Shown piece after piece: positions 1 through 61,252 of a DNA stretch of 61,252 nucleotides. The number at the start of each line of letters is the position of its first letter. Within the stretch, counting starts at the first letter, position 1. The notes below the pieces were generated by a model. That model saw only the letters and a list, made by a program, of their open reading frames with translations. It was not told where the DNA came from and made no database searches. Both the position numbers and the translations under genes were made by a program. This DNA comes from Chiloscyllium plagiosum. Its lineage: Eukaryota. Location of the stretch: the NCBI RefSeq assembly GCF_004010195.1, contig NC_057726.1, positions 68,917,155 to 68,978,406 on the forward strand, in the 5' to 3' direction.

Positions 1-58
1 ACCATCACCACGATCCCCAAAATCAAACGGAAGATGTTAATGGTGTGGAACCGGCCAG
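1..58 (-). CDS. Gene A transmembrane exon (truncated by window edge), activating-type TM with Arg: (A)GRFHTINIFRLILGIVVM...
   Basis: Acceptor ...tatccttcag ending at 59, then phase-1 exon CT GGC CGG TTC CAC ACC ATT AAC ATC TTC CGT TTG ATT TTG GGG ATC GTG GTG ATG. N-x-x-R precedes the hydrophobic run. A homologous exon occurs at 37298-37198. Confidence 0.85.
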
Positions 59-930
59 CTGAAGGATAGAGATTCAATGAGGAAATATAGAGAAACTATT
101 AGACGCAGAATGTTTGTGTGTATGTCTTTACATAAAGGGAGGGAGAACAACAGAGAGGGAACTGGAGACAACCAATGTGTTAGACACAGAACTGTGCGCT
201 TGAGAGTTTACTACAATGCAGCTGAGGGGTAGTACTAAAATGCCCAGAACCTTTCTCCATGAGTTCCGCGGAGTTTACACTGAACATTGTATACATCAGG
301 GAACCTCAAGAATATTCTCCCCTTGGTCTTTTATTGGATCTGGTCTCTGACACTGCTAAACGGGAGCTAAAGCTAATTCTCATCCTCGCGTTAATTTCTA
401 ATGCAGTGCTCGATGGTAACAATACCCAGTCAACGGAAAAGAGGAAGCTGGCATTTACATAGCGCCGTTCAGGCCCCTTGAAAGCCAATGAGCTACTCGA
501 AGTGTGCTCGCCGCTGTAATAAAGAAAATGTGACGACCATTTTGTATACGATTTCCCAAAAAGCAATGTGAGAGTGAGCAGATCATTTGATTCTGTCGTG
601 TGGATTGGCAGGATAAATATTCGCTTAGGACTGATTTATTATCATTAGGGATGGAACCGCGTGTCAGACAGGGGAACTGGGTATTGATCTGCTAATCCCG
701 AACATGGCGCGGATTGAATGCAGTTTGTGGTCATTTTAAGCTGACGGCTAAGCAATACTTTAAAATATTGGCGTCAAGTTTGATTTCGGCTGGAGTCCCG
801 AGTGTGCGGGAATGAATCGGACCCTTGTATTTTTAATGTTGAAGATTAGTGTAGACAGAAATCCCGTCGCTGGTTCCAGTATATAACAAAGATCGTGATT
901 AAATCAATACTGAAGACCCGTCGCCCTTAC

Positions 931-1212
931 CGTGGTTTGGAACCGTGTAGCTGATATTTGCCGGGACGCCGAGTGCGACGTGAGAAACCTGGCAGGTATA
1001 GACTGAGCCCCTCTCCGGAAGACTGAGCTCGCTGGAAACTTGAAATAAACCCTCTTCGTTTAGGATTTTCCTGATGCTGATGCCAGACGTGATTTCGGAG
1101 AAATTTTTATACCACACGAGTTCAAACTGCCCCGGGAAGAAGCCAGCTGTTGTGCAGAGGAGAGCGAGGAAGGGCGAGTCGAGGCGGGTTATCTTCAGCG
1201 GGGTTGGTGGCA
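931..1212 (-). CDS. Gene A Ig C1-set domain exon
   Basis: 282 nt, ttccag| acceptor and G|gtaagg donor, phase 1/1. Translation VPPTPLKI...LLCTTAGFFPGQFELVWYKN...GLFQVSSELSL...VYTCQVSHVAL has C1-set hallmarks (Cys-x3-GFFP, W, YTCxVxH). Confidence 0.93.
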
Positions 1213-1879
1213 CTGGAACACAATAACATTCAATAAATCAATATCGGAAGTTGTGTGTGGGTTGGACAGAAGACAGAACAGCCTGTCAAAAGGCACAGGC
1301 ATTTCTTGAATTTTGGAGGGAATTCTTTTTTTTAAATCAACCTATTAATGCTAACAACTAAAGTTTCAATTTTGAAAGTTAGAATCGATGTACGTTCGTT
1401 AAACCTCCCCGTCCTTTGCATTCGGATAAAAAGTGGAGATAAATAGAGTGGACCATGTCAGAATGGGCAGCCGCTGATAATGTTGGACGAGACACATACT
1501 CTACACACGCAGCTCGGAGTCTGCATTGGATTAACAGTGGTCAAATCAGACAAAGTCAGAGTCCATACTAAAAAAAAGCGGTTTCATCAGACACCCTCGG
1601 TCTGTTGTCCTTTGAACAATCACTGGTTCAATCGGACACAGGCAATCCAGAGTCTATTAAATGCTTACTTCTTTTCCACGAGACATTCTCAATCCATAGT
1701 TTGTATTGAATTCTAATTGGTCCCATCTAAGTCTCAAACCCAAGTCCAAGTCCAATGAGATGCTCCGCAGAGACGGGACTTTCTCAGGGACACTATCCAT
1801 GGCACTGCACACAAGGCCGTTGAGAAGAAACAGGGAAGACACAAGACTGGTTGGAAGCGAGCTCAAGTAATCTCACCGC

Positions 1880-2520
1880 TGTCAAGGAGGCAAAACGTGT
1901 TGCGCCACTCCACCCAGGCAACACTTTCTGCACTAAGGACACCAAGACACAAGTGTAATGTGCACCCATAATGTTGCAAAGAAAGGAGTTTCAGGATTTT
2001 GATCCAGAGACACTATAATAGGAATGGTGTTATATTTACAAGTCAGGGTGGTGACAGGCTTGGAAGGGAAGTTGTATATGGTCGTGTTGCCATCTATCTG
2101 CTGCTGTGGGGTTTGAAGGTGCTGTCGACGAATATTGGGTGAATTCCTTTACTGCGTCTTGGAGAAGGCACACACTGATGTGACCGGACATGTTCATATG
2201 TAAAACGAAATCCAGGATTGTCACAGAGCGGTCATGGAGGGAATGGTGATGCATGTGGTGCCAACGAAATAGGCTGCATTGCCTGAATGCATTGTCAAGC
2301 TTCTTGGGTGTTGGTGCAGCTACATTTAATTCGGCAAATGGCTCGTCTTCGATCATATTGTCGACATGTGCTTGATAAATGGTGGATAGGATTTGGGGAG
2401 TCAGGAGGTGGATCACACATTGTTGGATTCCTGGCCTTCCATTTGCACTTGTAGATATTGTATTTGCATGGTTAGTCCAGTTCAGGGCCTCGGCAACCCC
2501 CAGGATGATAATGTCTTGTA
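1880..2520 (-). mobile_element. Old degenerate LINE remnant in the gene A V-C1 intron
   Basis: Minus-strand ORF 2036-2416 has decayed RT C-terminal-like text (IYQAHV..NMIE..P.A..NVAAPT..KKLD). Boundaries approximate. Confidence 0.45.
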
Positions 2521-2845
2521 AAATAAATGAAAAGGCATTTTTCTCGGAAATATTTCGCTGGAGTTGTAAGCAGTCTTTCAGCTATAAACGATAGCTAACT
2601 AAGTCAGCTATTAGCAATGTCATCGGCTAAATTCCAAGTAGAAGTTCAACGATTAGAGATTTTCACAAAATGCTTCCCTTGACTGTTAAAGTTATATGCG
2701 AAATGAATTTGCACTTTTTTTTCCTTTACTGAGAATTAAAAACCCTATATCCTTCAGTTGATTATTTCTAATGAACTTGTCCTTGAAACTATTTGGTCCA
2801 TCTTCTTCTCAATCATTAGTTCCCGATTGACACTCAAACACGCTC

Positions 2846-3993
2846 ATAGAGATGTACATCATGGGAAAAGACCCTTCGGTCCAACTCGTACATGCCGATC
2901 AGATATCATAACCTAATCTAGTCCCATTTATCAGAAGTTGGCCCATATCCATTCAAACCCTTCCTATTCAATTACACATCCAAATGATTTTTAAATGCTG
3001 TAATTGTCCCAGCCTCCACCACTTCCTCTGGCAGCTCATTCCATACACGTACCACTCTCTGCGTGAAAAAGTTGCCCCGTAGGTCCCGTGAAAATGTTTC
3101 CCCCTCACCCTAAATCTATGCCCTCTAGTTCTGTACTCTCCCATCCCAGAGAACAGACCTTGTCTATCTATCCTATCCATGCGCCTCATGATTTTATAAA
3201 TCTCGATAAGGTCACCCATCAGCCTCCAACACTCCGGGGAAAACAACACTATTCAGCCTCTCCCTGTAGATCAAATGCTCCAACCCTGGCGACAGCCTTG
3301 TAAAGTTTCTGAACTCCGTCAAGTATCCCGGCATCATTCTGAGAGGAGGGAGACCAGAACTGCACACACTATTCCAAAAGTGACCTTACCAATGTTCTGT
3401 ACAGCCACAATATAACCTCCCAACTCTTATAGTCAATGCACTGACCAATAAAGGAAAACATACCAAAGAACTTGTTCACTATCCTGTCTACTTGCGACTC
3501 CACTTTCAACTAACTATGAAACTCCACTCCAAGATCTCTTTGATCGTCAACACTCCGTGCATAAGTCCAACCCTGATTTGCCTTTCCAAAATGCAGAACC
3601 TCGCATTTATGTAAATTAAACTCCTTCTGTCACTCCTCAGCCCATTGACCCATCTGATCAATATCTCGTTGTTCTCTGAGTTAATCTTCTTCACTGACCA
3701 CTACGCCTTCAATTTTGGTGCCATCTGCAAACTTACTAACGAGACCACCTATGTTCACATCCAAATCATTTATATAAGTGACAAAAGTCAGTGGGCCCAG
3801 CACCGATCCTTGTGGCACACCATTGGTCACAGGCCTACAGTCTGAAAGGCAAACCTGCACGATCACCCTCTGTCTTCTATCTTCAAGGTGGTTCTGTATC
3901 CAAATGGCTAGTTCTTGCCGAATTCCGTGCGATCTTGCTAACCCGTCTACCCTGAGGAACCTTGTCGAACGCTTTACTGAAGTCCATGGAGAT
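2846..3993 (-). mobile_element. CR1/HER1-type LINE, 5'-truncated
   Basis: Minus-strand fragments MDFSKAFDKVP, GVPQGSVLGP, SKFADGTKI, GDLIEIYKIMR, RTRGHRFRVRG, followed by a typical 3' UTR. Confidence 0.9.
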
Positions 3994-5218
3994 CCTTTGG
4001 AAAAATATGTTGGCTTCCCAGCCGCGAACGCTTTGTTCACGCAATGTGAATTGAAACAACAGGCGATCTTTGCACACACTTCTCAGGATTGCGTTTAATC
4101 ATTTTCCCATCGAATCTTTGCTCCATGCTTCAAAACCACATTTTCAATTAACAATATCCTGTTGCAATCCCACTCAACATCGGGTATGGATGATGCCATT
4201 ATCCACTTCAAAGGTAGAGTTCCTTTACATTTGAAGTTGGTGCGCAGACTTGAGAAAGTGCCTCCAGCACCCAGCCATGCTTCAGGAACAAAAAAACTGC
4301 AGACTCCAAATATATTTCCATTATTCTACCTTAATGTACGTAGACTGATTGCACCAAGCTAACGAGGTAAAGTGCTCAGAGAATTTTACCCTGCTTCATA
4401 AAATCAGGACTTAAGGGGAGACTCAGTCTATGAGGAATGTAAATAATTACCAAACGTTACAAGTAAAATTGGGGATTAAGAAAAATAAATTTAATCTCCA
4501 AGTACTCAGTAAACATCTCATCAAAATCATACTTGGAAGCAGCGCAAGTACATTTCTCGTTATAATGTCATTTTAGAAGCAGACCAAATAACACTCTCTA
4601 CTTCTCAGTTAAATGTTGAGAGCACTTAAAAGTATTCAAGTATCCAATCCGTTAGCGTGAGGAAGCACAACATTTCTGAGACACCATTTAATAATTCGTT
4701 CTCCGGTAGCATACATTTGAATGTTTTCCTAAAGCCCGTTCTTCTTTTGGAGGATAATTATTTAACTCTCGGTTTAATTACTCATACCGTGCTGTAGCTG
4801 CATCCGTTTATGATCACTTGCACCTATTTGATAATCGATTTTGAGAACCTGACATTTACCTCTTTAAAAGAAAAACACATCTTTCCACGTTGAACTCCAT
4901 GACAAATCCAATGCATTGCATTTCCGATGGCTACCTAAATCAAGTGGTGCATAATTTAGGATACATTATCTGCTTTTAAATAGTCGATATAAAACAAGAT
5001 TAAATACATTACACGGCCTGGCTAACTTTGATTGACCGCGGACGGCAAGTCTGATGTACACCAGCACAAGTTCGGTCTAAGTGTCCTTGAACTGAAAAAA
5101 AAACCAAGCCCGCCTTTCGACACCAAACTATTAGCAGACTCCTTGCTGCTCTTGTGATCTATTATCGAGGTATACCTGCCTAATTTAACGTTGTTCATTT
5201 CTCCTCAGTGACACTCAC

Positions 5219-5539
5219 CGTGTACGATAAGCTTAGTCCCATTCCCATTGAAAGTCTTCCTGCCGAAGACGCTGATGCTACAGTAATAGATTCCGGAGTC
5301 CCGGAAGCTCACATTCAACAGATGGAACTCAGCAGATGCTTGCTTGAACGGTAACATTATTTTCCTTTCGTCTGCTGTTGGGTCCAAAGTTTTGGTCTGC
5401 CCGTCTTTCCGCCAAGAGACATCCACCGATAATTTGCGATCGAAAAGCGGGATGGAGCAATACATTGACACATTTGCACCTTCCACTGCAGTCAGGCACG
5501 CAGGGATTTGCGTCACAGGCAAAGGGGTTTTGCCAGTAT
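5219..5539 (-). CDS. Gene A Ig V-set exon with germline-joined J-like segment
   Basis: 321 nt, tttctggtag| acceptor and G|gtgagt donor, phase 1/1. Translation DTGKTPLPVTQIP...EGANVSMYC...VSWRK...DSGIYYC...NGNGTKLIVH shows C, W, DxGxYYC and a GxGTxLxV G-strand. Confidence 0.93.
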
Positions 5540-5732
5540 CTACCAGAAATATACACAAACATTAGTTGGTCATGTTTCATGTCCTGAAAAAGGAAAAGAG
5601 GTAAAATAATGGGTAAGAAATTTAACGAAAGAAAATCAAATAATTAATCATGAAAACGACGCTGCCTGTTTTGAGTTCCCGGTATTTCCATTCATATTCC
5701 TATCCGCTAGGTGAGTGACAATATTTATAGAC

Positions 5733-5787
5733 CTGTATAAATGATTCCCAGGGCTGAGAGATAGCACATCATATGGAACACAGGCAT
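5733..5787 (-). CDS. Gene A leader (signal peptide) exon MPVFHMMCYLSALGIIYT
   Basis: ATG at 5787, 55 nt, phase-1 donor ACAG|gtct, 193-bp intron to V. Same length, position and YLS..GIIY motif as the paralogous leader at 47010-46956. Confidence 0.82.
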
Positions 5788-6800
5788 CTTGGGCAGGGAA
5801 GATCTCGAGCAGGAAGACAGCAACAGCCAGCGAAAATCGGTGGAAAAAGTGTAACCATCTGGGACTCCCTGGTGCATTCAGGCATCGACTCTGTGTCTGA
5901 GACAACCTCAATGAATTGGTTCTGTTTAAGGCGGATCGACGGAAGTAGGTGTTGCAAGATGAGGATGGCTCAGGTCTGATTGGTGACCAAGAGAATTTGA
6001 AATATTTTCGCATGACGTGAAAGGTTTCTAGTTGAGACAACACTTGTCTGAGTTCAGTGTTGTCCGACCTGTGGCAGTTGGGAGCGCGGTGGAGATCTGG
6101 CCCAGAGGTGGTGATCAAATAGAAATGCATGCCCTGATCTTACAGTTGGACCGGATGCCATGTCCTTGAATGACTTTGTTGAGGGAAAACAGGGAGAAAG
6201 GAGTGGTCAATGGTCAATGGTTTGTGTTTATGGCCCAGTAGAGCCACGTAGGTGCAGTAAAACCACCCAGTCCGGGAGAATCTGATACAATGACTAGATA
6301 AGGTGGATGAAAATGAATGGAGCCTATCGATTTCAACTGCACAGTTGAGGGCAGGTGGAGATGAAAGATGTGATGGTATTCTCTGTTAAAATCCCGAAGA
6401 GGTGATGGGAGCCGACTTGGAAGGGATTCAATGGTCAACAGAACATTTGTGAATTTCTTTATTTTGATTTATTCAAATTTCAAAGTTTATTCTTGATTTA
6501 TTCAAACTCACTTCTGATTAATGAAGTTTCAGCATAAAATTGTTGCAAACATGCTCATAGTTTTGGAAAGTGCGAAGAATATTGCATTCAGAGATACTTC
6601 CAAGTAAGGAGGAGTCAATGAACAGGCTCTGAGATAAGTTTTGAATGTTGAACAAGGGAGTTGTGTTTGGGGTGAAGACGTCACTGAGGATGATATAATA
6701 TAAATCAAATTGGTTGGAGGAATGAAAGTTGAATAATGAGTTATTTGTGATTATTAAGGTTGAAAGAGCAGGAAAAAAAAGGGTGGAATGATTTTGGAAA

Positions 6801-7092
6801 GACCATGTGAGCTGGGAGAGGTAAAGGCAGGAAAGAATCCAGTGACAAATCCAAACAGGAGAAACACTGAGGACGCTGCAGGATATGTTTGAATTTCTTT
6901 CCCAGAGGACACAAGTATGCAAGATTTTGCATATTTTTGACAACAAGACCATGTGAGCTGGGAGAGGTAAAGGCAGGAAAGAATCCAGTGACAAATCCAA
7001 ACGGGAGAAACACTGAGGACGCTGCAGTATATGTTTGAATTTCTTTCCCAGAGGACACAAGTATGCAAGATTTTGCATATTTTTGACAACAA
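6801..7092. repeat. Tandem duplication, 2 x 146 bp
   Basis: gaccatgtgagctggg...tttttgacaacaa at 6801-6946 and again at 6947-7092, two substitutions. Confidence 0.95.
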
Positions 7093-7593
7093 CAACTATA
7101 CCAGCCTTTCTTCTCCAATTTGTTTTTCAGATTAAACTTCAGTTTCACCATCTGTCGTGGTGTAGGTGAACATGCGTGATTGCTAACCCCATGACACACC
7201 ATTATGGCACTTGCGCCAAATCTTACATGCAAAACGTTTAAATTAAATGCAGCAGATTTATTCAAACTCATAACTGATACTGTTCACCTCCTTCTGTTCG
7301 ACACCTGTTTGATTTAACCAAGCTATGCCAACGGTAAAAGCCGCGTGAAAGCCACTTTACTAATGAATGCAAAAAAAAGTTGGAATTGAAAGACTGATAT
7401 GATGTTCTTGTAACACGGTGATTGTTATTTTCAAAAAAACATTTCTTTACGTACAAACTCCAGTACAGCCCCAATTTTTTTCCTTTTTTTAAAATCATGT
7501 TCACAAATCTGCATGACTTGACTACGCCTTGGTATGTTCTCTATCGCCACAGAGGCGCTTTCAGTATTAATTATTAAGGGCACTCTTCTACTA

Positions 7594-7897
7594 GTGGCAC
7601 AGTGGTTAGTACTGCTGCCTCACAGCGCCTGAGACCCGGGTTCAATTCCCGCCTCAGGCGACTGACTGTGTGGAGTTTGCACATTCTCCCCGTGTCTGCG
7701 TGGGTTTCCTCCGGGTGCTCCGGTTTCCTCCCATAATCCAAAGATGTGCAGGTCAGGTGAATTGACCATGTTAAATTGCCCGTAGTGTAAGGTAAGGGGT
7801 AAATGTAGGGGTCTGGGTGGGTTGCGCTTCGGCGGGTCGGCGTGGACTTGTTGGGCCGAAGGGCCTGTTTCCACACTGTAATGTAATCTAATCTAAT
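7594..7897 (+). mobile_element. HE1-like tRNA-derived V-SINE, young copy
   Basis: A box tggcacagtgg, B box ggttcaattcc, V-domain tgtgtggagtttgcacattctccccgtgtctgcgtggg, tail ...ctaatctaat. Confidence 0.92.
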
Positions 7898-8539
7898 ATT
7901 TACCCTACCTTTTTGAAAACCTTTTAACACGGTAGCATTGGTTACCAGCGCTGATTGGTTGTTCTGTCTCAGCAATGTTATATACTCCAACTCAAGTTGG
8001 CTCAGGTATTTATTACATCATTCTTGATCTGTTGTAGTTTAAAGAATGACGAGCAATACTGTCCATGAAGAACGATTGATACTCATTCTGGAACCTCTGG
8101 TGATGGGATTACATCATCAGTTCAGATGTGGCCATGTTAGGAATATATGGCTCTGGGTGATCCATGCCTCAATGTAAGGTGATGAGATCGGATGTTGCAC
8201 ATACAGGGTGATGACGTTTTTTTTCTGTATGTAGAGATGGTGGCTTACGTGGATGAATGTACAGTGCAACACTCAAAATGTGGATTGTAGTGTGATGGGA
8301 AGTCATTTCCAAAATTTTATGTTCAGTTGTGTTATAAATAAATGATCCCCCTTTTTTGATGCCACAATTCTGCGACTGGCTGGTAGGGCGATGACGTCCA
8401 CTTCAGGATGAGCGCAGTCTGGAGGCGACCAGGGCAGGGATATAGAGTGATGAGTCTATTCTTTGCCATGAGCAGTGATGCTGGATCCATATCAGCACTC
8501 GAGGCTGCTGGAGTAAATTTCATGAAGACAAGGCGACAT

Positions 8540-10660
8540 GCTGCTCTCTGTAACTGACTCCCGTGATATGTGCTACATGAATGATTTTATTTGCAGATTT
8601 TGCCCATTTCAAATTGAGTTCAACAATTACCTTCAGCAAACCATGGAGTGGAGAATCAGCGATGGTAATGCATTGAATTTCAAAGGCCAGTTGTTAGATT
8701 CTATCTTATTGGAGATGGTCATTTTCCAGTAGTTGAGTGGCGGATTTGTTACTTGCCAGTAGTCAGGCCAGGACTGGATGCCATCAATATTTTGTTACAT
8801 TTGGACGTGGACTGATTCAGTATCTGAGAAATGGTCGGTGGAGCTGAACTTTGCACAAACATCAGCAGTTATTCATTATTCTGACATCAGGATGAGGGAA
8901 AGATGACTGACTCCTGATCAGCTTCACGATCTTTCATTGTGTGAGGTAAGACTTCAATGAGCAGGGAGCTTTCACCTCGTTTCTAATTGGGTTTATTTTA
9001 CTGGGACTCCTTACAATGGCTCAGTGCTGACCTTCTCCCAAGAGTAGTTACTTTCACCCCCTCTCTGGACTTTAGCTTTTTCTGTGTTTGAAAGGAAGGC
9101 TGTAATGAGGGCAGGATCTGTGTGGCCCTGGCGGAGCCTAAAGTGGGCGTCACTGAGCAGTTTATCAGTGAGCAAGCGCTACTTCACTGTTGATGATATC
9201 TTCCAACACTTTATTGGTGAAGGGCTGGTGACATGGAAAGTTATTTCAAATGGTTTGTAAAGGTTTGTAATACCTTTTGCGTGCATGGGCATACCGCAGA
9301 TGCTTTCCCACATTTTCACAAAGATACCAGTGTTCCAGTCGTCGGGGATCAGTTTGGCTTAGGTTGGGACAACGTCTCATTAGATTAGATTAGATTCCCT
9401 ACAGTGTGGAAAGAGGCCCTTCGACCCAACCAGTCCTCACCGACCCTCTGAAGAGTAACCCACCCAGACCCATTCACACTCTGACTAATGCACCTAACAC
9501 TATGGTCAATTTAGCATGGCCAATTCACCTGACTTGCACATCGTTGGACTGTGGGAGGAGACCGGAGCACCCGGAGGAAATCCACACAGACACAGGGAGA
9601 ATGTGCAAACTCCACACAGTCAGTCGCCCGAGGCTGGAATCGAACCTGGGACCCTGGTGCTGTGAGAACACAACTCTTCAGTATTATTGCCGGAAAGGTG
9701 TCAGGTCCCATAGTCTTTGTAGGACCTAGTCCATTGAAACGTTTCTTGACATCACATCGAGTGATATTTTAGTTGGCATTTACGATGCTGGGAAGTACTT
9801 GAGGATATCAAGATGGTTCATCGACATGTTCCTTTTTCTGAAGATTGTTATATATTGCTAAGCCTTTTCTTTTTCGCGGATTTACTGTGCTTCCTATTCA
9901 TTGAGTTTGGGGTGTTTGTGGAGCTTCCACCACCAATTACTTGGTTAATATCAACCATTATTTATGACTGGTGGTGACAGGATTGCAGAGCTTGATGTGA
10001 TGCCTTTGTTGTGGAGTCCTCTCTTCGAATTGATGTGTATGCTGCCTGACATGCAATTTGCCCTGTTTTGTAGCTTTGTCATGTTTTTATCCCATATTTA
10101 GGTATTCCTGGTGCTGCTCTTGGCATTTCTTCCTGCATATTCTTTGAAACTGCGTTTGATTCCCTGGCTTGATAGTGTTGATAGAGTGGCGAATATGCTG
10201 TGCCATACCTTGCAGATTGGTATGAATATAATTCGATTGTTGTCGATGGCCCACAACACCTCATGGACACCGTGCTTTCAGTTATTATACCTGTTCCAAA
10301 TCTACCTCATTTAGTACGATTGTGGTTCCACACGACACGACGGTGTGGATGCTCACTCAAAGACGTGACTTCATATTCTCCAGAACAGTCAGTGGTCACT
10401 CGTATGGATACAGTTATGGTCAGATGTATCTGCGACCGTCAGGTTGTTGAAGCTGAGGACAGTTTTGTTCCCTCTTTTTTGGCCCACTGCCTTCGCAAAC
10501 GCCAGTTAACCACCTTTTGTACTTGGCCAGCCTGGATAGTACTTGGACTGCCGACCCCTCATGATAATAGACATTGAATTTACTCGCCCAAGGTACACCC
10601 AGCACTCTTGACCCAGTCACTGCTTTCTCCAAGTGCTCATCAACAGGGATTCTTGTTGAC
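8540..10660 (-). mobile_element. Degenerate LINE remnants, interrupted by a SINE
   Basis: Decayed endonuclease/RT-like text on the minus strand (e.g. VLGVPWASKFNVYYHEG..., LVFVKMWESI-like). No intact ORF; family and ends uncertain. Confidence 0.4.
9379..9667 (-). mobile_element. HE1-like V-SINE
   Basis: Reverse complement of the SINE at 7594, with an attagattagattag tail. Confidence 0.9.
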
Positions 10661-11137
10661 TAATCTTTACCGGCTTGCATGACGTCCCTGTTGTCGCAGC
10701 ATCAGGTCTGTCATTAAGTTTTAACCTGGTTCAGAATCAGTGAAATTAAATTGTTAATCTTGTTTAGTCTCATCGCTTCTGATCAATCGTGAGGCATCGT
10801 CAACAACATTGGGACAGAGTGCTTTTGTAACATTTGTTTATGATATTTCAGCATCGACTACTCATGTGGCTGATCAAATTCTTGAGTCTGCTTATAATGC
10901 TGAATAATGAAGGGTAGTTAGCGCACTGTAATAGCTGTTTTCTTGTCTTCGAGGATCCCTTACTATGTTTAACTGAGCTGGTACTAGACGCCCGGAGAAA
11001 CCTTGTCCTTTTGTCGGCTCCACACTAACATCCCAGAACAGAACAAAGACTATGGAGATCTAAAGTTGGAAATGCTCGAGAAACGCAAAAGGTTTGCCAT
11101 CACTGTTGGAGAGAGAAACAGAGTTCATGTTTCCTGT

Positions 11138-11637
11138 NNNNNNNNNNNNNNNNNNNNNNNNNNNNNNNNNNNNNNNNNNNNNNNNNNNNNNNNNNNNNNN
11201 NNNNNNNNNNNNNNNNNNNNNNNNNNNNNNNNNNNNNNNNNNNNNNNNNNNNNNNNNNNNNNNNNNNNNNNNNNNNNNNNNNNNNNNNNNNNNNNNNNNN
11301 NNNNNNNNNNNNNNNNNNNNNNNNNNNNNNNNNNNNNNNNNNNNNNNNNNNNNNNNNNNNNNNNNNNNNNNNNNNNNNNNNNNNNNNNNNNNNNNNNNNN
11401 NNNNNNNNNNNNNNNNNNNNNNNNNNNNNNNNNNNNNNNNNNNNNNNNNNNNNNNNNNNNNNNNNNNNNNNNNNNNNNNNNNNNNNNNNNNNNNNNNNNN
11501 NNNNNNNNNNNNNNNNNNNNNNNNNNNNNNNNNNNNNNNNNNNNNNNNNNNNNNNNNNNNNNNNNNNNNNNNNNNNNNNNNNNNNNNNNNNNNNNNNNNN
11601 NNNNNNNNNNNNNNNNNNNNNNNNNNNNNNNNNNNNN
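11138..11637. other. Assembly gap (500 N, placeholder size)
   Basis: Run of exactly 500 N. Confidence 1.
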
Positions 11638-12772
11638 ACGGCAGCAGACACATGGCAATATGACCACCTACAACTTCCCTACCAAACCTTTCACCATCCC
11701 GATTTTGAAATGTATCACCATTCCCATAATAGTGTCACTGGGTCAAAATTCTGAAACTCCTTTCTTTGCAACATTACTGGTGCAGGTATACCTCCGTGGG
11801 TTGCCGTGGTTCAAGAAGACAGCTTACTACCATCTTCGCAAGGGCAATTGGAAATAGGAAATAGAATATTGAATCGATAGAAACGCCAACATTGCATGTA
11901 CACTTTTCCTTGAAAAAAGTTAGCTATTTGGCGTCTTTTGAGGGGCGGGGTGGAGCAAACAAAGGAATTCTTGAATTTAGGATGCGATTTTTTTATTGCA
12001 GTTTTTAACAGATGCGGGTGGAGGTTGGATTCATCTCAAATGCAAACGTATCTTCGGACAGATGGGTAGAGGGTCAAATTCCAAGCTCAATAATCAAAAC
12101 GAGATAAAAAAAAAAAGAATGGGAGTGAAAAATAAATTGGATTAAGCTTGTATTTGTGATAGTGTCACGCTAGTGATAGAAACTGAACGCCCCGTTTTTA
12201 TCTATCTTCAATCGTCGTTCATTGCGACCAAAATACAAAGACACGACCAGTCCTGGACTTGAGATTGAGGCTTTTGATGAGACCAGTTATAATTAAATGC
12301 AAACTGTGGATTGAGAATGTCTGGTGGATCCATTAAGTAGATTCTGGATTCCTGGTATCCAATTGAACCAGTGATTGTTCAATGAACAATAAACTGAGGG
12401 TGTTTGGTGGAACTGGTGATTATTTAGTATGGACACTGACTAACTGTGACCACTGTTTATTCAATACAGATTCTGAGCTGCGTGTGCAGAGCACGTGCCT
12501 CGTCCAACATTTTGTCTGTTTTGTGCAGGGATTTGTCCACTCCATTTATCTCCACTTTCTATCTGAATAAAAAAGAAGGAGCTGTTTAACAAGCAAACAT
12601 CGATTTCAAGTTTCAGAATTGGAACTTTATTTGTTCACATGAATAGGGTGATTCGAAAAACATTCCCTCCAAAATTCAGAAGACGTCTATGCCTTTTGAC
12701 AGGCTGTTTTGTCTTCTGTCCAACCCACGCACAACTTCCGATATTGATTTATTGAATGTTATTGTGTTCCAG

Positions 12773-13054
12773 TGCCGCCAACCCCGCTGAAGATAACCCG
12801 CCAGTACTCGCCCTTCCTCGCTCTCCTCTGCACAACAGCTGGCTTCTTCCCGGGGCAGCTTGAACTCATGTGGTATAAAAATTTCTCCGAAATCACGTCT
12901 GGCATCAACATCAGGAAAATCCTGAACGAAGAGGGTTTATTTCAAGTTTCCAGCGAGCTCAGTCTTCCGGAGAGGGAGTCAGTCTATACCTGCCAGGTTT
13001 CTCACGTCGCACTCAGCGTCCCGGCAAACATCAGCGACAAAATTCCGAATCACG
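12773..13054 (+). CDS. Gene B Ig C1-set domain exon (inverted paralog of 931-1212)
   Basis: 282 nt, ttccag| and G|gtaagg, open frame VPPTPLKITRQYSPFLALLCTTAGFFPG...YTCQVSHVALSVPANISDKIPNH; 18 differences from the gene A C1 exon. Confidence 0.92.
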
Positions 13055-13192
13055 GTAAGGGTCACCGGTGTTCCATTTTTGATATACAGAGGACCCTAAC
13101 ATCTGTCATCATTATTAAAATACAAGGGTCCAATCCGTTCCCGGATGGTTGGCGCTTCAGCCAAAGTTAAATACAGATTTGAAGTGTTATGA

Positions 13193-13324
13193 TTCCTGTT
13201 GAAGAGCTTTTGCCCGAAACGTCGATTTTCCTGCTCCTCGGATGCTGCCTGACCTGCTGTGCTTTTCCTGCACCACTCTAATCGAGACTCTGGTTTTCAG
13301 CGTCTGCAGTCCTTGTTTTTACCC
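13193..13324 (+). mobile_element. Short Penelope-like-element (PLE) terminal-repeat insertion
   Basis: ...gcccgaaacgtcgattttcctgctcctcggatgctgcctgacctgctgtgc... flanked by the 10-bp direct repeat agtgttatga (13183-13192, 13325-13334). Absent from the paralogous gene A intron. Confidence 0.75.
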
Positions 13325-14828
13325 AGTGTTATGAAGCCGTCAGTTCAAAATTGACCACAGACAGCAACCGGCCTGCATTGCATCTGCACTGTGTCCGGGA
13401 ACCAGCATATCTATGGCCAGTTTCCTCGTCTGATGCGAGGAATCATCCACAAAACTGATGCTAAACACTTTCTTGCTCTCGCGCTCAGTCTGTCTTTCTC
13501 TCTCTCTTTCTCTCTCTCCAATTCACTCTTGGTCTTATTGGAAAAATCAAAATTATTCTTTCTCTCTATATTCACCTCCCACTTTCTTGTCCTCCTTATC
13601 TCCGTCACCGTAATGCGTCCAACATCTGGCGCCACTCGCTCTCCATTCACTTCCTGGTGATTCCGTGTTTACTGCCTTGGTACGCACCTCAGTTGGTCTG
13701 GTCGCTCATTTCTGTTTTTGAAGGCCGTAGGATCAATTCCCCTTTCGATCCCACCCATAATGGTTTGACCCCGCAGTGCCGAGGCAGTATTGCACAGTTG
13801 AAGGTGATGTCTTTCTGGGGCTAAAGTGGGTACTGTAGATGCTGGAGATTAGAGACAAGATTAAAGTGGTGCTGGAAATACACAGCAGATCAGGCAGCAT
13901 CCGAGGAGGAGGAAAATCTGCTTGAACCGATTGTCCCTTCACACAGGAGCAAAAGATCCAGCACGCCATTTTGCAGAACAGCAAGTAAGCCCTGCGTGAA
14001 TACTTATCCCCCGAAATCCACATCACAGAATCAGATGGTCTGATCACTATCACATTGGCCTTTCAAAAACAGTGTTCATAATGGATGCTACAATACATAT
14101 GTTACAACAGCGACTCTACTGCAAAGAAATAGAAATGGATAACAAATGCTACCTCAGCCACCGATACCCACATCCCATGAGCCAATAGTAAAAACCGATG
14201 CATTCATCCAGTCTTTTGGCACAAATTCCTTCGGCAAGATTCCACTTGGCAGACTTGTTAGTAAAATTAGATCACATGGGATTCAGGGAGAGCTGGACAA
14301 TTGGATACAAAATTGGTTTGACGGGAGGAGACAGGGTGGTGGTAGAAAGTTGCTTTTTGGACTCGAGTCTTGTGACCAGTGGTGTCCCGCATGGATCAGG
14401 GCTGCGTCCAGTGCTTGTTATTTATCTAAATGGTTGGGATAAGAATATAGGAAGCATGGTTAATAAATGATGGGCACAGGGTCAATTCTTCGGCCTGCTT
14501 GAATGACGTGTGGAACGAGGAAGAGATCTTTACACCTGGTAAATACACACTAATTCGCGGAGGGAAAACAAACAATGCTTTATATTCATTAAGTCAAATA
14601 CGGTCATTAATCTGAACACGTGCTGGTGCTTTCGAAATGGATAGGCGCATTTTTGGTTCAATTAGTTGGTCGATACAGGGACAACGGAGCCTCGCGTTCG
14701 GTGATAAGCAGCAGGAATGTGGCAGAGACGGGTTTAATGTAAGTGTAGTCTGTTACCTGGAGTTGTCGAATACGTTGTATCATCTGCTTTTAAAAATGCT
14801 AACATTCCACTTTCTCTGTCCCCTATAG

Positions 14829-14942
14829 GTAACCAAGACCGTACTTTCTCTTACGCCTTAGTCTTTGGTTGTGCTGCAGGCGGGATTATGATTTTAGTTC
14901 TGGGAATTGTCTTAAAGGGGTGCAAATCAGACAGAACAACTG
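14829..14942 (+). CDS. Gene B transmembrane exon, copy 1 (uncharged TM): GNQDRTFSYALVFGCAAGGIMILVLGIVLKGCKSDRTT
   Basis: 114 nt, ccctatag| acceptor, G|gtgaga donor, phase 1/1 matching C1. Hydrophobic span followed by basic residues. Confidence 0.85.
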
Positions 14943-15212
14943 GTGAGATGTGAACTTTTCCTGATTCTGTCCTGGGCTTTCACCTCTTGTTACATTTCAC
15001 TGCTGCAGTAGGAGAGACAGGGGACGGGCAGTCTGGAATGAAATTTTCAAGAGCAGTGCGCATAATGTGCCGCTCATCTCATACAGAGAAACAGCAGAAT
15101 ATTAGCGTTCGGCGAGCCTGCTCACTTTGTTTCAATGGTGGTTAATTTCTTGCGGACATGTGGTACATTGTGAAAATGATCATGTGTGTAATGCCATTCG
15201 ATTCTCTGACAG

Positions 15213-15256
15213 GCAACGCGATTGCTGAGGACATGAACAGCCAATTTGAGGAACAG
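15213..15256 (+). CDS. Gene B first cytoplasmic exon, copy 1: GNAIAEDMNSQFEEQ
   Basis: 44 nt, tctctgacag| acceptor, CAG|gtcagt donor, phase 1/0. Confidence 0.7.
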
Positions 15257-16667
15257 GTCAGTTTCTATTTATGACAATGAGAACGAAACTGTGAGTGGGA
15301 CACTTTCTTGCTCTCGCGCTCAGCCTGTCTTTCTCACTCTCTTTCTCTCTCTCCAATTCACTCTTGGTCTTATTGGAAAAATCAAAGTTATTCTTTCTCT
15401 CTATATTCACCTCCCACTTTCTTGTCCTCCTTATCTCCGTCACCGTAATGCGTCCAACATCTGGCGCCACTCGCTCTCCATTCACTTCCTGGGGATTCCG
15501 TGGTTACTGCCTTGGTACGCACCTCAGTTGGTCTGGTCGCTCATTTCTGTTTTTGAAGGCCGTAGGATCAATTCCCCTTCCGATCCCACGCACAATGGTT
15601 TGACAGAGCCCCGCAGTGCCGAGGCAGAATTGCTGAGTTGAAGGTCCGGTCTTTCTGGGGCTAAAGTGGGTACTATAGATGCTGGAGATTAGAGTCAAGA
15701 TTAAAGTGGTGCTGGAAATACACAGCAGGTCAGGCAGCATCCGAGGAGGAGGAAAATCTGCTTGAACCAATTGTCCCTTCACGCAGGAGCAAAAGATCCA
15801 GCACGCCATTTTGCAGAACAGCAAGTAAGCCCTGCGTGAATACTTCTCCCCCGAAATCCAGATCACAGAATCAGATGGTCTGATCACTATCACATTGGAC
15901 TTTCAAAAACAGTGTTCATAATGGATGCTACAATACATCTGTTACAACAGCGACTCTACTGCAAAGAAATAGAAATAGACAACAAATGCTGCCTCAGCCA
16001 CCGATACCCACATCCCATGAGCCAATAGTAAAAACCGATGCATTCATCCAATCTTTTGGCACATGTTCCTTCGGCAAGATTCCGCTTGGTAGATTTGTTA
16101 GTAAAATTAGATCACGTGGGATTCAGGGAGAGCTGGACAATTGGATACAAAATTGATTTGACGGGGGGAGTCAGGGTGGTGGTAGAAAGTTGATTTTCGG
16201 ACTCGAGTCTTGTGACCAGTGGTGTCCCACATGGATCAGGGTTGGGTCCAGTGCTTGTTATTTATCTAAATGATTAGGATAAGAATATAGGAAGCATGGT
16301 TAGTAAATAATGGGCACAGGGTCAATTCTTTAGCCTGCTTGAATGACGTGTGGAACGAGGAAGAGATCTTTACACCTGGTAAATACGCGCTAATTGGCAG
16401 AGGGATTATAAACAATGCTGTATATTCATTAAGTCAAATACGGTCATTAATCTGAATACATGCTGGTGTTTTTGAAATGGATAGGCGCTTTGTGGTTCAA
16501 TTAGTTGGTCGGTACAGGAACAACGGAGCCCTACGTTCGGTGATAAGCAGCAGGAATGTGGCAGAGACGGATTTAATGTAAGTGTAGTCTGTTACCTGGA
16601 GTTGTCGAATACGTTGTATCATCTGCTTTTAAAAATGCTAACATTCCACTTTCTCTGTCCCCTATAG

Positions 16668-16781
16668 GTAACCAAGACCGCACTTTCTCCTACGCCTTAG
16701 TCTTTGGTTGTGCTGCAGGCGGGATTATGATTTTAGTTCTGGGAATTGTCTTCAAGAGGTGCAAATTAGACAGAACAACTG
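16668..16781 (+). CDS. Gene B transmembrane exon, copy 2: GNQDRTFSYALVFGCAAGGIMILVLGIVFKRCKLDRTT
   Basis: Same splice sites as copy 1, 5 substitutions. Confidence 0.85.
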
Positions 16782-17051
16782 GTGAGATGTGATTTTTTCC
16801 TGATTCTGTACTGGGCTTTCACCTCTTGTTACATTTCACTGCTGCAGTAGGAGAGAAAGGGGACGGGCAGTCTGGAATGAAATTTTCAAGAGCAGTGCGC
16901 ATAATGTGCAGCTCATCTCATACAGAGAAACAGCAGAATATTAGCGTTCGGCGAGCCTGCTCACTTTGTTTCAATGGTGGTTAATTTCTTGCGGACATGT
17001 GGTACATTGTGAAAATGATCATGTGTGTAATGCCATTTGATTCTCTGACAG

Positions 17052-17095
17052 GCAACGCGATTGCTGAGGACATGAACAGCCAATTTGAGGAACAG
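17052..17095 (+). CDS. Gene B first cytoplasmic exon, copy 2
   Basis: Identical to 15213-15256; its phase-0 end fits the next exon. Confidence 0.72.
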
Positions 17096-17784
17096 GTCAG
17101 TTTCTATTTATGACAATGAGAACGAAACTGTGAGTGGGATGTTGTCTACATACGGGTAATTTATATCCATACTCCAGGAATCTCAGACGTACTCCTTCGA
17201 CCGCGCGCATATCGAGTTCACGGTGTCCCCAGTGCATCACTGTAATATGAACACGAGACAGTGATTCATTGGGACAATGATGTCGAGTCCAGTCGAGACG
17301 GCAGTTCTCTAAGACAGTTTTAAATGTTTGCGTTTTGTTCGGATCAGTTGGCCTGCTCTTCAGTCAGGAGCAGAGGCACAGCTCGATTTGTGATTGCCCA
17401 TTATTCCCATCCCCAAATCTCTGACCGTGTTTGTGAGAGTTGACTGCCCTGGGCGGGATTCCGACCTGCTCCTGGCTTTAGACTCCGAGCAAAGATAGGG
17501 ATAATCTGAAAACAGCAAACTCAGAACTTACGCTACCTATTCAGCATTGCGTGCGCCAGTTCGAGTCCAAACGGTCAGAATAATTTATCTTAACTTCGGT
17601 TGTGAATGAATGTTCCAATGAACGGGTGGGAAGCAAGAGCTGCAGTCCTTACCATGGCTGCATCATCGGTGTTATTTACAACTCTAACCTGCACGAACTG
17701 ACCACAACCAATCTGTTATGCTATTGACTGCAACATTTTTTTTAAACTTGGTGGCTAATATTTCTGCAAAACAATATTTCTCAG

Positions 17785-17907
17785 ATCAATCGGGACAGAG
17801 AAGCAGTGAGTCCGATTTATGCTGCTCTCCACTTCAGCGGAGAGATGAAACCTGCAAAACTGCGAACGGAGCAAGAGAGCTTCGTGTATGCGCAGGTACT
17901 GTCATGA
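17785..17907 (+). CDS. Gene B cytoplasmic exon with two tyrosine motifs: INRDREAVSPIYAALHFSGEMKPAKLRTEQESFVYAQVLS*
   Basis: tttctcag| acceptor, phase 0 continuing from cyt1, TGA at 17905-17907. ITIM-like IYAAL and VYAQV. Paralog at 22641. Confidence 0.8.
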   Translation: MNRDREAVSPIYAALHFSGEMKPAKLRTEQESFVYAQVLS

Positions 17908-17967
17908 AAATTAACCATCGGTTTTTCAATAGGGACCGCTCTAACACACGTCTGACCTCAGTCATGT

Positions 17968-18489
17968 ATGATTTGGAGATGCCGGTGTTGGACTGGTGTG
18001 TACAAAGTTAAAAATTGCACAACCCCAAGGTTATAGTCCAACAAGTTTAATTGGAAGCACTAGCTTTCGGAGCGCCGCTCCTTCATCAGGTGGTTGTGGA
18101 GTACACAATTGTAAGGCACAGAATTTATAACAAAAGTTTACAGTGTGATGTAACTGAAATTACACATTGCAAAATACTTTGATTGTTAAGTCTGTCATCT
18201 TTTAGCATGACATTGTTTCGTTACTTTCATATGCAAATCACAAAACTTTGTTTTAAAGTTACATTCTCATGTTAACTTTAACAATTAGTGTCAGCCCAGA
18301 TTGGTGTTTCAGTTACAACTGATTGGTGATTCCTGAAGAAGTTGCTTGTGCCCGAAACGTCGATTCTCCTTTTCCCTGGATGCTGCCTGACCTGCTGCGC
18401 TGTTCCAGCAACACATTTTCAGCTCTGATCTCCACCATCTGCAGACCTCACTTTCTCCCCGTTTCAGTTACATCACACTGTAAACTTTT
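17968..18489. mobile_element. PLE-derived interspersed repeats (two families) with hammerhead-like cores
   Basis: atgatttggagatgccggtgttggactgg family (also at ~59872) with minus-strand ctgatgaaggagcggcgctccgaaagc, and cctgaagaag...cccgaaacgtcg at ~18332. Confidence 0.65.
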
Positions 18490-19131
18490 NNNNNNNNNNN
18501 NNNNNNNNNNNNNNNNNNNNNNNNNNNNNNNNNNNNNNNNNNNNNNNNNNNNNNNNNNNNNNNNNNNNNNNNNNNNNNNNNNNNNNNNNNNNNNNNNNNN
18601 NNNNNNNNNNNNNNNNNNNNNNNNNNNNNNNNNNNNNNNNNNNNNNNNNNNNNNNNNNNNNNNNNNNNNNNNNNNNNNNNNNNNNNNNNNNNNNNNNNNN
18701 NNNNNNNNNNNNNNNNNNNNNNNNNNNNNNNNNNNNNNNNNNNNNNNNNNNNNNNNNNNNNNNNNNNNNNNNNNNNNNNNNNNNNNNNNNNNNNNNNNNN
18801 NNNNNNNNNNNNNNNNNNNNNNNNNNNNNNNNNNNNNNNNNNNNNNNNNNNNNNNNNNNNNNNNNNNNNNNNNNNNNNNNNNNNNNNNNNNNNNNNNNNN
18901 NNNNNNNNNNNNNNNNNNNNNNNNNNNNNNNNNNNNNNNNNNNNNNNNNNNNNNNNNNNNNNNNNNNNNNNNNNNNNNNNNNNNNNNNNNNNNNNNNNNN
19001 NNNNNNNNNNNNNNNNNNNNNNNNNNNNNNNNNNNNNNNNNNNNNNNNNNNNNNNNNNNNNNNNNNNNNNNNNNNNNNNNNNNNNNNNNNNNNNNNNNNN
19101 NNNNNNNNNNNNNNNNNNNNNNNNNNNNNNN
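18490..19131. other. Assembly gap (642 N)
   Basis: Run of N; hides the acceptor of the following exon. Confidence 1.
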
Positions 19132-19235
19132 ATCTCACCGCTTCCGAGGAAACTGCAGGAAAACCGAAGGAAAAGCAGGCGGAGTATGCAGAGGTCAAAA
19201 TAAACCAGGGAAGCGGAAACTCCTGGATTCCATGA
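19132..19235 (+). CDS. Gene B second tyrosine-motif terminal exon, 3' part: ..NLTASEETAGKPKEKQAEYAEVKINQGSGNSWIP*
   Basis: Open frame to TGA 19233-19235 with AEYAEV. Colinear with the complete paralogous exon 22882-23032. 5' end lies in the gap. Confidence 0.7.
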
Positions 19236-19464
19236 ACTCCAATAATGTTCAGTGATATTACAGTTGCAGAAGAGTTGCTTTCGTTTTGTCTATTTGAAAA
19301 CGACAACAAACTAGTGGTGATGGGTTGATTGTGAATGATACTTTAATCGATGGTGAATTCTAACTGCTGAACCTTTGTTTATTCTTGAAATTCTTCTATT
19401 CCTGTAAAAGCAATGGAATAAATCCATATTGTCATTGTGATAAATGGGACTGAAGAAAATATTG

Positions 19465-19727
19465 AATCATTGAATCCCGACTGTGTGAAAGCAGGCCATT
19501 CGGTCCATAGAGTCCACACTGACCCTCCGAAATGCATCCCACCCAATCCCTGTAAACCTGCTTTTCCCATTGCCAATCCACCTTGCCTGCACAGGAGGAA
19601 ATCGGAGCACGGGGCGGAAACCTACGCAGACATGGGGAGAATGTGCAAACTCCACACAGATAATAACTGAGGGTGAAATCCAACCTTGATTCTTGGCGTT
19701 GTGAGCCCGCAGTGTTCCCCCTTGCTT
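19465..19727 (-). mobile_element. V-SINE, diverged
   Basis: Reverse-strand V-domain (ggggagaatgtgcaaactccacacaga). Confidence 0.8.
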
Positions 19728-21152
19728 AGTCAAATTGTAGTCAAAACTAAAAATCCAAGACACAAGATTATAGTCCAACATGTTTATTTGAAAGTACAAG
19801 CCTTCGGAGCACTGTTCCTTGTTGGACTCTAATCGAGTGTCGTGTGATTTTCAATTTTGTACACCTCTGTCCAACACCGGCATATTCACATTAAAATATA
19901 GTGAATCGGACTAGTTAATTATGAGATACTATTGCTGAGCAATCTATGTTAATGTCTACATAGAAACTGAACAGGTCGAGGCCACACTTGATGTTCTGGA
20001 CGAATTTCCACGATCCTGCCCTACTTCACAAAACCCAATGCAATAGTCTTCTACTAATGTCTCCCTCATGAACTTGTCCAGGTTCCTCTAAATCCATTCC
20101 CAAGTCCATTCATTCTTTGTGACGGCGAATATCACATTCTAAACCTTTCCTGGGTGCTTTATTTCCTCCAAACCTTTTTTTTCTCATTAGCGACTTTTTT
20201 TGTTTCCAACTTCTATTTCCCACACCGCCCATAAATGCAAATATCTCCTTTAAGCCAACTCAATTAATACATTTTTACAAACGTAATACAATCTATTAAA
20301 AGGACTAAGAACAGAGTAGGTCATTCATTATAACCTTTTGACGATAATTATCTCAGACACTCTCCTTATAAGTCATGATTACCTGAATGCCCATAAAAGA
20401 ATGCATGTCTGTCTTGAATAGACAAAATAACGTTTCTTTCACTTTTAATGATAGCCAGACGTCTTAGATAATTTATAAACAAACAAAGATACTTCGCAGG
20501 ATGGTGGATATAGCAATATAGGAGCAACTCCCATGGTGAACTATACACATTCCTGTTAGGTTGAGGAGTCCAAAGATCTACAACACCTTGAGGGAAGGAA
20601 CTTCTCCTCATCTCGATCAGTCCCTTTTTGAGAATAAGTGTTTTTGTCCTTAACTAAGAACAATAACTTCCTACATTAACTTCACAAAGGTCATGATTTG
20701 ATTATATTTACATCTTCCAATGAGATGGCGTCTGGTTAATGTTATTTAATACTCTTATGAAGTAAACCTTGCTGCACAGAAGAATTCTCTGAAACCACGC
20801 GTGAATCTAAAAAACATTTGGTGTATGGTTTTCAAAATAAAGGTATGCTTTCTTAAGTAAAGAAATCAAAATTGAAACCTATACATTTCTGAGATGGGCA
20901 CATCAATCTCCCCTGATGATATTATATCATTACCCAAGATTCCGAGCAGGAGTCTCAATCCTTCTTCATCGTTTGTTCAACATATAGATCATCAAGGAAT
21001 GAAAAAATAAATGTGTGAGACAACTTATCTTGGAATCTATAACGTAGATTAGTGAGCCACTGCAACCAAATGGCACTGGTAACCAATGCTACCGTGTTAA
21101 AGGGTTTTCAGGTAAGCTTGGGTAAACGTTAGCCAGGCGTGACCTGAATGAT

Positions 21153-21478
21153 TAAAACAACATAGGTTTCCTGTAGTGAGGAAACAGATCATTTGGCTCA
21201 ACAAGTCCACGCCGATCCTCGAAAGAGTATCCTATCCAGACCCATGACCTTACATTTCCCCGAATAATGCACCAAGTACTACACATCCAAGCACACCATG
21301 GGTAATTTAACCTAGCCAATTCACCTAACCTGCACATCTTTGGACTGTGGAAGGTAACCCACACAGACGCAGGGAGAATGTGCAAACTTCACACAGATAG
21401 TCACCCGAGGCTAGAATCGAACCAGAGTTCCTGACGCTATAAAGCAGCTGTGCTAACCACTGAGCTCCTGTGCAGCCA
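21153..21478 (-). mobile_element. V-SINE, diverged
   Basis: Reverse-strand tRNA head and V-domain (gggagaatgtgcaaacttcacacaga...gctaaccactgagc). Confidence 0.85.
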
Positions 21479-22640
21479 CCAGGGCAATGATAGAGAACAT
21501 TCCGAAAGGCAGTCAAATCGTGTGAACATGATTAACAAGACAGGGAATAATTTCAGGCTGCGGCGGAAGTTGTATGCAGGTCACTAGATATTATAAAGTG
21601 ATGTTTTCTCTGAAACAACCAACAGTGCGACAAGATCATCATCCCAGCTTTTGTGCATAGATCAGAGCAGTGGTTTTCACGGGAAGTTTAATGTTCGCAT
21701 AGCTTAGGATAAGCAGACAGATGTATTAGCAGAAGGTAATGAGCAGCATCAGTTGTTAGTTTTAATAAAGCTGGTGAATTTAAATTCAACGTTTTGCTTG
21801 CATTCCTTCAGCCTTTGCACTGAGCGTTAACGCTGTTCAAAAATGTCTTAATGGCAAGTCATGGCGCTAGTAACTATGCTGCTGCATTCGTGTTGGTAGG
21901 AAATAGGTTCAATTTACATCACAACTGATACTGAAACTGAAGTTAAATATGCATTTCAAATAGAAAGGCTGCTGTAGTGGTGGTATTCTAACCGCTGTTG
22001 ACTGTCTTAAATAAAATAAAAAATTGTGTTCACTAATATACTCTGAGAAAGTAACTCTGCCATCCTGCTTTGATCTATTTCCTCTTCAATCCCAGTTTCC
22101 AGTCTGCATTTGTCATTGTTTTTTTCTCCTATCTTTACCTGAGAGGCAGCAGTGCGAACCCCTGAGCCACCGTGCTGCCCTCTGGGACACAGTTTTGAGT
22201 GTTTGCGTGTTGTCAATGGTAGTCAACCACAAGCACAGGCGCAGCTCGATTCTGTGCTTCTGTAATATTCTCATCCTCAAATCTCTGAGCGAACTCTGAG
22301 TGTTGGCTGGCGCTACTTCTGAGGGAGATTCCGACCCCCTCCTAATGCCACACTGTCAGTTGAAAGTTGCGTCATCTGAAACAAGGAAACGCAGAACATG
22401 CCTTAACTAGCGCATGCGCCTGCTCGAATTCCAATCGCCCAGGATAATTTTGGTGAATTTGGGTAGTAAATGAATATTTCCGTGAACGGGTCGGAATAAG
22501 AGCTGCTGTGCTTGCCACTGGTGATCACACAGCCCTGATATGCTCTTTCTGATCACCCCCCAACATGTAATACTATTGTGTTTAAAGTACATTTTTTCAA
22601 ACTTCACCCATGGCGAAAGTTTCTGCAAACTTCTGCCGAG

Positions 22641-22758
22641 ATCAAACGCGACAGAGGCAGTGAATTCGATTTATGCTGCTCTCAACTTCAGCGAACCGAG
22701 AAAAACCGGGAAACCGTTAATGGAAGAAGAGAGAGTTGTCTCTGCAATTGAAAATTAA
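22641..22758 (+). pseudogene. Relic C: degenerate first ITIM exon (..EAVNSIYAALNFSEPRK..)
   Basis: Homologous to 17785-17907. Weak ccgag acceptor, 2-nt deletion relative to gene B, second Tyr codon is TCT. No upstream V/C1/TM exons. Confidence 0.75.
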
Positions 22759-22881
22759 CAGTCGGTTCCAACCCGGACCAGTCTAACATAAATCCGATCT
22801 CAGTAATGTACACCGACAACCTGAATGGCTTTATTAAACAGAGTAAGAAGACTTCCTCATATTTCATTGTTTCTCACGCAG

Positions 22882-23032
22882 GCAAAGCACCCGGACAGTT
22901 GGTGAACTGACGTATGCCTCTTTGAATCTCACCACTTTCGAGCAAAGGGCAAGACGAAAACAGTGGAAGGAGCAGGCGGAGTATGCAGAAGTCAAGATGT
23001 GCAAGGGAAGCGGAAACCCCTGGATTCCATGA
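22882..23032 (+). pseudogene. Relic C: second ITIM exon QSTRTVGELTYASLNLTTFEQRARRKQWKEQAEYAEVKMCKGSGNPWIP*
   Basis: ttgtttctcacgcag| acceptor; canonical ITIM LTYASL plus AEYAEV; homologous to 19132-19235. Confidence 0.75.
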
Positions 23033-26009
23033 ACTCCAACAATGTTCGATGACATTACAGTTACACAGGAAAGTTGTTTTATTTGAATACTAACGGCAAC
23101 TTTATGCGTTAGGTTGCTCATGGACTACACTGTCACTGAATGGAAGTGGAAGAAGGAGTGGGAGTTGTAACAAAAGCTAGATCCTGACAATTAAACTTTT
23201 TTGTTTTATTTTGAGCAAACCTCACGAATCCTGCAAAAGCAAGAGAATCAATGTATTTCTGTCACGGTTTTTAAATGGGAACGAAAAACAGTGAAGACCA
23301 CTGTCCAGTCACGTGTTGTTCACTTGTCATGTCGTATCGCATTACTTAGCGGTTAATCTTGTTGTTTACAGAACTGGAACTGAATAGGCCTCAGTCACAG
23401 TTTATGTTCTACACAAACATCCTCCCACCCTGCGTCACAAATCACAATGAGATAATCTTCTATTAATATCTCTGCAGGTGGTGGGTTCTTTGTGAACTAT
23501 ATTGTGATTGATCGAGTTGGTGGAAGGTGCAGGCAATGTAATCGTTGCTAGCCCCTGGCAAATGAACCTTAGTTTAGTCTTCAATCATTCGATTCCTGGA
23601 CTAGCAATGAAACAAATACTTTGCTGGCATACATTTCAAATGGGAATGCAGAATATTGAAGACCATTGTCCAGTTAGATTTTAGTTGATCAGACGATTTA
23701 CTTGGTAAGTCATGTCGCATAGCATTGCTTAGCGGATGATCTTAATCTTTGCAGCACGGGAACTCAACAGGAGCATTTTGTATGCTCCACACCATCATCC
23801 TCCCAACTGACTTTACTTCGCAACCTACAATGCAATAGTGTTCTATGAAGGGATACCTCGTGAACTAGTCTGGATTTACCTTAAATCCATCTTTATGTCA
23901 ATCCGTTCCTTGTGATGACGGATTACACATCCTATACATTCTCTAGGTGCTGTGCTTTCGCCTGAACGTATTTATTATTTTTATTAGCCTCTTTCTTTTG
24001 TTTATGGCCTCTAACTTCACTGTTGTCCATATGTGCAAATAGCCACTGCGTGCCCAGTCCGTTAATGTTTTGTTTACATTTAATACAATATATCAACAGG
24101 AATAAGAATGAGACAACGCTATTTGTTCGGATGTTTAATGATAATCACCTCTATTCCATCTTTTTACATTTTCTGCACATTCCATGATTCCCATAGTATA
24201 CCCAACCATGAATCCTTATCTGTCTTGAATAGTTGAATTCGTGCGTAATTTTCACAATAATTAGATGTGTCAGGTGCTTTTCAAACAAGCAAAAAAACTT
24301 AGCAGGATGGTCCATGTTGCCATTTAGAAGTGTCCTCTATGCTGAGAAAATCATATTCCTCTAACGTAGAAGCTTCTACTTTGGGTGGAGTGGGGGGTGG
24401 GGGAGGAACAGCTGCTCATCCGGGCCCTGAATGAGCAGCTCTTTTAGAGATCAAGTTCCGTTCTTCCCCAAGAGCAAAAACCTGCAACATGAATTAAGCT
24501 GATGAAGTTATTCTTGTTTACACCTTCAATGATTTCGCCTTGGATTATACTAATTTCCGGGGAATATAGATTTATGAATTAAATCTTGCTCAATACAATA
24601 GTATTCTGATATCGCGAGTGAATCTAAACAGCATGCAGTGCACGGTCTTCAAACCAACAATTTCGTTAGTAAAGAAATCAAAATTGAACACAATATACTG
24701 AGTGTTCTCTTACTGGGGGAGTGCACAGATGTATAAAATCTATTCAATTAATTGCAATTATTTCTGTCTAATAAAATTTAATGGGATCCGATTCTCTGTT
24801 TATTTACTGTGTTGGAATTTAAACTTATTGTAGTTTCTCTACAGGCCTCCAAGTAACAGTGAAACACGATCTTCCCATTACAGAACAACTTAAGAATTTT
24901 TTTACTATTCATCCTTAATAATTTCAAAAAGTATAGCTTCACATTTCACAAAATGTACTCCAGCGATGTCCCATTCTTCCCTAATAATTCAACCTGTCCA
25001 CTAATTGAAAATGTGGATTTATTATTAGAGGTTAGTTCATATCAGTCACTGATAGAGCTAATGCTGGAAATAGCTGTGTCTCTAGCACAAACCCCTGTGA
25101 TGATGCATTGGTAAAAGCCCAACCACGAATGAAAATACTTCCGTTTTCTGATTTCCGTCTGTTGGAGCAATATTCAATTCGTGGTGATAAATAATCTCAT
25201 GAGTCAAATGATTTACCATATAATAAGTTATTACTGGATGTATTTATGGAAATAGAATATAATGTCGCCACAATTAATCCGGCAACATTGTAATTATATG
25301 AATTATAAAATAAGTACTAATGCATACAAAGTTAAGACGAATTTCATTTTTTTTGTTCCAGCCATGACTTCTTGATTTCATAAAAGGCTACAGGAACGCG
25401 CCTTAAAATACAGCCATCTGAGCTGGCCCAGAGACAAGGAGGAAGCACGCTGAAGCACCCTCGACATTCCCTCCCAACAACTGACCAGACCCAGAATGCT
25501 GCCTCTGCCAAAAGCCGTTCCCGATGCTGCAATACAGAGGAGGAAGCACACTGAAACAGCCCCGCATCTCCACACACCACACCCCACCCGACTTACTAAC
25601 AGGACCCACAACGACGCCTCTGCCAAAGCTGCCTCGTCGCTGCCAACACTCCAGCCGCCCCCATATCGGGGAGACTGTTCCTGCCTCAATGACTGGGGCT
25701 CATTCTCAATTTCCGATGATCGATTAACTCCATCGCAGTTGCAGACGCCGCCGAAGCATCAGAGGAAAAGAACCAACCCCAATCCATCGAAGCGGGAATA
25801 GTTGCTCAAGCCACGGTCACCATCGTCACCAGGAGCGAACGCGATCCGCCACTCAACAACTCCCGGCAACTTCTCTCCACCAAGGAGCAGCCACAGAAAG
25901 AAGAAAAATTGAATTTGATTGCAAAGTTAAATGGAGAAAAATAAAAATTACAAAAACGATGTGGTCAGTCACGGCCCCTGACATCTTGATCATTGAAAGA
26001 AATCGACTC

Positions 26010-28050
26010 ATAGAGTCGTAGAGTCATAGAGTCCCACAGCATGGAGGCAAGTACTTTGCCCCAAACTAGCGCATGCCGACCAAAATGTCAATCAACTGGA
26101 ACCCATTTCCATGCACTTGGCACAGATCTTCTAAGAATGTCCTTACCATGTATTTGTCCAAATGCATCTTAAATGTTATTAATGTACCTGCCTCAACCAC
26201 TTCTGCTGTCAGCTCATTCCATATGAGCACCACATTCGCTGTAAAAAGGTTGCCCCTCGGGTTCACTTTTATTCTTTCCCCTCTAAGCGTAAAGTGATGC
26301 CCTCTAGTCTGCAATTCGCCAACCCTGGGAAAAAGACAGCTTATTCACCCTATCCATGCTCCTTTTGATCTTGTACACTTCAAAAAACCCTTCAGTCTCC
26401 TTTGTTATAAAGTAAAAAGTCCTAGCTTGGCCAACGTCTCCCTACAAGTCAGACAGTTGAGCCTTGTAAACATTCTTGCAAATTTCTTCTGCACTCTTTC
26501 TAGTTTAATAACATCCTCCCTATAACAACGTGACCAAAACTGAACACAAAACGCCAAGTCAACCTCAACAACGTCCTGTACAACTGCAACATAATTTCCC
26601 AACTTTTATAATTTCCCAACTGTGCCACCGTTAGCACNNNNNNNNNNNNNNNNNNNNNNNNNNNNNNNNNNNNNNNNNNNNNNNNNNNNNNNNNNNNNNN
26701 NNNNNNNNNNNNNNNNNNNNNNNNNNNNNNNNNNNNNNNNNNNNNNNNNNNNNNNNNNNNNNNNNNNNNNNNNNNNNNNNNNNNNNNNNNNNNNNNNNNN
26801 NNNNNNNNNNNNNNNNNNNNNNNNNNNNNNNNNNNNNNNNNNNNNNNNNNNNNNNNNNNNNNNNNNNNNNNNNNNNNNNNNNNNNNNNNNNNNNNNNNNN
26901 NNNNNNNNNNNNNNNNNNNNNNNNNNNNNNNNNNNNNNNNNNNNNNNNNNNNNNNNNNNNNNNNNNNNNNNNNNNNNNNNNNNNNNNNNNNNNNNNNNNN
27001 NNNNNNNNNNNNNNNNNNNNNNNNNNNNNNNNNNNNNNNNNNNNNNNNNNNNNNNNNNNNNNNNNNNNNNNNNNNNNNNNNNNNNNNNNNNNNNNNNNNN
27101 NNNNNNNNNNNNNNNNNNNNNNNNNNNNNNNNNNNNNGCTATCCACTCCATCTATGCCTTTCATCATCTTGTCGATCGTTATCAAGTCACTTGTCATCCT
27201 TCTTCGCTCCAATGAGCTCCCTTAAACTTTCTTCATAAGACATGCCCTTCAGTCCAGGCAACATTGTGGGAAATCTCCTCTGCACCTTTTTAAAGCTTCC
27301 AAATGCAAGAACTGAACACAATATTCCAATCATGGTCTAGCCAGGACTTTGTAGAGCTGCAGCATAACCTCATGGCTCTCAAACGCAACCCCCCTACTAA
27401 TGAAAGCCAATAGACCATACACCTTCCTATCAACTTGGTTCGCAACTTTGAGGGATTTATGGACATGAATCCCAAAATCCCTCTGTTCCTCCACACTGCC
27501 AAGAATCCGGCCTTTAATCCTGCATAATGCATTCAATTTTGACCTTCCAAAATGAATCACTTTAGAATTTTCCAAGTTGAACTCCATCTGCCACTTCTCC
27601 ACTCAGCTCTGCATCTTGTCAATGTCCTATTGCAACTTCCAACAGCCCTCCACACTATCCACAAATCCATCAAACTTCGAGTCATCGGCAAACTTATTAA
27701 CCCCTCCACGTCCAGTTTCTTATCCAAGTCATTTATAAAAATTACAAAGAGCAGAGGTCCCAGAACAGATCCTTATGAAACACCACTGGTCACCAAGCTC
27801 CAAGCTGAATACTTTCCATTCACTACCACTCTCTGTCTTCTATGAGCGAGCCTGTTCTGTATCCAGATAGCCAAAATGTCCTTGTATCCCATGCTTCCTT
27901 ACTTTCTGAATGAGCTTATCATGGGGAACCTTGTCAAACGCCTTGTTAAAATCCATGTACATCACATCTGCTGCTCTACGTTCATACCAACGTGTTTTGT
28001 CACATCCTTAAAGAATTCAGTAAGGCTTGTAAAGCATGATCTGCACTCAC
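26010..28050 (-). mobile_element. CR1-type LINE fragments on both sides of a gap
   Basis: Minus-strand CVQFWS, LERVQKKF, TRGHHF, EKWQMEFN, VMLQLYKVLARP; (tagagtc)n tail at ~26010-26030. Confidence 0.88.
26638..27137. other. Assembly gap (500 N)
   Basis: Run of exactly 500 N. Confidence 1.
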
Positions 28051-28959
28051 AGCTCCATGTTGATGATTCTTTAGCATGAACAACTGTTAAGACCATGATA
28101 ACAAGGAGCCAAAGTAGACTATTCAGTGCATCGTGTCTTTTGGATCGTGTGATAATCCTCAACTGTGCTTTCCTACTTTCCCTCCAACCCCAATAACACT
28201 TGAATTCTTCATGATTAAAAATCGATTTCTGCCTTGAATACATGTTATGACCCAATCTCCATTTTCCTCTGTAGTAAAAATATTCCACGTACACACTAGC
28301 TCTGAGAGAAATAGCTCCTCCTCATCTTTTTCTTATTCCAATGTATTGCTACCTTCAGTACAATCATTAGCATTCTAATGTGTCTGCTTCAAGAAGAGTC
28401 TATGAATACAAATACAACCTGTATGGATTGTAGGGAACATCCACTAAACAAATGCAATCATTAACAGAATAATTCACATTATTGACGATGGTTTGCCATC
28501 ACTAATTTAAACTGATCTGTTATTAGTAAATGATACCTAATCTAACTTGGCAGCAAACTGATGCCTTGTGTTTTATCGTGTCCAATATCACTTTGAAAAT
28601 GATGTTTCTCCATCTTTCCAGTAGTTCCATGTTCTGTGTGTAACTGTTGCAAGTACTTCCTGACATTTTTGTCATTCGTTCGTGGCATGTGGGGTCCCCT
28701 GTCTGGGCTATTTCCCATCACTAATTATCATTCGGGAAATTGTGGCAAACTGTTTTAACAAGCAGTTGCAGCCAATTTAGTCTGGGAAAATCAAAAAAGT
28801 GATGTGCTTGACTCAATTGCAGTTGAAAATATGGATATTTCCTCCTCAAGTGAGTTGATTAATTGTCTGCCATCATCCACAGCCTACATGTGGTCACTTG
28901 ATTTTGGAATTTCTTAGCAAATGTAGCAAGTGATGGAGAACCCTATCTGACAGGCAAAT

Positions 28960-29390
28960 AGTGATTTTTGATTTTGATATATTATTGCTACATGATACAG
29001 TGAAGGTGTTGTTTTGCATGCCATCCAGTCAAGTCAAACTTTGCATAAGTGCATCAAGGTAATAGAATATAGCAGAATATAGTTTTACAGCTGTATAGAA
29101 GGCGTAGAGAAAGATTAACTCTAATATGCAAGAGGTCCATTCAGAAGTCTGATAAAGGTGGGGGGAAAACAGTGCTTAAATCTGTTGGTTTGTGTTTCCA
29201 AAGTTTTTTACCTTCTGCTCAATGTAAGAGGGGGGAAGAGAGTATAACTTGGATGGGAGGAAACTTTGAATATGTCACCTGCTTTCTCAAGGCAGCAGTA
29301 AGAGTAGATGGGATCAATGGAAGGAAGACCCTTCCATTGGATAACCAGGTTGCATTCACAACTCTCTCTAATTTCTTGCAGTCTAGGGCT
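28960..29390 (-). mobile_element. Rex1/Babar-like LINE 3' fragment
   Basis: Minus ORF ..GLPSIDPIYSYCCLEKAGDIFKVSSHPSYTLFPPLTLSRR resembles the conserved C-terminus of Rex1-clade RT. Confidence 0.6.
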
Positions 29391-30689
29391 GGGCATTTGA
29401 TGTCTGCAATTACTAACGTCTTAAATCACCACATAATGGTGGATGTTTTTGCCACCGGACAGCTGTCATTAAGGCAAGTTGTCTGATTTTTCTTTTTCCA
29501 TTGTGATGATAACAAATAGAATGGTGCAACAGGAGAATTGCAGCAAAAAAAGGGCTTTTTATCCCATTGCAGGCAATTTTGGAATATCTGGCATTGAGAG
29601 GGGACTGTTAAGCAAACGGCAGGAATTGCATCACACTGGTTTGAACATGGATTTGTACAGGAAATCGAAGACATGGTGGACACAGTTGTGCAGGCCGTGA
29701 AGATTCTGCTTTCATATTTACAATTTTCTTGCATCCAAGTTTCCTTTAGCTTTGTAATATGATCGATTTTAGTCCTTGAATCACTCCTGCCTTCCACCCG
29801 ATGACAGAGCTTTTCTGTTTTACTTCCCCCATACACATTTGCTACACATTTGCTCTGCATTTGCATTTGTTCATGACCTGTTTAAAATCCACCTGTTTTC
29901 TAGTGCTGCATGTCGGTGTTGAGTTATATATAGAACAATACCAAATTTTAAGTTTCCGAATGGTCTGAGTTTATGAGTCAATTAACGAACTCTGTCTGAA
30001 ATGCACTGGGTGGATTTTTTTGTTTTGTTTTCAGATCGCTGGAAGTGCAGCACCTCTCAGTTACCTTCAAGAACGTGTGAAACCACCTGCAGACTTTCAA
30101 TATCACAGCAGAAAGAGAGGCTTGGCATTTGTTGCCCATTTTAAAAATTATATGCTCATAACCAACGCCGACCATTAGAATTCAAACTGCTTGAGGAAAT
30201 GAAAAATGCTGCAAAAACAATTAAACATTAAGTTTGAGATATTTTAAAACAACTAAGCCTGCATACAAAAATGAATTAAATATGTCCAGGTTTACACGTG
30301 TTATCTTTCTCAGACATCTCGGTGGAGCAATTGCCTGAAAATCAAAAGAAGATTTAGAAAATAATACATGCTTCAGTTACTCAATATATAGAAGAAGAAG
30401 ATAAATTTAGTTTCATTTGAATAAAAATAGACAAAATATGAAAGGAAACTTGCACACCAAATGGTCAGCTATTAGAACTTTCGATAACTTTGAGATATGA
30501 AAGGAAATCCAGCAATTATATCAAATTAATTCACAGGGTGTGCAAGATCATGTTGTCAAAGTCAAAGTTAAAACAAACTAAATATGTTATTAGTTGGAAA
30601 CAAATTATGTTTGATTTCTGTTTTAAATATAAGAATATGGTGGTGAGCAAGGCATTTAGTACACTTACCTACATTCGTTAAAACATTGA

Positions 30690-31285
30690 GGTGAGGTGTT
30701 GGGAGTACATTTGCGGCTGCAAAGGACATAGGTTAGGCCACTTGTGATGTCCCTCTTTTGAAGGACATTGTTAAACTTGAAAGTGTTCAGCAGAGTTTGA
30801 AAAGAAGGGTTTGACTAACATTGAGGCTGAATAGGCATGGTCGTTTTTTCCTTGGAAAGGCTGAGTGGTGACCTCCTAAGGTTTATAAAATTATGAGGGG
30901 CATGGACAGGATGAATAGCCAGGTTCATTTTTCTAGGGTATTGGAGTCAACCACAAGAGGGCATAGCTTTATGTTGAGAGAGAAAAGATTGAAAAGAGAA
31001 CGTGGAAGGTAACATTTTCATGCATAGGGTGGTGCGTATATAGAATGTGCTTCCAGAGGAAGTGGTGGACACAAGTACAATTACAGCATTGAAAAGGCAT
31101 CTGGATGGGTATATGAATTTGATTTACAACATGCACAATTCTTTTGGTTAACATAGGGTTGAGAGGAGTATGGGCCAAATGCTGGTAAATGAGATGAGAT
31201 CAGATTGAGCTGTCTGGTCAGCACAGCCGAGTTGTACCCAAGGGTCTGTTTTTGTATTGTGTTCTCTGTGACTCCATGACTCTAT
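30690..31285 (+). mobile_element. CR1-type LINE 3' fragment
   Basis: ggctgagtggtgacct...aaggtttataaaattatgaggggcatgga, gaggaagtggtgga, tail tgactccatgactcta. Confidence 0.85.
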
Positions 31286-32004
31286 TTTATTGGACTATAA
31301 AATTTTTCTCGGACTCATGAAACAGCATGGTAATTCGTAGGATATGTAAAATTAGATGAGAATAAGTTTAGTAATAAACCTGTAGAAGGTGGGGACTGGA
31401 ACAATTTGTCTTGATGCAATATAACAGAATGTGCATTTGGTGCCAATGCGCATTTTAGCGAACATTTAATTTAGATGGGAACAATTCATTTGTGGGTTTC
31501 TCCTGGTCACATTTGTGTGTTTGTCTATTTACTTTTCTGAGAACTAAATGTGAAAGTTAGGCCAAGACACGAGGCATCTTTCTGCCATCTTTCCATAAAA
31601 TCTCATAAGTAAGAATGAGTGGCATGGTATTGGGACCATTATATACGTTTACAAGTACAATATGGAAATGCATTCTAAACCGATTCATTCAAAGCATAAG
31701 TAGTATTGATCAGACGAACAAGTTTCAGTCATGCACACCTACCTGACAAACGGAATGGCATTAAATATTCCATGTTGTAGCAAAATGAGAGAGCATCTTT
31801 ATGATCGACGAGGCATTGTCACTATGACTGAGAGATCAGCAGCTTGGAGTTAAATACATCAGTGTATGATTAAGTAAGTAAAATTAAAGTTAAACGGAAG
31901 AACTCTTGAGTTTTACCACCAAGGACTCGGGAGTCCAAAGTATTTTCAAGGTTAATATAGATGAAAGGCGAACTGAAGATTCTTAAGTCCCCATATGCTA
32001 CTAT

Positions 32005-32410
32005 AGAGTCAAAGAGGCATAAAGATGTATAGCACAGAAACAGACCCTTTGGTCCAACTCATCCATGCTGACCAGATATCCTGACCCAATTTTATCTCAC
32101 CTGCCAGCACCCAGCCGATATCCCTCCAAACTCTTCCTATTCATATAGCCATCCAGGTGCCTTTTTAATGTTGCAAAGGTACTAGCCTCCACCACTTCTT
32201 CGGGCAGCCTATTCCACACATGCACCATCCTTTGCGTGAACAAGTTGCCCCTTGGATCTCTTTTATATCTTTCCCCTCTCACACTAAAAGTATACCATCT
32301 AGTTCTGGACTCCCCCGCCCCAGGGAAAATACCTTGTCTATTTACCCTATCCATTCCTCTCATGAATTTATAAACCTCTGTAAGGTCACACCTCAGCCTC
32401 CAACACTCCA
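32005..32410 (-). mobile_element. CR1-type LINE 3' fragment
   Basis: Minus ORF ..RLRCDLTEVYKFMRGMDRVN..WNRLPEEVVEA.. Confidence 0.88.
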
Positions 32411-33042
32411 ATGAGGTAACAATAAATAAATACACTGATTTCGCTTTACCTTCAGGTGGCGCTGGCTGTTTCAGAAGACACAACAAGTTGTTTGAGCACA
32501 GAAATGATGATTGACCCATTAAGAAACCCGGCCTTTGTTTTGAACTAACCAACATCAGTAAATAGGACAAACAAGTGAACAAAATTGGACTCAAAATTAT
32601 GAAAATTTAAAATTGTAACTACCACGGCAAGATAGAAAAGTTCATTATGATGTGAGCTTTCAAAAACTAAGCATTGCCTGCCTCGAAGGATAAAAGTGTT
32701 GTGAAGGCAGACATATAGAATTCAAATGGAAATTAATATTTAACAATTAATTTAGTTTATTCACCATCAGCCAACCGTGATCACTGATTAATCCAATGTC
32801 CTTTCAATATGATTAAAGATTGTTGTTGTTAGTACTTCAGTGCGATCTGACTCTTTTTCCTTGAAGTTGTAAATAAATACGTCATATGATTGTGAATGGA
32901 AGCAATGTATCAATGTTTTATAGTCAGGGCAACAAGGCTAATGGATCTCTGATTAGCTCATTCTAATTTCATGAAGGTGATATCATGCAAAAATCGAAGT
33001 TGAATAAGGCAAAGTGGGTATTGCCCCGCTTCCTATCCACTT

Positions 33043-35670
33043 ATCATCATCATCATCTTTGGCAGTACCTCATAGACGGCAATGATTCTCTTCCATTCTC
33101 AGCATGCAACTGTATGTCACTGGACTGTCTGATGTGGTTTCACAGGCTCTGTTACACTTGGGGCAGAAGGTGTTCACAGAAAGAGATGGATGGGGCATCA
33201 GTGTGGGAGTTCACTGCTTTCACTGTTTTCAATTGGCCTCCACTTTTTCCTGATTGCAAGTCTCGAGGTGCTTGATGCCTTCCTGGATTCTCCTCTTCCA
33301 CTTTGGACAGTCTTGGGCTAGAGATTCCCAAGTGTCTATGGAATGCTGCACTTTGCCAGTGACGCCTTGAGGGTATCACTGAAACATTTCCTCTGTTCAC
33401 CTTGGGCTTGCCTGCCATTTTGATATTGGGAGTAGAGCATCTTTAAGGGAAGTAAGGTGGAAGATGTGCCCAGCCCATCGTAGCTGATCAAGATGGGTGA
33501 GTGCCTCGGTGTTGGACTAGTTAAGGGTGCTGGTGTTGGTGCATCTTTCTTCCCAGCAAATTCGCAGGACCTTGTGAGACCAGCATTGGTTGTAATGGTT
33601 TGTCATGGCCTTATGACATCTGCTGTAGACTGTTTACATCTCAGAGCCATATAGGAGATTGCGAAAGACCACAGCTCTAAAAACCATCATCTTGATGTAA
33701 GGTCTGAAGTGTTTGTCCTCAAATGACGTTTTCCTCAGACAGCTGAAGGCTGTGCTGGCAAACTGGAGGCAGTGCTCCATCTCTTCGCCAATAGCTACGT
33801 TGGCTGACAAGTCATGCCTGAAGTATTGCAAGTGTTCAATGTTCTTCAAAACCTCCCGTGGGCGTTGATGATTGGGGGTTTGCTGCACAATTCCTCATCC
33901 TGAACTCTGTCATCGACCCAAACATCCTTGAAAGTATCCCACGGCATGATGCATGCCATGACCTCAGCAACACCCCAACTCTGCACAAAGTAGAGAAGGC
34001 CATCTGCCAGGTTGCTGATATCCCCGCTGAAGCATTCAAGTGCAGAGGCAAAGAGCTCGTGCCGCAGCTACATGCCCTTGTCTGCCTTATATGGAAGGAG
34101 GGAGAGATTCAAGATGCTACAGTCATGAGCATTGTCAAAAAAGGAAACAAGTCCGTCTGTAGTAACTTCAGGGGAATCCCCATGGTGTTAACTGTTGGAA
34201 AAGTTACCTCCAAGGTCCTCCTCAACAATTTCCTCCCTGTGCTGAGGAACCCCTCCCAGAATTGTACTGTGAGTTTCAGCCACAAAGGAGGACAATGGAC
34301 ATATAACTTAGAACATAAAAATGTACAGAACAGGAATGGCCCCTCTGGTCCCCAAAGTTGTGCCAAACATCATGCAAAATTAAACTAATTCCTTCTGTCT
34401 GCACTTTGTCCATATCACTCTATTGCTTGCATATTCACGTGCTTAACAAAAAGTGTCTTAACTGCCCTTATGGTATCTACTTCCACCACCACCTGTGGCA
34501 GCATGCTCCAGACTCCTACCATTCTCTGTATTAAAAAAAACTTATCCCTCACATTTCCTTTGAACTTGCCCTTCTCACCTTAAATGACATTTCAACTCTG
34601 GGAAAAGAATTCTGACCGTCAACCCTATGCATCCCATAATTTTATCGACTTCTATCAAGTCTCCCCTCAGCCTCTGTCGCTCCAGAGATAACAATTCGAG
34701 ATTTTCTAGCCTCTCCTTTTAGCTCATAGCTTCTAATCCAGGCAGCATCCTGGAAACTTCTTCAGCGCCCTCTGCAAAGCCTTCACATCCTTTCTGTAAC
34801 ATGGTGACTAGAACTGAAGGCAATAATGTAAGTGTAGCCTAACCAAAACCTAATAAAGCAGCAACATGACATCCTGACTCTTGTACTCAATTCCCTGAAC
34901 AGTAAAGGCAAGCATGCCATACACCTCCTTTACAACCTTTTTTGCTTGAGTGGCAACTTTCACAAGCTGTTGACTTGAACCCCAAGATCCTTCTCTAAAT
35001 CAATGTTCTTCAGGGTCCTGCCATTAAATGCATACCTTTCCTTAACATTTGATCTCCCGAAGTGCAGTACCTCAGATTTACCAAGATAAAACACGATCTG
35101 TCATTTCTCCACTCGTATCTGCAACTGATCTATATTCCACTGTATCCTTTGACAACCTCCTACACTATCTACAACTTCATTGATCTTATCATTGCCTGCA
35201 AACTTACTAACCAACTCATTCATATTTTCATTCAAGTGATTGATATATATCACAAACAGCAGAAATCCCGGTGAAGATCCCTGCAGAACCCCACTAGACA
35301 CAGGCCTCCAGCCGCCAAAAAATCCCTTCCATCACTACCCTCTGCCTTCTATGGGCAAGCCAAATTTGAATCCACGTGGCCAAGCCATGGTAATTACAAA
35401 TGGCACTACCACTAACCCATTTCCCAACCAGACTGGTGTGAGGCAGTGCTGCGTCACCACCCAATACTGTCCTCGATATGCCGTGCTTGAAATGCTTCGC
35501 CTCACTGCTGGCAAGTTCCCCTCTGGAGTGGAGTTAACTTATAGAATCCACGGAAAATTTTGCGATCTGTGTACGTCAACCCAACCAGTGTCATTGAGCT
35601 CCAACACTCAGATGATGCTTGCTAATGTGCAGTCTCAGAGGATGGACTCCGGACATTTGTCAGCACCACC
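33043..35670. mobile_element. RTE-clade LINE with inverted 5' half, interrupted by a CR1
   Basis: 3' half on minus (33043-~33880, (atg)n tail, ..NLLYGSEM). Upstream RT half on plus (PTLHKVEKAI..ADIPAEAFK..KKGNKSVCSNFRGI; resumes ~35390 with TGVRQCCV). Confidence 0.75.
34305..35390 (-). mobile_element. CR1-type LINE nested in the RTE element
   Basis: Minus ORF SSGVLQGSSPGFLLFVIYINHL..LVSKFAGNDKI; tail acttagaacata at ~34305. Confidence 0.85.
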
Positions 35671-37197
35671 AATCAATTACGGTCACAGCTATTTCCTGTA
35701 TTGATAATGTTTAATTTCTTTCGAATTCTAAAATTTCAAACTTAGCAACATTTTGCTCGAAAGTTAAATCTGATATAAATGTTACATTTATTCAAATCTA
35801 AAAGAAATTAATGATCTTTTGATTAAATGTTGCATTTATATTAGAGTTAACTTTCGAACAACGTGTTGTTAAGTTTGTATTTGCATAATTCTTTAGACTT
35901 TCAAAATGCTAAGTCTCTTCGTTGACTGATTGCAGAAGAATATTTCACTGTGTCAAACTTATGAAACACATTTTACTTTATGTCCTGTTTCTTTTTTTTA
36001 AGTGGTTATTTATAAGTCTTTCTAGGCATTCAAACAACACGCAAGAAAATAAAGCAAGCGCCAATCAAACTGATGTATAAAATCATAAATGGCCAGTGAT
36101 GAATGTCTAATTTAATGAAAACATCATTAAGTGAGAATTGAGAATATCAAACATAGATGGACAGTAGCCATCTCCTTCTGAAACAAATGGTTATAAATAT
36201 CTTATCTTTTCCCTTATCTTAGGGGAAAAAAAAACATAAAAGAACTAACAGTAAAGCTTAATGAAAGATGTGAGTTGAAGGGTATTTCATAACTCGAGGA
36301 ACCAATCAGGATATAGTGACATCAGTCAATATCCGTCGTTCTTAGGAGCCAGTTACAAGTTGAACATGCTTCCTGTAGGCTGGTTAGGAATAAACCATGT
36401 CTCAACTAGACCACCCAAAATGCTAATTAAAGATGCTGTTGGTCAGAGCTCCGAAAGAGCATTAGGAAGCAATGACGCCTGGAGCTGTCGTTGTTTATGA
36501 ATAAAAATAAGTATTGATAATCCCTGCAGTATTCAAATCGTTAAGACAGTGCAGAGGGGAGATGAATAAGCATTTCCAAAAAGGTTTGTGATTTATTATT
36601 AAATCATTGCAAACCTCAGGTATGGCTTGCAACAGAATCGCCATTGTGACGTGAGAATGAGTTATCGATTTGATTTTGTATAAATGTTCTACATAACAAA
36701 AAATGCAACTAAAACATGGGAATGGGCAATAGTTTGACACGGAGGGAACAAAAACGTCAGCTGTCTCTTACATGTTCATTTATGAGCAAACAAAACACGG
36801 CTAATTGTTTATGTGTCATTTCAGGGTGAGACAATTTTAGCGGAAAAAGCACGGACAGACTCTCCATTGAGGAAGTCGAGATGTTCAACACATTAATGCC
36901 TGTCGAATGGATTAAAAGTTACGATAATACAATTTATGTTAGCTTTTTCGTGCCGGTAATATGACAATTACTCTCAAGGTCTCCATGCAATGAAATACCA
37001 CGTGTAGCCAATGGAAAGCTGCATGGGGAAAGTAATGCCTGTCAATCTGAGAGTAAAGTAACAGCGAGCATGAGAATTTAATGAAAATTAAATTGAAACC
37101 TGGTTGAGTGAATAGACAGGAGGTGAATGCTTCATCAGTGATGTCGACATGCTCAACATTGAGAGAAATGTGTTTAGTGACGGTGAGTGAAATATGT

Positions 37198-37298
37198 TCA
37201 GATATTTCCATTTTCTGTATCAAAGATCCACACAAGAATCACTACCGACCCCAACAGCAAACGGAAAAGATTGTTGGTGTTAAAGCGCTTAATAGAAT
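37198..37298 (-). pseudogene. Gene D transmembrane exon, activating type: DSIKRFNTNNLFRLLLGSVVILVWIFDTENGNI*
   Basis: Clear homology to the gene A TM (RFHTINIFRLILGIVV vs RFNTNNLFRLLLGSVV). Weak ccaagag acceptor; short tail ending in TGA. Confidence 0.75.
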
Positions 37299-40200
37299 CT
37301 CTTGGAAGGCAGCACATTGAAGGAGTAAAGGCGTTTATTAAGAAACAATTGAACAATGGAGAATGAATACCGTGAGGTGCATGCTAATCATGTGACCATG
37401 CAGCATCAACTGTAATAGGGAGAGAGAAGCAGGGAGAGAAGGCAATGGAGAGGTAGACCAAGCTGAGCAGGCAGGCTGCGAGAAAAAAATAAGGACGCAA
37501 AAATAGTGTTGAAAAAAATGACAAAAAGGAAGAGGATTTCAAGAGAGGTCAAAAGGAAGAAAGTGAGAGAGATTCAGATTGAAAGACATACAGAAAACCA
37601 ATATCATTGATATGTTGGATATAGGGCTCTTTATTTTAGCTTTTACTTCAGATTCCCATCAGTATTCTTTTTGCATTTCATTTGGGGTTCATTCATTAGC
37701 ACAAAAATCAAATTATTTGGTGCTGGATAGAAAAGGAAGGGGTGCGCAGAAATTGTTTCAATGTGGGCAACCTCAGCCACTCCGCATGTCTACAAGCTGG
37801 AAATTGGTTCTCTAATTCTTTGCAGCCACTTTGCTCTACTGGCAGTGCTTGCAAATTGGCTCCTTGCAGGTAGATTTGGTGAATGTAAGACTAATTAGAT
37901 GTAGTGTTGAATATCTGGATTGAGCATCTATGCAATTTTTTGCAAACTCTGAATCCTTGAAATTCATGCTGCTGGAGCAAACAAACAGTACCAGTATAGA
38001 GTACAGCATTAATATTCTGAAAAATGGATTAGATTTTTAATCCATGGTTAAATAAGGCCAATAGAAGTATTGTACTGTATTTTGCAAGAGCTATACATGT
38101 TATTTGCACATTTATTTAAATATCAATCAAACAACGTCTCCCAATGCACCAGTGGGTGACAATCTTGTATATTTTAATAATCCTTTAGAAAAATAATCTG
38201 CTTAGCTGTACCAGTCATTTCAACTAATTTATTCTAGTTTATTTGTTTCTCCCCTCTGTGTCATTTAGGTTTGCAATCTAAACAGGATAAGTTGCAATGT
38301 TTCATTTTCACTGCTGGATTTTGTTTTTAAAATCGCACCTTTTTTAAAAAAAAAGGTAGGTGTTAAACCGTGATGTTAAATTGATTCACATCTTCACTAA
38401 GTAACATTTGATCCAGCAGGCATTCTCTAATGCGTAATGTATTACGGATGGGTGCACATCTAACACACACACAAGCATTGTTTAGCATCCATCTGGAAAA
38501 AAAAGTCATTTTCCATTTAAGTGGGTATGGCGTGTCGATATATTTTGCTTCTTTTGCATACAATTACAATGACACACATGTTTTCAGCTGTTTTACGGAT
38601 GTTCCATTGACTTTAATGTTTTTAATGTTTTTATCCATCAGGCATAGAAAAATGACCCACGTCATGATTGCTAATCTAATGTGTAGTGTTGCACAGAGAG
38701 ATTGATATTATATAAATATACTTACGGACACGAAGAAAATAGGAGCAAGAATAGGATATTCGATCATTCACGACTGCTCTACATTTAGTGTGGTCACGGT
38801 TGATCAGTCAATTCAGCACCCTGTTCTCACTTTCGCCCCTTACTCTTTGATCCCTTCAGCCCTAAGAACTATATTGAAATGATTTTTTTTTGAAATCGTT
38901 CAACATTTTGGCTGGAACCACTTCCTTTGGCAAAGACCTTTGTAGGCTCAATATGCGCTGAGTGATGACATATTTCGTCATTGCTGAGTGAATAATACCG
39001 CATCCTTAAACTGGGACACCTGAATGTGGACTACCTACTTATCTGGAACTTGCTTTCTGTCCATTGGTATTTGAATTCTATACGTTTCTATGAGAGTCCC
39101 GCTTCATTGTTCAAATTCCAGTGACTATAATCTTTTAGCACTTTTCTGGCCCACAAGCGATCCCAAACAAGGACATTAGGAAACAATGAAATACGAGTGA
39201 AGTGCAGTTAGTTGCATAATCTTGAGAAGTGCATTTCAAATAAACTCCACAAGCTGCAATTCAGCATCAATCAGGTTTATGTTTTGGTCATCTTGACTGA
39301 AGAATTAGTATTGACCAGACCACCTACTTAACGCCCGGGTCTTCATCAAAAAACAGCCCATAGGACCAACAGCGACATCCATTCTAAGGCCGAAGGATAC
39401 AAATACCCCATCTGTTCTATACTCCACTCCTTCCTCATCCCCAAGTTTGGAACTAATAAACCCTTGTCCTCTCTCCCTGGAAGCACAGCTCCATCCTCAT
39501 TGGCTACTGCACCATACAACTTCACCACTTGTCCTTCTCTCCTCTTGGGAGTCAGCATACCCTCAACCGTCGGCACCAGGCGCCTCTATATTCCAGAGAA
39601 CTGACACTTTTCCTCCCCTCTGCTGGCCCCAAATACCTTTCCCAATCCTGACAATCCATTCTCAATAGGAACTTACACATCTACTCCCACTGCTGTCCGA
39701 TTGACCCCCCAGGATCCTCCTTGCCGAACAGGACACTGGACCCGACTCTCTGCCCATAGGAGTCTGTCCAAAACATTTCATCACTTACTTGGCACACTTA
39801 ACACATGGTACTCTCTTTACTCTATTTGCATGGCACTCTAATTACATTCCACCCTACTTAGCTTGCAACTGTCCTATCTGACACACAGACATCCTATCCA
39901 ATTAGCAATCTGGCATGTGAACGCACTTGGATTCTTATGCACTTGGCCCCCATCCTACCTTGTATTCTCACCTTGCACTTATTACATCAGTTATTGTATC
40001 CAGCGGATCTGTCAAAGTGGCTGTCTGTACTGCTCAGTATTTAGATGACATGAAAATATAACAACTGCCATGAACAGGGTATATGGTTTTTCTTCCCAAC
40101 AATTTTCTTGATTATGAGGAGCGATTAAACTTATTCTCCCTATTTCTGCAGGATTCCTAATCAAAATCTCCTACCAGAAGTGCGAAGCACTTTCTTCATG

Positions 40201-40440
40201 TAAATCATATGAGTAATCTGGCAATCTAACTATGATTAATACTCATCAGAATATTCAATGTATCTATCCATGCAATTCATCAAAGAACTCTTGGCACAGC
40301 AGTGGGTACAGTTACGCTGTTCTGACATATGGTGTTAAGACATTTCACTTGCATGATATTGAAGTTTAAAAAGAGACACATAAATAGACAAAAATAAGCA
40401 TGGAACAGTTCAATGGCTTGTTGAGATTTGAGATACTTAC

Positions 40441-40715
40441 CTTGAAGCAGATCTGCGCAATTATTGCTGGCTGGGGCCTCAAGTGATACATGAGAAACTT
40501 GGCATGTATAAGTTGACCAGCTATCCATTTGAAGCTGGCAACTTCAAATAAACCCTTCCCCTTTCGTCTTTTCATAGTGTTCATTCCAGATGTAATCTCT
40601 GTGTCATTTTTATATCAAGTGAGGTTGAAGTCTTCAGGCAAGAAGCCAGCTGTTTTGCAGAGGAACGTGAGGGTTGGAGAGGGTAGCCGAGTAATTGTCA
40701 CTGGAGTCGGTGGCA
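40441..40715 (-). pseudogene. Gene D C1-set exon, disabled
   Basis: Splice sites intact (ttcttag|, G|gtaagt), but the invariant Trp is TGA (40617-40615; LT*YKN) and the length is 275 nt (net -7, frameshift before STYTCQVSHVSL). Confidence 0.9.
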
Positions 40716-41001
40716 CTAAGAATTAGTTAATGGAAATAAGTCGTTATCAATTACGTTATTTATTATGTATGTATTCCGTGAATACATGAAAACAAACATA
40801 CCCTTCTTTTCTGGTAAATACATGAGTATTTGAGTATATATGAGTACATTATGCCTATCACAATCAGCTTTATTTACTTGAAACGGAAATGTAATTTTTA
40901 TGTATTCTGGTCTTGAACTAATTTTAACTGCGGTAACATCATTTCTAAACTGAAACACACTGAAGTCTCAGTTAAACTTTTTTTTGATAATTTTGATAAT
41001 T

Positions 41002-41455
41002 GGGCGGCACAATGGCACAGTGGTTAGCACTGCTGCCTCACAGCGCCAGAGTTCCAGGTTCAATTCCCACCTCAGGCAACTGTCTGTGTGGAGTTTGCGC
41101 ATTCTCCCCGTGTCTGCATGAGTTTCCTCCGAGTGCTCTGGTTTCCTCCCACAATCCAAAAAAAATGTGCAGATTAGGTGAATTGGCCTTGCTAAATTGC
41201 CCATAGTGTTTGGTGAAGGGGTAAGTGTAGGGGAATGGGTCTGGGTGTGTTGTTCTTTGGCGGGTTGGTGTGGACCTGTTGGGCCAAAGTGAGGGGCCTT
41301 TGCCCAAAACGTCGATTTTGCTGCTCCTCGGATGCTGCCTGAACTGCTGTGCTCTTCCAGCACCACTAATCCAAAATCTGGTTTCCAGCATCTGCAGTCA
41401 TTGTTTTTACCTTGTTGGGTCGAAGGGCCTGTTTCCACACTGTAAGTAATCTAAT
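41002..41455 (+). mobile_element. HE1-like V-SINE carrying a nested ~120-bp PLE terminal fragment (~41290-41410)
   Basis: Full SINE head, V-domain and tail. The insert is flanked by a degenerate duplicate of the SINE sequence (tgttgggccaaag / tgttgggtcgaag). Confidence 0.85.
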
Positions 41456-42089
41456 CTTCATTCGTGATATCTGCGATCTATATTCTTTAAAGATACCCAT
41501 GACCATGTTTGACAGGCTTCCATAACACAATCATGGAATGAATATACTTATCCTACAGGCACTTTGTATTTCTATTGGTAATCTTTAAATCATATACTGT
41601 ACATATCTTTCAAATATTTTCCACTGGTCACCGCTTTGGTCCTCATAACATAGGCTTCATTTCATCTTGGCACTTCGTATTTGCTGCAATTTTATTTGTT
41701 ATACATTCACTCATAAATAAAATAATTCTCATCAAATTGTGCGGAGACACTATGACACACTACTGAATCATGAGGAACTTGAAACCAGGTCTCCTGGTTC
41801 AGTGCCTCAGACCATTCTGACACAAGAATCCCATCTTTTCTATTCTTTTATCTTTGATTTTTTTCCTAATCAGCCTATTCAGAAATGTTATTACACGTTT
41901 GCTGAAAAGTTACGACTTGAACCGGGATGTATTTGTCCAAAGATCGGGAATACTACCACCAAGCCAAAAAAAAGCCCCTCGTTTAGCTATTCTTAACCGA
42001 TCACAAAAATGGACATTAGGACAAACGTTTCGTTAATATTTCAAATTAAATTGTCTTTAATTTCCTCACTGATAAATCCCAGGTGAGGA

Positions 42090-42598
42090 AATGAGTCAAT
42101 GACTAACTAACAGACGGGGCTTTCGGGAAGAGGGGGTGAGGTACAACCGGAGCGCAGTACATCATCATTGGCATGACCTTGGGAAATAAGTCACACGTTG
42201 ATCTCAGAAATAAAATATTCTGATAAAGCAACAAGTAGTGCTCTTGTAGTTTTGGCAAAACAGCATGAGGAATTAACCGCTCTTATTACACTTGAGATTA
42301 GATTCTGAAAATAAATTCAGGTAGCATCCCAGGAGCAGGAGAATCGACGTTAAGGGCATACGCCCGTCATCGGAAATGCTGCCTGAACTCATTTTCAGAA
42401 TCTAACCACAACTGTAATAACTGCAGATAATTCCTCATGATGTTCTGCCAAAGATCACTAATTGTTGCTTTATCAGAATATGTTATTTCCGAGATCAACG
42501 TGTAATTTATTTCTCAAGGTCATGTCAATAATGAAGCACTGTTCTCCCCACCCCCACCCCCACGCCAACCCCATTTGTTAGTTACTCATTAACTCATT
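42090..42598. repeat. Long imperfect inverted repeat (~220-240-bp arms, ~45-bp spacer)
   Basis: For example catgaccttgggaaataagtcacacgttgatctcagaaataaaatattctgataaagcaac (42173-) pairs with gttgctttatcagaatatgttatttccgagatcaacgtgtaatttatttctcaaggtcatg (-42524). Confidence 0.85.
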
Positions 42599-44199
42599 AT
42601 AGTATTAGATTCAAAAACAAAATCTCCACCTCCCAATGAGCATGCTATCCTCACGGTCTCAGGGGTGATTATGTTCGCTTGTGTTCTCCTCATGGCCTTG
42701 CTTCCCTATTTTGCTTGCCATCCGTCCTGTCCCGAATGTCTTATAAATTGGAATTAGGCTGCTTCTGTGCAATTCTGCACAAGTCTCAGACTGAATTGAA
42801 ACAGCAGATATAATAGTCTAAGACTGGGTTCTGCTGGATTGAAAGGACTCCACATCTAGTGTTTGAAAAACCAGTCTTCAAGAAGGAAGAAGACCAGGAG
42901 AGTACACAGAAATAAATCTGAAAGCGGAAGTCGGTTTTACCACCGGAAATGAATCCATCAATTGTAATTTCAGTAAATTCCCATTAGAATTGATGTCTGC
43001 ACATCCCGAAATATATATGACAAACGCAGCCTGGTAAACAAAATCAAATTGCAAACGCACCACGGATAATGGAAACAACTCGATTATCACGGTAAAACTA
43101 ATGTCGGCAAGTATCAATGAAATCCGTTATAAGTAAACACGCTGATCATTTCATGGCATTAATTGTGCTGCAACATATTTTCCAGCATTGATTCTGTTAT
43201 CACTTCGTTATCTCTGGAGTTATCAGCTTTCTTTTTTTCTCCATTTACCCCTTGTGTGCAATTTCTGTTTTGATTTTCTGTCAATAACTGACGATGTCAT
43301 TGTTGTTTCCGAGGTTTGATTGAGCGAGATGTTGGGGAAATATTATATTGATCTCCTGAATGTGGGAACAGCTCAGGTTCGCCGATACGACGAAGCAATA
43401 CAAACAACATTCTACTCAGAAAGTAATGTATACATCCTTTACAAATTTATATTAGATTCCCTACAGATTCCCTAAAGTCCGACATCGCGTGACACCAGGT
43501 TATAGTCCAACAGTTCTCTTCAAAATCAATTTTTTTCGGAGCGATATCCTTCACCAGCTCAAGTCAACTGAAGGAGCAGCGCTCTGAAAACTTGTGGGTT
43601 TAAGTAAACCGGTTGGACTGGTGTCGTGTGACTTCTGACTTTGTCCACCCCAATCCAACACCGGTGTCGCCAGGTATATGCAAACAATTGCAGTCCACAC
43701 CGTGGTCAAAACTCAAAATCAGTCCCCACGGTTTCGCATACAACAGATGTGAAATCCGTCAGCTGTGAAGTGCAGCAGTCCCATCGCTTCAAACCGAGTT
43801 ATCATCCTGACTGGCAAATATATTAGTCCCCTTTAATTAATTCCTACCAGATCATAAACCTGGAGTTTCAAACCTGACCGGCTGATGTTCGCAACTTCCA
43901 GACCCGCGGCTCAAAGATAAGGGGACAGGGAGGACGAGAGGGTGCGAGATTGGAGCAAACATCTTTTTCAAGAAAAATAAGGATAAACATATAATGCTTT
44001 CCGCGTCAATGACACTATTAGGCAGATAATTAGTTGTGAAAAATAAGAGATATGCAACATAACGACAGTCCGTGGATAGCAATAATCATATAATAATGAT
44101 AATGTCAACCGTTTGGTCTAGTTTGTGGTAAACGGATCAGCTCTGTGTTGTCATGAGACGCTGAAAGAATTTGAAAATAAGCACACAAAACAGAACTGG

Positions 44200-44935
44200 A
44201 AGAAAACATCCTATCGGTAAATCTTTGGTAAATGAGAGGTGCTGCATTTTGGAAGGCAAATAGGGCAGGATTTATGCAGTTATTATTAAGGTCCTGGGGT
44301 ATGTTGCTGAACAAAGTGACTTAGGAGTGCAGGTTGTTAGTTCCTTGAAGGTGGAGTCACAGGAAGACAGGATAGCGAAGAAGGCGTTTGGTTTGCTTGC
44401 CTTTATTGGTCAGGGCATTGAGCATCAGACGTGGGAGGTAATGTTGCGGCTGGACGGAACACTGGTTAGCGCACTTTTAGAGTACTGCGTTCAATTCTGA
44501 TCTCTGCTATAGGAAGGATGTAGTGAAACTTGAAAGGATTCAGAAAAGAATTACGAGGATGTTGCCAGTGTTGGACAGTTTGAGGCACAGCGAGAGGCTA
44601 GACAGGCTGGGGTTATTTGCCCTGGAGAGCAAAGGCTGAGAGGTGATATTATAACAGCATGAGGGGCACGGATAGCATCAACACACAATGGCCTTTCCAT
44701 GGTGGGGGAGTCCAAAACTAGAGACCATAAGTTCAAGGTGAGAGGGGAAAGATTTAAAAGAGACGTGAAGGATAACTTTTTCATACATAGGATGGTGTGA
44801 GTATGGAAGGAGCTGCCAGAGGAAGTGGTGGAGGCTGGTACAATGATGACATTTAAAAGGTATCTGGATTGGTATATGAATAGGAAGAGTTTCCATTGAT
44901 CCGGGCCAAATTCTAGCAAATGGGACTAGATTTGT
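44200..44935 (+). mobile_element. CR1-type LINE 3' fragment
   Basis: gctgcattttggaagg, gagtactgcgttcaattct, gagctgccagaggaagtggtggagg. Confidence 0.85.
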
Positions 44936-44941
44936 TTAAAC

Positions 44942-46125
44942 AGAACATAGAACATAGAACAATACAGCACACTTTTAGAGTACTGCGTTCAGAACAGGCC
45001 CTTCGGCCCACGATGTTGTGCCGAACATTTGTCCTAGCTTAAGCACCCATCCGTGTACCTATCCAATTGCTGCTTAAAGGTCGCCAATGATTCTGACTCT
45101 GCCACTCCCACAAGCAGCGCATTCCATGCCCCCACCACTCTCTGGGTAAAGAACCTACCGCTGACATCCCCCCTATACCTTCCAGCCTTCACCTTAAATT
45201 TATGTCCCCTCTGTTGTATCCAGGGAAAAAGTTTCTGACTGTCTACTCTATCTATTCCTCTGATCAGCTCATAAACCTCTATCAAGTCACCCCTCATTCT
45301 TCGCCGTTCCAATGAGAAAAGGCCTAGCACTCTCAATCTATCCTTGTACGACCTATTCTCCATTCCAGGCAATATTCTGGCAAATCTTCTCTGCACCCTC
45401 TCCAAAGCTTCCACATCTTTCCTAACGTGAGGCGACCAAAACTGCACACAGTACTCCAAATGTGGCCTAACCAAGGTCCTGTACAGCTGCAACATCACTT
45501 CACGACTCTTGAATTCAATCCCTCTGCTAATGAATGCTAATACACCATAGGCCTTCTTACAAGCTCTATCCACTTGAGTGGCAACTTTCAAAGATCTATG
45601 AACATAGACCCCAAGATCCCTCTGCTCCTCCACCTTCCTAAGAACCCTACCGTTAACCCTGTATTCCGCATTCTTATTTGTCCTTCCAAAATGGACAACC
45701 TCACACTTAACAGGGTTGAACTCCATCTGCCACTCCTCAGCCCAACTCTGCATCATATCTAAGTCCCTTTGAAGACAACAACAGCCCTCCTCACTATCTA
45801 CAAATCCACCAATCTTCGTATCATCTTCAAATTTACTGACCCACCCTTCGACTCCCTCTTCCAAGTCATTAATAAAAATTACAAACAGCAGAGGACCCAG
45901 AACTGATCCCTGCAGAACTCCACTTGTAACTGTGCTCCAGGCTGAATATTTACTATCTACCACCACTCTCTGGTTTCGACCGGTTAGCCAGTTTTGTATC
46001 CAACTGGCCGAATTTCCCTCTATCCCATGCCTCCTGACTTTCCGCATAAGGCTACCATGGGGAACCTTATCAAATGCCTTACTAAAATCCATGTACACTA
46101 CATCCACTGCTCTACCCACATCCAC
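44942..46125 (-). mobile_element. Young CR1-type LINE, 5'-truncated, with an uninterrupted RT C-terminal frame (45034-46152)
   Basis: VVYMDFSKAFDKVPH, SGVLQGSVLGP, SKFEDDTKI, WQMEFN, RPHLEYCVQFWSP; (agaacat)n tail. Confidence 0.95.
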
Positions 46126-46443
46126 ATCCACATTAGTCCCAAATCTAAACAAATTGTTGTGTCTCTTCTGTCAGTCCATTGTTTCTGAGTGTGCATTCTA
46201 GTGCTGCTAGGAAGTCTGCTGTCTTGGCGTCCCTGTGTTTGTAGCTGAGTCCCTTGGCTAGTATTGTTCCTTCCGTGTCTGTGAGCTGACTGTGGGAGAG
46301 GTTTCTAACCCAGGCATGGATGTGTTGGATCGAAGGGTAAGTTTCATGCTGTACAGGTCTATGAGTCTGTGACTCTATGGTCTTAGCAGCTGCTATTCGC
46401 TGATATGATTTACGTGGTCCATTGTTTCCGCAGTGTCACGCAC

Positions 46444-46758
46444 TGTGAACAATAAGCTCAGTCCCACCACCATTGGAAATCTTTCCTCCCCCTTCAGTAA
46501 TGCTGCAGTAATACACGCAGGAATCTTCGAAACTCACATTCATCAGGTGAAACTCGGAACCTTCTTGCCTGTGTGACATTATCATTTTGTCCTTGGACGG
46601 AGCCAAACTGTTGTCTTGGCCATTTCTTCTCCAAGAGAAGTACCCCTTTGCGCCGGGAAGGAAAAGTGTCACCGAGCAATTCATGGATATATTAGCACCT
46701 TTCAGCGCAGTCACACGACTGGGGAGCTGATGCACTGTCTGATTGTTCACTTCAGTAG
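46444..46758 (-). pseudogene. Gene D V(J)-type exon (frame open; orthologous acceptor mutated)
   Basis: TTEVNNQTVHQLP..KGANISMNC..FSWRR..DSCVYYC..NGGGTELIVH; donor A|gtgcgt. The acceptor position reads ctgtcAA instead of AG. Confidence 0.88.
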
Positions 46759-46955
46759 TTGACAGAAATAAAGTGAAACGGAAATAATGGGCAGAATTAA
46801 TAATGACAAGATATGTTCGAAAGAAAGAAGCAATGCATATGGAACACAACAAAACCACGGAAAACGACAATAAGCGATGGAGGTTAGATCTACATCATTC
46901 CCATTCCTATTTAACAGGCAGGTGTACAAACACAACTCTATAAATATCTGCCTAC

Positions 46956-47010
46956 ATGAGTAAATAATGCCTGACACTGACAGGTACCAGAGTACAGCAG
47001 ATGCAGACAT
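46956..47010 (-). pseudogene. Gene D leader exon MSASAVLWYLSVSGIIYS
   Basis: 55 nt, phase-1 donor T|gtaggc, 197 bp from V; homologous to the gene A leader. Confidence 0.75.
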
Positions 47011-47528
47011 TCTCTGCAAAGAAGTAGGCCACACTTCTTGCTGAAAGGTACTGACGCCTGCGAGAATGGAAATATTTGAAAGTGGCTCGGTATTTGGCGT
47101 GCTGCAATGTGATGCTAAACATTGTAGCAGAAGTGGCAAATGGTCATGATTCCAACTTTACTTTCGAGCTGAGAAGATTGAAAGGAAGCTGAAGCCAGTT
47201 CAGTGTTGTTCAAGAGCACTTGTGCATTGCTGCTTCATGTTTCCGCATAAATGCAGCTCTTAAGTATTTGCAAATGAGATATTTAGCGTATGGGTACGTC
47301 TGTGCGGGCACAGTGAAGACTCGGTGGCTCCAATCTCAGTGTTGCTTGATCTGGACTATTCCAACCATCAAACAGACACTTTGAGTTGTTTGTGTCTTTT
47401 TCTATTGAAGCCACAGTGCATGGGTTTAAGATAAAACTGCTGGAAAGGGAGCTTTGAATGTATTAGGCTTTTGGGTCTTCAATCAAACCGATAGAATTCA
47501 TATCATGAATCTTCAGCACTTGTAAAAA

Positions 47529-49165
47529 TTCAAAGTTTGTGCGAAGATTTGTAGCTCGCGTGCTCGTTGTTGTGGTTCTGTCCCGGTTGCAACACAAATT
47601 CCCCGCTCGGTGAACAGAACCATAACAATGAGCACCCGAGCTACAAATCTTCGCCAAACTTTGAACACCTACGGGCGAGAGACGCTAAGACAAGCCAGGA
47701 AATGAGAATCCTGTGCCAACCGCCTAAGCACCACATACAAACAACTCTGATTCCTGCACCAATGCCGAAAGAATCGAATCCTTCCAGCATGTGTCAGATA
47801 CAGACCACAAGTCAACAACCCACAAGCCAGAGACACAGCCAGACAGAAAGGATTCAGGATGATCCAGGTAATGATTACAGACAAACACAACAGACTACAC
47901 AAATACAGACAAGAAATTGGTCGCCAAAAATCGTTAATTTCAAAAACCACCAATCAGGAATGGACCCGGACCATAGAACAGGCCGTCACCATAGGACAGA
48001 ACAGGAACACACACCGCAAAAAAAGGCACTAAAAGAAAAAATGGCCGAACTAACACACAACAGAGAGAACACCACAACACATACCTGGGTTAGAAACCTC
48101 TCCCACAGACAGCTCACAGACACGGAGGAACAATACTAGCCAAGGAACTCAACTACAACCACAGGGACGCCAAGACAGCAGACTTCCTAGCAGCACTAGA
48201 ATGACAACACACTTCACATTCAACAACCAAATATATGAACAAATCCACGACACACTCATGGACTCACCCATCCCTGGACTCATAGCAGAAGCTGTAATGC
48301 AAAGATTAGAACAAACAGTCTGACCGCAAATTCAACTTAACTCTGGGTCAGATATGTGGGTGACACCTTTGTAATAATTAAAAACACAGAAATAGAGAAC
48401 ACACACCGGATCATCAACGCCACACTCACAGGAATCCGATTCACTAGAGAGGAAGAAAAGGACAACCAACTCCCATTCCTATACGTGATGGTACAGAGAA
48501 CACTGAACGGTGAATTCACCACAATGGTATACAGGAAAGCCACACACACAGACCAAGTCCTGAACTACGAAAGCAACCACCCCAACACACACAAAAGAAG
48601 TTTTATCAAGACACTGTTCGAAAGGGCCACAACACACTGCAGCACACCAGAACTGCAAAAAGAGGAAGAAGAACATCTCTACAATGTATTCGCCAAAAAC
48701 GGATACCCCCAAAATTTCATCAACAGATGCCTAAAGGAAAGAGTTCGGAATGAGGACATGCCACAACCCAAAGGACTAGCCACTTTACCATACATCAAGA
48801 ACATTTCTGAACTGACAGCCAGACTACTACGACCACTAGAACTCATAACAGCACACAAACCAACAGCCACTCTCAGACAACAACTCACCAGGACAAAGAC
48901 CCGATACCCAGCATGAGCAAAACCAAGGTAATATACAAAATCCCATGCAAGGACTGCACAAAACACTACATAGGACAAACAGGAAGACAGCTAACGATCC
49001 GCATCCATGAACACCGACTAGCCACAAAACGACACGACCAGCTATCCTTAGTAGTCACACACGTAGATGACAAGCAACATGAGTTTGACTGGGCCAACAC
49101 TACTATTATAGGACAAGAATGCAACACAAATTCCTAGCTTGGCGAACAGAACCACAACAACTTTT
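47529..49165 (+). mobile_element. Penelope-like element (RT + GIY-YIG endonuclease), frameshifted
   Basis: RYVGDTFVI, LPFLYVMV, VYRKATHTD, VIYKIPCKDCTKHYIGQTGRQL (GIY-YIG). Inverted terminal copy at 47529-47580 vs 47615-47665 and direct repeat at ~49120-49160. Confidence 0.9.
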
Positions 49166-49849
49166 AAAAATATGTGGTTTTCAAACGGTAATCCCCATTT
49201 GCTAATTCTGCCGTGGAACTATCTCGCATTGATGCCCAATGGGTGACTGATGCTGACTGGTTTGTTTAGTTGGTGGCCTAATTCTGCAGTGCATTGTCCG
49301 GTAGCGATGATTCATGATCCTGCTGGTAACTAGCTGATGTTGGTGTTGACCCTGCGATGGCGTGACTGACGATCGAATGCTGTTTCAATCTCGAGAAGAT
49401 GGCTGTGGCTGCTAATTAAATATTTTCTGATGTGCATGTGCTTTGGACGTTGATGAAGGGATGATGCTGGTGAATAATTGATTGTTATTGCAGACTGAGT
49501 ATTGAGCTACTGGCAAGTTATTACTGTTGATAATCATGTGCATTTCGGTTATGTTATTATGACTGTTTAATCGGCGAGTGACTGATTATTTACGCTTCAG
49601 ATGGGATACTGCAGATCGTCATTCACAGATACCTCTCCTTGCTGCTGATGTTACTCCTCGACCATTTCCTGAAGTTACTAGGAATTCTGAATGAGCGTTA
49701 AGGCTGATGGCTTCTACTGATAATCACAATATATAATTGTTTGTGACTGGATGATGCTAATTCTAATGAATGCGTGGATTAATCTCTTTACTGTCAAAGT
49801 CAATGTCTGTGCTGGTGACTGGTTAAAGTGATAGTCAGTAGTTTTAGGT

Positions 49850-51080
49850 TCATGGAATCATAGAGATGTACAGCACGCAAACAGATCCTTTGGTCCAACT
49901 CGACCATGCCTACCAGATATCCTAGATTAATCTCGTCCTATGTGCCAGCATCTGGCCATAATCCCTCTAAACCTTTCTGGTTGATATACGCTTCCAGATG
50001 CCTTTTCAATGTCATAATTGTTCCAACCTCCACCACTTCCCCCGGGCAAGATCAGAGTGGTGCTAGAAAAGCGTAGCAGGTCAGCAACATCAGGAGCAGG
50101 AAAATCGACGTTTCGGGCAGGAGCCCTTCATCAGGAATGAGGCTTCCAGGGTGGAGAGATAAATGGGAGGGGATGGGTGGGTCTGGGGAGAAGGTAGCTG
50201 GGACTGCAATAGGTGGATATAAGTGGGCAGAATGTGATAGGTCGGAGAGAAGGTTGGAGCGGATAGGTGGGAAGGAAGATTGACAGGTTGGACAGGTCAT
50301 GAGGATGGTGCTGAGCTGGCAGGGTGGAACTGCGGTAAGGTGGGAGGAGGAGAAATGAGGAAACTGGTGAAGTCCACATTGATGCCCTTGGGTTGAAGGG
50401 TTCTGAGGTGGAAGATGAGGCGTTCTTCCTCCAGGCATCGAGTGGTCAGGGAGTGGCAGTGGAAGAGGCCCAGGACCTGCATGACCTGGGCAGAGTGGGA
50501 GAGAGAGTTGAAATATTGAACTTCCTCTGGCAGCTCATTCCATACGCGCACCATCCGCTGCAAGAAAACGTTGCCCCTTCCATTTCTTTAAAATCTCTAC
50601 CCTCTCGTCGTAAACCTATATTCTCTAGTTCTGGATTCCCCAACCCTGTGGAAAAGACCTTGTCTATTTACTCTATCCATGTCCCTCATGATTTTATAAA
50701 CCTCATTAAGATCACTCCCCAGCATCCAACACTCAAGAGAAAATAACTTCAGCCCATTCAGGTTCTCCCCAAAGGTAAAATCCTCCAACCATGGCAATAT
50801 CCTTGTAAATCTTTTCTGAACATTTTCAAGTTTTGCAACATTTTTCTTGTTATGAGCTGAACTCATTAACCTAAAAGTACTGAGACAGGAACTGAACTCA
50901 TTAATCCAAAATTCGCCCAACCATGTCCTGTATAGTCCCAAAATGACCTCTCCACTCCAATACTTAATGAACTGACCAATAAATGCAAGCTAACAAATGC
51001 CTTCTTCACCACCCTGCATACCTGTGACACCTCTCTTCAAGGACCTGTGAACCTGCACTCCAATGTTTCTTTGTTCAACA
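49850..51080 (-). mobile_element. CR1 3' fragment interrupted by a Penelope 3' fragment (~50052-50519)
   Basis: CR1 text LENVQKRFTRILP..VYKIMR..WNELPEEV is split by PLE text LEEERLIFHLRTLQPKGINVDFTSF plus a terminal repeat. Confidence 0.85.
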
Positions 51081-51296
51081 CGCCTGTTTTGCCAGTTACT
51101 TGAAAATTCACCAGCGATTGTGATCATCATTGGATGGTTGCATTCCTGATATATGAGTGATACATTCTTTGGTGCTTAAATGTTTGAGTAACTGGGTAAT
51201 GTCAAAGCTGGTGAGTGAGACATGTAAATTTGAGGGTTGGTTCATTGTAGAATAGTGATACAGTCATACCACTGGTGATGCTTGAGTACTCTTATT

Positions 51297-51865
51297 CCAG
51301 ATTCTGGATCAGTGGTGCTGGAAGAGCACAGCAATTCAGACAGCATCCGAAAAGCTTCGAAATCGACGTTTCGGGCAAAAGCCCTTCATCAGGAATAAAG
51401 GCAGAGAGCCTGAAGCGTGGAGAGATAAGCTAGAGGAGGGTGGGGGTGGGGATAGAGTCCACATTGGTGCCCTGGGGTTGAAGTGTTCCGAGGCAGAAGA
51501 TGAGGTGTTCTTCCTCCAGGCGTCTGGTGGTGAGGGAGCGGCGGTGGAGGAGGCCCAGCACCTCCATATCCTCGGCAGAGTGGGAGGGGGAGTTGAAATG
51601 TTGAGCCACGTGGCGATTTGGTTGATTGGTGCGGGTGATGTTCCCTAAAGCGCTCTGCTAGGGGGCGTCCAGTCTCCCTGATGTAGAGGAGACCGCATCG
51701 GGAGCAACGGATACAATAGATGATATTAGTGGATGTGCAGGTAAAACTTTGATGGATGTGGAAGGCTCCTTTAGGGCCTTGGATGGAGGTGAGGGAGGAG
51801 GTATGGGCACAGGTTTTACAGTTCCTGCGGTGGCAGAGGAAAGTGCCAGGATGGGAGGGTGGGGT
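51297..51865 (-). mobile_element. Penelope-like 3' fragment
   Basis: Terminal repeat (atcgacgtttcgggcaaaagcccttcatcagg) plus a GIY-YIG-region remnant related to 54926-55508. Confidence 0.8.
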
Positions 51866-53907
51866 GATATCTAACTGGCAATGGCAACAATGAAATTTGC
51901 ATGGATGAACTGCAACACTTGTTCATTTTGTAGATCTCAATGAAATGGCATTAGGGAAATTGATTAGATTAAATGCTGAATGATACACAGCACCACATAA
52001 TCTAAGCAGTGGATCTTGACAGAGTGGATGCATTGTTGGTCATTCCTCAAGATTCTATAGACTGTAGCATGGTTCCAATGGATTGCAGTTAGCTAATTTT
52101 ATTGTCGTATATCAAAACAAAAAAAAAGTGGTTGGAGGGAAAATGCGGTATTGGCATGTAAAATTAAACACAAGTGATTGGGAGTTGTGCGTTGATTTTA
52201 AAGAGATTTGGTAAGCAGAAAGCTAACAAAAAGATGGCTGGACAGTTGATGTGTTGTAGCTGTATGATGTGGACGTTTTCTGATCCCATTGTGAACGGCA
52301 GTGATTACATCTGCAGCAAGTGTTGGTTGTTCGATTAACTCCTGATCAGAATCGATGATCTGGAGTCTGAGCTTCAAATATTGTGGCATAGGGAGAGAGT
52401 TACCTGGATACTTTGTTTCAGGGGACAGTCACACCCGGTAGATTGAATAATTCAAATTCATTTAGTGATCGGGGACAACAGTGTGTGATTGTAAGTGAAG
52501 CAGATTGGGGGATTCTGAGTTCAGGAATGGAGGAAGCCCGGCCCTTGACCTTGTCCGACAGGTATGAAATTTTTGTTCCCTGTATGGATGAGGAAAAGGG
52601 CTGTGGACAGGATAGGCCAGCTGACCATGGCACCATGGTACAGAAAGTTATTCAAGATGGGGGAGCAAAAAGACAAGTAGTTGTTATAGGGCATTCTATA
52701 ATTAGGGGGACAGATAGTATCCTTTGCGAGCCAGATCATGAGTCCCGCTTGATGTGTTGTCTGCCTGGTGCCAGGAGGCAAGTCATCTCCAACTGGCTTG
52801 AAAGGATATTGGAGCGGGAGGGAGAAGATCCAGTTGTTGTCATCCACATTGGCAGTAACAACATCTGCAAAGCTGGGAAGGAGGAGAAAATTAAGGAAGT
52901 AAGCACGTGGCTAAGAGGTTAGTGTGGGAAAGTGGGATTCCATTTCATGGGATATTGGCATCAGTTTTGGAACCGGGGTTATCTGTACCAATGGGATGGT
53001 CTCAGCCTGAACTGATCTGGAACCAGTGTTCTAGCAAAAAAGACAAATGGGGTTGTTGCTAGAACTTTTAAATCTGTGAGTCGTGGGGGAAGGGAAAGGG
53101 AAATCGATAGGGAGTATCGAGTGAGGTAGAAACCTAAGCAGCAGGTTAACATATGTGCAGGGTTTAATTTCAAGGCAGATTAGGAATGGAGCAAAAAGGA
53201 AGGATAACTTGGGGCATGTTACTAGCTCCTATATTCTGAAAAAGTTTGGGATCCTCGTTTGGCTTCATGAATTGGATTCTGTTTCGAAGCTGAGATGTTT
53301 TTACAGTCAGCTTGCACGTTTCCCATCACTTACTCTCATGCTTTTCCACCACCTAATAAATTGGTTTGTCCTCCTTCGTTGAGATCTACGCAATGAACAA
53401 GTGTTTCAGTTCATCTATGCACATTTCATTGTTGCCATTGCCAATTAAATTTCACCCCTTGAAATCGCATTCTCTGTTTATTGTATCCTCATGGAAATCA
53501 TGAGAACACGAAAATTAGCATTAAACGCTTTATTTGAATGGCTGCAGTACTTGTAACAAAGTAGATGAACTAATAGCACCAATCATCGTGAATGATTATG
53601 ATTTGGTAGGCATTACAGAGACGTGGTTGCAGGGTTGCAGGACTGGTAGTTAAGCATCCAAGGATTTACAAGGTAGCAAAAAAGGAAGGTGGGCAGAGGG
53701 GTTGGGGTTGTCTTGTTATTAAAAAATTAAATTAAATCCATGGCACTGAATGACATAGGGTCAGATGATGTGGAGTTTTTGTGGGTGGAGTTGAGGAAGC
53801 ACAAAGGTCAAAAAACAAACATAGTTGGAGTAATGTACAGGCTTCCTGCCAGTGGTCAGGACCAGGATCGTAAGATGTACTGGGAAATAGGGCATTTCAG
53901 AAAGGCA

Positions 53908-54443
53908 AGGTGTGAAATTCTGGTCTCCTTCCTATCAGAACGATGGTGTGAAACTTGAAAGGGTTCAGGAAAGATTTACAAGGATGTTGCCAGGGTTGGA
54001 GGATTTGAACTAGAGGGAGAGGCTGAACAGTTTGGGGCAGTTTTCCCTGGAGCCTCAGAGGCTGAGGTGTAACCTGATGAAAGTTTACAAAATTATGAGG
54101 GGCATGGATAGGGTAAATAGACAAAGTCTTTTCCCTGGGGTCGGGGAGTCCAGAACTAGAGGGCATAGGTTTAAGGTGAGAGGGGAAAGATATAAAAGAG
54201 ACCTAAGGGGCCACGTTTTCGCACAGCAAGTGGTACGTGTATGGAATGAGCTTCCAGGGGAAGTGATGGAGGCTGGTATAATTGCAACATATCAGAGGCA
54301 TTTGGATGGATATATGAATAAGAAGGGTTTGGAGGGATATGGGCCGGGTGCTGGCAGGTGGTACTAGATTAGGTTGGGATACCTGGTCGGCGTGGATGGG
54401 TTGGACCAAATGGTCTGTTTCCATGCTGTAAATCTCTGTGACT
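53908..54443 (+). mobile_element. Second CR1 3' fragment nested in the long CR1
   Basis: RT C-terminus and 3' UTR (..VYKIMRGMDRVN..WNELPGEVMEAG..) inside the host APE region. Confidence 0.8.
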
Positions 54444-54925
54444 AAATGACTGTAAAAAAGGTCTTTAATATGGGAACACTTAGGAGGAAGCGATCATAAT
54501 ATGATTGAATTCAGTCTGCAGTTTGAAAGAGAGAAGGTAAAATCAGATGTAATGGTGTTACAGTCAAATAAAGGTAATTACGCGGCACGAGAGATGAACT
54601 GATAAAAATCGACTGGACGCAGAGCCGAACGGGCAAGACAGTAAACAACAACAGCAGGAGTTTCTGGGTGTAATTGAGGACACTGTACAGAGGTTCATCC
54701 CAAAGAAAAGAAAGCTTATCCACGGTGGGGGAGGGTGATTAGACAGCCATGGCTTACAGAGGAAGTCGGGAAATGTACCAAAGACAAAGAGAGAGGCGAT
54801 AAAGTTGCCAAGAGTACTGGGAAATCAGATAATTGGGAAGAATACAAAACAAACAGACGATAACAAAGAGAGAAATAAGGAAGGAGAGGATCGAATATGA
54901 AGGTAGTCTAGACAGTAATATTAGA

Positions 54926-55508
54926 GGAGAAAGTGAGGACTGCAGATGCTGGAGATCAGAGCTGAAAATGTGTTGCTGGAAAAGCACAGCAGGTCAGGCG
55001 GTATCCAAGGAACAGAGGAAGAAGATTGCAGGTTAGGAAGGCGGTGCTGAGTTCGAGGGATTTGACTGAGACAAGCTGTGGGGAGGGGAAATGAGGAAAC
55101 TGGAGAAATCTGAGTTCATTCCTTGATGTTGGAGGGTTCCTAGGCGGAAGATGAGGCGCTCTTCCTCCAGCCGTCGTGTTGCTATGGTCTGGCGATGGAG
55201 GAGTCCAAGGACCTGCATGTCCTTGGTGGAGTGGGAGGGGGAGTTGAAGTGTTGAGCCATGGGGTGGTTGGGTTGGTTGGTCTGGGTGTCCTAGAGGTGT
55301 TCTCTGAAACATTCCGCAAGTAGGCGGCCTGTCTCCCCGATATAGAGGAGTCCACATCGTGTGCAGTGGATGCAATAAATGATGTGTGTGGAGGTGCAGG
55401 TGAATTTGTGGCGGATATGGAAGTATCCCTTGGGGCCTTGGAGGGAAGTAAGGGGGGAGGTGTGAGCGCAAGTTTTGCATTTCTTGTGGTTGCAGGGGAA
55501 GGTGCCCT
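54926..55508 (-). mobile_element. Penelope-like 3' fragment with 15-bp target-site duplication
   Basis: AQHFNSPSHS..RRLEEERLIFRLGTLQ; gacagtaatattaga at 54911-54925 and 55509-55523. Confidence 0.88.
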
Positions 55509-55872
55509 GACAGTAATATTAGAAATGATACTAAAGATTCGGTACATGAAAAAAAAACAAATGCGAGGCAAAAGTAGACATTGGTGCAGGAAGGCTAGTG
55601 CTGGGAGATAAGGAAATATCTGAAGAACTTAATAAGTACTTTGGGTCTGTCTTCACAGTGGAAGACAGGAGTAATACCCAACAATTATGTAGAGTCGGGG
55701 GAGAGTTGAGTATGGTAGCCATTACAAAAGAGAAAGTGTCCGAAAAGCTGAAGGGTCTAAGGTGTAGGTTTGCTCGCTGAGCTGTAGGTTTGATATCCAG
55801 ACGTTTTGTTACCTGGCTAGGTAACATCATCAGTGGCGACCTCCAAGTGAAGACTTCACTTGGAGGTCGCCA

Positions 55873-55906
55873 CTGATGATGTTACCTAGCCAGGTAACGA
55901 AACGTC
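55873..55906 (+). ncRNA. Minimal type I hammerhead ribozyme motif in the PLE terminal repeat
   Basis: CTGATGA-t-GTTACC-tagcca-GGTAAC-GAAAC-GTC: conserved core, 6-bp stem II, palindromic ACGT stem III. Confidence 0.7.
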
Positions 55907-56608
55907 TGGATATCAAATCTACAGTTCAGCGAGCAAACCTACACCCTAAATCTCAATCTGAGCTGCAAACCTTCACAAACCTTGCAAAAGCCTATGGGCG
56001 CAACATGCTACATCTTGACCGAAGATGGGAAAGGAATGCCTCCGAGAGAGTTCCACCCACGAACAACTGTACGTCCTGCATGAATGTTTAAGAAAACCGT
56101 TACTGCCAAAACGTCTCCAATATAAACCGCCGATAAAAAACACCTCAAGCCAAAAGTTTAACAGAACAAAACGGCCGCAGAATGCTCCGAGAACTAATCA
56201 ATGACGCTCACCACAGACTCCGAAAATACGAACAGGAAATTGCGCGCCAAAAACCGTTATTCAAACAAGCAACAAATCAAGAATGGACAGACGCGGTAGA
56301 ACGAGCCATAAACACCAAACAACGACAAACACAGATAAAGAAAAATCGGGACCTGAAGAAAAAACTGGACAAACTCACAAAAAATGACAAAACCGATAAC
56401 AAAGGGGCATGGATAAAGAACTTATCAGACTGGACCCTATCAGACACAGAAAAAGCGGTACTAGTCAAAGGATTAAATTTCAAATTACCGAGACGCTGAC
56501 AAGAAGGATTTCCTAGCGGCATCAGAAACCACATTGAAGGACAACAATCTCACGGTAGAAACACAACAAGCGATCAGACAGACAGTTGCACCTACTCTGA
56601 GCCGAAAG

Positions 56609-56728
56609 TGAGGACTGCAGATGCTGGAGATCAGATTCCTGAAGAAGGGCTTATGCCCGAAACGTCGATTCTCCTGTTCCCTGGATGCTGCCTGACCTGC
56701 TGCGCTTTTCCAGCAACACATTTTCAGC
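56609..56728. mobile_element. Short PLE terminal-repeat insertion nested in the PLE
   Basis: Flanked by the direct repeat cctactctgagccgaaag (56591-56608, 56729-56746); contains cctgaagaagggcttatgcccgaaacgtcg. Confidence 0.85.
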
Positions 56729-58959
56729 CCTACTCTGAGCCGAAAGAGGGAAGGAAACAAACTGAACACACAAGAAAAGAAAGCCCTAGAAAACCTCAAA
56801 AAAAACAAACACATCGGTGTATTACCTGCAGACAAAGGTTGGCTCACTGTCATCCTGAACAGAAGGGACTACATTGAGAAAGCCAAGGCACTACTCGCAG
56901 ACACCAACACCTACCAACAGGTGGCGCTAGACCCGACCCCACAACTAGGAAACAAAATTACATCTCTCCGAAGAAAATTACACAATTCCAGACAATTAAA
57001 CAAGACAGAATTCCAGAAAATCAAACCCGACGGGACCAACACCCCACGATTCTACGGACTACCAAAAATCCATAAACCAGGTGCCCCCCTCAGACCTATA
57101 GTCACCCTACCCGGAACACCAACTTACAGACTGACCAAAGAACTACACGCAAGACTGAAATACCTAGTAGAAGAGTCACAGCACTCCATCCACTCCACCC
57201 AGGAATTCCTAAAAATCATCAAAGGCTTCACTTGGAGGTCGCCACTGAATTGTTACCTAGCCTGTTAACGAAATGTCTGGATATCAAACCGACAGCTCAG
57301 TGAGCAAACCTACACCCTAAATCTCAACCTGAGCTACAAACCTTCACAAACCTTGCAGCTGAAGGGTCTAAAAATTGATAAATCTCCTAGCCCAGGTGGG
57401 CTACATCCTAGAGTTCTGAGGGAAGTGGCTGAGAAAATAGTGGAGGCATTAGTTGTGATCTTTCAAAAGCCACTGAAGTCAGGTAAAATCCCAGATGATT
57501 GGAAAATCGCTGTTGTAACTCCATTGTTCAAGAAAGGATCAAGGCAAAAGATGGGAAATTATAGGCTGATTAGCCTAACCTCAGTTGTTGGTATAATTCC
57601 AGAATCCATCATTAAGGATGAGATTGCTAAATTCTTGAAAGTCAGCATGGATTTAGTAAGGGAATTCATGCCGGATAAACCTGTTAGAATTCATTGCAGA
57701 GGTGACAAGTAGGTTAGACCAGGGAAACCCAGTTGATATTATCTATCTAGACTTCCAAAACGCCTTTGATAAGGTGCCTCATGGGAGGCTGCTAATTAAG
57801 GTGAGGGCCCATGGTGTTCGAGGTGAGCTATTGGCATGGATTGAGGATTGGCTGTCTGACTGAATGCAGAGAGTTGGGATAAAAGGTTCTTTTTTCGGAA
57901 TGGCAGCTGGAGACAAGTGGTGTTCCGCAGGGTTCAGTGTTGGGGCTGCAGTTGTTCACTTTATATATTAATGAGCTGGATGAAGGCACTGGGGGCATTC
58001 TGGTGAAGTTTGCCAATTATATGAAGTTATACGACAGGCAGGTAGTACTGAGGAGTGTAGAGGCTGCAGGAAGATCTAGACAGTTTAGCAGAGTGGTCCA
58101 GGAAATGGCAGATGAAATTCAATGTAAACAATTTTGAGGTCTTGCACTTAGGAAAAAAGAGTACAGATATGTTCTAAATGGAGAGAAAATTCATAAAGCC
58201 AAAGTACAAAGGGGTCTGGGAGTGCTAGTGTAGGATTCTCTAAAGGTTAACTTGCAGGGTGAGTCTGTGATTAAGAAAGTTAATGCAATTTTGTCATTTA
58301 TCTTAAGAGGGTTGGAATATAAAAGCAACAATGTGCTTCTGAGACTTTATAAAGATCTAGTTATGCCCCATTTAGAATACTGTGTCCGATTTCGGACCCC
58401 ACACCTCAGGAAAGGCATGCTGGCACTAGAGCGTGTCTAGCGGAGATTCACACAGATGATTCCTGGAATGGTAAGTCTAACATACTACGAATGGCTGAGG
58501 ATCCTGGGATTGTATTCATTAGAATTTAGAAGATTGAGGAGAGATCGAATAGAAACTTACAAGATAATGCATGGCTTAGAAAGGATGGACCCTAGCAAGT
58601 TGTTTTCGTTAGGCAGAGAGACTAGGATCCGTGGGCACAGCCTGAGATTAGAGAGGGTCAAGTTAGAATGGAACTGAGGAGACATTTCTTCAGCCAGAGA
58701 GTGGTGGGCCTGTGGAATTCATTGCCACAGAGCACAGTGGGACCGGGATGTTAAATGTCTTCAATGCAGGGATTGATAAATTCTTGATCTTGCAAGGAAT
58801 TAAGGGCTATGACGAAAGTGCGGGTAAGTAGAGTTTAAATGCCTATCAGCCATAATTGAATGGCGGAGTGGACTTGATGGGCCGAATGGCCTTACTTCCA
58901 CTCTTATGTCTTTTGATTATATGGTTTTAAAAAGTAACAATAAGCATGTTGATTTCTAA

Positions 58960-59870
58960 GTGACAGTTGTGTGCCACAGGTGTCAATGTTTAGTCCATAA
59001 GATATTCACAATATGTATTAATGATCTGATGAGGTGAATGAGAGTAATATTACCAATTTTGCAAGGTGGAATGAGTGGCTGACCTGTGAGAAGACTTAGG
59101 AGATACTCAATGCGATTTGGATAAATTCAGTGAATCGAAAAGGATGTAGCAGATTAGGTATAATGTGATTTTATCTGCTTTGATACAAAGATAAAGAAAA
59201 AGGATGTCAAATTGTTATCTGATAGATCCGATAGAAAGTGCGAGCTGCAATAATACCAGTGATCCAAATACACCAGTTATTGAAATCAAGCATGCTGATG
59301 CAACAGACAGTGAATTGTTGGCATTCGTGGCGAACTGATCCAAGCACGGGTACAAAGATGTCTTGCTGCAATTGTACAGGGTCATACTGTGACTATACCT
59401 TGCGTAATATATGTAGAGCTTTTTTCTTCTTAACAGATGAATGATTGCCTACTATGATGGGAGTCCAATAAAGAATTACTATCTGATTCCTAGTACTACA
59501 AGACTGTTGTATGAGGAAAGTCTGGATTGGTTTGGTATAGTTTGTACTGGAGTTTAGAAGAATGAATGGGTTTCTCATAAAAACCTATACTTATACTGTT
59601 TAGACAGAGGAAGCATTTTCCCGATGACCAGGGAGTCCAGTGGTAAAATTCTTCGGATTGTTCATGGGCATATGCGACTGAGATGATGAGAAATGGTTTC
59701 AATCAGACAGTGGTAGATCCTTTGAATTCTTAGCCATTGAAAATAATTGAGGAAAAAACATTTATTCTTTTCAAAGAGGTGTTAGATGTAGGGATCAAAT
59801 TGTCTGGGGAGAAATTGGGAACATGTTACAGATTTCGATGATCATCTCTATGATGACATTGAATGGTGGT
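58960..59870 (+). mobile_element. Old CR1-type LINE 3' fragment
   Basis: Decayed gtgccacaggtgtcaatgtt, tatattaatgatct, ctggagtttagaagaatga motifs. Confidence 0.6.
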
Positions 59871-60299
59871 CATGATTTGGAGATGCCGGTATTGGACTGG
59901 GTGCACAAAGTTAAAAATCACATAATACAAGGTTTATTTGGAATCACTCGCTTTTAACCACCTGATAAATAAGCAGCGCCTCAAAAGCTAGTGATTCCAA
60001 ATAAACCTGTTGGGCTATAACCTGGTGTTGTGTGATTTTTAACTTAATTGAATGGCGAAACAGTCTCAAAGAGCCACATAACATAGACCTGCTTCCATTT
60101 CCTTTGTTTCTGAGAAATAAATAAGAAATAAATGAAGACTTAATTGGAGTTAACTGAACAATTTTTCTTGGGACAATATTAGAATGCACTATAATAGAAT
60201 AGCAGAACCTTTAGTAATGTATAATATAATCAAGTAGATTCACCATGGCTACATGAAAGGGACATTATACATGAAGATCTGATTTGAGTCACTCTCATA

Positions 60300-60602
60300 A
60301 AATCCTGCCAGTGTGGCAACAGGCCATATGGCCTATCTCGTCGGTACTGACATTCAAACAGCATCCCACCCCCTTACCCTATCCCTGTAACTCTGCATAT
60401 TTCCAGGGTAATCTACCTAATGTGGACACTACGGGACAACTTTGCATGGCTAATCCAGCTAACATCCACATCTTTGTACTGTGGGGAGAAACGAGAGCAC
60501 AATGAGGAAACTCCACGCAGACCGTCACCTGCGTGTGGAATCATACCTGGGACCCTGGCACTGTGAGGCAGCAGTATTAACAACTGGGCTACTGTGCCGC
60601 CC
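60300..60602 (-). mobile_element. V-SINE, diverged
   Basis: Reverse-strand tRNA head (ccctggcactgtgaggcagcagtattaacaactgggctactgtgccgccc). Confidence 0.75.
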
Positions 60603-61152
60603 CTTCAGCAGGTAACAATTAGAATAAGTTAATGGGAAGAAGTGGATGAAATGTATTTAGATTTCCAAAAATAGTTTGTTGAGTAGTTACTACACATAGG
60701 ATGACTTCATAAAGGGAAGAGACAATGATGTTCAATGTAGTATACTTGCAGTTATGGAGCAATGGCTAACTAATAGAAAACAGAGAGTTAGGGTAATGGA
60801 GGATTTGCTTGGTAGCAACATAAACTATTGAAATGTCGAAATGGATTAGTACAGGTGCAACATTGAATTACAATAAATACATTGTCGGCAGGAAGTGATT
60901 GCATTGTCGCCACGTTTGTGATTAACACAAAAAATTGGAATAGCAAAGAATGACGATGACACAGTGAGTCCACAATGGGATGAGGACAGGTTAAACAAGT
61001 GGACAATATTTTTGTAAATGGAGCATAATGTTGGAAATCTTTCGGCAGGAGGTATAGAGGAGGTGAATATCATAAAAATGGGGGAAAATGCAGAAAGCTG
61101 CAACACAGAGGAATTTTGTTGTCGTCTGACATGAATCACAAATTGTGATTTG

Positions 61153-61252
61153 TGGGCGGCACGGTGGCACAGTGGTTAGCACTGCTGCCTCGCAGCGCCA
61201 GAGACCCGGGTTCAATTCCCGACTCAGGCGACTGACTGTGTGGAGTTTGCAC
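61153..61252 (+). mobile_element. HE1-like V-SINE 5' part (runs off window)
   Basis: gggcggcacggtggcacagtggttagcactgctgcctc...ggttcaattcc...tgtgtggagtttgcac. Confidence 0.9.

Follow-up and report, generated by a model that had tools for sequence, protein, structure and literature searches.

A germline VJ-C1 receptor gene of Chiloscyllium plagiosum, probably the activating partner of its head-to-head sister

We propose that gene A, which lies on the minus strand at the start of a 61,252-nucleotide stretch of Chiloscyllium plagiosum DNA (the window), codes for a surface receptor of VJ-C1 type that does not rearrange and whose membrane helix bears an arginine. It probably forms a pair with an inhibitory-type sister gene that lies head-to-head with it, gene A being the activating member, and it would signal through an ITAM dimer of the FcR-gamma/CD3-zeta type. 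As in paired receptors, the two linked genes have near-identical ectodomains, and one has an Arg transmembrane (TM) segment while the other has a neutral TM and tyrosine exons.

Gene A begins with a leader exon (5787-5733, 55 nt) that is open from its ATG and ends in a phase-1 GT donor common to two paralogues; the same exon is spliced in P0001, the model of a paralogue. Next come a germline-joined VJ exon (5539-5219, 321 nt; Pfam V-set, E = 3.7e-9), a C1-set exon with the two invariant cysteines (1212-931, 282 nt; Pfam C1-set, E = 3.6e-11), and the 5' part of an Arg-type TM exon (58-1), in which the Asn codon is at 38-36 and the Arg codon at 29-27. AG acceptors and GT donors flank all of these exons, and splicing them, in phases 1-1-1, gives an open frame with five N-glycosylation sequons (precursor residues 41, 94, 118, 162, and 211). 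(In the database model of gene A, P0002, the leader is missing, as is the start of V.) The exon frames, the splice sites, and the Pfam matches thus bear out the original prediction of an open VJ-C1 gene that has five sequons and in which N-x-x-R sits where the TM begins on the outer side. To call the ectodomain that of an antigen receptor was an overstatement: we found no consensus RSS heptamer or nonamer in positions 1-7000, V and J form a single exon, the J-like strand has Asn at the position of the antigen-receptor Phe/Trp, and germline-joined VJ domains are described for CD79, NITR, SIRP, CD8, NKp30, and PRARP (PMC11599192, available in part).

Reading on into the adjacent sequence, as had been suggested, completes the helix. 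The TM exon continues for 34 bases past the window, for a total of 92 nt, and ends with a phase-0 GT donor. The best hydrophobic 19-mer is at residues 228-246 (mean hydropathy of 2.61), with Asn227 and Arg230 at its outer edge, so that Arg comes third in the 19-mer. Asp247, 17 residues after the Arg, closes the TM, and the helix contains no Lys. The exon at 58 does appear to be joined to C1: the 872-nt intron between them has two strong acceptors, and a TM-length frame arises only from the exon at 58. Gene models of three sharks make the same join (P0002, P0014, and, in Heptranchias perlo, P0004/P0005). The join is more than chance, as the TM of the H. perlo homologue is identical at 17 of 29 residues and keeps the N-x-x-R. 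Searches with this TM returned only irrelevant designed proteins from the PDB and, from its own genome, only the exon itself (one candidate each).

The claim that gene A is intact holds for the leader, V, C1, and TM, which are open and spliceable, with the qualification that we did not find a cytoplasmic exon. A scan for acceptors and comparisons with the DNA downstream of gene B (a broken paralogue, described below) and of the L025 gene gave repeat-like matches only. The database model places a tail exon of 31 amino acids 22.3 kb downstream, for which we found no homologue. Neither candidate tail (a 65-amino-acid read-through frame or the 31-amino-acid model exon) carries an ITIM, an ITSM, or YxxL/I. 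Together with the Arg TM and the adjoining twin, with its neutral TM and tyrosine-bearing tail, the ITIM-less candidate tails support the activating-type architecture that had been predicted.

The Arg-type TM is not confined to gene A. After isoforms were merged, 14 stored protein records represent nine distinct genes of this class, from seven shark species. Arg is kept in 8 of the 9, and an Asp or Glu follows 17 residues later in 8 of 9, although the latter count is partly circular because 8 of the 9 genes were picked by that acidic motif. The Asn of N-x-x-R is found in only three of the nine intact genes; N-x-x-R is present in gene A, gene B, P0014, and P0004. All of the modelled tails in the class are 54 amino acids or shorter, and three of the Arg-class models (P0026, P0033, and P0064) have a loose ITIM-like match in their short tails.

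One possibility is that the Arg does no more than mark the edge of the membrane and that the gene A protein, having no tail and sending no signal, serves as a competitor or ligand that takes up the ligand of its inhibitory twin. This would fit with the Arg being only the third residue of the hydrophobic stretch, with the Asn being missing from six of the nine genes, and with the Gln that stands in place of the Arg in both P0043 and the L025 gene while the rest of the TM class is kept. Also, the predicted fold is similar to those of V-C proteins of the ligand type, B7-H6 among them (Z = 14.9, rmsd of 4.6 over 190 aligned residues), but B7-H6 is tied with many others. We consider this explanation unlikely because of the conservation of the Arg across the seven species at a fixed spacing to the acidic residue, and because the same motif position is described as functional in Xenopus and mammals, in the parts of the literature available to us.

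The activating reading is favored by known systems. An N-x-x-R motif combined with an acidic residue at the C-terminal end is the described FcR-gamma-coupling type (PMC6557307), and NxxR TMs help the XFL receptors of Xenopus to associate with FcR-gamma (PMC2413239). The NxxR receptors (LILRA, NKp46, Fc-alpha-R, GPVI, OSCAR, as well as TARM1, plus Xenopus XFL and SLAM) resemble gene A in having the motif at the outer edge and the acidic residue at the C-terminal end, and they resemble its class in having short tails and activating genes intermixed with inhibitory ones with a neutral TM (PMC6557307, PMC2413239, PMC4536121; all extracts). In Xenopus, the TM1 exon is described as including the tail, whereas the TM of gene A is followed by a conserved GT donor that may be in use.

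A second possibility is an activating receptor that works through a different adaptor (DAP10 or DAP12, for instance). Both NKG2D and zebrafish Nitr9 pair an Arg TM with these adaptors. Gene A matches the LRC consensus only in part, and we found a single zeta-family TM in the assembly. This exon, with Cys and Asp, is in the same genome (G000:C12:49.77 Mb) and was assigned to neither FCER1G nor CD247. We nevertheless think that a different adaptor is quite unlikely, as the N-x-x-R with its acidic partner is of the FcR-gamma-coupling type. Coupling of gene A to FcR-gamma/CD3-zeta is likely.

The sister gene is on the plus strand. Its C1 exon (12773-13054) is 89% identical to the C1 of gene A in amino acids and 93.6% in nucleotides. 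A neutral TM exon, with no charged residue in the helix and a phase-1 end, is present twice (14829-14942 and 16668-16781) and so is the first cytoplasmic exon (15213-15256 and 17052-17095), which matches the tail of P0010/P0011; the second TM copy is inside a 1.84-kb tandem duplication with 95.5% identity. A cytoplasmic exon with two tyrosine motifs (17785-17895) is 89% identical to the inhibitory tail of H. ocellatum (P0010), and the 3' part of the terminal exon (19134-19235) has a distal tyrosine motif. The 5' part of the terminal exon, which in P0010 holds an ITIM, is covered by a gap (18490-19131). Another gap (an N run at 11138-11637) probably hides the leader and V of the sister and might be filled by the unplaced contigs L006 or L007. 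L006, which has a leader, V, C1, and a neutral TM, matches 11741-14988 with 94.5% identity. Because the V of the sister falls in the gap, our comparisons of V use unplaced contigs.

Gene A shares a block of DNA (900-9926; upstream DNA, leader, V, parts of the introns, and C1) with the inverted sister and with L006 and L007, in patches of mostly 77-97% identity. This sharing ends some 30 bases beyond the donor of C1. As gene A has its ectodomain DNA, but not its TM exon, in common with the twin, it is a mosaic, as the original prediction had it. That prediction also called the TM LRC-type, and this part is supported only partly: NxxR TMs are described on Xenopus FCRL and SLAM receptors as well (PMC6557307, PMC2413239; extracts), the D-Y-T that starts the LRC consensus is absent before the N-x-x-R in gene A and P0004, and the Asn is not family-wide. 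Gene A also differs from LRC receptors in having VJ-C1 instead of C2-type domains.

The pattern of identity points to conversion of the ectodomain onto a fixed activating TM exon. The V exon of gene A is 96.3% identical in nucleotides to that of the inhibitory-type paralogue L006 (92% in amino acids), with two synonymous changes at 74 sites, and identity is patchy: 85.6% in the V-C1 intron as against 96.3% in the V exon, and 80.7% in the distal intron as against 93.6% in C1. Within a species, Arg-type and inhibitory genes are similar, their C1 domains being 86% identical in C. plagiosum, 96% in H. ocellatum, and 91% in H. perlo and their V domains 91% in C. plagiosum and 88% in H. perlo, while bamboo-shark and H. 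perlo sequences are only 61-66% (V) and 53-60% (C1) identical to each other. A single clade of Arg-class V domains was rejected (p-AU = 1.5e-12, 8 of 65 rows), in a quick tree and with a test that was chosen after we had seen the within-species identities; the C1 tree is a quick tree as well. Thus, in three sharks, the ectodomains group by species and not by TM class, while the Arg TM is conserved, and this combination is what suggests conversion.

A third possibility is that gene A is a duplicate gone silent or in decay, its frame still kept open by recent conversion from its sister. Gene B, a paralogue of the same N-x-x-R TM class on the minus strand (37231-47010; leader at about 47010, V at 46750-46445, C1 at 40715-40441, and TM at about 37290-37231), is broken by one stop and one frameshift in its C1. 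That we did not find a tail exon, that the database model has no leader, and that 1.3 kb downstream of gene A there is a tandem repeat some 6 kb long would also fit with decay, as would a dN/dS near or above 1 relative to L006 (few changes). We found no RNA support either: in what was read of five RNA runs, no exon-exon joint of gene A appeared and the single-cell reads (2-6% of each run was read) fell on repeats only, so these runs are uninformative about expression. Contigs guessed from RNA over C1 have the sister-type letter at 9 of 9 positions, and we found no RNA that covers gene A. However, the TM exon, which is without a counterpart in the sister, is intact and is conserved in models from H. 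ocellatum and H. perlo. Also, the splice sites are all canonical, and dN/dS relative to an older paralogue, L009, is 0.18/0.65. We regard decay as distinctly improbable.

Relatives of gene A are found in sharks, rays, and chimaera (Callorhinchus), with database models that include P0002, P0001, P0004, P0009, and P0031. These models have automatic best-hit names only, many of them SIRP-alpha-like, and we did not find a description of the family in the literature that we searched, although other papers may cover it. Most of the family V matches (35 of 41) are on the contig of gene A, C17. (We also noticed five classical-cadherin matches on C17, which presumably suggest a chromosome like human 16q.) As to linkage with the LRC markers TTYH1/RPS9, Tweety matches (paralogues taken together) are on C21 and C24, with none on C17.

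Fourth, gene A could be a shark relative of NKp30 (NCR3) that gained or kept a C1 domain. NKp30 accounts for the top four PDB sequence matches of the V exon (E = 7e-6 to 1e-5), and it joins a germline VJ domain to an Arg TM that is described as coupling to CD3-zeta/FcR-gamma (PMC6514059, in part). But TCR V-alpha is nearly as good a match (E = 3e-5), NKp30 is not among the best 60 matches of the family V profile, and NKp30 has a single V domain, with no C1 between V and TM and no inhibitory twins. Furthermore, NCR3 is described as MHC-linked (PMC12227049, in part), whereas MHC class I matches are on C37 (29 of 50) and small contigs and none on C17, and no database relative that we looked up is named NCR3. 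We view this relationship as very improbable. The precedent of NKp30 and the context of paired receptors had both been missed in the original prediction.

Other families share parts of this design. SIRP has two C1 domains, its activating member has a mid-membrane Lys, and it is linked to NSFL1C. Like the gene A family, SIRP combines a J-like V with C1 and has inhibitory forms (a tail with 4-5 Tyr) and activating forms; gene A differs in its one C1, its outer Arg, and its lack of a helix Lys, and SEP-domain (NSFL1C-type) matches are on C20 and C4 only, with none on C17 (4 matches of 7 candidates). In searches of the PDB with the family profile, SIRP-alpha (2wng) was the best match outside of antibody-type chains and UrIg2 (E = 2e-31, spanning V and C1). 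Structure did not discriminate among families: the best matches of the predicted fold of P0001 (pLDDT of 90) were light chains and a large number of V-C proteins with tied scores, and an Atlas search gave generic V/C1 clusters. The NITRs of ray-finned fish are likewise described as clustered and species-specific, with a germline VJ and with ITIM or Arg-TM members (bioRxiv 2021.06.11.448072, in part), but their second domain is a six-cysteine I domain and not a two-cysteine C1. UrIg, UrIg2, PRARP, and Xenopus VJC1 have a single-exon VJ followed by C1, as gene A does (PMC12227049, PMC10751288; extracts), but UrIg and UrIg2 are described as having three or more C1 domains and as mapping to the MHC or to the Ig/TCR complex.

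We suggest that gene conversion keeps the ectodomains of gene A and its sister alike, so that both would see the same ligand. Arg230 would pair with the Asp of the adaptor, and the receptor's own tail would be short and non-signalling. The pair may strike a balance between recognizing self and countering pathogens that exploit binding to the inhibitory member. More tentatively, the Arg TM exon might be the ancient FcR-gamma-docking module of the LRC, FCRL, and SLAM receptors of tetrapods, predating the split between sharks and bony vertebrates, and might act as a fixed activating cassette that repeatedly receives copies of the antigen-receptor-like VJ-C1 ectodomains of inhibitory twins. In that case the cluster would be the system by which NK and myeloid cells of sharks tell self from altered self.

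Paired receptors with a movable Arg TM are a known design, and the family of gene A is apparently a large and unnamed set of such on/off pairs. The receptors that tune NK and myeloid cells in sharks are largely an open question, and this cluster of about 40 paired VJ-C1 receptors (in sharks, rays, and chimaera) offers a concrete candidate. A clean test pair is at hand in gene A and the inverted sister, with outsides that are alike, insides that are opposite, and a visible boundary of the shared DNA. In the sources available in part, the NxxR TM is described as far back as amphibians. If the Arg-dependent link to FcR-gamma is true, this coupling would reach back to cartilaginous fish and would also include an ectodomain of VJ-C1 type.

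Gene A is a real gene. As originally predicted, its exons form an open set on the minus strand: a leader exon of 55 nt (5787-5733), V and C1 exons of 321 nt (5539-5219) and 282 nt (1212-931), and a transmembrane (TM) exon that starts at 58 and continues 34 bases beyond the window (92 nt in all, ending in a phase-0 GT donor). The exons have GT-AG borders, their phases match across the joins, and the protein has five N-glycosylation sequons. Pfam confirmed both a V-set and a C1-set domain. The J-like strand lies within the V exon itself, and window 1-7000 contains neither a heptamer nor a nonamer of the RSS consensus. The proposed splicing of the exon at 58 to C1 is probably correct, as the same join is made in the database model P0002 (source label Chiloscyllium plagiosum, "uncharacterized"; identical to gene A across the region covered) and in models of homologues from Hemiscyllium ocellatum and Heptranchias perlo. 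Also, the C1-TM intron has two strong acceptors, and a TM-length frame opens only at that of the TM exon.

In five RNA sequencing runs, part of each of which was searched, no joints between gene A exons were seen. The sole RNA-guessed contigs found over C1 carry the sister gene's base at 9 of 9 positions. (Nearly all reads mapped to gene A fall on a CR1/LINE-like fragment in its V-C1 intron, window 2800-4100.)

Reading the adjacent sequence completed the TM exon, including Asp247, but a tail exon was not found in the downstream DNA. There are two candidate tails: the last exon of gene A's database model (31 amino acids, 22.3 kb distant, with no homologue found) and read-through past the TM exon (65 amino acids). 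Neither contains an ITIM, which fits the activating type originally proposed. An H. perlo model ends 4 residues past its TM exon. Downstream of the gene A TM exon by 1.3-7.4 kb is a degenerate tandem repeat of about 6 kb with a short unit (L001:2400-8500, in the downstream stretch), which encloses two copies of a retroelement fragment.

Arg230 is residue 3 of the best hydrophobic 19-mer in gene A, with Asn227 upstream and Asp247 at the end of the helix. An NxxR TM that begins with D-Y-T and has acidic residues at its C-terminal end has been defined for FcR-gamma-coupled LRC receptors, and Xenopus FCRL and SLAM receptors also use it (PMC6557307). In two other reports, the Xenopus NxxR form associates with FcR-gamma (PMC2413239) and Xenopus has 49-50 such exons (PMC4536121). 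Gene A shares the N-x-x-R and the acidic end but lacks the D-Y-T. Thus, the claim of an LRC-type TM stands as a resemblance to the NxxR module in working, and descent from that module is only a possibility.

The sister gene is on the plus strand, facing gene A, and its C1 (12773-13054) encodes a protein 89% identical to gene A's C1. Its V is probably located in an assembly gap (11138-11637). Its cytoplasmic exons match an ITIM-bearing tail from H. ocellatum, and its neutral TM is present twice: a 1.84-kb tandem duplication (13465-17139, 95.5% identity) doubles the TM and the first cytoplasmic exon. This duplication may be real, or two genes or haplotypes may have been collapsed into one; both TMs are joined in one chain in model P0011. 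The last two cytoplasmic exons of the sister recur in degenerate form at 22640-23032 (plus strand), where an acceptor is lost and a frameshift is present but the ITIM-like motif is retained. An unplaced contig (L006) carries a gene of this inhibitory type, whose V is 92% identical to gene A's.

The similarity of gene A to sister-type copies is patchy, runs from about 9900 across the leader, V, and C1, and ends about 30 bases beyond the C1 donor. Because nucleotide identity is higher in V (96.3%, with 2 synonymous changes at 74 sites) and C1 (93.6%) than in the intron interiors (85.6% and 80.7%), this pattern suggests conversion tracts over an older inverted duplication. Ectodomain trees are in line with this. 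Within each species, the Arg-type ectodomain pairs with an inhibitory one, in C. plagiosum, in H. ocellatum (96% identity in C1), and in H. perlo (88% in V and 91% in C1), while ectodomains of bamboo shark and H. perlo are 53-66% identical; the Arg TMs of gene A and H. perlo match at 17 of 29 positions. A single clade of Arg-class V domains was rejected (p-AU 1.5e-12; quick tree of 65 rows after removing 4 near-duplicates, with the test picked after the tree was inspected). Elsewhere in the cluster, L009-L010 versus L011-L012 and L017 (C17, the window's contig, 69.15-69.29 Mb) are more inverted near-duplicate family genes, with identical V in L010 and L017, which suggests that inverted duplication was repeated.

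In the genome, the V exon matched 41 of 74 candidates, of which 35 lie on the window's contig. For C1, 150 of 311 candidates were scored and at least 66 matched, at least 42 of them on that contig. Most of the matches lie within two clusters (61.5-62.3 and 68.9-70.7 Mb). In part of these clusters, TM profiles (built including gene A's own model; one weak 11-bit match excluded) matched 20 neutral-type exons and 3 exons of the class found in gene A, namely those of gene A itself, the broken gene B, and a gene with Gln for Arg (L025:4673-4580, minus strand, G000:C17 ~69.53 Mb). H. perlo model P0043 has the same replacement. These Gln forms are a natural control in adaptor tests. The V-C1 intron of gene B holds a 378-codon open frame for the end of a LINE reverse transcriptase (45037-46170, minus strand).

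Database models place relatives in sharks, rays, and Callorhinchus, under automatic names only (SIRP-alpha-like, tapasin-related-like, NCR3LG1-like, etc.; 30 of 150 listed representatives looked up). Among 103 stored records no longer than 560 and with a family C1 score of at least 85 bits, 14 are of gene A's class, 22 have no TM, and 67 have a TM of a different type, neutral in most cases and in many followed by an ITIM-like tail. The 14 records of gene A's class represent 9 genes: 8 have the Arg, 3 have the Asn, and 8 have an acidic residue at Arg+17, a count that partly reflects the original selection of 8 of the 9 by the acidic motif. Some neutral-class TM exons have an Arg near the outer end (L012:9604, L014:2628, L017:864, L042:1734, L043:1786, L044:3869, L046:5831, and L048:6225), as do short-tailed ray models P0032, P0038, P0041, and P0058; activating forms may thus have arisen by a second route as well. 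Models without C1 or a TM exon (P0101, P0090, P0065, and P0008) suggest that some inhibitory members have isoforms with V alone or with the TM skipped. Distant VJ-C1 proteins from turtles (P0124, P0138) and coelacanth (P0134), on long branches in the tree, have a TM that starts N-x-x-K.

Could this be a known family? SIRP-alpha is the top PDB match of the family profile once antibody-type chains and UrIg2 are set aside. SIRPs differ from the gene A family in domain number, TM residue, and the NSFL1C-type marker. With gene A's V as a single sequence, the best PDB match is NKp30 (E = 7e-6), barely ahead of TCR V-alpha. NKp30 does have an Arg TM (PMC6514059 and PMC12272517), but it has a single V domain and is MHC-linked, whereas gene A has V and C1, and 29 of 50 MHC class I matches are on contig C37 and none on C17. 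NITRs carry a six-cysteine I domain (bioRxiv 2021.06.11.448072; PMC6795676) instead of a C1-set domain. UrIg and UrIg2 have multiple C1 domains (PMC12227049; PMC10751288), unlike gene A's one, and map elsewhere. The joined-VJ families known to date are catalogued in PMC11599192. No published description of the VJ-C1 family was found in the literature searched, whose coverage fell short of several directly relevant papers, and we provisionally consider it unnamed.

Gene A is likely an activating receptor. Arg230 would dock on the Asp of an FcR-gamma or CD3-zeta dimer. The genome contains a zeta-family TM exon with the Cys and Asp, the sole match above the cut-off, which may belong to either FcR-gamma or CD3-zeta. 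We infer the cell type that would carry the receptor as well as the sharing of a ligand: gene A would balance an inhibitory twin that recognizes the same ligand.

What the first reader, a model, noticed from the sequence alone, without database searches (positions are those of the whole stretch)
1..47010. Cluster of non-rearranging VJ-C1 'antigen-receptor-like' genes forming a paired activating/inhibitory receptor system in a shark
Seen: four related loci. A (minus, intact L-V-C1-TM) and D (minus, pseudogene L-V-C1-TM) have TMs with N-x-x-R. B (plus) has an uncharged TM and tyrosine-motif tail exons. C retains only ITIM exons. The reconstructed L-V-C1-TM(-cyt1-tail) splice phases of A and B fit. 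Established: a V domain with a J-like G strand plus a C1-set domain is the Ig light chain/TCR ectodomain plan, shared with few non-rearranging molecules such as SIRPs and tapasin/B7-H6-type proteins. Paired receptor families (KIR, LILR, SIRP, NITR) combine near-identical ectodomains with either a charged TM or ITIMs. Inference: this is an NK/myeloid-type paired receptor family built on a germline-joined VJ-C1 scaffold, relevant to the origin of rearranging receptors. Most TM, leader and tail exons are invisible in the ORF track. I cannot tell whether this exact family is already described; non-rearranging V-C1 genes are known from cartilaginous fish in general.
Basis: partly seen in the sequence, partly recalled or inferred. 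Interest (0 to 1): 0.93.

Follow-up and report, generated by a model that had tools for sequence, protein, structure and literature searches.

The report
Shark paired VJ-C1 immune receptor cluster
This bamboo-shark window holds a small cluster of antibody-like but non-rearranging receptor genes, one built to activate and one to inhibit immune cells, belonging to a large family so far seen almost only in sharks, rays and chimaeras.

Summary
The window (Chiloscyllium plagiosum) carries four related loci. A (minus) is an intact leader, V(J), C1 and Arg-bearing TM gene. B (plus) has C1, an uncharged TM, and tyrosine-motif tail exons. C is two frame-damaged tail exons. D (minus) is a pseudogene of type A.

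Caveats:
- B has no visible leader or V exon.
- B's TM and cyt1 exons are tandemly duplicated.
- B's last exon is cut by gap 2.

Relatives were found almost only in cartilaginous fish (56 of 59 rows), under inconsistent automatic names: SIRP-alpha-like, tapasin-related-like, NCR3LG1-like, Ig-lambda-like.

On trees, activating forms are scattered among inhibitory ones: V 7 changes for 8 activating rows, C1 6 for 7. Their TM regions form one group. This is the pattern expected of paired receptors.

No transcript evidence was obtained. The family meets neither the SIRP nor the NKp30 definition as tested. I found no paper describing it, but key papers and all supplements were not readable.

The scan noted similar genes elsewhere in this genome.

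Verdict: a real, new variant of a known kind, of moderate to high interest.

The parts
5733..5787 (-). Locus A leader exon (MPVFHMMCYLSALGIIYT, phase-1 donor G|GT)
   Evidence: Read. tblastn match to the leader of P0181.
5219..5539 (-). Locus A V exon with a germline-joined J-like G strand (..NGNGTKLIVH), phase 1 to 1
   Evidence: Read. Pfam V-set E 3.7e-9. Aligned with NKp30 GNGTRLVV. 100% identical to public model P0002. No CACAGTG inside it.
931..1212 (-). Locus A C1-set exon (..YTCQVSH..), phase 1 to 1
   Evidence: Read. Pfam C1-set E 3.6e-11. PDB sequence matches to IgA CH, MHC II beta and UrIg2.
1..58 (-). Locus A TM exon, first part (A)GRFHTINIFRLILGIVVM.., with Arg in an N-x-x-R context. 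It runs off the window start.
   Evidence: Read. Public model P0002 continues ..VLGTAFIVDHLK.
12773..13054 (+). Locus B C1-set exon, 89.2% identical to A's in protein
   Evidence: Public model P0208 starts inside it.
14829..14942 (+). Locus B uncharged TM exon, copy 1 (GNQDRTFSYALVFGCAAGGIMILVLGIVLKGCKSDRTT)
   Evidence: Lies in the tandem repeat 13465-15300 / 15300-17139, 95.5% identical.
15213..15256 (+). Locus B cyt1 exon, copy 1 (GNAIAEDMNSQFEEQ)
   Evidence: tblastn. Position derived from the 1839-nt repeat offset.
16668..16781 (+). Locus B uncharged TM exon, copy 2, phase 1 to 1
   Evidence: Read..
17052..17095 (+). Locus B cyt1 exon, copy 2, phase 1 to 0
   Evidence: Read..
17785..17895 (+). 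Locus B tail exon 1 (INRDREAVSPIYAALHFSGEMKPAKLRTEQESFVYAQ), phase 0, donor GT at 17896
   Evidence: Read. Same junctions in public model P0208 and in orthologue P0205.
19132..19235 (+). Visible 3' part of locus B's last exon (..LTASEETAGKPKEKQAEYAEVKINQGSGNSWIP, stop 19233-19235). Its 5' part lies in gap 2.
22641..22752 (+). Locus C relic of tail exon 1. It has a 2-nt deletion after the acceptor, has lost the second Tyr, and has no donor.
   Evidence: Read. tblastn.
22882..23032 (+). Locus C relic of tail exon 2 (..GELTYASLNL..AEYAEVKMCKGSGNPWIP, stop). One extra base after the acceptor shifts the frame.
   Evidence: 82.6% identical to 19132-19265.
46956..47010 (-). Locus D leader exon (MSASAVLWYLSVSGIIYS), 55 nt as in A
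46444..46749 (-). Locus D V exon (..NGGGTELIVH), open, 49.5% identical to A's V
40441..40715 (-). Locus D C1 exon, disabled by TGA at 40617-40615 at the conserved Trp. It is 7 nt shorter than A's exon, which is a frameshift.
37198..37298 (-). Locus D TM exon (SIKRFNTNNLFRLLLGSVVILVWIFDTENGNI, stop), with N-x-x-R and a short tail

Best explanation
The window holds part of a cluster of a cartilaginous-fish multigene family of non-rearranging cell-surface receptors. The ectodomain is one antigen-receptor-like V domain (V and J-like strand in one exon, behind a split leader) plus one C1-set domain.

The family comes in two signalling forms that share ectodomains.
- Type B has an uncharged, Gly/Cys-rich TM and a long tail with up to four Y-A-x-(L/V/I)-type tyrosine motifs. 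I infer that these recruit SH2 phosphatases and dampen the cell.
- Type A has a TM with a conserved Arg (N-x-x-R in this species), an acidic-His end (IVDHLK), and almost no tail. I infer that it pairs through the Arg with an ITAM adaptor of the FcR-gamma kind and activates the cell.

A and B lie head to head, so a similar ligand would give opposite signals. C and D are decayed copies, as expected of birth-and-death evolution.

Shown: the exons, phases, domain types, the similarity between forms, and the family-wide mosaic of ectodomains and TM types. Inferred: expression, adaptor, phosphatase recruitment, ligand and cell type.
For: - Exon anatomy and phases.
- Domain types: V-set and C1-set above Pfam cut-offs.
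- Public gene models use the same junctions. P0002 is locus A and P0208 is locus B. The Hemiscyllium orthologue P0205 shows the full C1-TM-cyt-four-tyrosine tail.
- A and B C1 exons are 89.2% identical over 93 aa.
- A's V is 91% identical over 105 columns to the V of P0181, an inhibitory-type model of the same species on another contig.
- Family range: 56 of 59 rows at E<=1e-5 name cartilaginous fishes. 27 of 30 looked-up best hits to A's V are chondrichthyan.
- Activating-type TMs occur in five genera: Chiloscyllium, Heptranchias, Scyliorhinus, Carcharodon and Heterodontus.
- Trees: V tree, 36 rows, 8 activating, 7 changes of TM type. C1 tree, 38 rows, 7 activating, 6 changes.
- TM-region tree: 38 rows, 8 activating, 1 change, one clade at 93/89.
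Against: - No transcript evidence. Runs X1-X3 cover introns and exons alike and their contigs cross exon borders, so they look like DNA. None of the 15 joints shown lies at an exon junction (51 more were not shown). The single-cell RNA run X6 laid 0 reads from about 6% of the run.
- B lacks a visible leader and V. Its TM exon is duplicated in frame, so the public model has two TMs. If both are spliced in, the protein may be non-functional.
- The tyrosine motifs visible in B are not canonical ITIMs at position -2.
- N-x-x-R is present in only 3 of 8 activating-type TMs (listing). Only the Arg is general.
- The TM tree rests on 36 columns and is partly circular, because the types were defined from the TM and tail themselves.
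- A search with the tail of P0009 found only family members (5 hits). Tail homology to SIRP-alpha is therefore unsupported.
Confidence: 0.7

Rival explanations
1. These are the cartilaginous-fish NKp30 (NCR3) genes, already known in outline. In this reading NKp30 kept a C1 domain in sharks and expanded, and its partners would be B7H6-like ligands.
For: - The best solved-structure match of A's V exon by single-sequence search is NKp30 (E 7.4e-6). The G strand GNGTKLIV aligns with GNGTRLVV.
- NCBI names a V-only isoform of a sawfish family member 'NCR3-like'.
- TM Arg as in NKp30 (recalled).
- Flajnik et al. 2012 is cited for NKp30/B7H6 co-evolution. I saw only its title in reference lists. Its abstract, as I recall it, says NKp30 and B7H6 gene numbers correlate from sharks to mammals.
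- An earlier scan note reports a VJ-C1 receptor next to a B7-family gene on another piece of this genome (untested).
Against: - A V-only profile of 12 family sequences does not bring NKp30 into the best 60 solved chains. CD79b, TCR and VNAR V domains score higher among single V domains.
- NKp30 is described as a VJ gene without a C domain, and as MHC-linked (passages). Here a C1 exon is present.
- The MHC-like notes of this scan lie on other pieces (untested).
- The E-value gap to TCR V-alpha is small (7e-6 against 3e-5).
Confidence: 0.25
2. They are orthologues of the SIRP family (SIRP-alpha, beta, gamma) that lost or never gained the third domain.
For: - NCBI names many members 'tyrosine-protein phosphatase non-receptor type substrate 1-like' or 'SIRP-beta-1-like'.
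- Language-model neighbours of P0009 are SIRP-alpha clusters (0.96).
- SIRP-alpha (2wng) aligns in one stretch over V plus the first C1 (E 1.3e-25).
- The paired design and a four-tyrosine Y-A-x-(L/I/V) tail resemble SIRP-alpha (the SIRP motifs are recalled).
Against: - One C1 domain, not two.
- The activating form has Arg with N-x-x-R, not the Lys of SIRP-beta (recalled).
- SIRP V domains are not among the best 60 matches of A's V.
- IgA heavy chain and UrIg2 score higher than SIRP-alpha with the whole profile.
- The tail search found no SIRP (a search of low reach).
- No synteny data.
Confidence: 0.15
3. They are B7-family (B7H6-like) ligands rather than receptors.
For: - NCBI names several members 'natural cytotoxicity triggering receptor 3 ligand 1-like' or 'CD276 homolog'.
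- CD276 is among the profile matches (E 9.4e-24).
- The C1 exons give weak hits to the CD80-like and BTN3-like C-domain models, below cut-off.
Against: - The C1 exon passes the C1-set cut-off and fails those of the B7-type C models.
- The V has an antigen-receptor-like G strand.
- Members carry either a charged TM with no tail or multi-tyrosine tails. That is receptor wiring.
Confidence: 0.07
4. The cluster in this window is decaying and silent. A is an unexpressed recent pseudogene-to-be, and B is broken by the TM duplication and a missing V.
For: - Two of the four loci (C, D) are clearly dead.
- B shows no V in the window and has a duplicated TM exon.
- No RNA support was obtained.
- The locus is riddled with LINE fragments.
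Against: - All four exons of A are open with consensus splice sites.
- B's seven visible exons are open.
- The Hemiscyllium orthologue of B keeps the same exons.
- Assembly gaps, not mutations, hide B's missing parts.
Confidence: 0.12

Closest known systems
SIRP family (SIRP-alpha, beta, gamma), mammalian paired receptors
   Same: - Non-rearranging V with a J-like strand, followed by C1-set domain(s).
- Paired inhibitory (multi-tyrosine tail) and activating (charged TM, short tail) members with near-identical ectodomains.
- SIRP-alpha aligns over V plus C1 in one stretch.
- Automatic names and language-model neighbours point here.
   Different: - One C1 domain instead of two.
- Arg / N-x-x-R TM rather than Lys (recalled).
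- No detectable tail homology in the one search run.
- Orthology and CD47 binding are untested.
- Relatives were found almost only in cartilaginous fishes.
NKp30 (NCR3)
   Same: - VJ-type V domain. It is the best single-sequence match among solved structures and has the same GNGT.L.V G strand.
- Arg in the TM of the activating form (recalled for NKp30).
   Different: - NKp30 is a V-only receptor, described as MHC-linked (passages). Here there is a C1 exon and both ITIM-type and Arg-type members.
- The profile search does not single out NKp30.
UrIg and UrIg2, non-rearranging shark VJ-C1 genes (PMC12227049, PMC10751288; abstract and passages read)
   Same: - Elasmobranch non-rearranging VJ exon with a split leader, followed by C1-type domain(s).
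- UrIg2 is the second-best chain for the family profile (E 7.8e-32) and the third-best for A's C1 exon.
   Different: [quoted passage not shown] The genes here have one C1, a TM, and immune-receptor signalling modules. They form a large multigene family.
LRC-type FcR-gamma-coupled receptors (activating LILR, NCR1, GPVI, Fc-alpha-R, OSCAR; Xenopus FCRL and SLAM members)
   Same: TM with N-x-x-R near its outer end and a very short tail. The motif is described in PMC4536121 as promoting FcR-gamma association.
   Different: - Those ectodomains are not V plus C1.
- Only 3 of the 8 activating-type TMs of this family that I collected keep the Asn.
- Association with any adaptor is untested.
PRARP (Fu et al. 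2019), non-rearranging VJ(-C1) genes with an ITIM in bony vertebrates
   Same: As I recall the abstract, they have a VJ domain, a C1 domain in non-avian orthologues, and an ITIM tail. PRARP is named beside NKp30 as an MHC-linked VJ gene in PMC10751288.
   Different: Not tested. The paper is not held and no PRARP sequence was available as a record. The nearest non-chondrichthyan hits were a coelacanth V-only ITIM protein (P0098) and two teleost Ig-like proteins.

Membership tests
Paired activating/inhibitory IgSF receptors (functional class) | Closely linked genes with near-identical ectodomains | tested here: met
   A and B lie head to head about 7 kb apart. Their C1 exons are 89.2% identical over 93 aa. 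B's V is not visible. A's V is 91% identical to that of the inhibitory-type model P0181 of the same species.
Paired activating/inhibitory IgSF receptors (functional class) | One member with cytoplasmic ITIM(s), (S/I/V/L)xYxx(I/V/L) | tested here: inconclusive
   B's visible motifs are PIYAAL, FVYAQV and AEYAEV, which are non-canonical at position -2. The canonical LTYASL is seen in relic C and in orthologue P0205. B's own copy would fall in gap 2.
Paired activating/inhibitory IgSF receptors (functional class) | Other member with a charged TM residue and a short tail | tested here: met
   A has ..HTINIFRLILG... D has ..NNLFRLLLG.. with a stop 9 codons after the TM. The same Arg is present in all 8 activating-type TMs listed.
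Paired activating/inhibitory IgSF receptors (functional class) | Physical association with an ITAM adaptor, and SHP recruitment | not testable with these tools
   Needs co-expression and pull-down experiments.
SIRP family | V domain followed by two C1-set domains | tested here: not met
   There is one C1 exon between V and TM in A and D. The public models P0002, P0009 and P0181 have one C1.
SIRP family | Lys in the TM of the activating member (DAP12 coupling; feature recalled) | tested here: not met
   Arg, with no Lys, in the TM core of A and D.
SIRP family | Orthology or synteny with the SIRP locus, and CD47 binding | not testable with these tools
No vertebrate genome collection is on hand.
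NKp30 (NCR3) | Single VJ-type V domain with no C domain | tested here: not met
   The C1 exon passes the Pfam C1-set cut-off. V-only forms exist only as predicted isoforms in other species (P0010, P0061).
NKp30 (NCR3) | V domain specifically closest to NKp30 | tested here: inconclusive
   Best by single sequence (E 7.4e-6 against 3.2e-5 for TCR V-alpha). Not in the best 60 with the V-only profile.
NKp30 (NCR3) | MHC linkage | not testable with these tools
   This scan's MHC-like notes lie on other pieces of the genome. They are unchecked.
Rearranging antigen receptors (IgL, TCR) | Separate V and J segments flanked by recombination signal sequences | tested here: not met
   V and the J-like strand sit in one exon that ends at a splice donor. 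A's V exon holds no CACAGTG. The 12 heptamers in the window match the chance expectation of 9.8.
UrIg / UrIg2 | VJ followed by several C1-type domains in an antibody-like chain | tested here: not met
   One C1 exon, then the TM. UrIg2 has nine C1-type domains (passage).
LRC-type N-x-x-R TM receptors | N-x-x-R motif in the TM | tested here: met
   NIFR in A and NLFR in D. Family-wide it is present in 3 of 8 activating-type TMs.
PRARP | Orthology to chicken or bony-vertebrate PRARP genes | not tested
   No PRARP sequence or paper was available.

The most novel reading that the evidence does not exclude
This chondrichthyan-wide family is a surviving non-rearranging sister of the antigen-receptor chains. 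It is a VJ-C1-TM chain whose TM basic residue couples to an ITAM adaptor, which is the wiring of a TCR chain without RAG. It is kept alongside ITIM-tailed twins.

Its N-x-x-R / Arg TM exon would then show that the FcR-gamma-coupling module, known as the most conserved element of the leukocyte receptor complex, predates the split between cartilaginous and bony fishes. It would also show that the module moved between unrelated Ig scaffolds by exon shuffling.
Probability: 0.12. Interest if true: 0.85.

Novelty: new variant of a known kind. Interest (0 to 1): 0.58.

Why it matters
Non-rearranging VJ-C1 genes of sharks are currently used to argue how antibodies and T-cell receptors began. PMC12227049 and PMC10751288 present UrIg and UrIg2 that way. 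In the parts I could read, those papers name only UrIg, UrIg2, NCR3 and PRARP.

A large family found across sharks, rays and chimaeras would add a third, membrane-signalling kind of antigen-receptor-like gene. Its members have a VJ-C1 ectodomain and come as activating and inhibitory twins. That would give comparative immunologists candidate innate (NK or myeloid) receptors in a group where few are characterised.

The mosaic seen here is also a clean case of how paired receptors are built. The TM modules are old and type-specific. The ectodomains are repeatedly shared between the two types.

It matters less if the family turns out to be what specialists already file under shark NKp30 or SIRP-like genes. 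The gene models have been public for years.

Tried and rejected
1. Expression. The look-up of sequencing runs on 5200-5800 gave four holders of unknown kind and RNA runs only by species label. Read laying on 1-5800 showed X1-X3 covering introns like exons, which looks like DNA. The single-cell RNA run gave 0 reads. This is no test of splicing.

3. V-only profile against solved structures. The ranking is swamped by multi-Ig proteins and is of no use for family placement. The same bias affects the whole-length profile.

4. Tail homology. A search with P0009 residues 222-342 found only 5 family members. It rests on shared words, so a blank for SIRP means little.

5. Literature. Seven full-text searches found no paper on a shark VJ-C1-TM paired family. 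The following were not held: Flajnik et al. 2012 (PMC3709836), Ohta & Flajnik 2015 (PMC4594805), Flajnik et al. 2023 (PMC10530332), Ohta et al. 2019 and Fu et al. 2019. Supplements were closed. The supplements of PMC3964593 (Note XI), PMC10751288 and PMC12227049 may list these genes or shark NCR3.

6. Rejected as unsupported. B's C1 groups with P0181 and with the Hemiscyllium orthologue P0205 to the exclusion of A (99/94, 100/93).

7. Structure prediction was considered and left out. Pfam and sequence matches settle the domain types, and a fold search cannot separate V-C1 families.

8. Script slips. The regex was too strict (4 rows) and was replaced by an HMM filter. In one search my cut took the V domain of P0067 and dropped 7 rows. 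The tree was redone by HMM columns.
- The V tree left out P0078 and P0195, which were too gappy.
- P0205 was not in the set.
- Rows for the trees were chosen by me from the stored hits and are not exhaustive.

9. An RSS at D's V end. CACAGTG at 46441-46447 overlaps the splice donor and lies after the J-like strand, with no convincing nonamer by eye. I treat it as chance.

Full report
WHAT THE WINDOW IS. The V exon at 5539-5219 is 100% identical to a public protein, XP_043563377.1 (P0002). This is 'uncharacterized protein LOC122558644' of Chiloscyllium plagiosum, on a 73-Mb record. The window is therefore whitespotted bamboo shark. It has three N runs: 11138-11637, 18490-19131 and 26638-27137.

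CHECK OF THE OBSERVATION. I read the claimed exons base by base. I then located every family exon by two methods: tblastn with the exon translations and with public relatives, and an HMM of 12 family proteins run over all six frames with filters off. The window holds two V exons (A and D), three C1 exons (A, B, D), three uncharged or charged TM exon types, and tail exons. Nothing else was found.

Locus A (minus) is intact.
- The leader is 5787-5733, the V(J) exon 5539-5219 and the C1 exon 1212-931. The TM exon runs from 58 off the window edge.
- The leader intron is 193 nt, which is the 'split leader' of V genes.

Locus D (minus) has the same plan, with leader 47010-46956, V 46749-46444 and TM 37298-37198. 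Its C1 exon (40715-40441) is disabled. It carries TGA where the conserved Trp codon should be, and it is 7 nt shorter than A's.

Locus B (plus) has these visible exons.
- The C1 exon is at 12773-13054.
- An uncharged TM exon and a short cyt1 exon are each present twice, because of a 1.84-kb tandem repeat (13465-15300 against 15300-17139, 95.5%).
- A tail exon lies at 17785-17895, and the end of a last exon at 19132-19235.

Locus C is two tail-exon relics at 22641-about 22752 and 22882-23032. Each has a frame-breaking indel just after its acceptor. The first has also lost its donor and its second tyrosine.

Pfam gives V-set for the V exons and C1-set for the C1 exons, above the curated cut-offs.

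THE GAPS.
- Gap 1. The inverted A/B homology (903-1748 against 13083-12254 at 83.8%, and 1961-2107 against 11784-11638) runs into its right edge. Its left flank matches nothing in A. B's leader and V exons are nowhere in 5800-12772. Whether they lie in the gap is unknown. I did not look them up elsewhere.
- Gap 2. It cuts B's last exon. The letters right after the gap are already coding and align with residues 199-231 of the Hemiscyllium orthologue P0205. The acceptor and the part that carries LTYASL in the orthologue and in relic C are not readable.
- Gap 3. It lies between two copies of one LINE family. Their reverse-transcriptase coordinates overlap (14-305 on the right, 213-366 on the left). 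The two sides are not one continuous element. No receptor exon is near.

RELATIVES.
- A's V exon found 227 proteins at E<=0.001 among 1.84 billion representatives.
- Of the 30 best-hit proteins whose names I looked up, 27 are from cartilaginous fishes. The other three are a coelacanth V-only ITIM protein and two teleost Ig-like proteins.
- A profile of 12 members found 59 proteins at E<=1e-5 among 8000 scored candidates. Of these, 56 rows name a shark, ray or chimaera and one names no species. The last two are a sloth tapasin-related protein (4e-12) and a sunfish Ig-like protein (6.5e-6).
- The automatic names are inconsistent. They include SIRP-alpha-like, SIRP-beta-like, tapasin-related-like, NCR3 ligand 1-like, Ig lambda-like, CD276 homolog, MHC class I-like, and NCR3-like for a V-only isoform.
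- P0205 (Hemiscyllium) shows the complete inhibitory plan: C1, one TM, cyt1 and a tail with four tyrosines (..PIYAAL.., ..FVYAQT.., ..LTYASL.., ..AEYAEV..).
- This scan noted similar VJ-C1-ITIM genes 63 kb and 325 kb beyond the window, 6.7 and 7.4 Mb before it, and on other pieces (unchecked).

PAIRED-RECEPTOR TEST.
- Ectodomain similarity. A and B share 89.2% of C1 residues. A's V is 91% identical to the V of P0181, an inhibitory-type model of the same species on another contig.
- TM types. Arg-bearing TMs with short tails occur in five genera. All 8 I collected share the Arg. Seven share a (D/E/N)-His near the inner end, and 3 have N-x-x-R (listing).
- V tree. It has 36 rows, and the 8 activating-type rows need 7 changes of type.
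- C1 tree. It has 38 rows, and the 7 activating rows need 6 changes.
- Neighbours. Each activating form sits next to an inhibitory one: A with P0181 (100/99), P0182 with P0171/P0176, P0016 with P0175/P0015, P0028 with P0041, and P0074 with P0190/P0178.
- TM-region tree. It has 38 rows and the 8 activating rows form one group with 1 change (93/89, not starred). That tree has only 36 columns and is partly circular, since types were defined from these residues.
- Reading. The TM modules are old and type-specific, while the ectodomains are repeatedly shared. This is the behaviour known from KIR, LILR and SIRP pairs (established knowledge, recalled).
- Age of the A/B split. A lies outside the group formed by B, P0181 and Hemiscyllium P0205. 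The A/B split is therefore older than the two genera. I see no sign of recent conversion of the C1 exon.

HOW IT LIKELY WORKS. What is shown is the domain plan and the signalling modules. The rest is inferred.
- Inhibitory form. I infer that its tail tyrosines recruit SH2 phosphatases.
- Activating form. I infer that the Arg-bearing TM pairs with an ITAM adaptor. The passage in PMC4536121 says N-x-x-R TMs promote FcR-gamma association in several receptor families and species.
- The ligand is unknown.
- Whether the chains dimerise like antigen receptors is unknown. The inhibitory TMs share a Gly/Cys-rich stretch (..GCAAGG..; listing).

WHAT IT IS NOT, AS FAR AS TESTED.
- It does not rearrange. 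V and the J-like strand are in one exon, and there is no heptamer in A's V.
- It is not a SIRP by definition. It has one C1 rather than two, and Arg rather than Lys.
- It is not NKp30 by definition, because a C1 is present. NKp30 is the best solved-structure match for A's V, and the G strands read GNGTKLIV and GNGTRLVV. A V-only profile nevertheless does not single NKp30 out.
- It is not UrIg-like in architecture.
- PRARP could not be tested.

EXPRESSION. No evidence either way.
- The four runs that hold 0.56-0.61 of the words of 5200-5800 are of unknown kind.
- Of the three I laid (X1-X3), all cover introns and exons, and their contigs cross exon borders (for example 5196-5568 and 277-1000).
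- None of the 15 joints shown is at an exon junction. All 15 lie in the LINE-rich stretch 2864-3895, and 51 more were not shown.
- The single-cell RNA run gave 0 reads from about 6% of its letters.
- Depth over the V and C1 exons is 3-8 times that of their flanks, with several alternative letters. This fits further near-identical copies in other individuals' genomes.

NOVELTY. The genes are in public databases as unnamed or misnamed predictions. Seven full-text searches found no paper on such a family. The recent papers on shark non-rearranging VJ genes name UrIg, UrIg2, NCR3 and PRARP only, in the parts I read: the abstract and passages of PMC12227049, and passages of PMC10751288 and PMC11599192. 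The papers most likely to mention it were not held: Flajnik 2012, Ohta & Flajnik 2015, Ohta 2019 and Fu 2019. Supplements were closed. I therefore keep a sizeable chance (about 0.25-0.4 together) that specialists already file these genes under shark NKp30 or SIRP-like.

VERDICT. This is a real feature, correctly seen. I read it as a new variant of the known kind 'paired activating/inhibitory IgSF receptors', built on a VJ plus single-C1 scaffold. Interest is moderate to high.

I searched the window's exons one by one and built no joined model of my own.

Noticed in passing
window 13465-17139: A 1.84-kb tandem duplication (95.5% identical) doubles B's TM and cyt1 exons. Both copies are open. 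The public model P0208 splices both TM exons in frame, which would give two membrane spans. The catshark model P0011 shows a similar doubled TM-tail.
   Followed up: partly
window 2844-4100 (A's V-C1 intron); also 14221-14467, 16067-16307, 26150-26613, 27138-27977, 32139-32414, 34590-35446, 44273-44881, 45034-46152, 50486-51076, 53912-54319, 57714-58724: There are many fragments of one LINE-type reverse transcriptase. The copy at 45034-46152 has a 372-aa open frame. In three whole-genome-like runs, summed contig depth over 2911-3104 reaches about 1.3-2.2 million, so this is a very abundant repeat.
   Followed up: partly
window 46441-46447: D's V exon ends in a perfect CACAGTG heptamer that overlaps the splice donor. 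A has CACGGTG there. It lies after the J-like strand, I see no convincing nonamer, and 12 heptamers in the window match chance (9.8 expected).
   Followed up: yes
window 971-1358 and 5239-5626: In runs X1-X3 the depth over the C1 and V exons is 3-8 times that of the flanking intron, with several alternative letters (for example 1061, 1077, 1117, 1208, 5251, 5255, 5432). This fits more near-identical exon copies in the species than the window shows.
   Followed up: no
protein P0181 (C. plagiosum LOC122546281, on an 8.4-kb contig): This is an inhibitory-type L-V-C1-TM model. Its V is 91% identical to A's V and its C1 is 94% identical to B's C1. It could be an allele, a haplotig or a paralogue of B. 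I did not fetch its DNA.
   Followed up: no
proteins P0010, P0005, P0008, P0056 (V-TM-tail) and P0177, P0191, P0193 (no TM): In other species, NCBI predicts isoforms of family genes that skip the C1 exon (NKp30-like V-only receptors) or skip the TM exon (possibly soluble forms).
   Followed up: no
window 13198-13323, 18323-18489, 41290-41411: These are SINE-like elements sharing the stretch ..GCCCGAAACGTCGATT..GGATGCTGCCTGACCTGCTG... One of them forms the left flank of gap 2. The similarity of 18323-18489 was judged by eye only.
   Followed up: no
TM regions listed: Inhibitory-type TMs across the family share a Gly/Cys-rich start (..SGCAAGG....AGCAGGG..). Activating-type TMs end in (I/V)(V/M)(D/E/N)H. 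Neither motif is explained.
   Followed up: no

Follow-up and report, generated by a model that had tools for sequence, protein, structure and literature searches.

Genes A and B of Chiloscyllium plagiosum, two VJ-C1 receptors within a large shark cluster, most probably (at roughly 80%) represent a predicted activating/inhibitory pair whose ectodomain exons have been re-matched repeatedly by non-allelic gene conversion, with positions 958-1294 as the likely latest footprint in C1. Near-identical ectodomain exons embedded in diverged introns, together with the grouping of ectodomains by species and of membrane segments by type, point to repeated gene conversion as the process that likely matches A and B. 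The mechanism is already known from SIGLEC11/16, whereas the shark family is little described. The window, i.e. the whole stretch of 61,252 nucleotides that was analysed, contains the following features:

1..58, minus strand: gene A transmembrane exon, truncated by the window's left end, with an Arg in the membrane segment
660..9926, minus strand: whole ectodomain block of A, with homology to B-type genes (~83-89% in blastn segments)
931..1212, minus strand: gene A C1-set exon, 282 nt (Pfam C1-set match)
958..1294, minus strand: homogenised tract on A, comprising 82 intronic nt and the first 255 exon nt
5219..5539, minus strand: gene A VJ-type V exon, second homogenised tract (unique sites: A 4 versus one B-type copy 21)
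5733..5787, minus strand: gene A leader exon
11138..11637, no strand: 500-N scaffold gap between A and B
12691..13027, plus strand: homogenised tract on B, corresponding to 958-1294 on A
12773..13054, plus strand: gene B C1-set exon (Pfam C1-set match)
14829..14942, plus strand: gene B transmembrane exon, uncharged, with a second copy at ~16668-16781 in a 1.84-kb tandem repeat
15213..19235, plus strand: gene B cytoplasmic exons (~15213-15256; 17783-17897, with IYAAL; 19133-19235, with EYAEV)
22654..23029, plus strand: gene C, vestige of a tail of the inhibitory type (IYAAL, LTYASL, EYAEV)
37234..46777, minus strand: gene D (V exon ~46433-46777; C1 40441-40715; Arg-type membrane exon ~37234-37287)

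The ectodomains of A and B are alike and their membrane and tail modules are opposite, an Arg-bearing segment in A versus an uncharged segment plus tyrosine motifs in B, with signalling predicted from these motifs. Accordingly, A is predicted to be activating from the Arg in its membrane segment (orthologous segments of this exon: P0024, P0009, and P0015), and B to be inhibitory from its tyrosine motifs; the LTYASL of the Hemiscyllium orthologue falls into the gap at 18490-19131. Only one C1 exon per gene was found, in the window and in full-length relatives. No ectodomain was found for gene C within the window, and the C1 exon of gene D is disrupted by one TGA and one frameshift. The neighbouring genes E and G were rejected as a clear on/off pair, since the membrane remnant of G is of the inhibitory type.

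By blastn, 900-1748 matched 13086-12254 in inverted orientation at 83.3%, and the alignment continues, more weakly, to about 660/13435. The inverted homology put forward in the original prediction (~660-1750 with ~12255-13435) therefore stands as homology, but its orientation depends on scaffolding, since A and B, assembled on opposite strands, flank the 500-N gap. No sequence spanning this gap was found, 9950-11130 matching only itself and a dispersed repeat. The homologous block is also larger than had been claimed: it covers at least 9 kb, stretching on A's side from ~660 to 9926 or beyond, and takes in the upstream region with the promoter, the leader, the V exon, the V-C1 intron, C1, and ~270 nt of the next intron. 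The V exon of B is absent at the scaffold gap, and two unplaced scaffolds carry B-type V exons; B's promoter, leader and V exon are probably hidden in the gap, with the unplaced C91049 or C89912 as candidates. A search with 100-930 matched only itself, so that no second A-type copy was seen.

Identity was not uniform across the block. Indeed, the difference counts reported earlier were reproduced exactly, with 2 of 82 nt differing between A and B in the intron before the acceptor, 11 of 255 in the first part of the C1 exon, and 7 of 27 at its end. Likewise, the flanks are more diverged (0.19-0.21 in deep introns and 0.35 in the C1-TM intron), and most exon differences are non-synonymous (8 versus 3 synonymous in the first 84 C1 codons). 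The tract is not special to C1, however: homogenisation of the V exon (89-92% identical) is no weaker than that of C1, and the leader region is also affected, with a low divergence of 0.04-0.05 at 5788-6140, upstream of the leader. As a side observation, no RNA data set was listed as containing the C1 stretch, and 0 RNA reads fell on 5000-5900 in ~2/100 of one raw run, too small a sample to be a test. The C1 of A was confirmed to be closer to that of B (89% protein identity) than to that of D (57% over 61 residues), but this proves nothing alone, and the argument was set aside because D is distant and broken.

Strictly silent sites were analysed with a scan statistic and permutation p values. 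In the comparison of A with B alone, the dip was borderline and not significant (p=0.09). When A was compared with both B-type copies, i.e. B and a third copy (U), 1 of 82 strictly silent sites differed in the best segment (1295-959), versus a rate of 0.16 (p=0.0006); with U alone, the dip had p=0.016. No dip was found in the control comparison of B with U (p=0.62; 5 of 82 acceptor-side sites differing), so the location of the tract is not a mutation cold spot, and this explanation was rejected. Deep introns gave A-branch to B/U-branch counts of 239:60, which shifted to 9:12 for the tract (Fisher p=4e-4) and to 4:21 for the V exon (Fisher p=1e-10), with boundaries picked after inspecting the data.

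The low divergence of the tract could also be a dip due to chance or constraint: the ectodomain would have been duplicated once, with a tail swap, and nothing but purifying selection on the exon and splice signals would have acted since. This explanation, to which the A versus B scan (p=0.09) gives some room, would agree with the similar acceptor-side conservation of the L006-L012 subfamily, a second one of the cluster, whose profile is the same (deep intron 0.22-0.25, acceptor side 0.05-0.11, exon 0.03-0.08, pS 0.08-0.14) and fits general conversion as well as general constraint near the acceptor. A search for tail types in this subfamily gave matches for 3 of 6 genes, with the Arg type in none. 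Since conservation of the acceptor-side 82 nt is high there too, the original statement that selection cannot explain the intronic identity is too strong for these 82 nt alone. Nevertheless, B and U are not slowed in the tract relative to each other, and another trio lacks acceptor-side conservation (0.19-0.34), which makes a dip of this kind quite improbable.

The gene-conversion reading is supported by cross-species protein trees. In the membrane-segment tree, all 4 activating-type proteins form one clade (100/99). The segments of Chiloscyllium, Hemiscyllium, and Heptranchias sort by type, and a clade of Heptranchias alone can be rejected (p=9e-5). The C1 and V trees group mostly by lineage. 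The C1 tree unites Hemiscyllium A and B (99/95) and five Heptranchias genes (100/99), and rejects an activating-tail clade (p=5e-61) as well as the grouping of Chiloscyllium A with Hemiscyllium A (p=0.012). Thus, orthologous proteins did not reveal the species-crossing clustering that would have spoken against conversion. C1 identity reaches 96% between Hemiscyllium A and B versus 84% between the Chiloscyllium and Hemiscyllium A orthologues, and the V-domain pairs of Heptranchias join genes of different tail types (A1-B2 99% and A2-B1 96%, versus 88% for A1-A2; p=6e-9).

Hemiscyllium A and B have residues L37, H57, K67, I75, and T79 in common, which are absent from all three C. plagiosum copies, although A-type and B-type intron flanks are both present in read contigs of organisms A, B, and C, indicating that the duplication predates these species. 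This argues further against a dip by chance or constraint. On the other side, C. plagiosum A does not group with its own B and U against Hemiscyllium: a strict A+B+U clade of C1 proteins was rejected (p=0.03), and A has kept residues 10-11 and an exon end of its own. For C. plagiosum, conversion later than the Chiloscyllium-Hemiscyllium split is therefore not established, whereas it is demonstrated for Hemiscyllium. Judged from the same trees, within-lineage clustering of ectodomains holds for Hemiscyllium and Heptranchias, and for bamboo sharks at the family level.

Reads from other samples also bear on the tract. In organism B, three positions of the A-type contig (949, 1061, and 1077) show the B-type letter, among the differences listed. 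In organism C, A-type contigs stop at 985 and restart at 1265, and one deeper contig spans the exon, a single-contig signal that extra B-type copies and the loss of small variants from contigs can exaggerate. The site lists for organisms B and C are lower bounds, each of the two difference tables covering 40 rows besides 102 and 107 further ones. A collapse of the V exon in organism C was looked for in both runs and not seen; two distinct contigs were present in each, so V is not fully homogenised there.

An assembly artefact, produced by B reads polished into A or by A and B haplotypes of one locus scaffolded adjacently, is conceivable in a fragmented assembly with a gap between A and B and unplaced B-type scaffolds, in which the gene B tandem repeat is 95.5% identical and its second copy is 98% like an unplaced scaffold. 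However, a separate sample bearing the label of the same species holds A-type contigs at 640-1000 (2 differences) and 1226-1784 (3 differences) beside B-type and U-type contigs, with the A flank joined to the A exon end. Moreover, the tails of A and B are non-alignable types, and the same A/B-type pairing is present in independently assembled species. An artefact is thus extremely improbable and, orientation apart, largely refuted for the tract.

Under recurrent conversion, the locus comprises three layers. The membrane segments of A and B belong to two long-separated lineages that Heptranchias has as well. The block of at least 9 kb, from promoter to C1, has introns only ~15-20% diverged, and would have been copied wholesale much later than the tail split. 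Finally, divergence is down to 2-6% in the 5' region, in the V exon, and in C1 together with its acceptor side; short conversions may go on where purifying selection has preserved enough identity for strand invasion, spilling over into the adjoining intron, and would have bypassed the deep introns, which contain indels and mobile elements. A and B would thereby share one ligand specificity but signal in opposite directions, A putatively through Arg coupling to an ITAM adaptor and B through tyrosine motifs recruiting phosphatases.

Alternatively, no pair may last, each lineage gaining a new activating gene by unequal crossover that fuses the old activating tail with the inhibitory ectodomain of the time, while older activating copies die; gene D would be one such dying copy. 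Serial birth accounts for the deep pattern of Heptranchias versus bamboo sharks and for a 9-kb block with one boundary near 660, and is in line with the broken D and with a Hemiscyllium A model in which V is missing and the membrane end is shortened. Nevertheless, a single crossover cannot give short low-divergence tracts flanked by A-type intron on either side, as found in C. plagiosum and in organisms B and C, and we consider this scenario unlikely, although unequal crossover may well have been the source of the second layer alongside conversion.

More tentatively, it is possible that the same activating and inhibitory tails have been kept matched by recurrent ectodomain conversion since before the galeomorph-squalomorph split, with V domains re-matched one to one as in Heptranchias (99% and 96%). 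If so, this undescribed VJ-C1 family, whose domains are arranged like those of an antibody light chain, would be among the oldest continuously maintained paired-receptor systems. Repeated conversion between A and B would mean that paired receptors maintained in this way also occur in the oldest lineage of jawed vertebrates that has adaptive immunity, and would make this one locus a record of three dated layers: old tails, a younger 9-kb block, and the youngest exon tracts. It also calls for caution, as ectodomain trees misassign orthologues in this family. Matched on/off pairs are direct candidates for ligand finding, and allow a test of whether activating members arose to counter pathogens exploiting inhibitory ones.

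Among known systems, SIGLEC11 and SIGLEC16 are described in PMC5701461 as inhibitory and activating neighbours, head to head and ~9 kb apart, whose N-terminal exons and upstream region have been homogenised by repeated, fragmented conversions per lineage. A and B resemble them in combining similar ectodomains with opposite predicted signalling modules, in the silent and intronic dips within the tracts, and in the clustering, within the shark family, of the ectodomain by species or lineage and of the tail by type. In contrast to these sialic-acid lectins, A and B are shark VJ-C1 receptors whose placement on opposite strands rests on scaffolding across the 500-N gap. Furthermore, their tail lineages are common to shark superorders and, given the ages of these superorders and of the primate pairs, must be much older than the latter.

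A second likeness is with NKp30/NCR3, since the best solved-structure matches of the A V exon are NKp30 (PDB 6yjp, 3noi, 9fww, and 3pv6; E about 1e-5), these 4 best of 21 matches being weakly ahead of TCR V-alpha. NKp30 carries an Arg in its membrane segment and has its V domain directly before that segment; shark NCR3 has reportedly been treated by Kinlein et al. in 2021. Gene A shares the single-exon VJ domain, the GxG J-like motif, and the membrane Arg, but the shark family differs in having a C1-set exon between V and the membrane segment, inhibitory members, and dozens of genes. According to PMC10751288 and PMC12227049, the NCR3/NKp30 family is linked to the MHC. No such linkage was found for the shark cluster, as 29 of 50 MHC class I matches lie on C37 and 0 of 50 on C17, the chromosome of the cluster.

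Database labels of several relatives read 'tyrosine-protein phosphatase non-receptor type substrate 1-like', although these labels are automatic and inconsistent, including also tapasin-like, MHC-like, and CD276-like. SIRP-alpha is inhibitory and SIRP-beta activating, with VJ and C1 domains and paired tails; the SIRP ectodomain is V-C1-C1, and the membrane residue in that family is Lys. A and B differ in having one C1 instead of two and, in A, Arg rather than Lys, and resemble SIRP in the VJ plus C1 layout with paired tails.

Gene A, predicted to be activating, and gene B, predicted to be inhibitory, are neighbours separated by a 500-N gap in the window (C17:68917155-68978406 of the 3.56-Gb C. 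plagiosum genome), and the matching protein models are labelled uncharacterized proteins of Chiloscyllium plagiosum. Their receptor exons encode V-set and C1-set Pfam domains:

5787-5733, minus strand, gene A leader exon
5539-5219, minus strand, gene A V exon
1212-931, minus strand, gene A C1 exon
from 58 past the left window edge, minus strand, gene A membrane exon, with Arg in the membrane segment
12773-13054, plus strand, gene B C1 exon
14829-14942, plus strand, gene B membrane exon, uncharged

The best 4 of the 21 solved-structure matches to the V exon were NKp30, T-cell receptor V-alpha being only slightly behind. The tail exons of gene B bear the motifs IYAAL and EYAEV, and its Hemiscyllium orthologue has an additional LTYASL, which in the window would fall in the gap 18490-19131; no V exon of gene B was found in the window. 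Gene D, with an Arg-type membrane exon and a C1 exon (40441-40715, minus strand) disrupted by a frameshift and by a TGA in place of the conserved Trp, is likely a dead activating-type gene. Gene C, a tail remnant, lies in a degenerate copy of the gene B 3' end (22232-24688, plus strand), which has a tail of inhibitory type but lacks an ectodomain in the window. A 148-nt tandem duplication (98.6%) is located upstream of the gene A leader (6799-7092), and locus L032, immediately downstream of gene A and ~1.3-7.4 kb beyond the left window edge, contains a long ~34-nt tandem repeat array with an internal inversion.

The inverted homology of the two C1 regions, noticed in the original prediction, was confirmed, as were all its difference counts (2/82 in the intron before the acceptor, 11/255 in the first part of the exon and 7/27 at the exon end). 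Divergence between genes A and B was 0.19-0.21 in deep introns and 0.35 in the intron after C1. A silent-site scan of 760-1750 covered 602-631 strictly silent positions, made up of 40 four-fold sites and the introns without their last 40 nt at the acceptor and their first 10 at the donor, with adjacent differences merged and 20,000 permutations. The best low segment was 1295-959 in all three comparisons with gene A: 4 differences in 82 silent sites against gene B (permutation p=0.09), 3 in 82 against U, a B-type copy on an unplaced scaffold (p=0.016), and 1 in 82 against both (p=0.0006). The same scan of B against U showed no dip (p=0.62), and 5/82 acceptor-side nucleotides differ between them; the tract is therefore no mutation cold spot, an explanation that this control rules out.

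Counts of sites private to gene A, set against those private to a single B-type copy, were 239:60 for deep introns, 9:12 for the tract (Fisher p=4e-4) and 4:21 for the V exon (Fisher p=1e-10), the boundaries being picked post hoc in both cases. For V-region comparisons, W, a B-type copy on another unplaced scaffold, served as presumed stand-in for gene B. V exon divergence is smaller between A and U (0.038) than between U and W (0.066), and the 5' region 5788-6140 is also low (0.04-0.05). At codons 10-11 of gene A (1180-1183, minus strand), three adjacent differences make a short direct repeat, and may have arisen together in one template-switch mutation instead of being left over from the ancestral sequence.

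A second subfamily of six genes (L006, L007, L009, L010, L011 and L012; C17 69.15-70.72 Mb) showed divergences between subgroups of 0.22-0.25 in deep introns, 0.05-0.11 on acceptor sides and 0.03-0.08 in exons, with pS of 0.08-0.14. This profile may reflect conversion there too, or shared constraint, and counts against reading the gene A dip as conversion only; in a third group, of three genes, the acceptor side is not conserved. In its exon, L011 differs from L006 at 10/299 sites and from L010, its sister by flanks, at 14/296, which hints at conversion over >1 Mb.

Scaffold C89912 (U) contains V, C1 and membrane exons of B type, 94.5% identical to gene B and 86% to the gene A V region, and C91049 (W) carries a promoter, leader and V region of B type, homologous to 4094-9926 of the window, with identities of 84-92% to gene A by segment and 93.7% to U. 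The block common to A and B-type genes is therefore at least 9 kb long. Read-contig depths in a run under the species' own label (A-type 22-26, B-type 24, U-type 36) suggest that gene B and U are separate loci, not alleles. A 1.84-kb tandem repeat (95.5%; 13465-15300 / 15300-17139) doubles the gene B membrane exon and first tail exon; since its second copy is 98% like C89912, two B-type copies may have been wrongly joined here.

Protein models of Arg-segment and inhibitory type were found in Hemiscyllium ocellatum (P0024, and P0006 and P0003, respectively, with adjacent accession numbers) and in Heptranchias perlo (P0009 and P0015, and P0013, P0014 and P0166, all listed on a contig of equal length). 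The P0024 model has no V domain and stops early after the membrane segment, and may be decaying or mis-annotated. Trees comprised 20 C1, 17 V and 18 membrane-segment rows, chosen from the nearest matches with one isoform per gene; P0019, whose model lacks a membrane segment, was excluded from the membrane tree. Membrane segments cluster by type, with all four activating rows together (100/99), and a Heptranchias-only clade was rejected (p=9e-5, in a 40-column tree with a long-branch warning). C1 domains cluster by lineage, Hemiscyllium A with B (99/95) and the five Heptranchias genes together (100/99); an activating clade was rejected (p=5e-61), as was one of Chiloscyllium A and Hemiscyllium A (p=0.012). 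The similarity is 96% between Hemiscyllium A and B, and 84% between Chiloscyllium A and Hemiscyllium A. Heptranchias V domains are matched across tail types at 99% and 96%, versus 88% between both activating genes (p=6e-9). A clade of Chiloscyllium A, B and U was also rejected (p=0.03), because A retains an exon end and residues 10-11 of its own; conversion later than the split of Chiloscyllium and Hemiscyllium is therefore shown for Hemiscyllium and not for the C. plagiosum genome. The V domain of W (L047 V exon) has motifs in common with Hemiscyllium B P0006 (98/93) that are absent from U and A, so that either V lineages would cross species or U would have been converted from A.

Read contigs over 640-1800 were compared in 4 of 24 listed runs. 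Both A-type and B-type flanks were found in organisms A, B and C, the sources of these contigs, and the intron split therefore predates these species. A-type orthologues differ from gene A at 21/490 nt (organism B) and 21/300 nt (organism C). Among the differences listed (40 of 142), positions 949, 1061 and 1077 carry the B-type letter in the A-type contig of organism B, and some "unique" letters of gene A are therefore recent; the exon contig of organism C has letters at 988, 998, 1042 and 1056 found in neither gene A nor B. A-type contigs of organism C end at 985 and start again at 1265, and one contig at depth 11 (flanks 4-5) spans the C1 exon. This pattern is consistent with identical paralogues, and could be mimicked by extra B-type copies (a third contig has depth 9.8 at 1420-1453) or dropped small variants; organism C has I75 and K67 in common with the Hemiscyllium proteins and may thus not be independent of them. 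No collapse was seen at the V exon in organism C, with two distinct contigs in both runs.

The silent-site tests and cross-species trees support gene conversion, the mechanism originally proposed, and extend it to the V exon and other shark lineages. Three layers are present: old, separate tail lineages, the 9-kb ectodomain block at ~15-20% intron divergence, and exon-centred tracts at 2-6%. The ectodomain block would have been copied wholesale on the branch that gave rise to bamboo and epaulette sharks. Repeated short conversions would have followed, lasting where selection maintained high identity and extending into the intron on its acceptor side; the tract ends would vary between species. 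The B-type exon end of the Hemiscyllium activating gene suggests, for Hemiscyllium only, transfer from inhibitory to activating gene. From their motifs and what is known of paired receptors, genes A and B may combine matched ligand recognition with opposite signals.

The receptor family is large: C17 has 42/66 C1 matches, from a search in which 150 of 311 candidates were scored, and 35/41 V matches; MHC class I matches fell on C37 (29/50) and none of the 50 on C17. Two large V-C1 receptor gene clusters of mixed orientation are located at C17 61.5-62.3 Mb and 68.9-70.7 Mb. The automatic names of the relatives' proteins are inconsistent (SIRP-like, tapasin-like, MHC-like, CD276-like).

Gene conversion is an already known process, of which the shark VJ-C1 pair is probably a new case; within a literature search of limited coverage of subscription journals, no paper was found on conversion or pairing in the shark VJ-C1 family. 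Unlike NCR3, the shark A/B family has an extra C1 domain and lies on a different chromosome from that with the MHC class I genes, and is therefore not classed as NCR3. A study of shark NCR3 (Kinlein et al. 2021) may bear on how the family is named. NKp30/NCR3 is described as MHC-linked (PMC10751288, PMC12227049), and joined-VJ receptors as including NKp30, SIRP and NITR (PMC11599192). SIGLEC11/16 is described as a head-to-head pair with a spacing of ~9 kb, in which every primate lineage shows fragmented converted regions (PMC5701461), and the shark A/B pair resembles it in appearing to work by the same kind of conversion.
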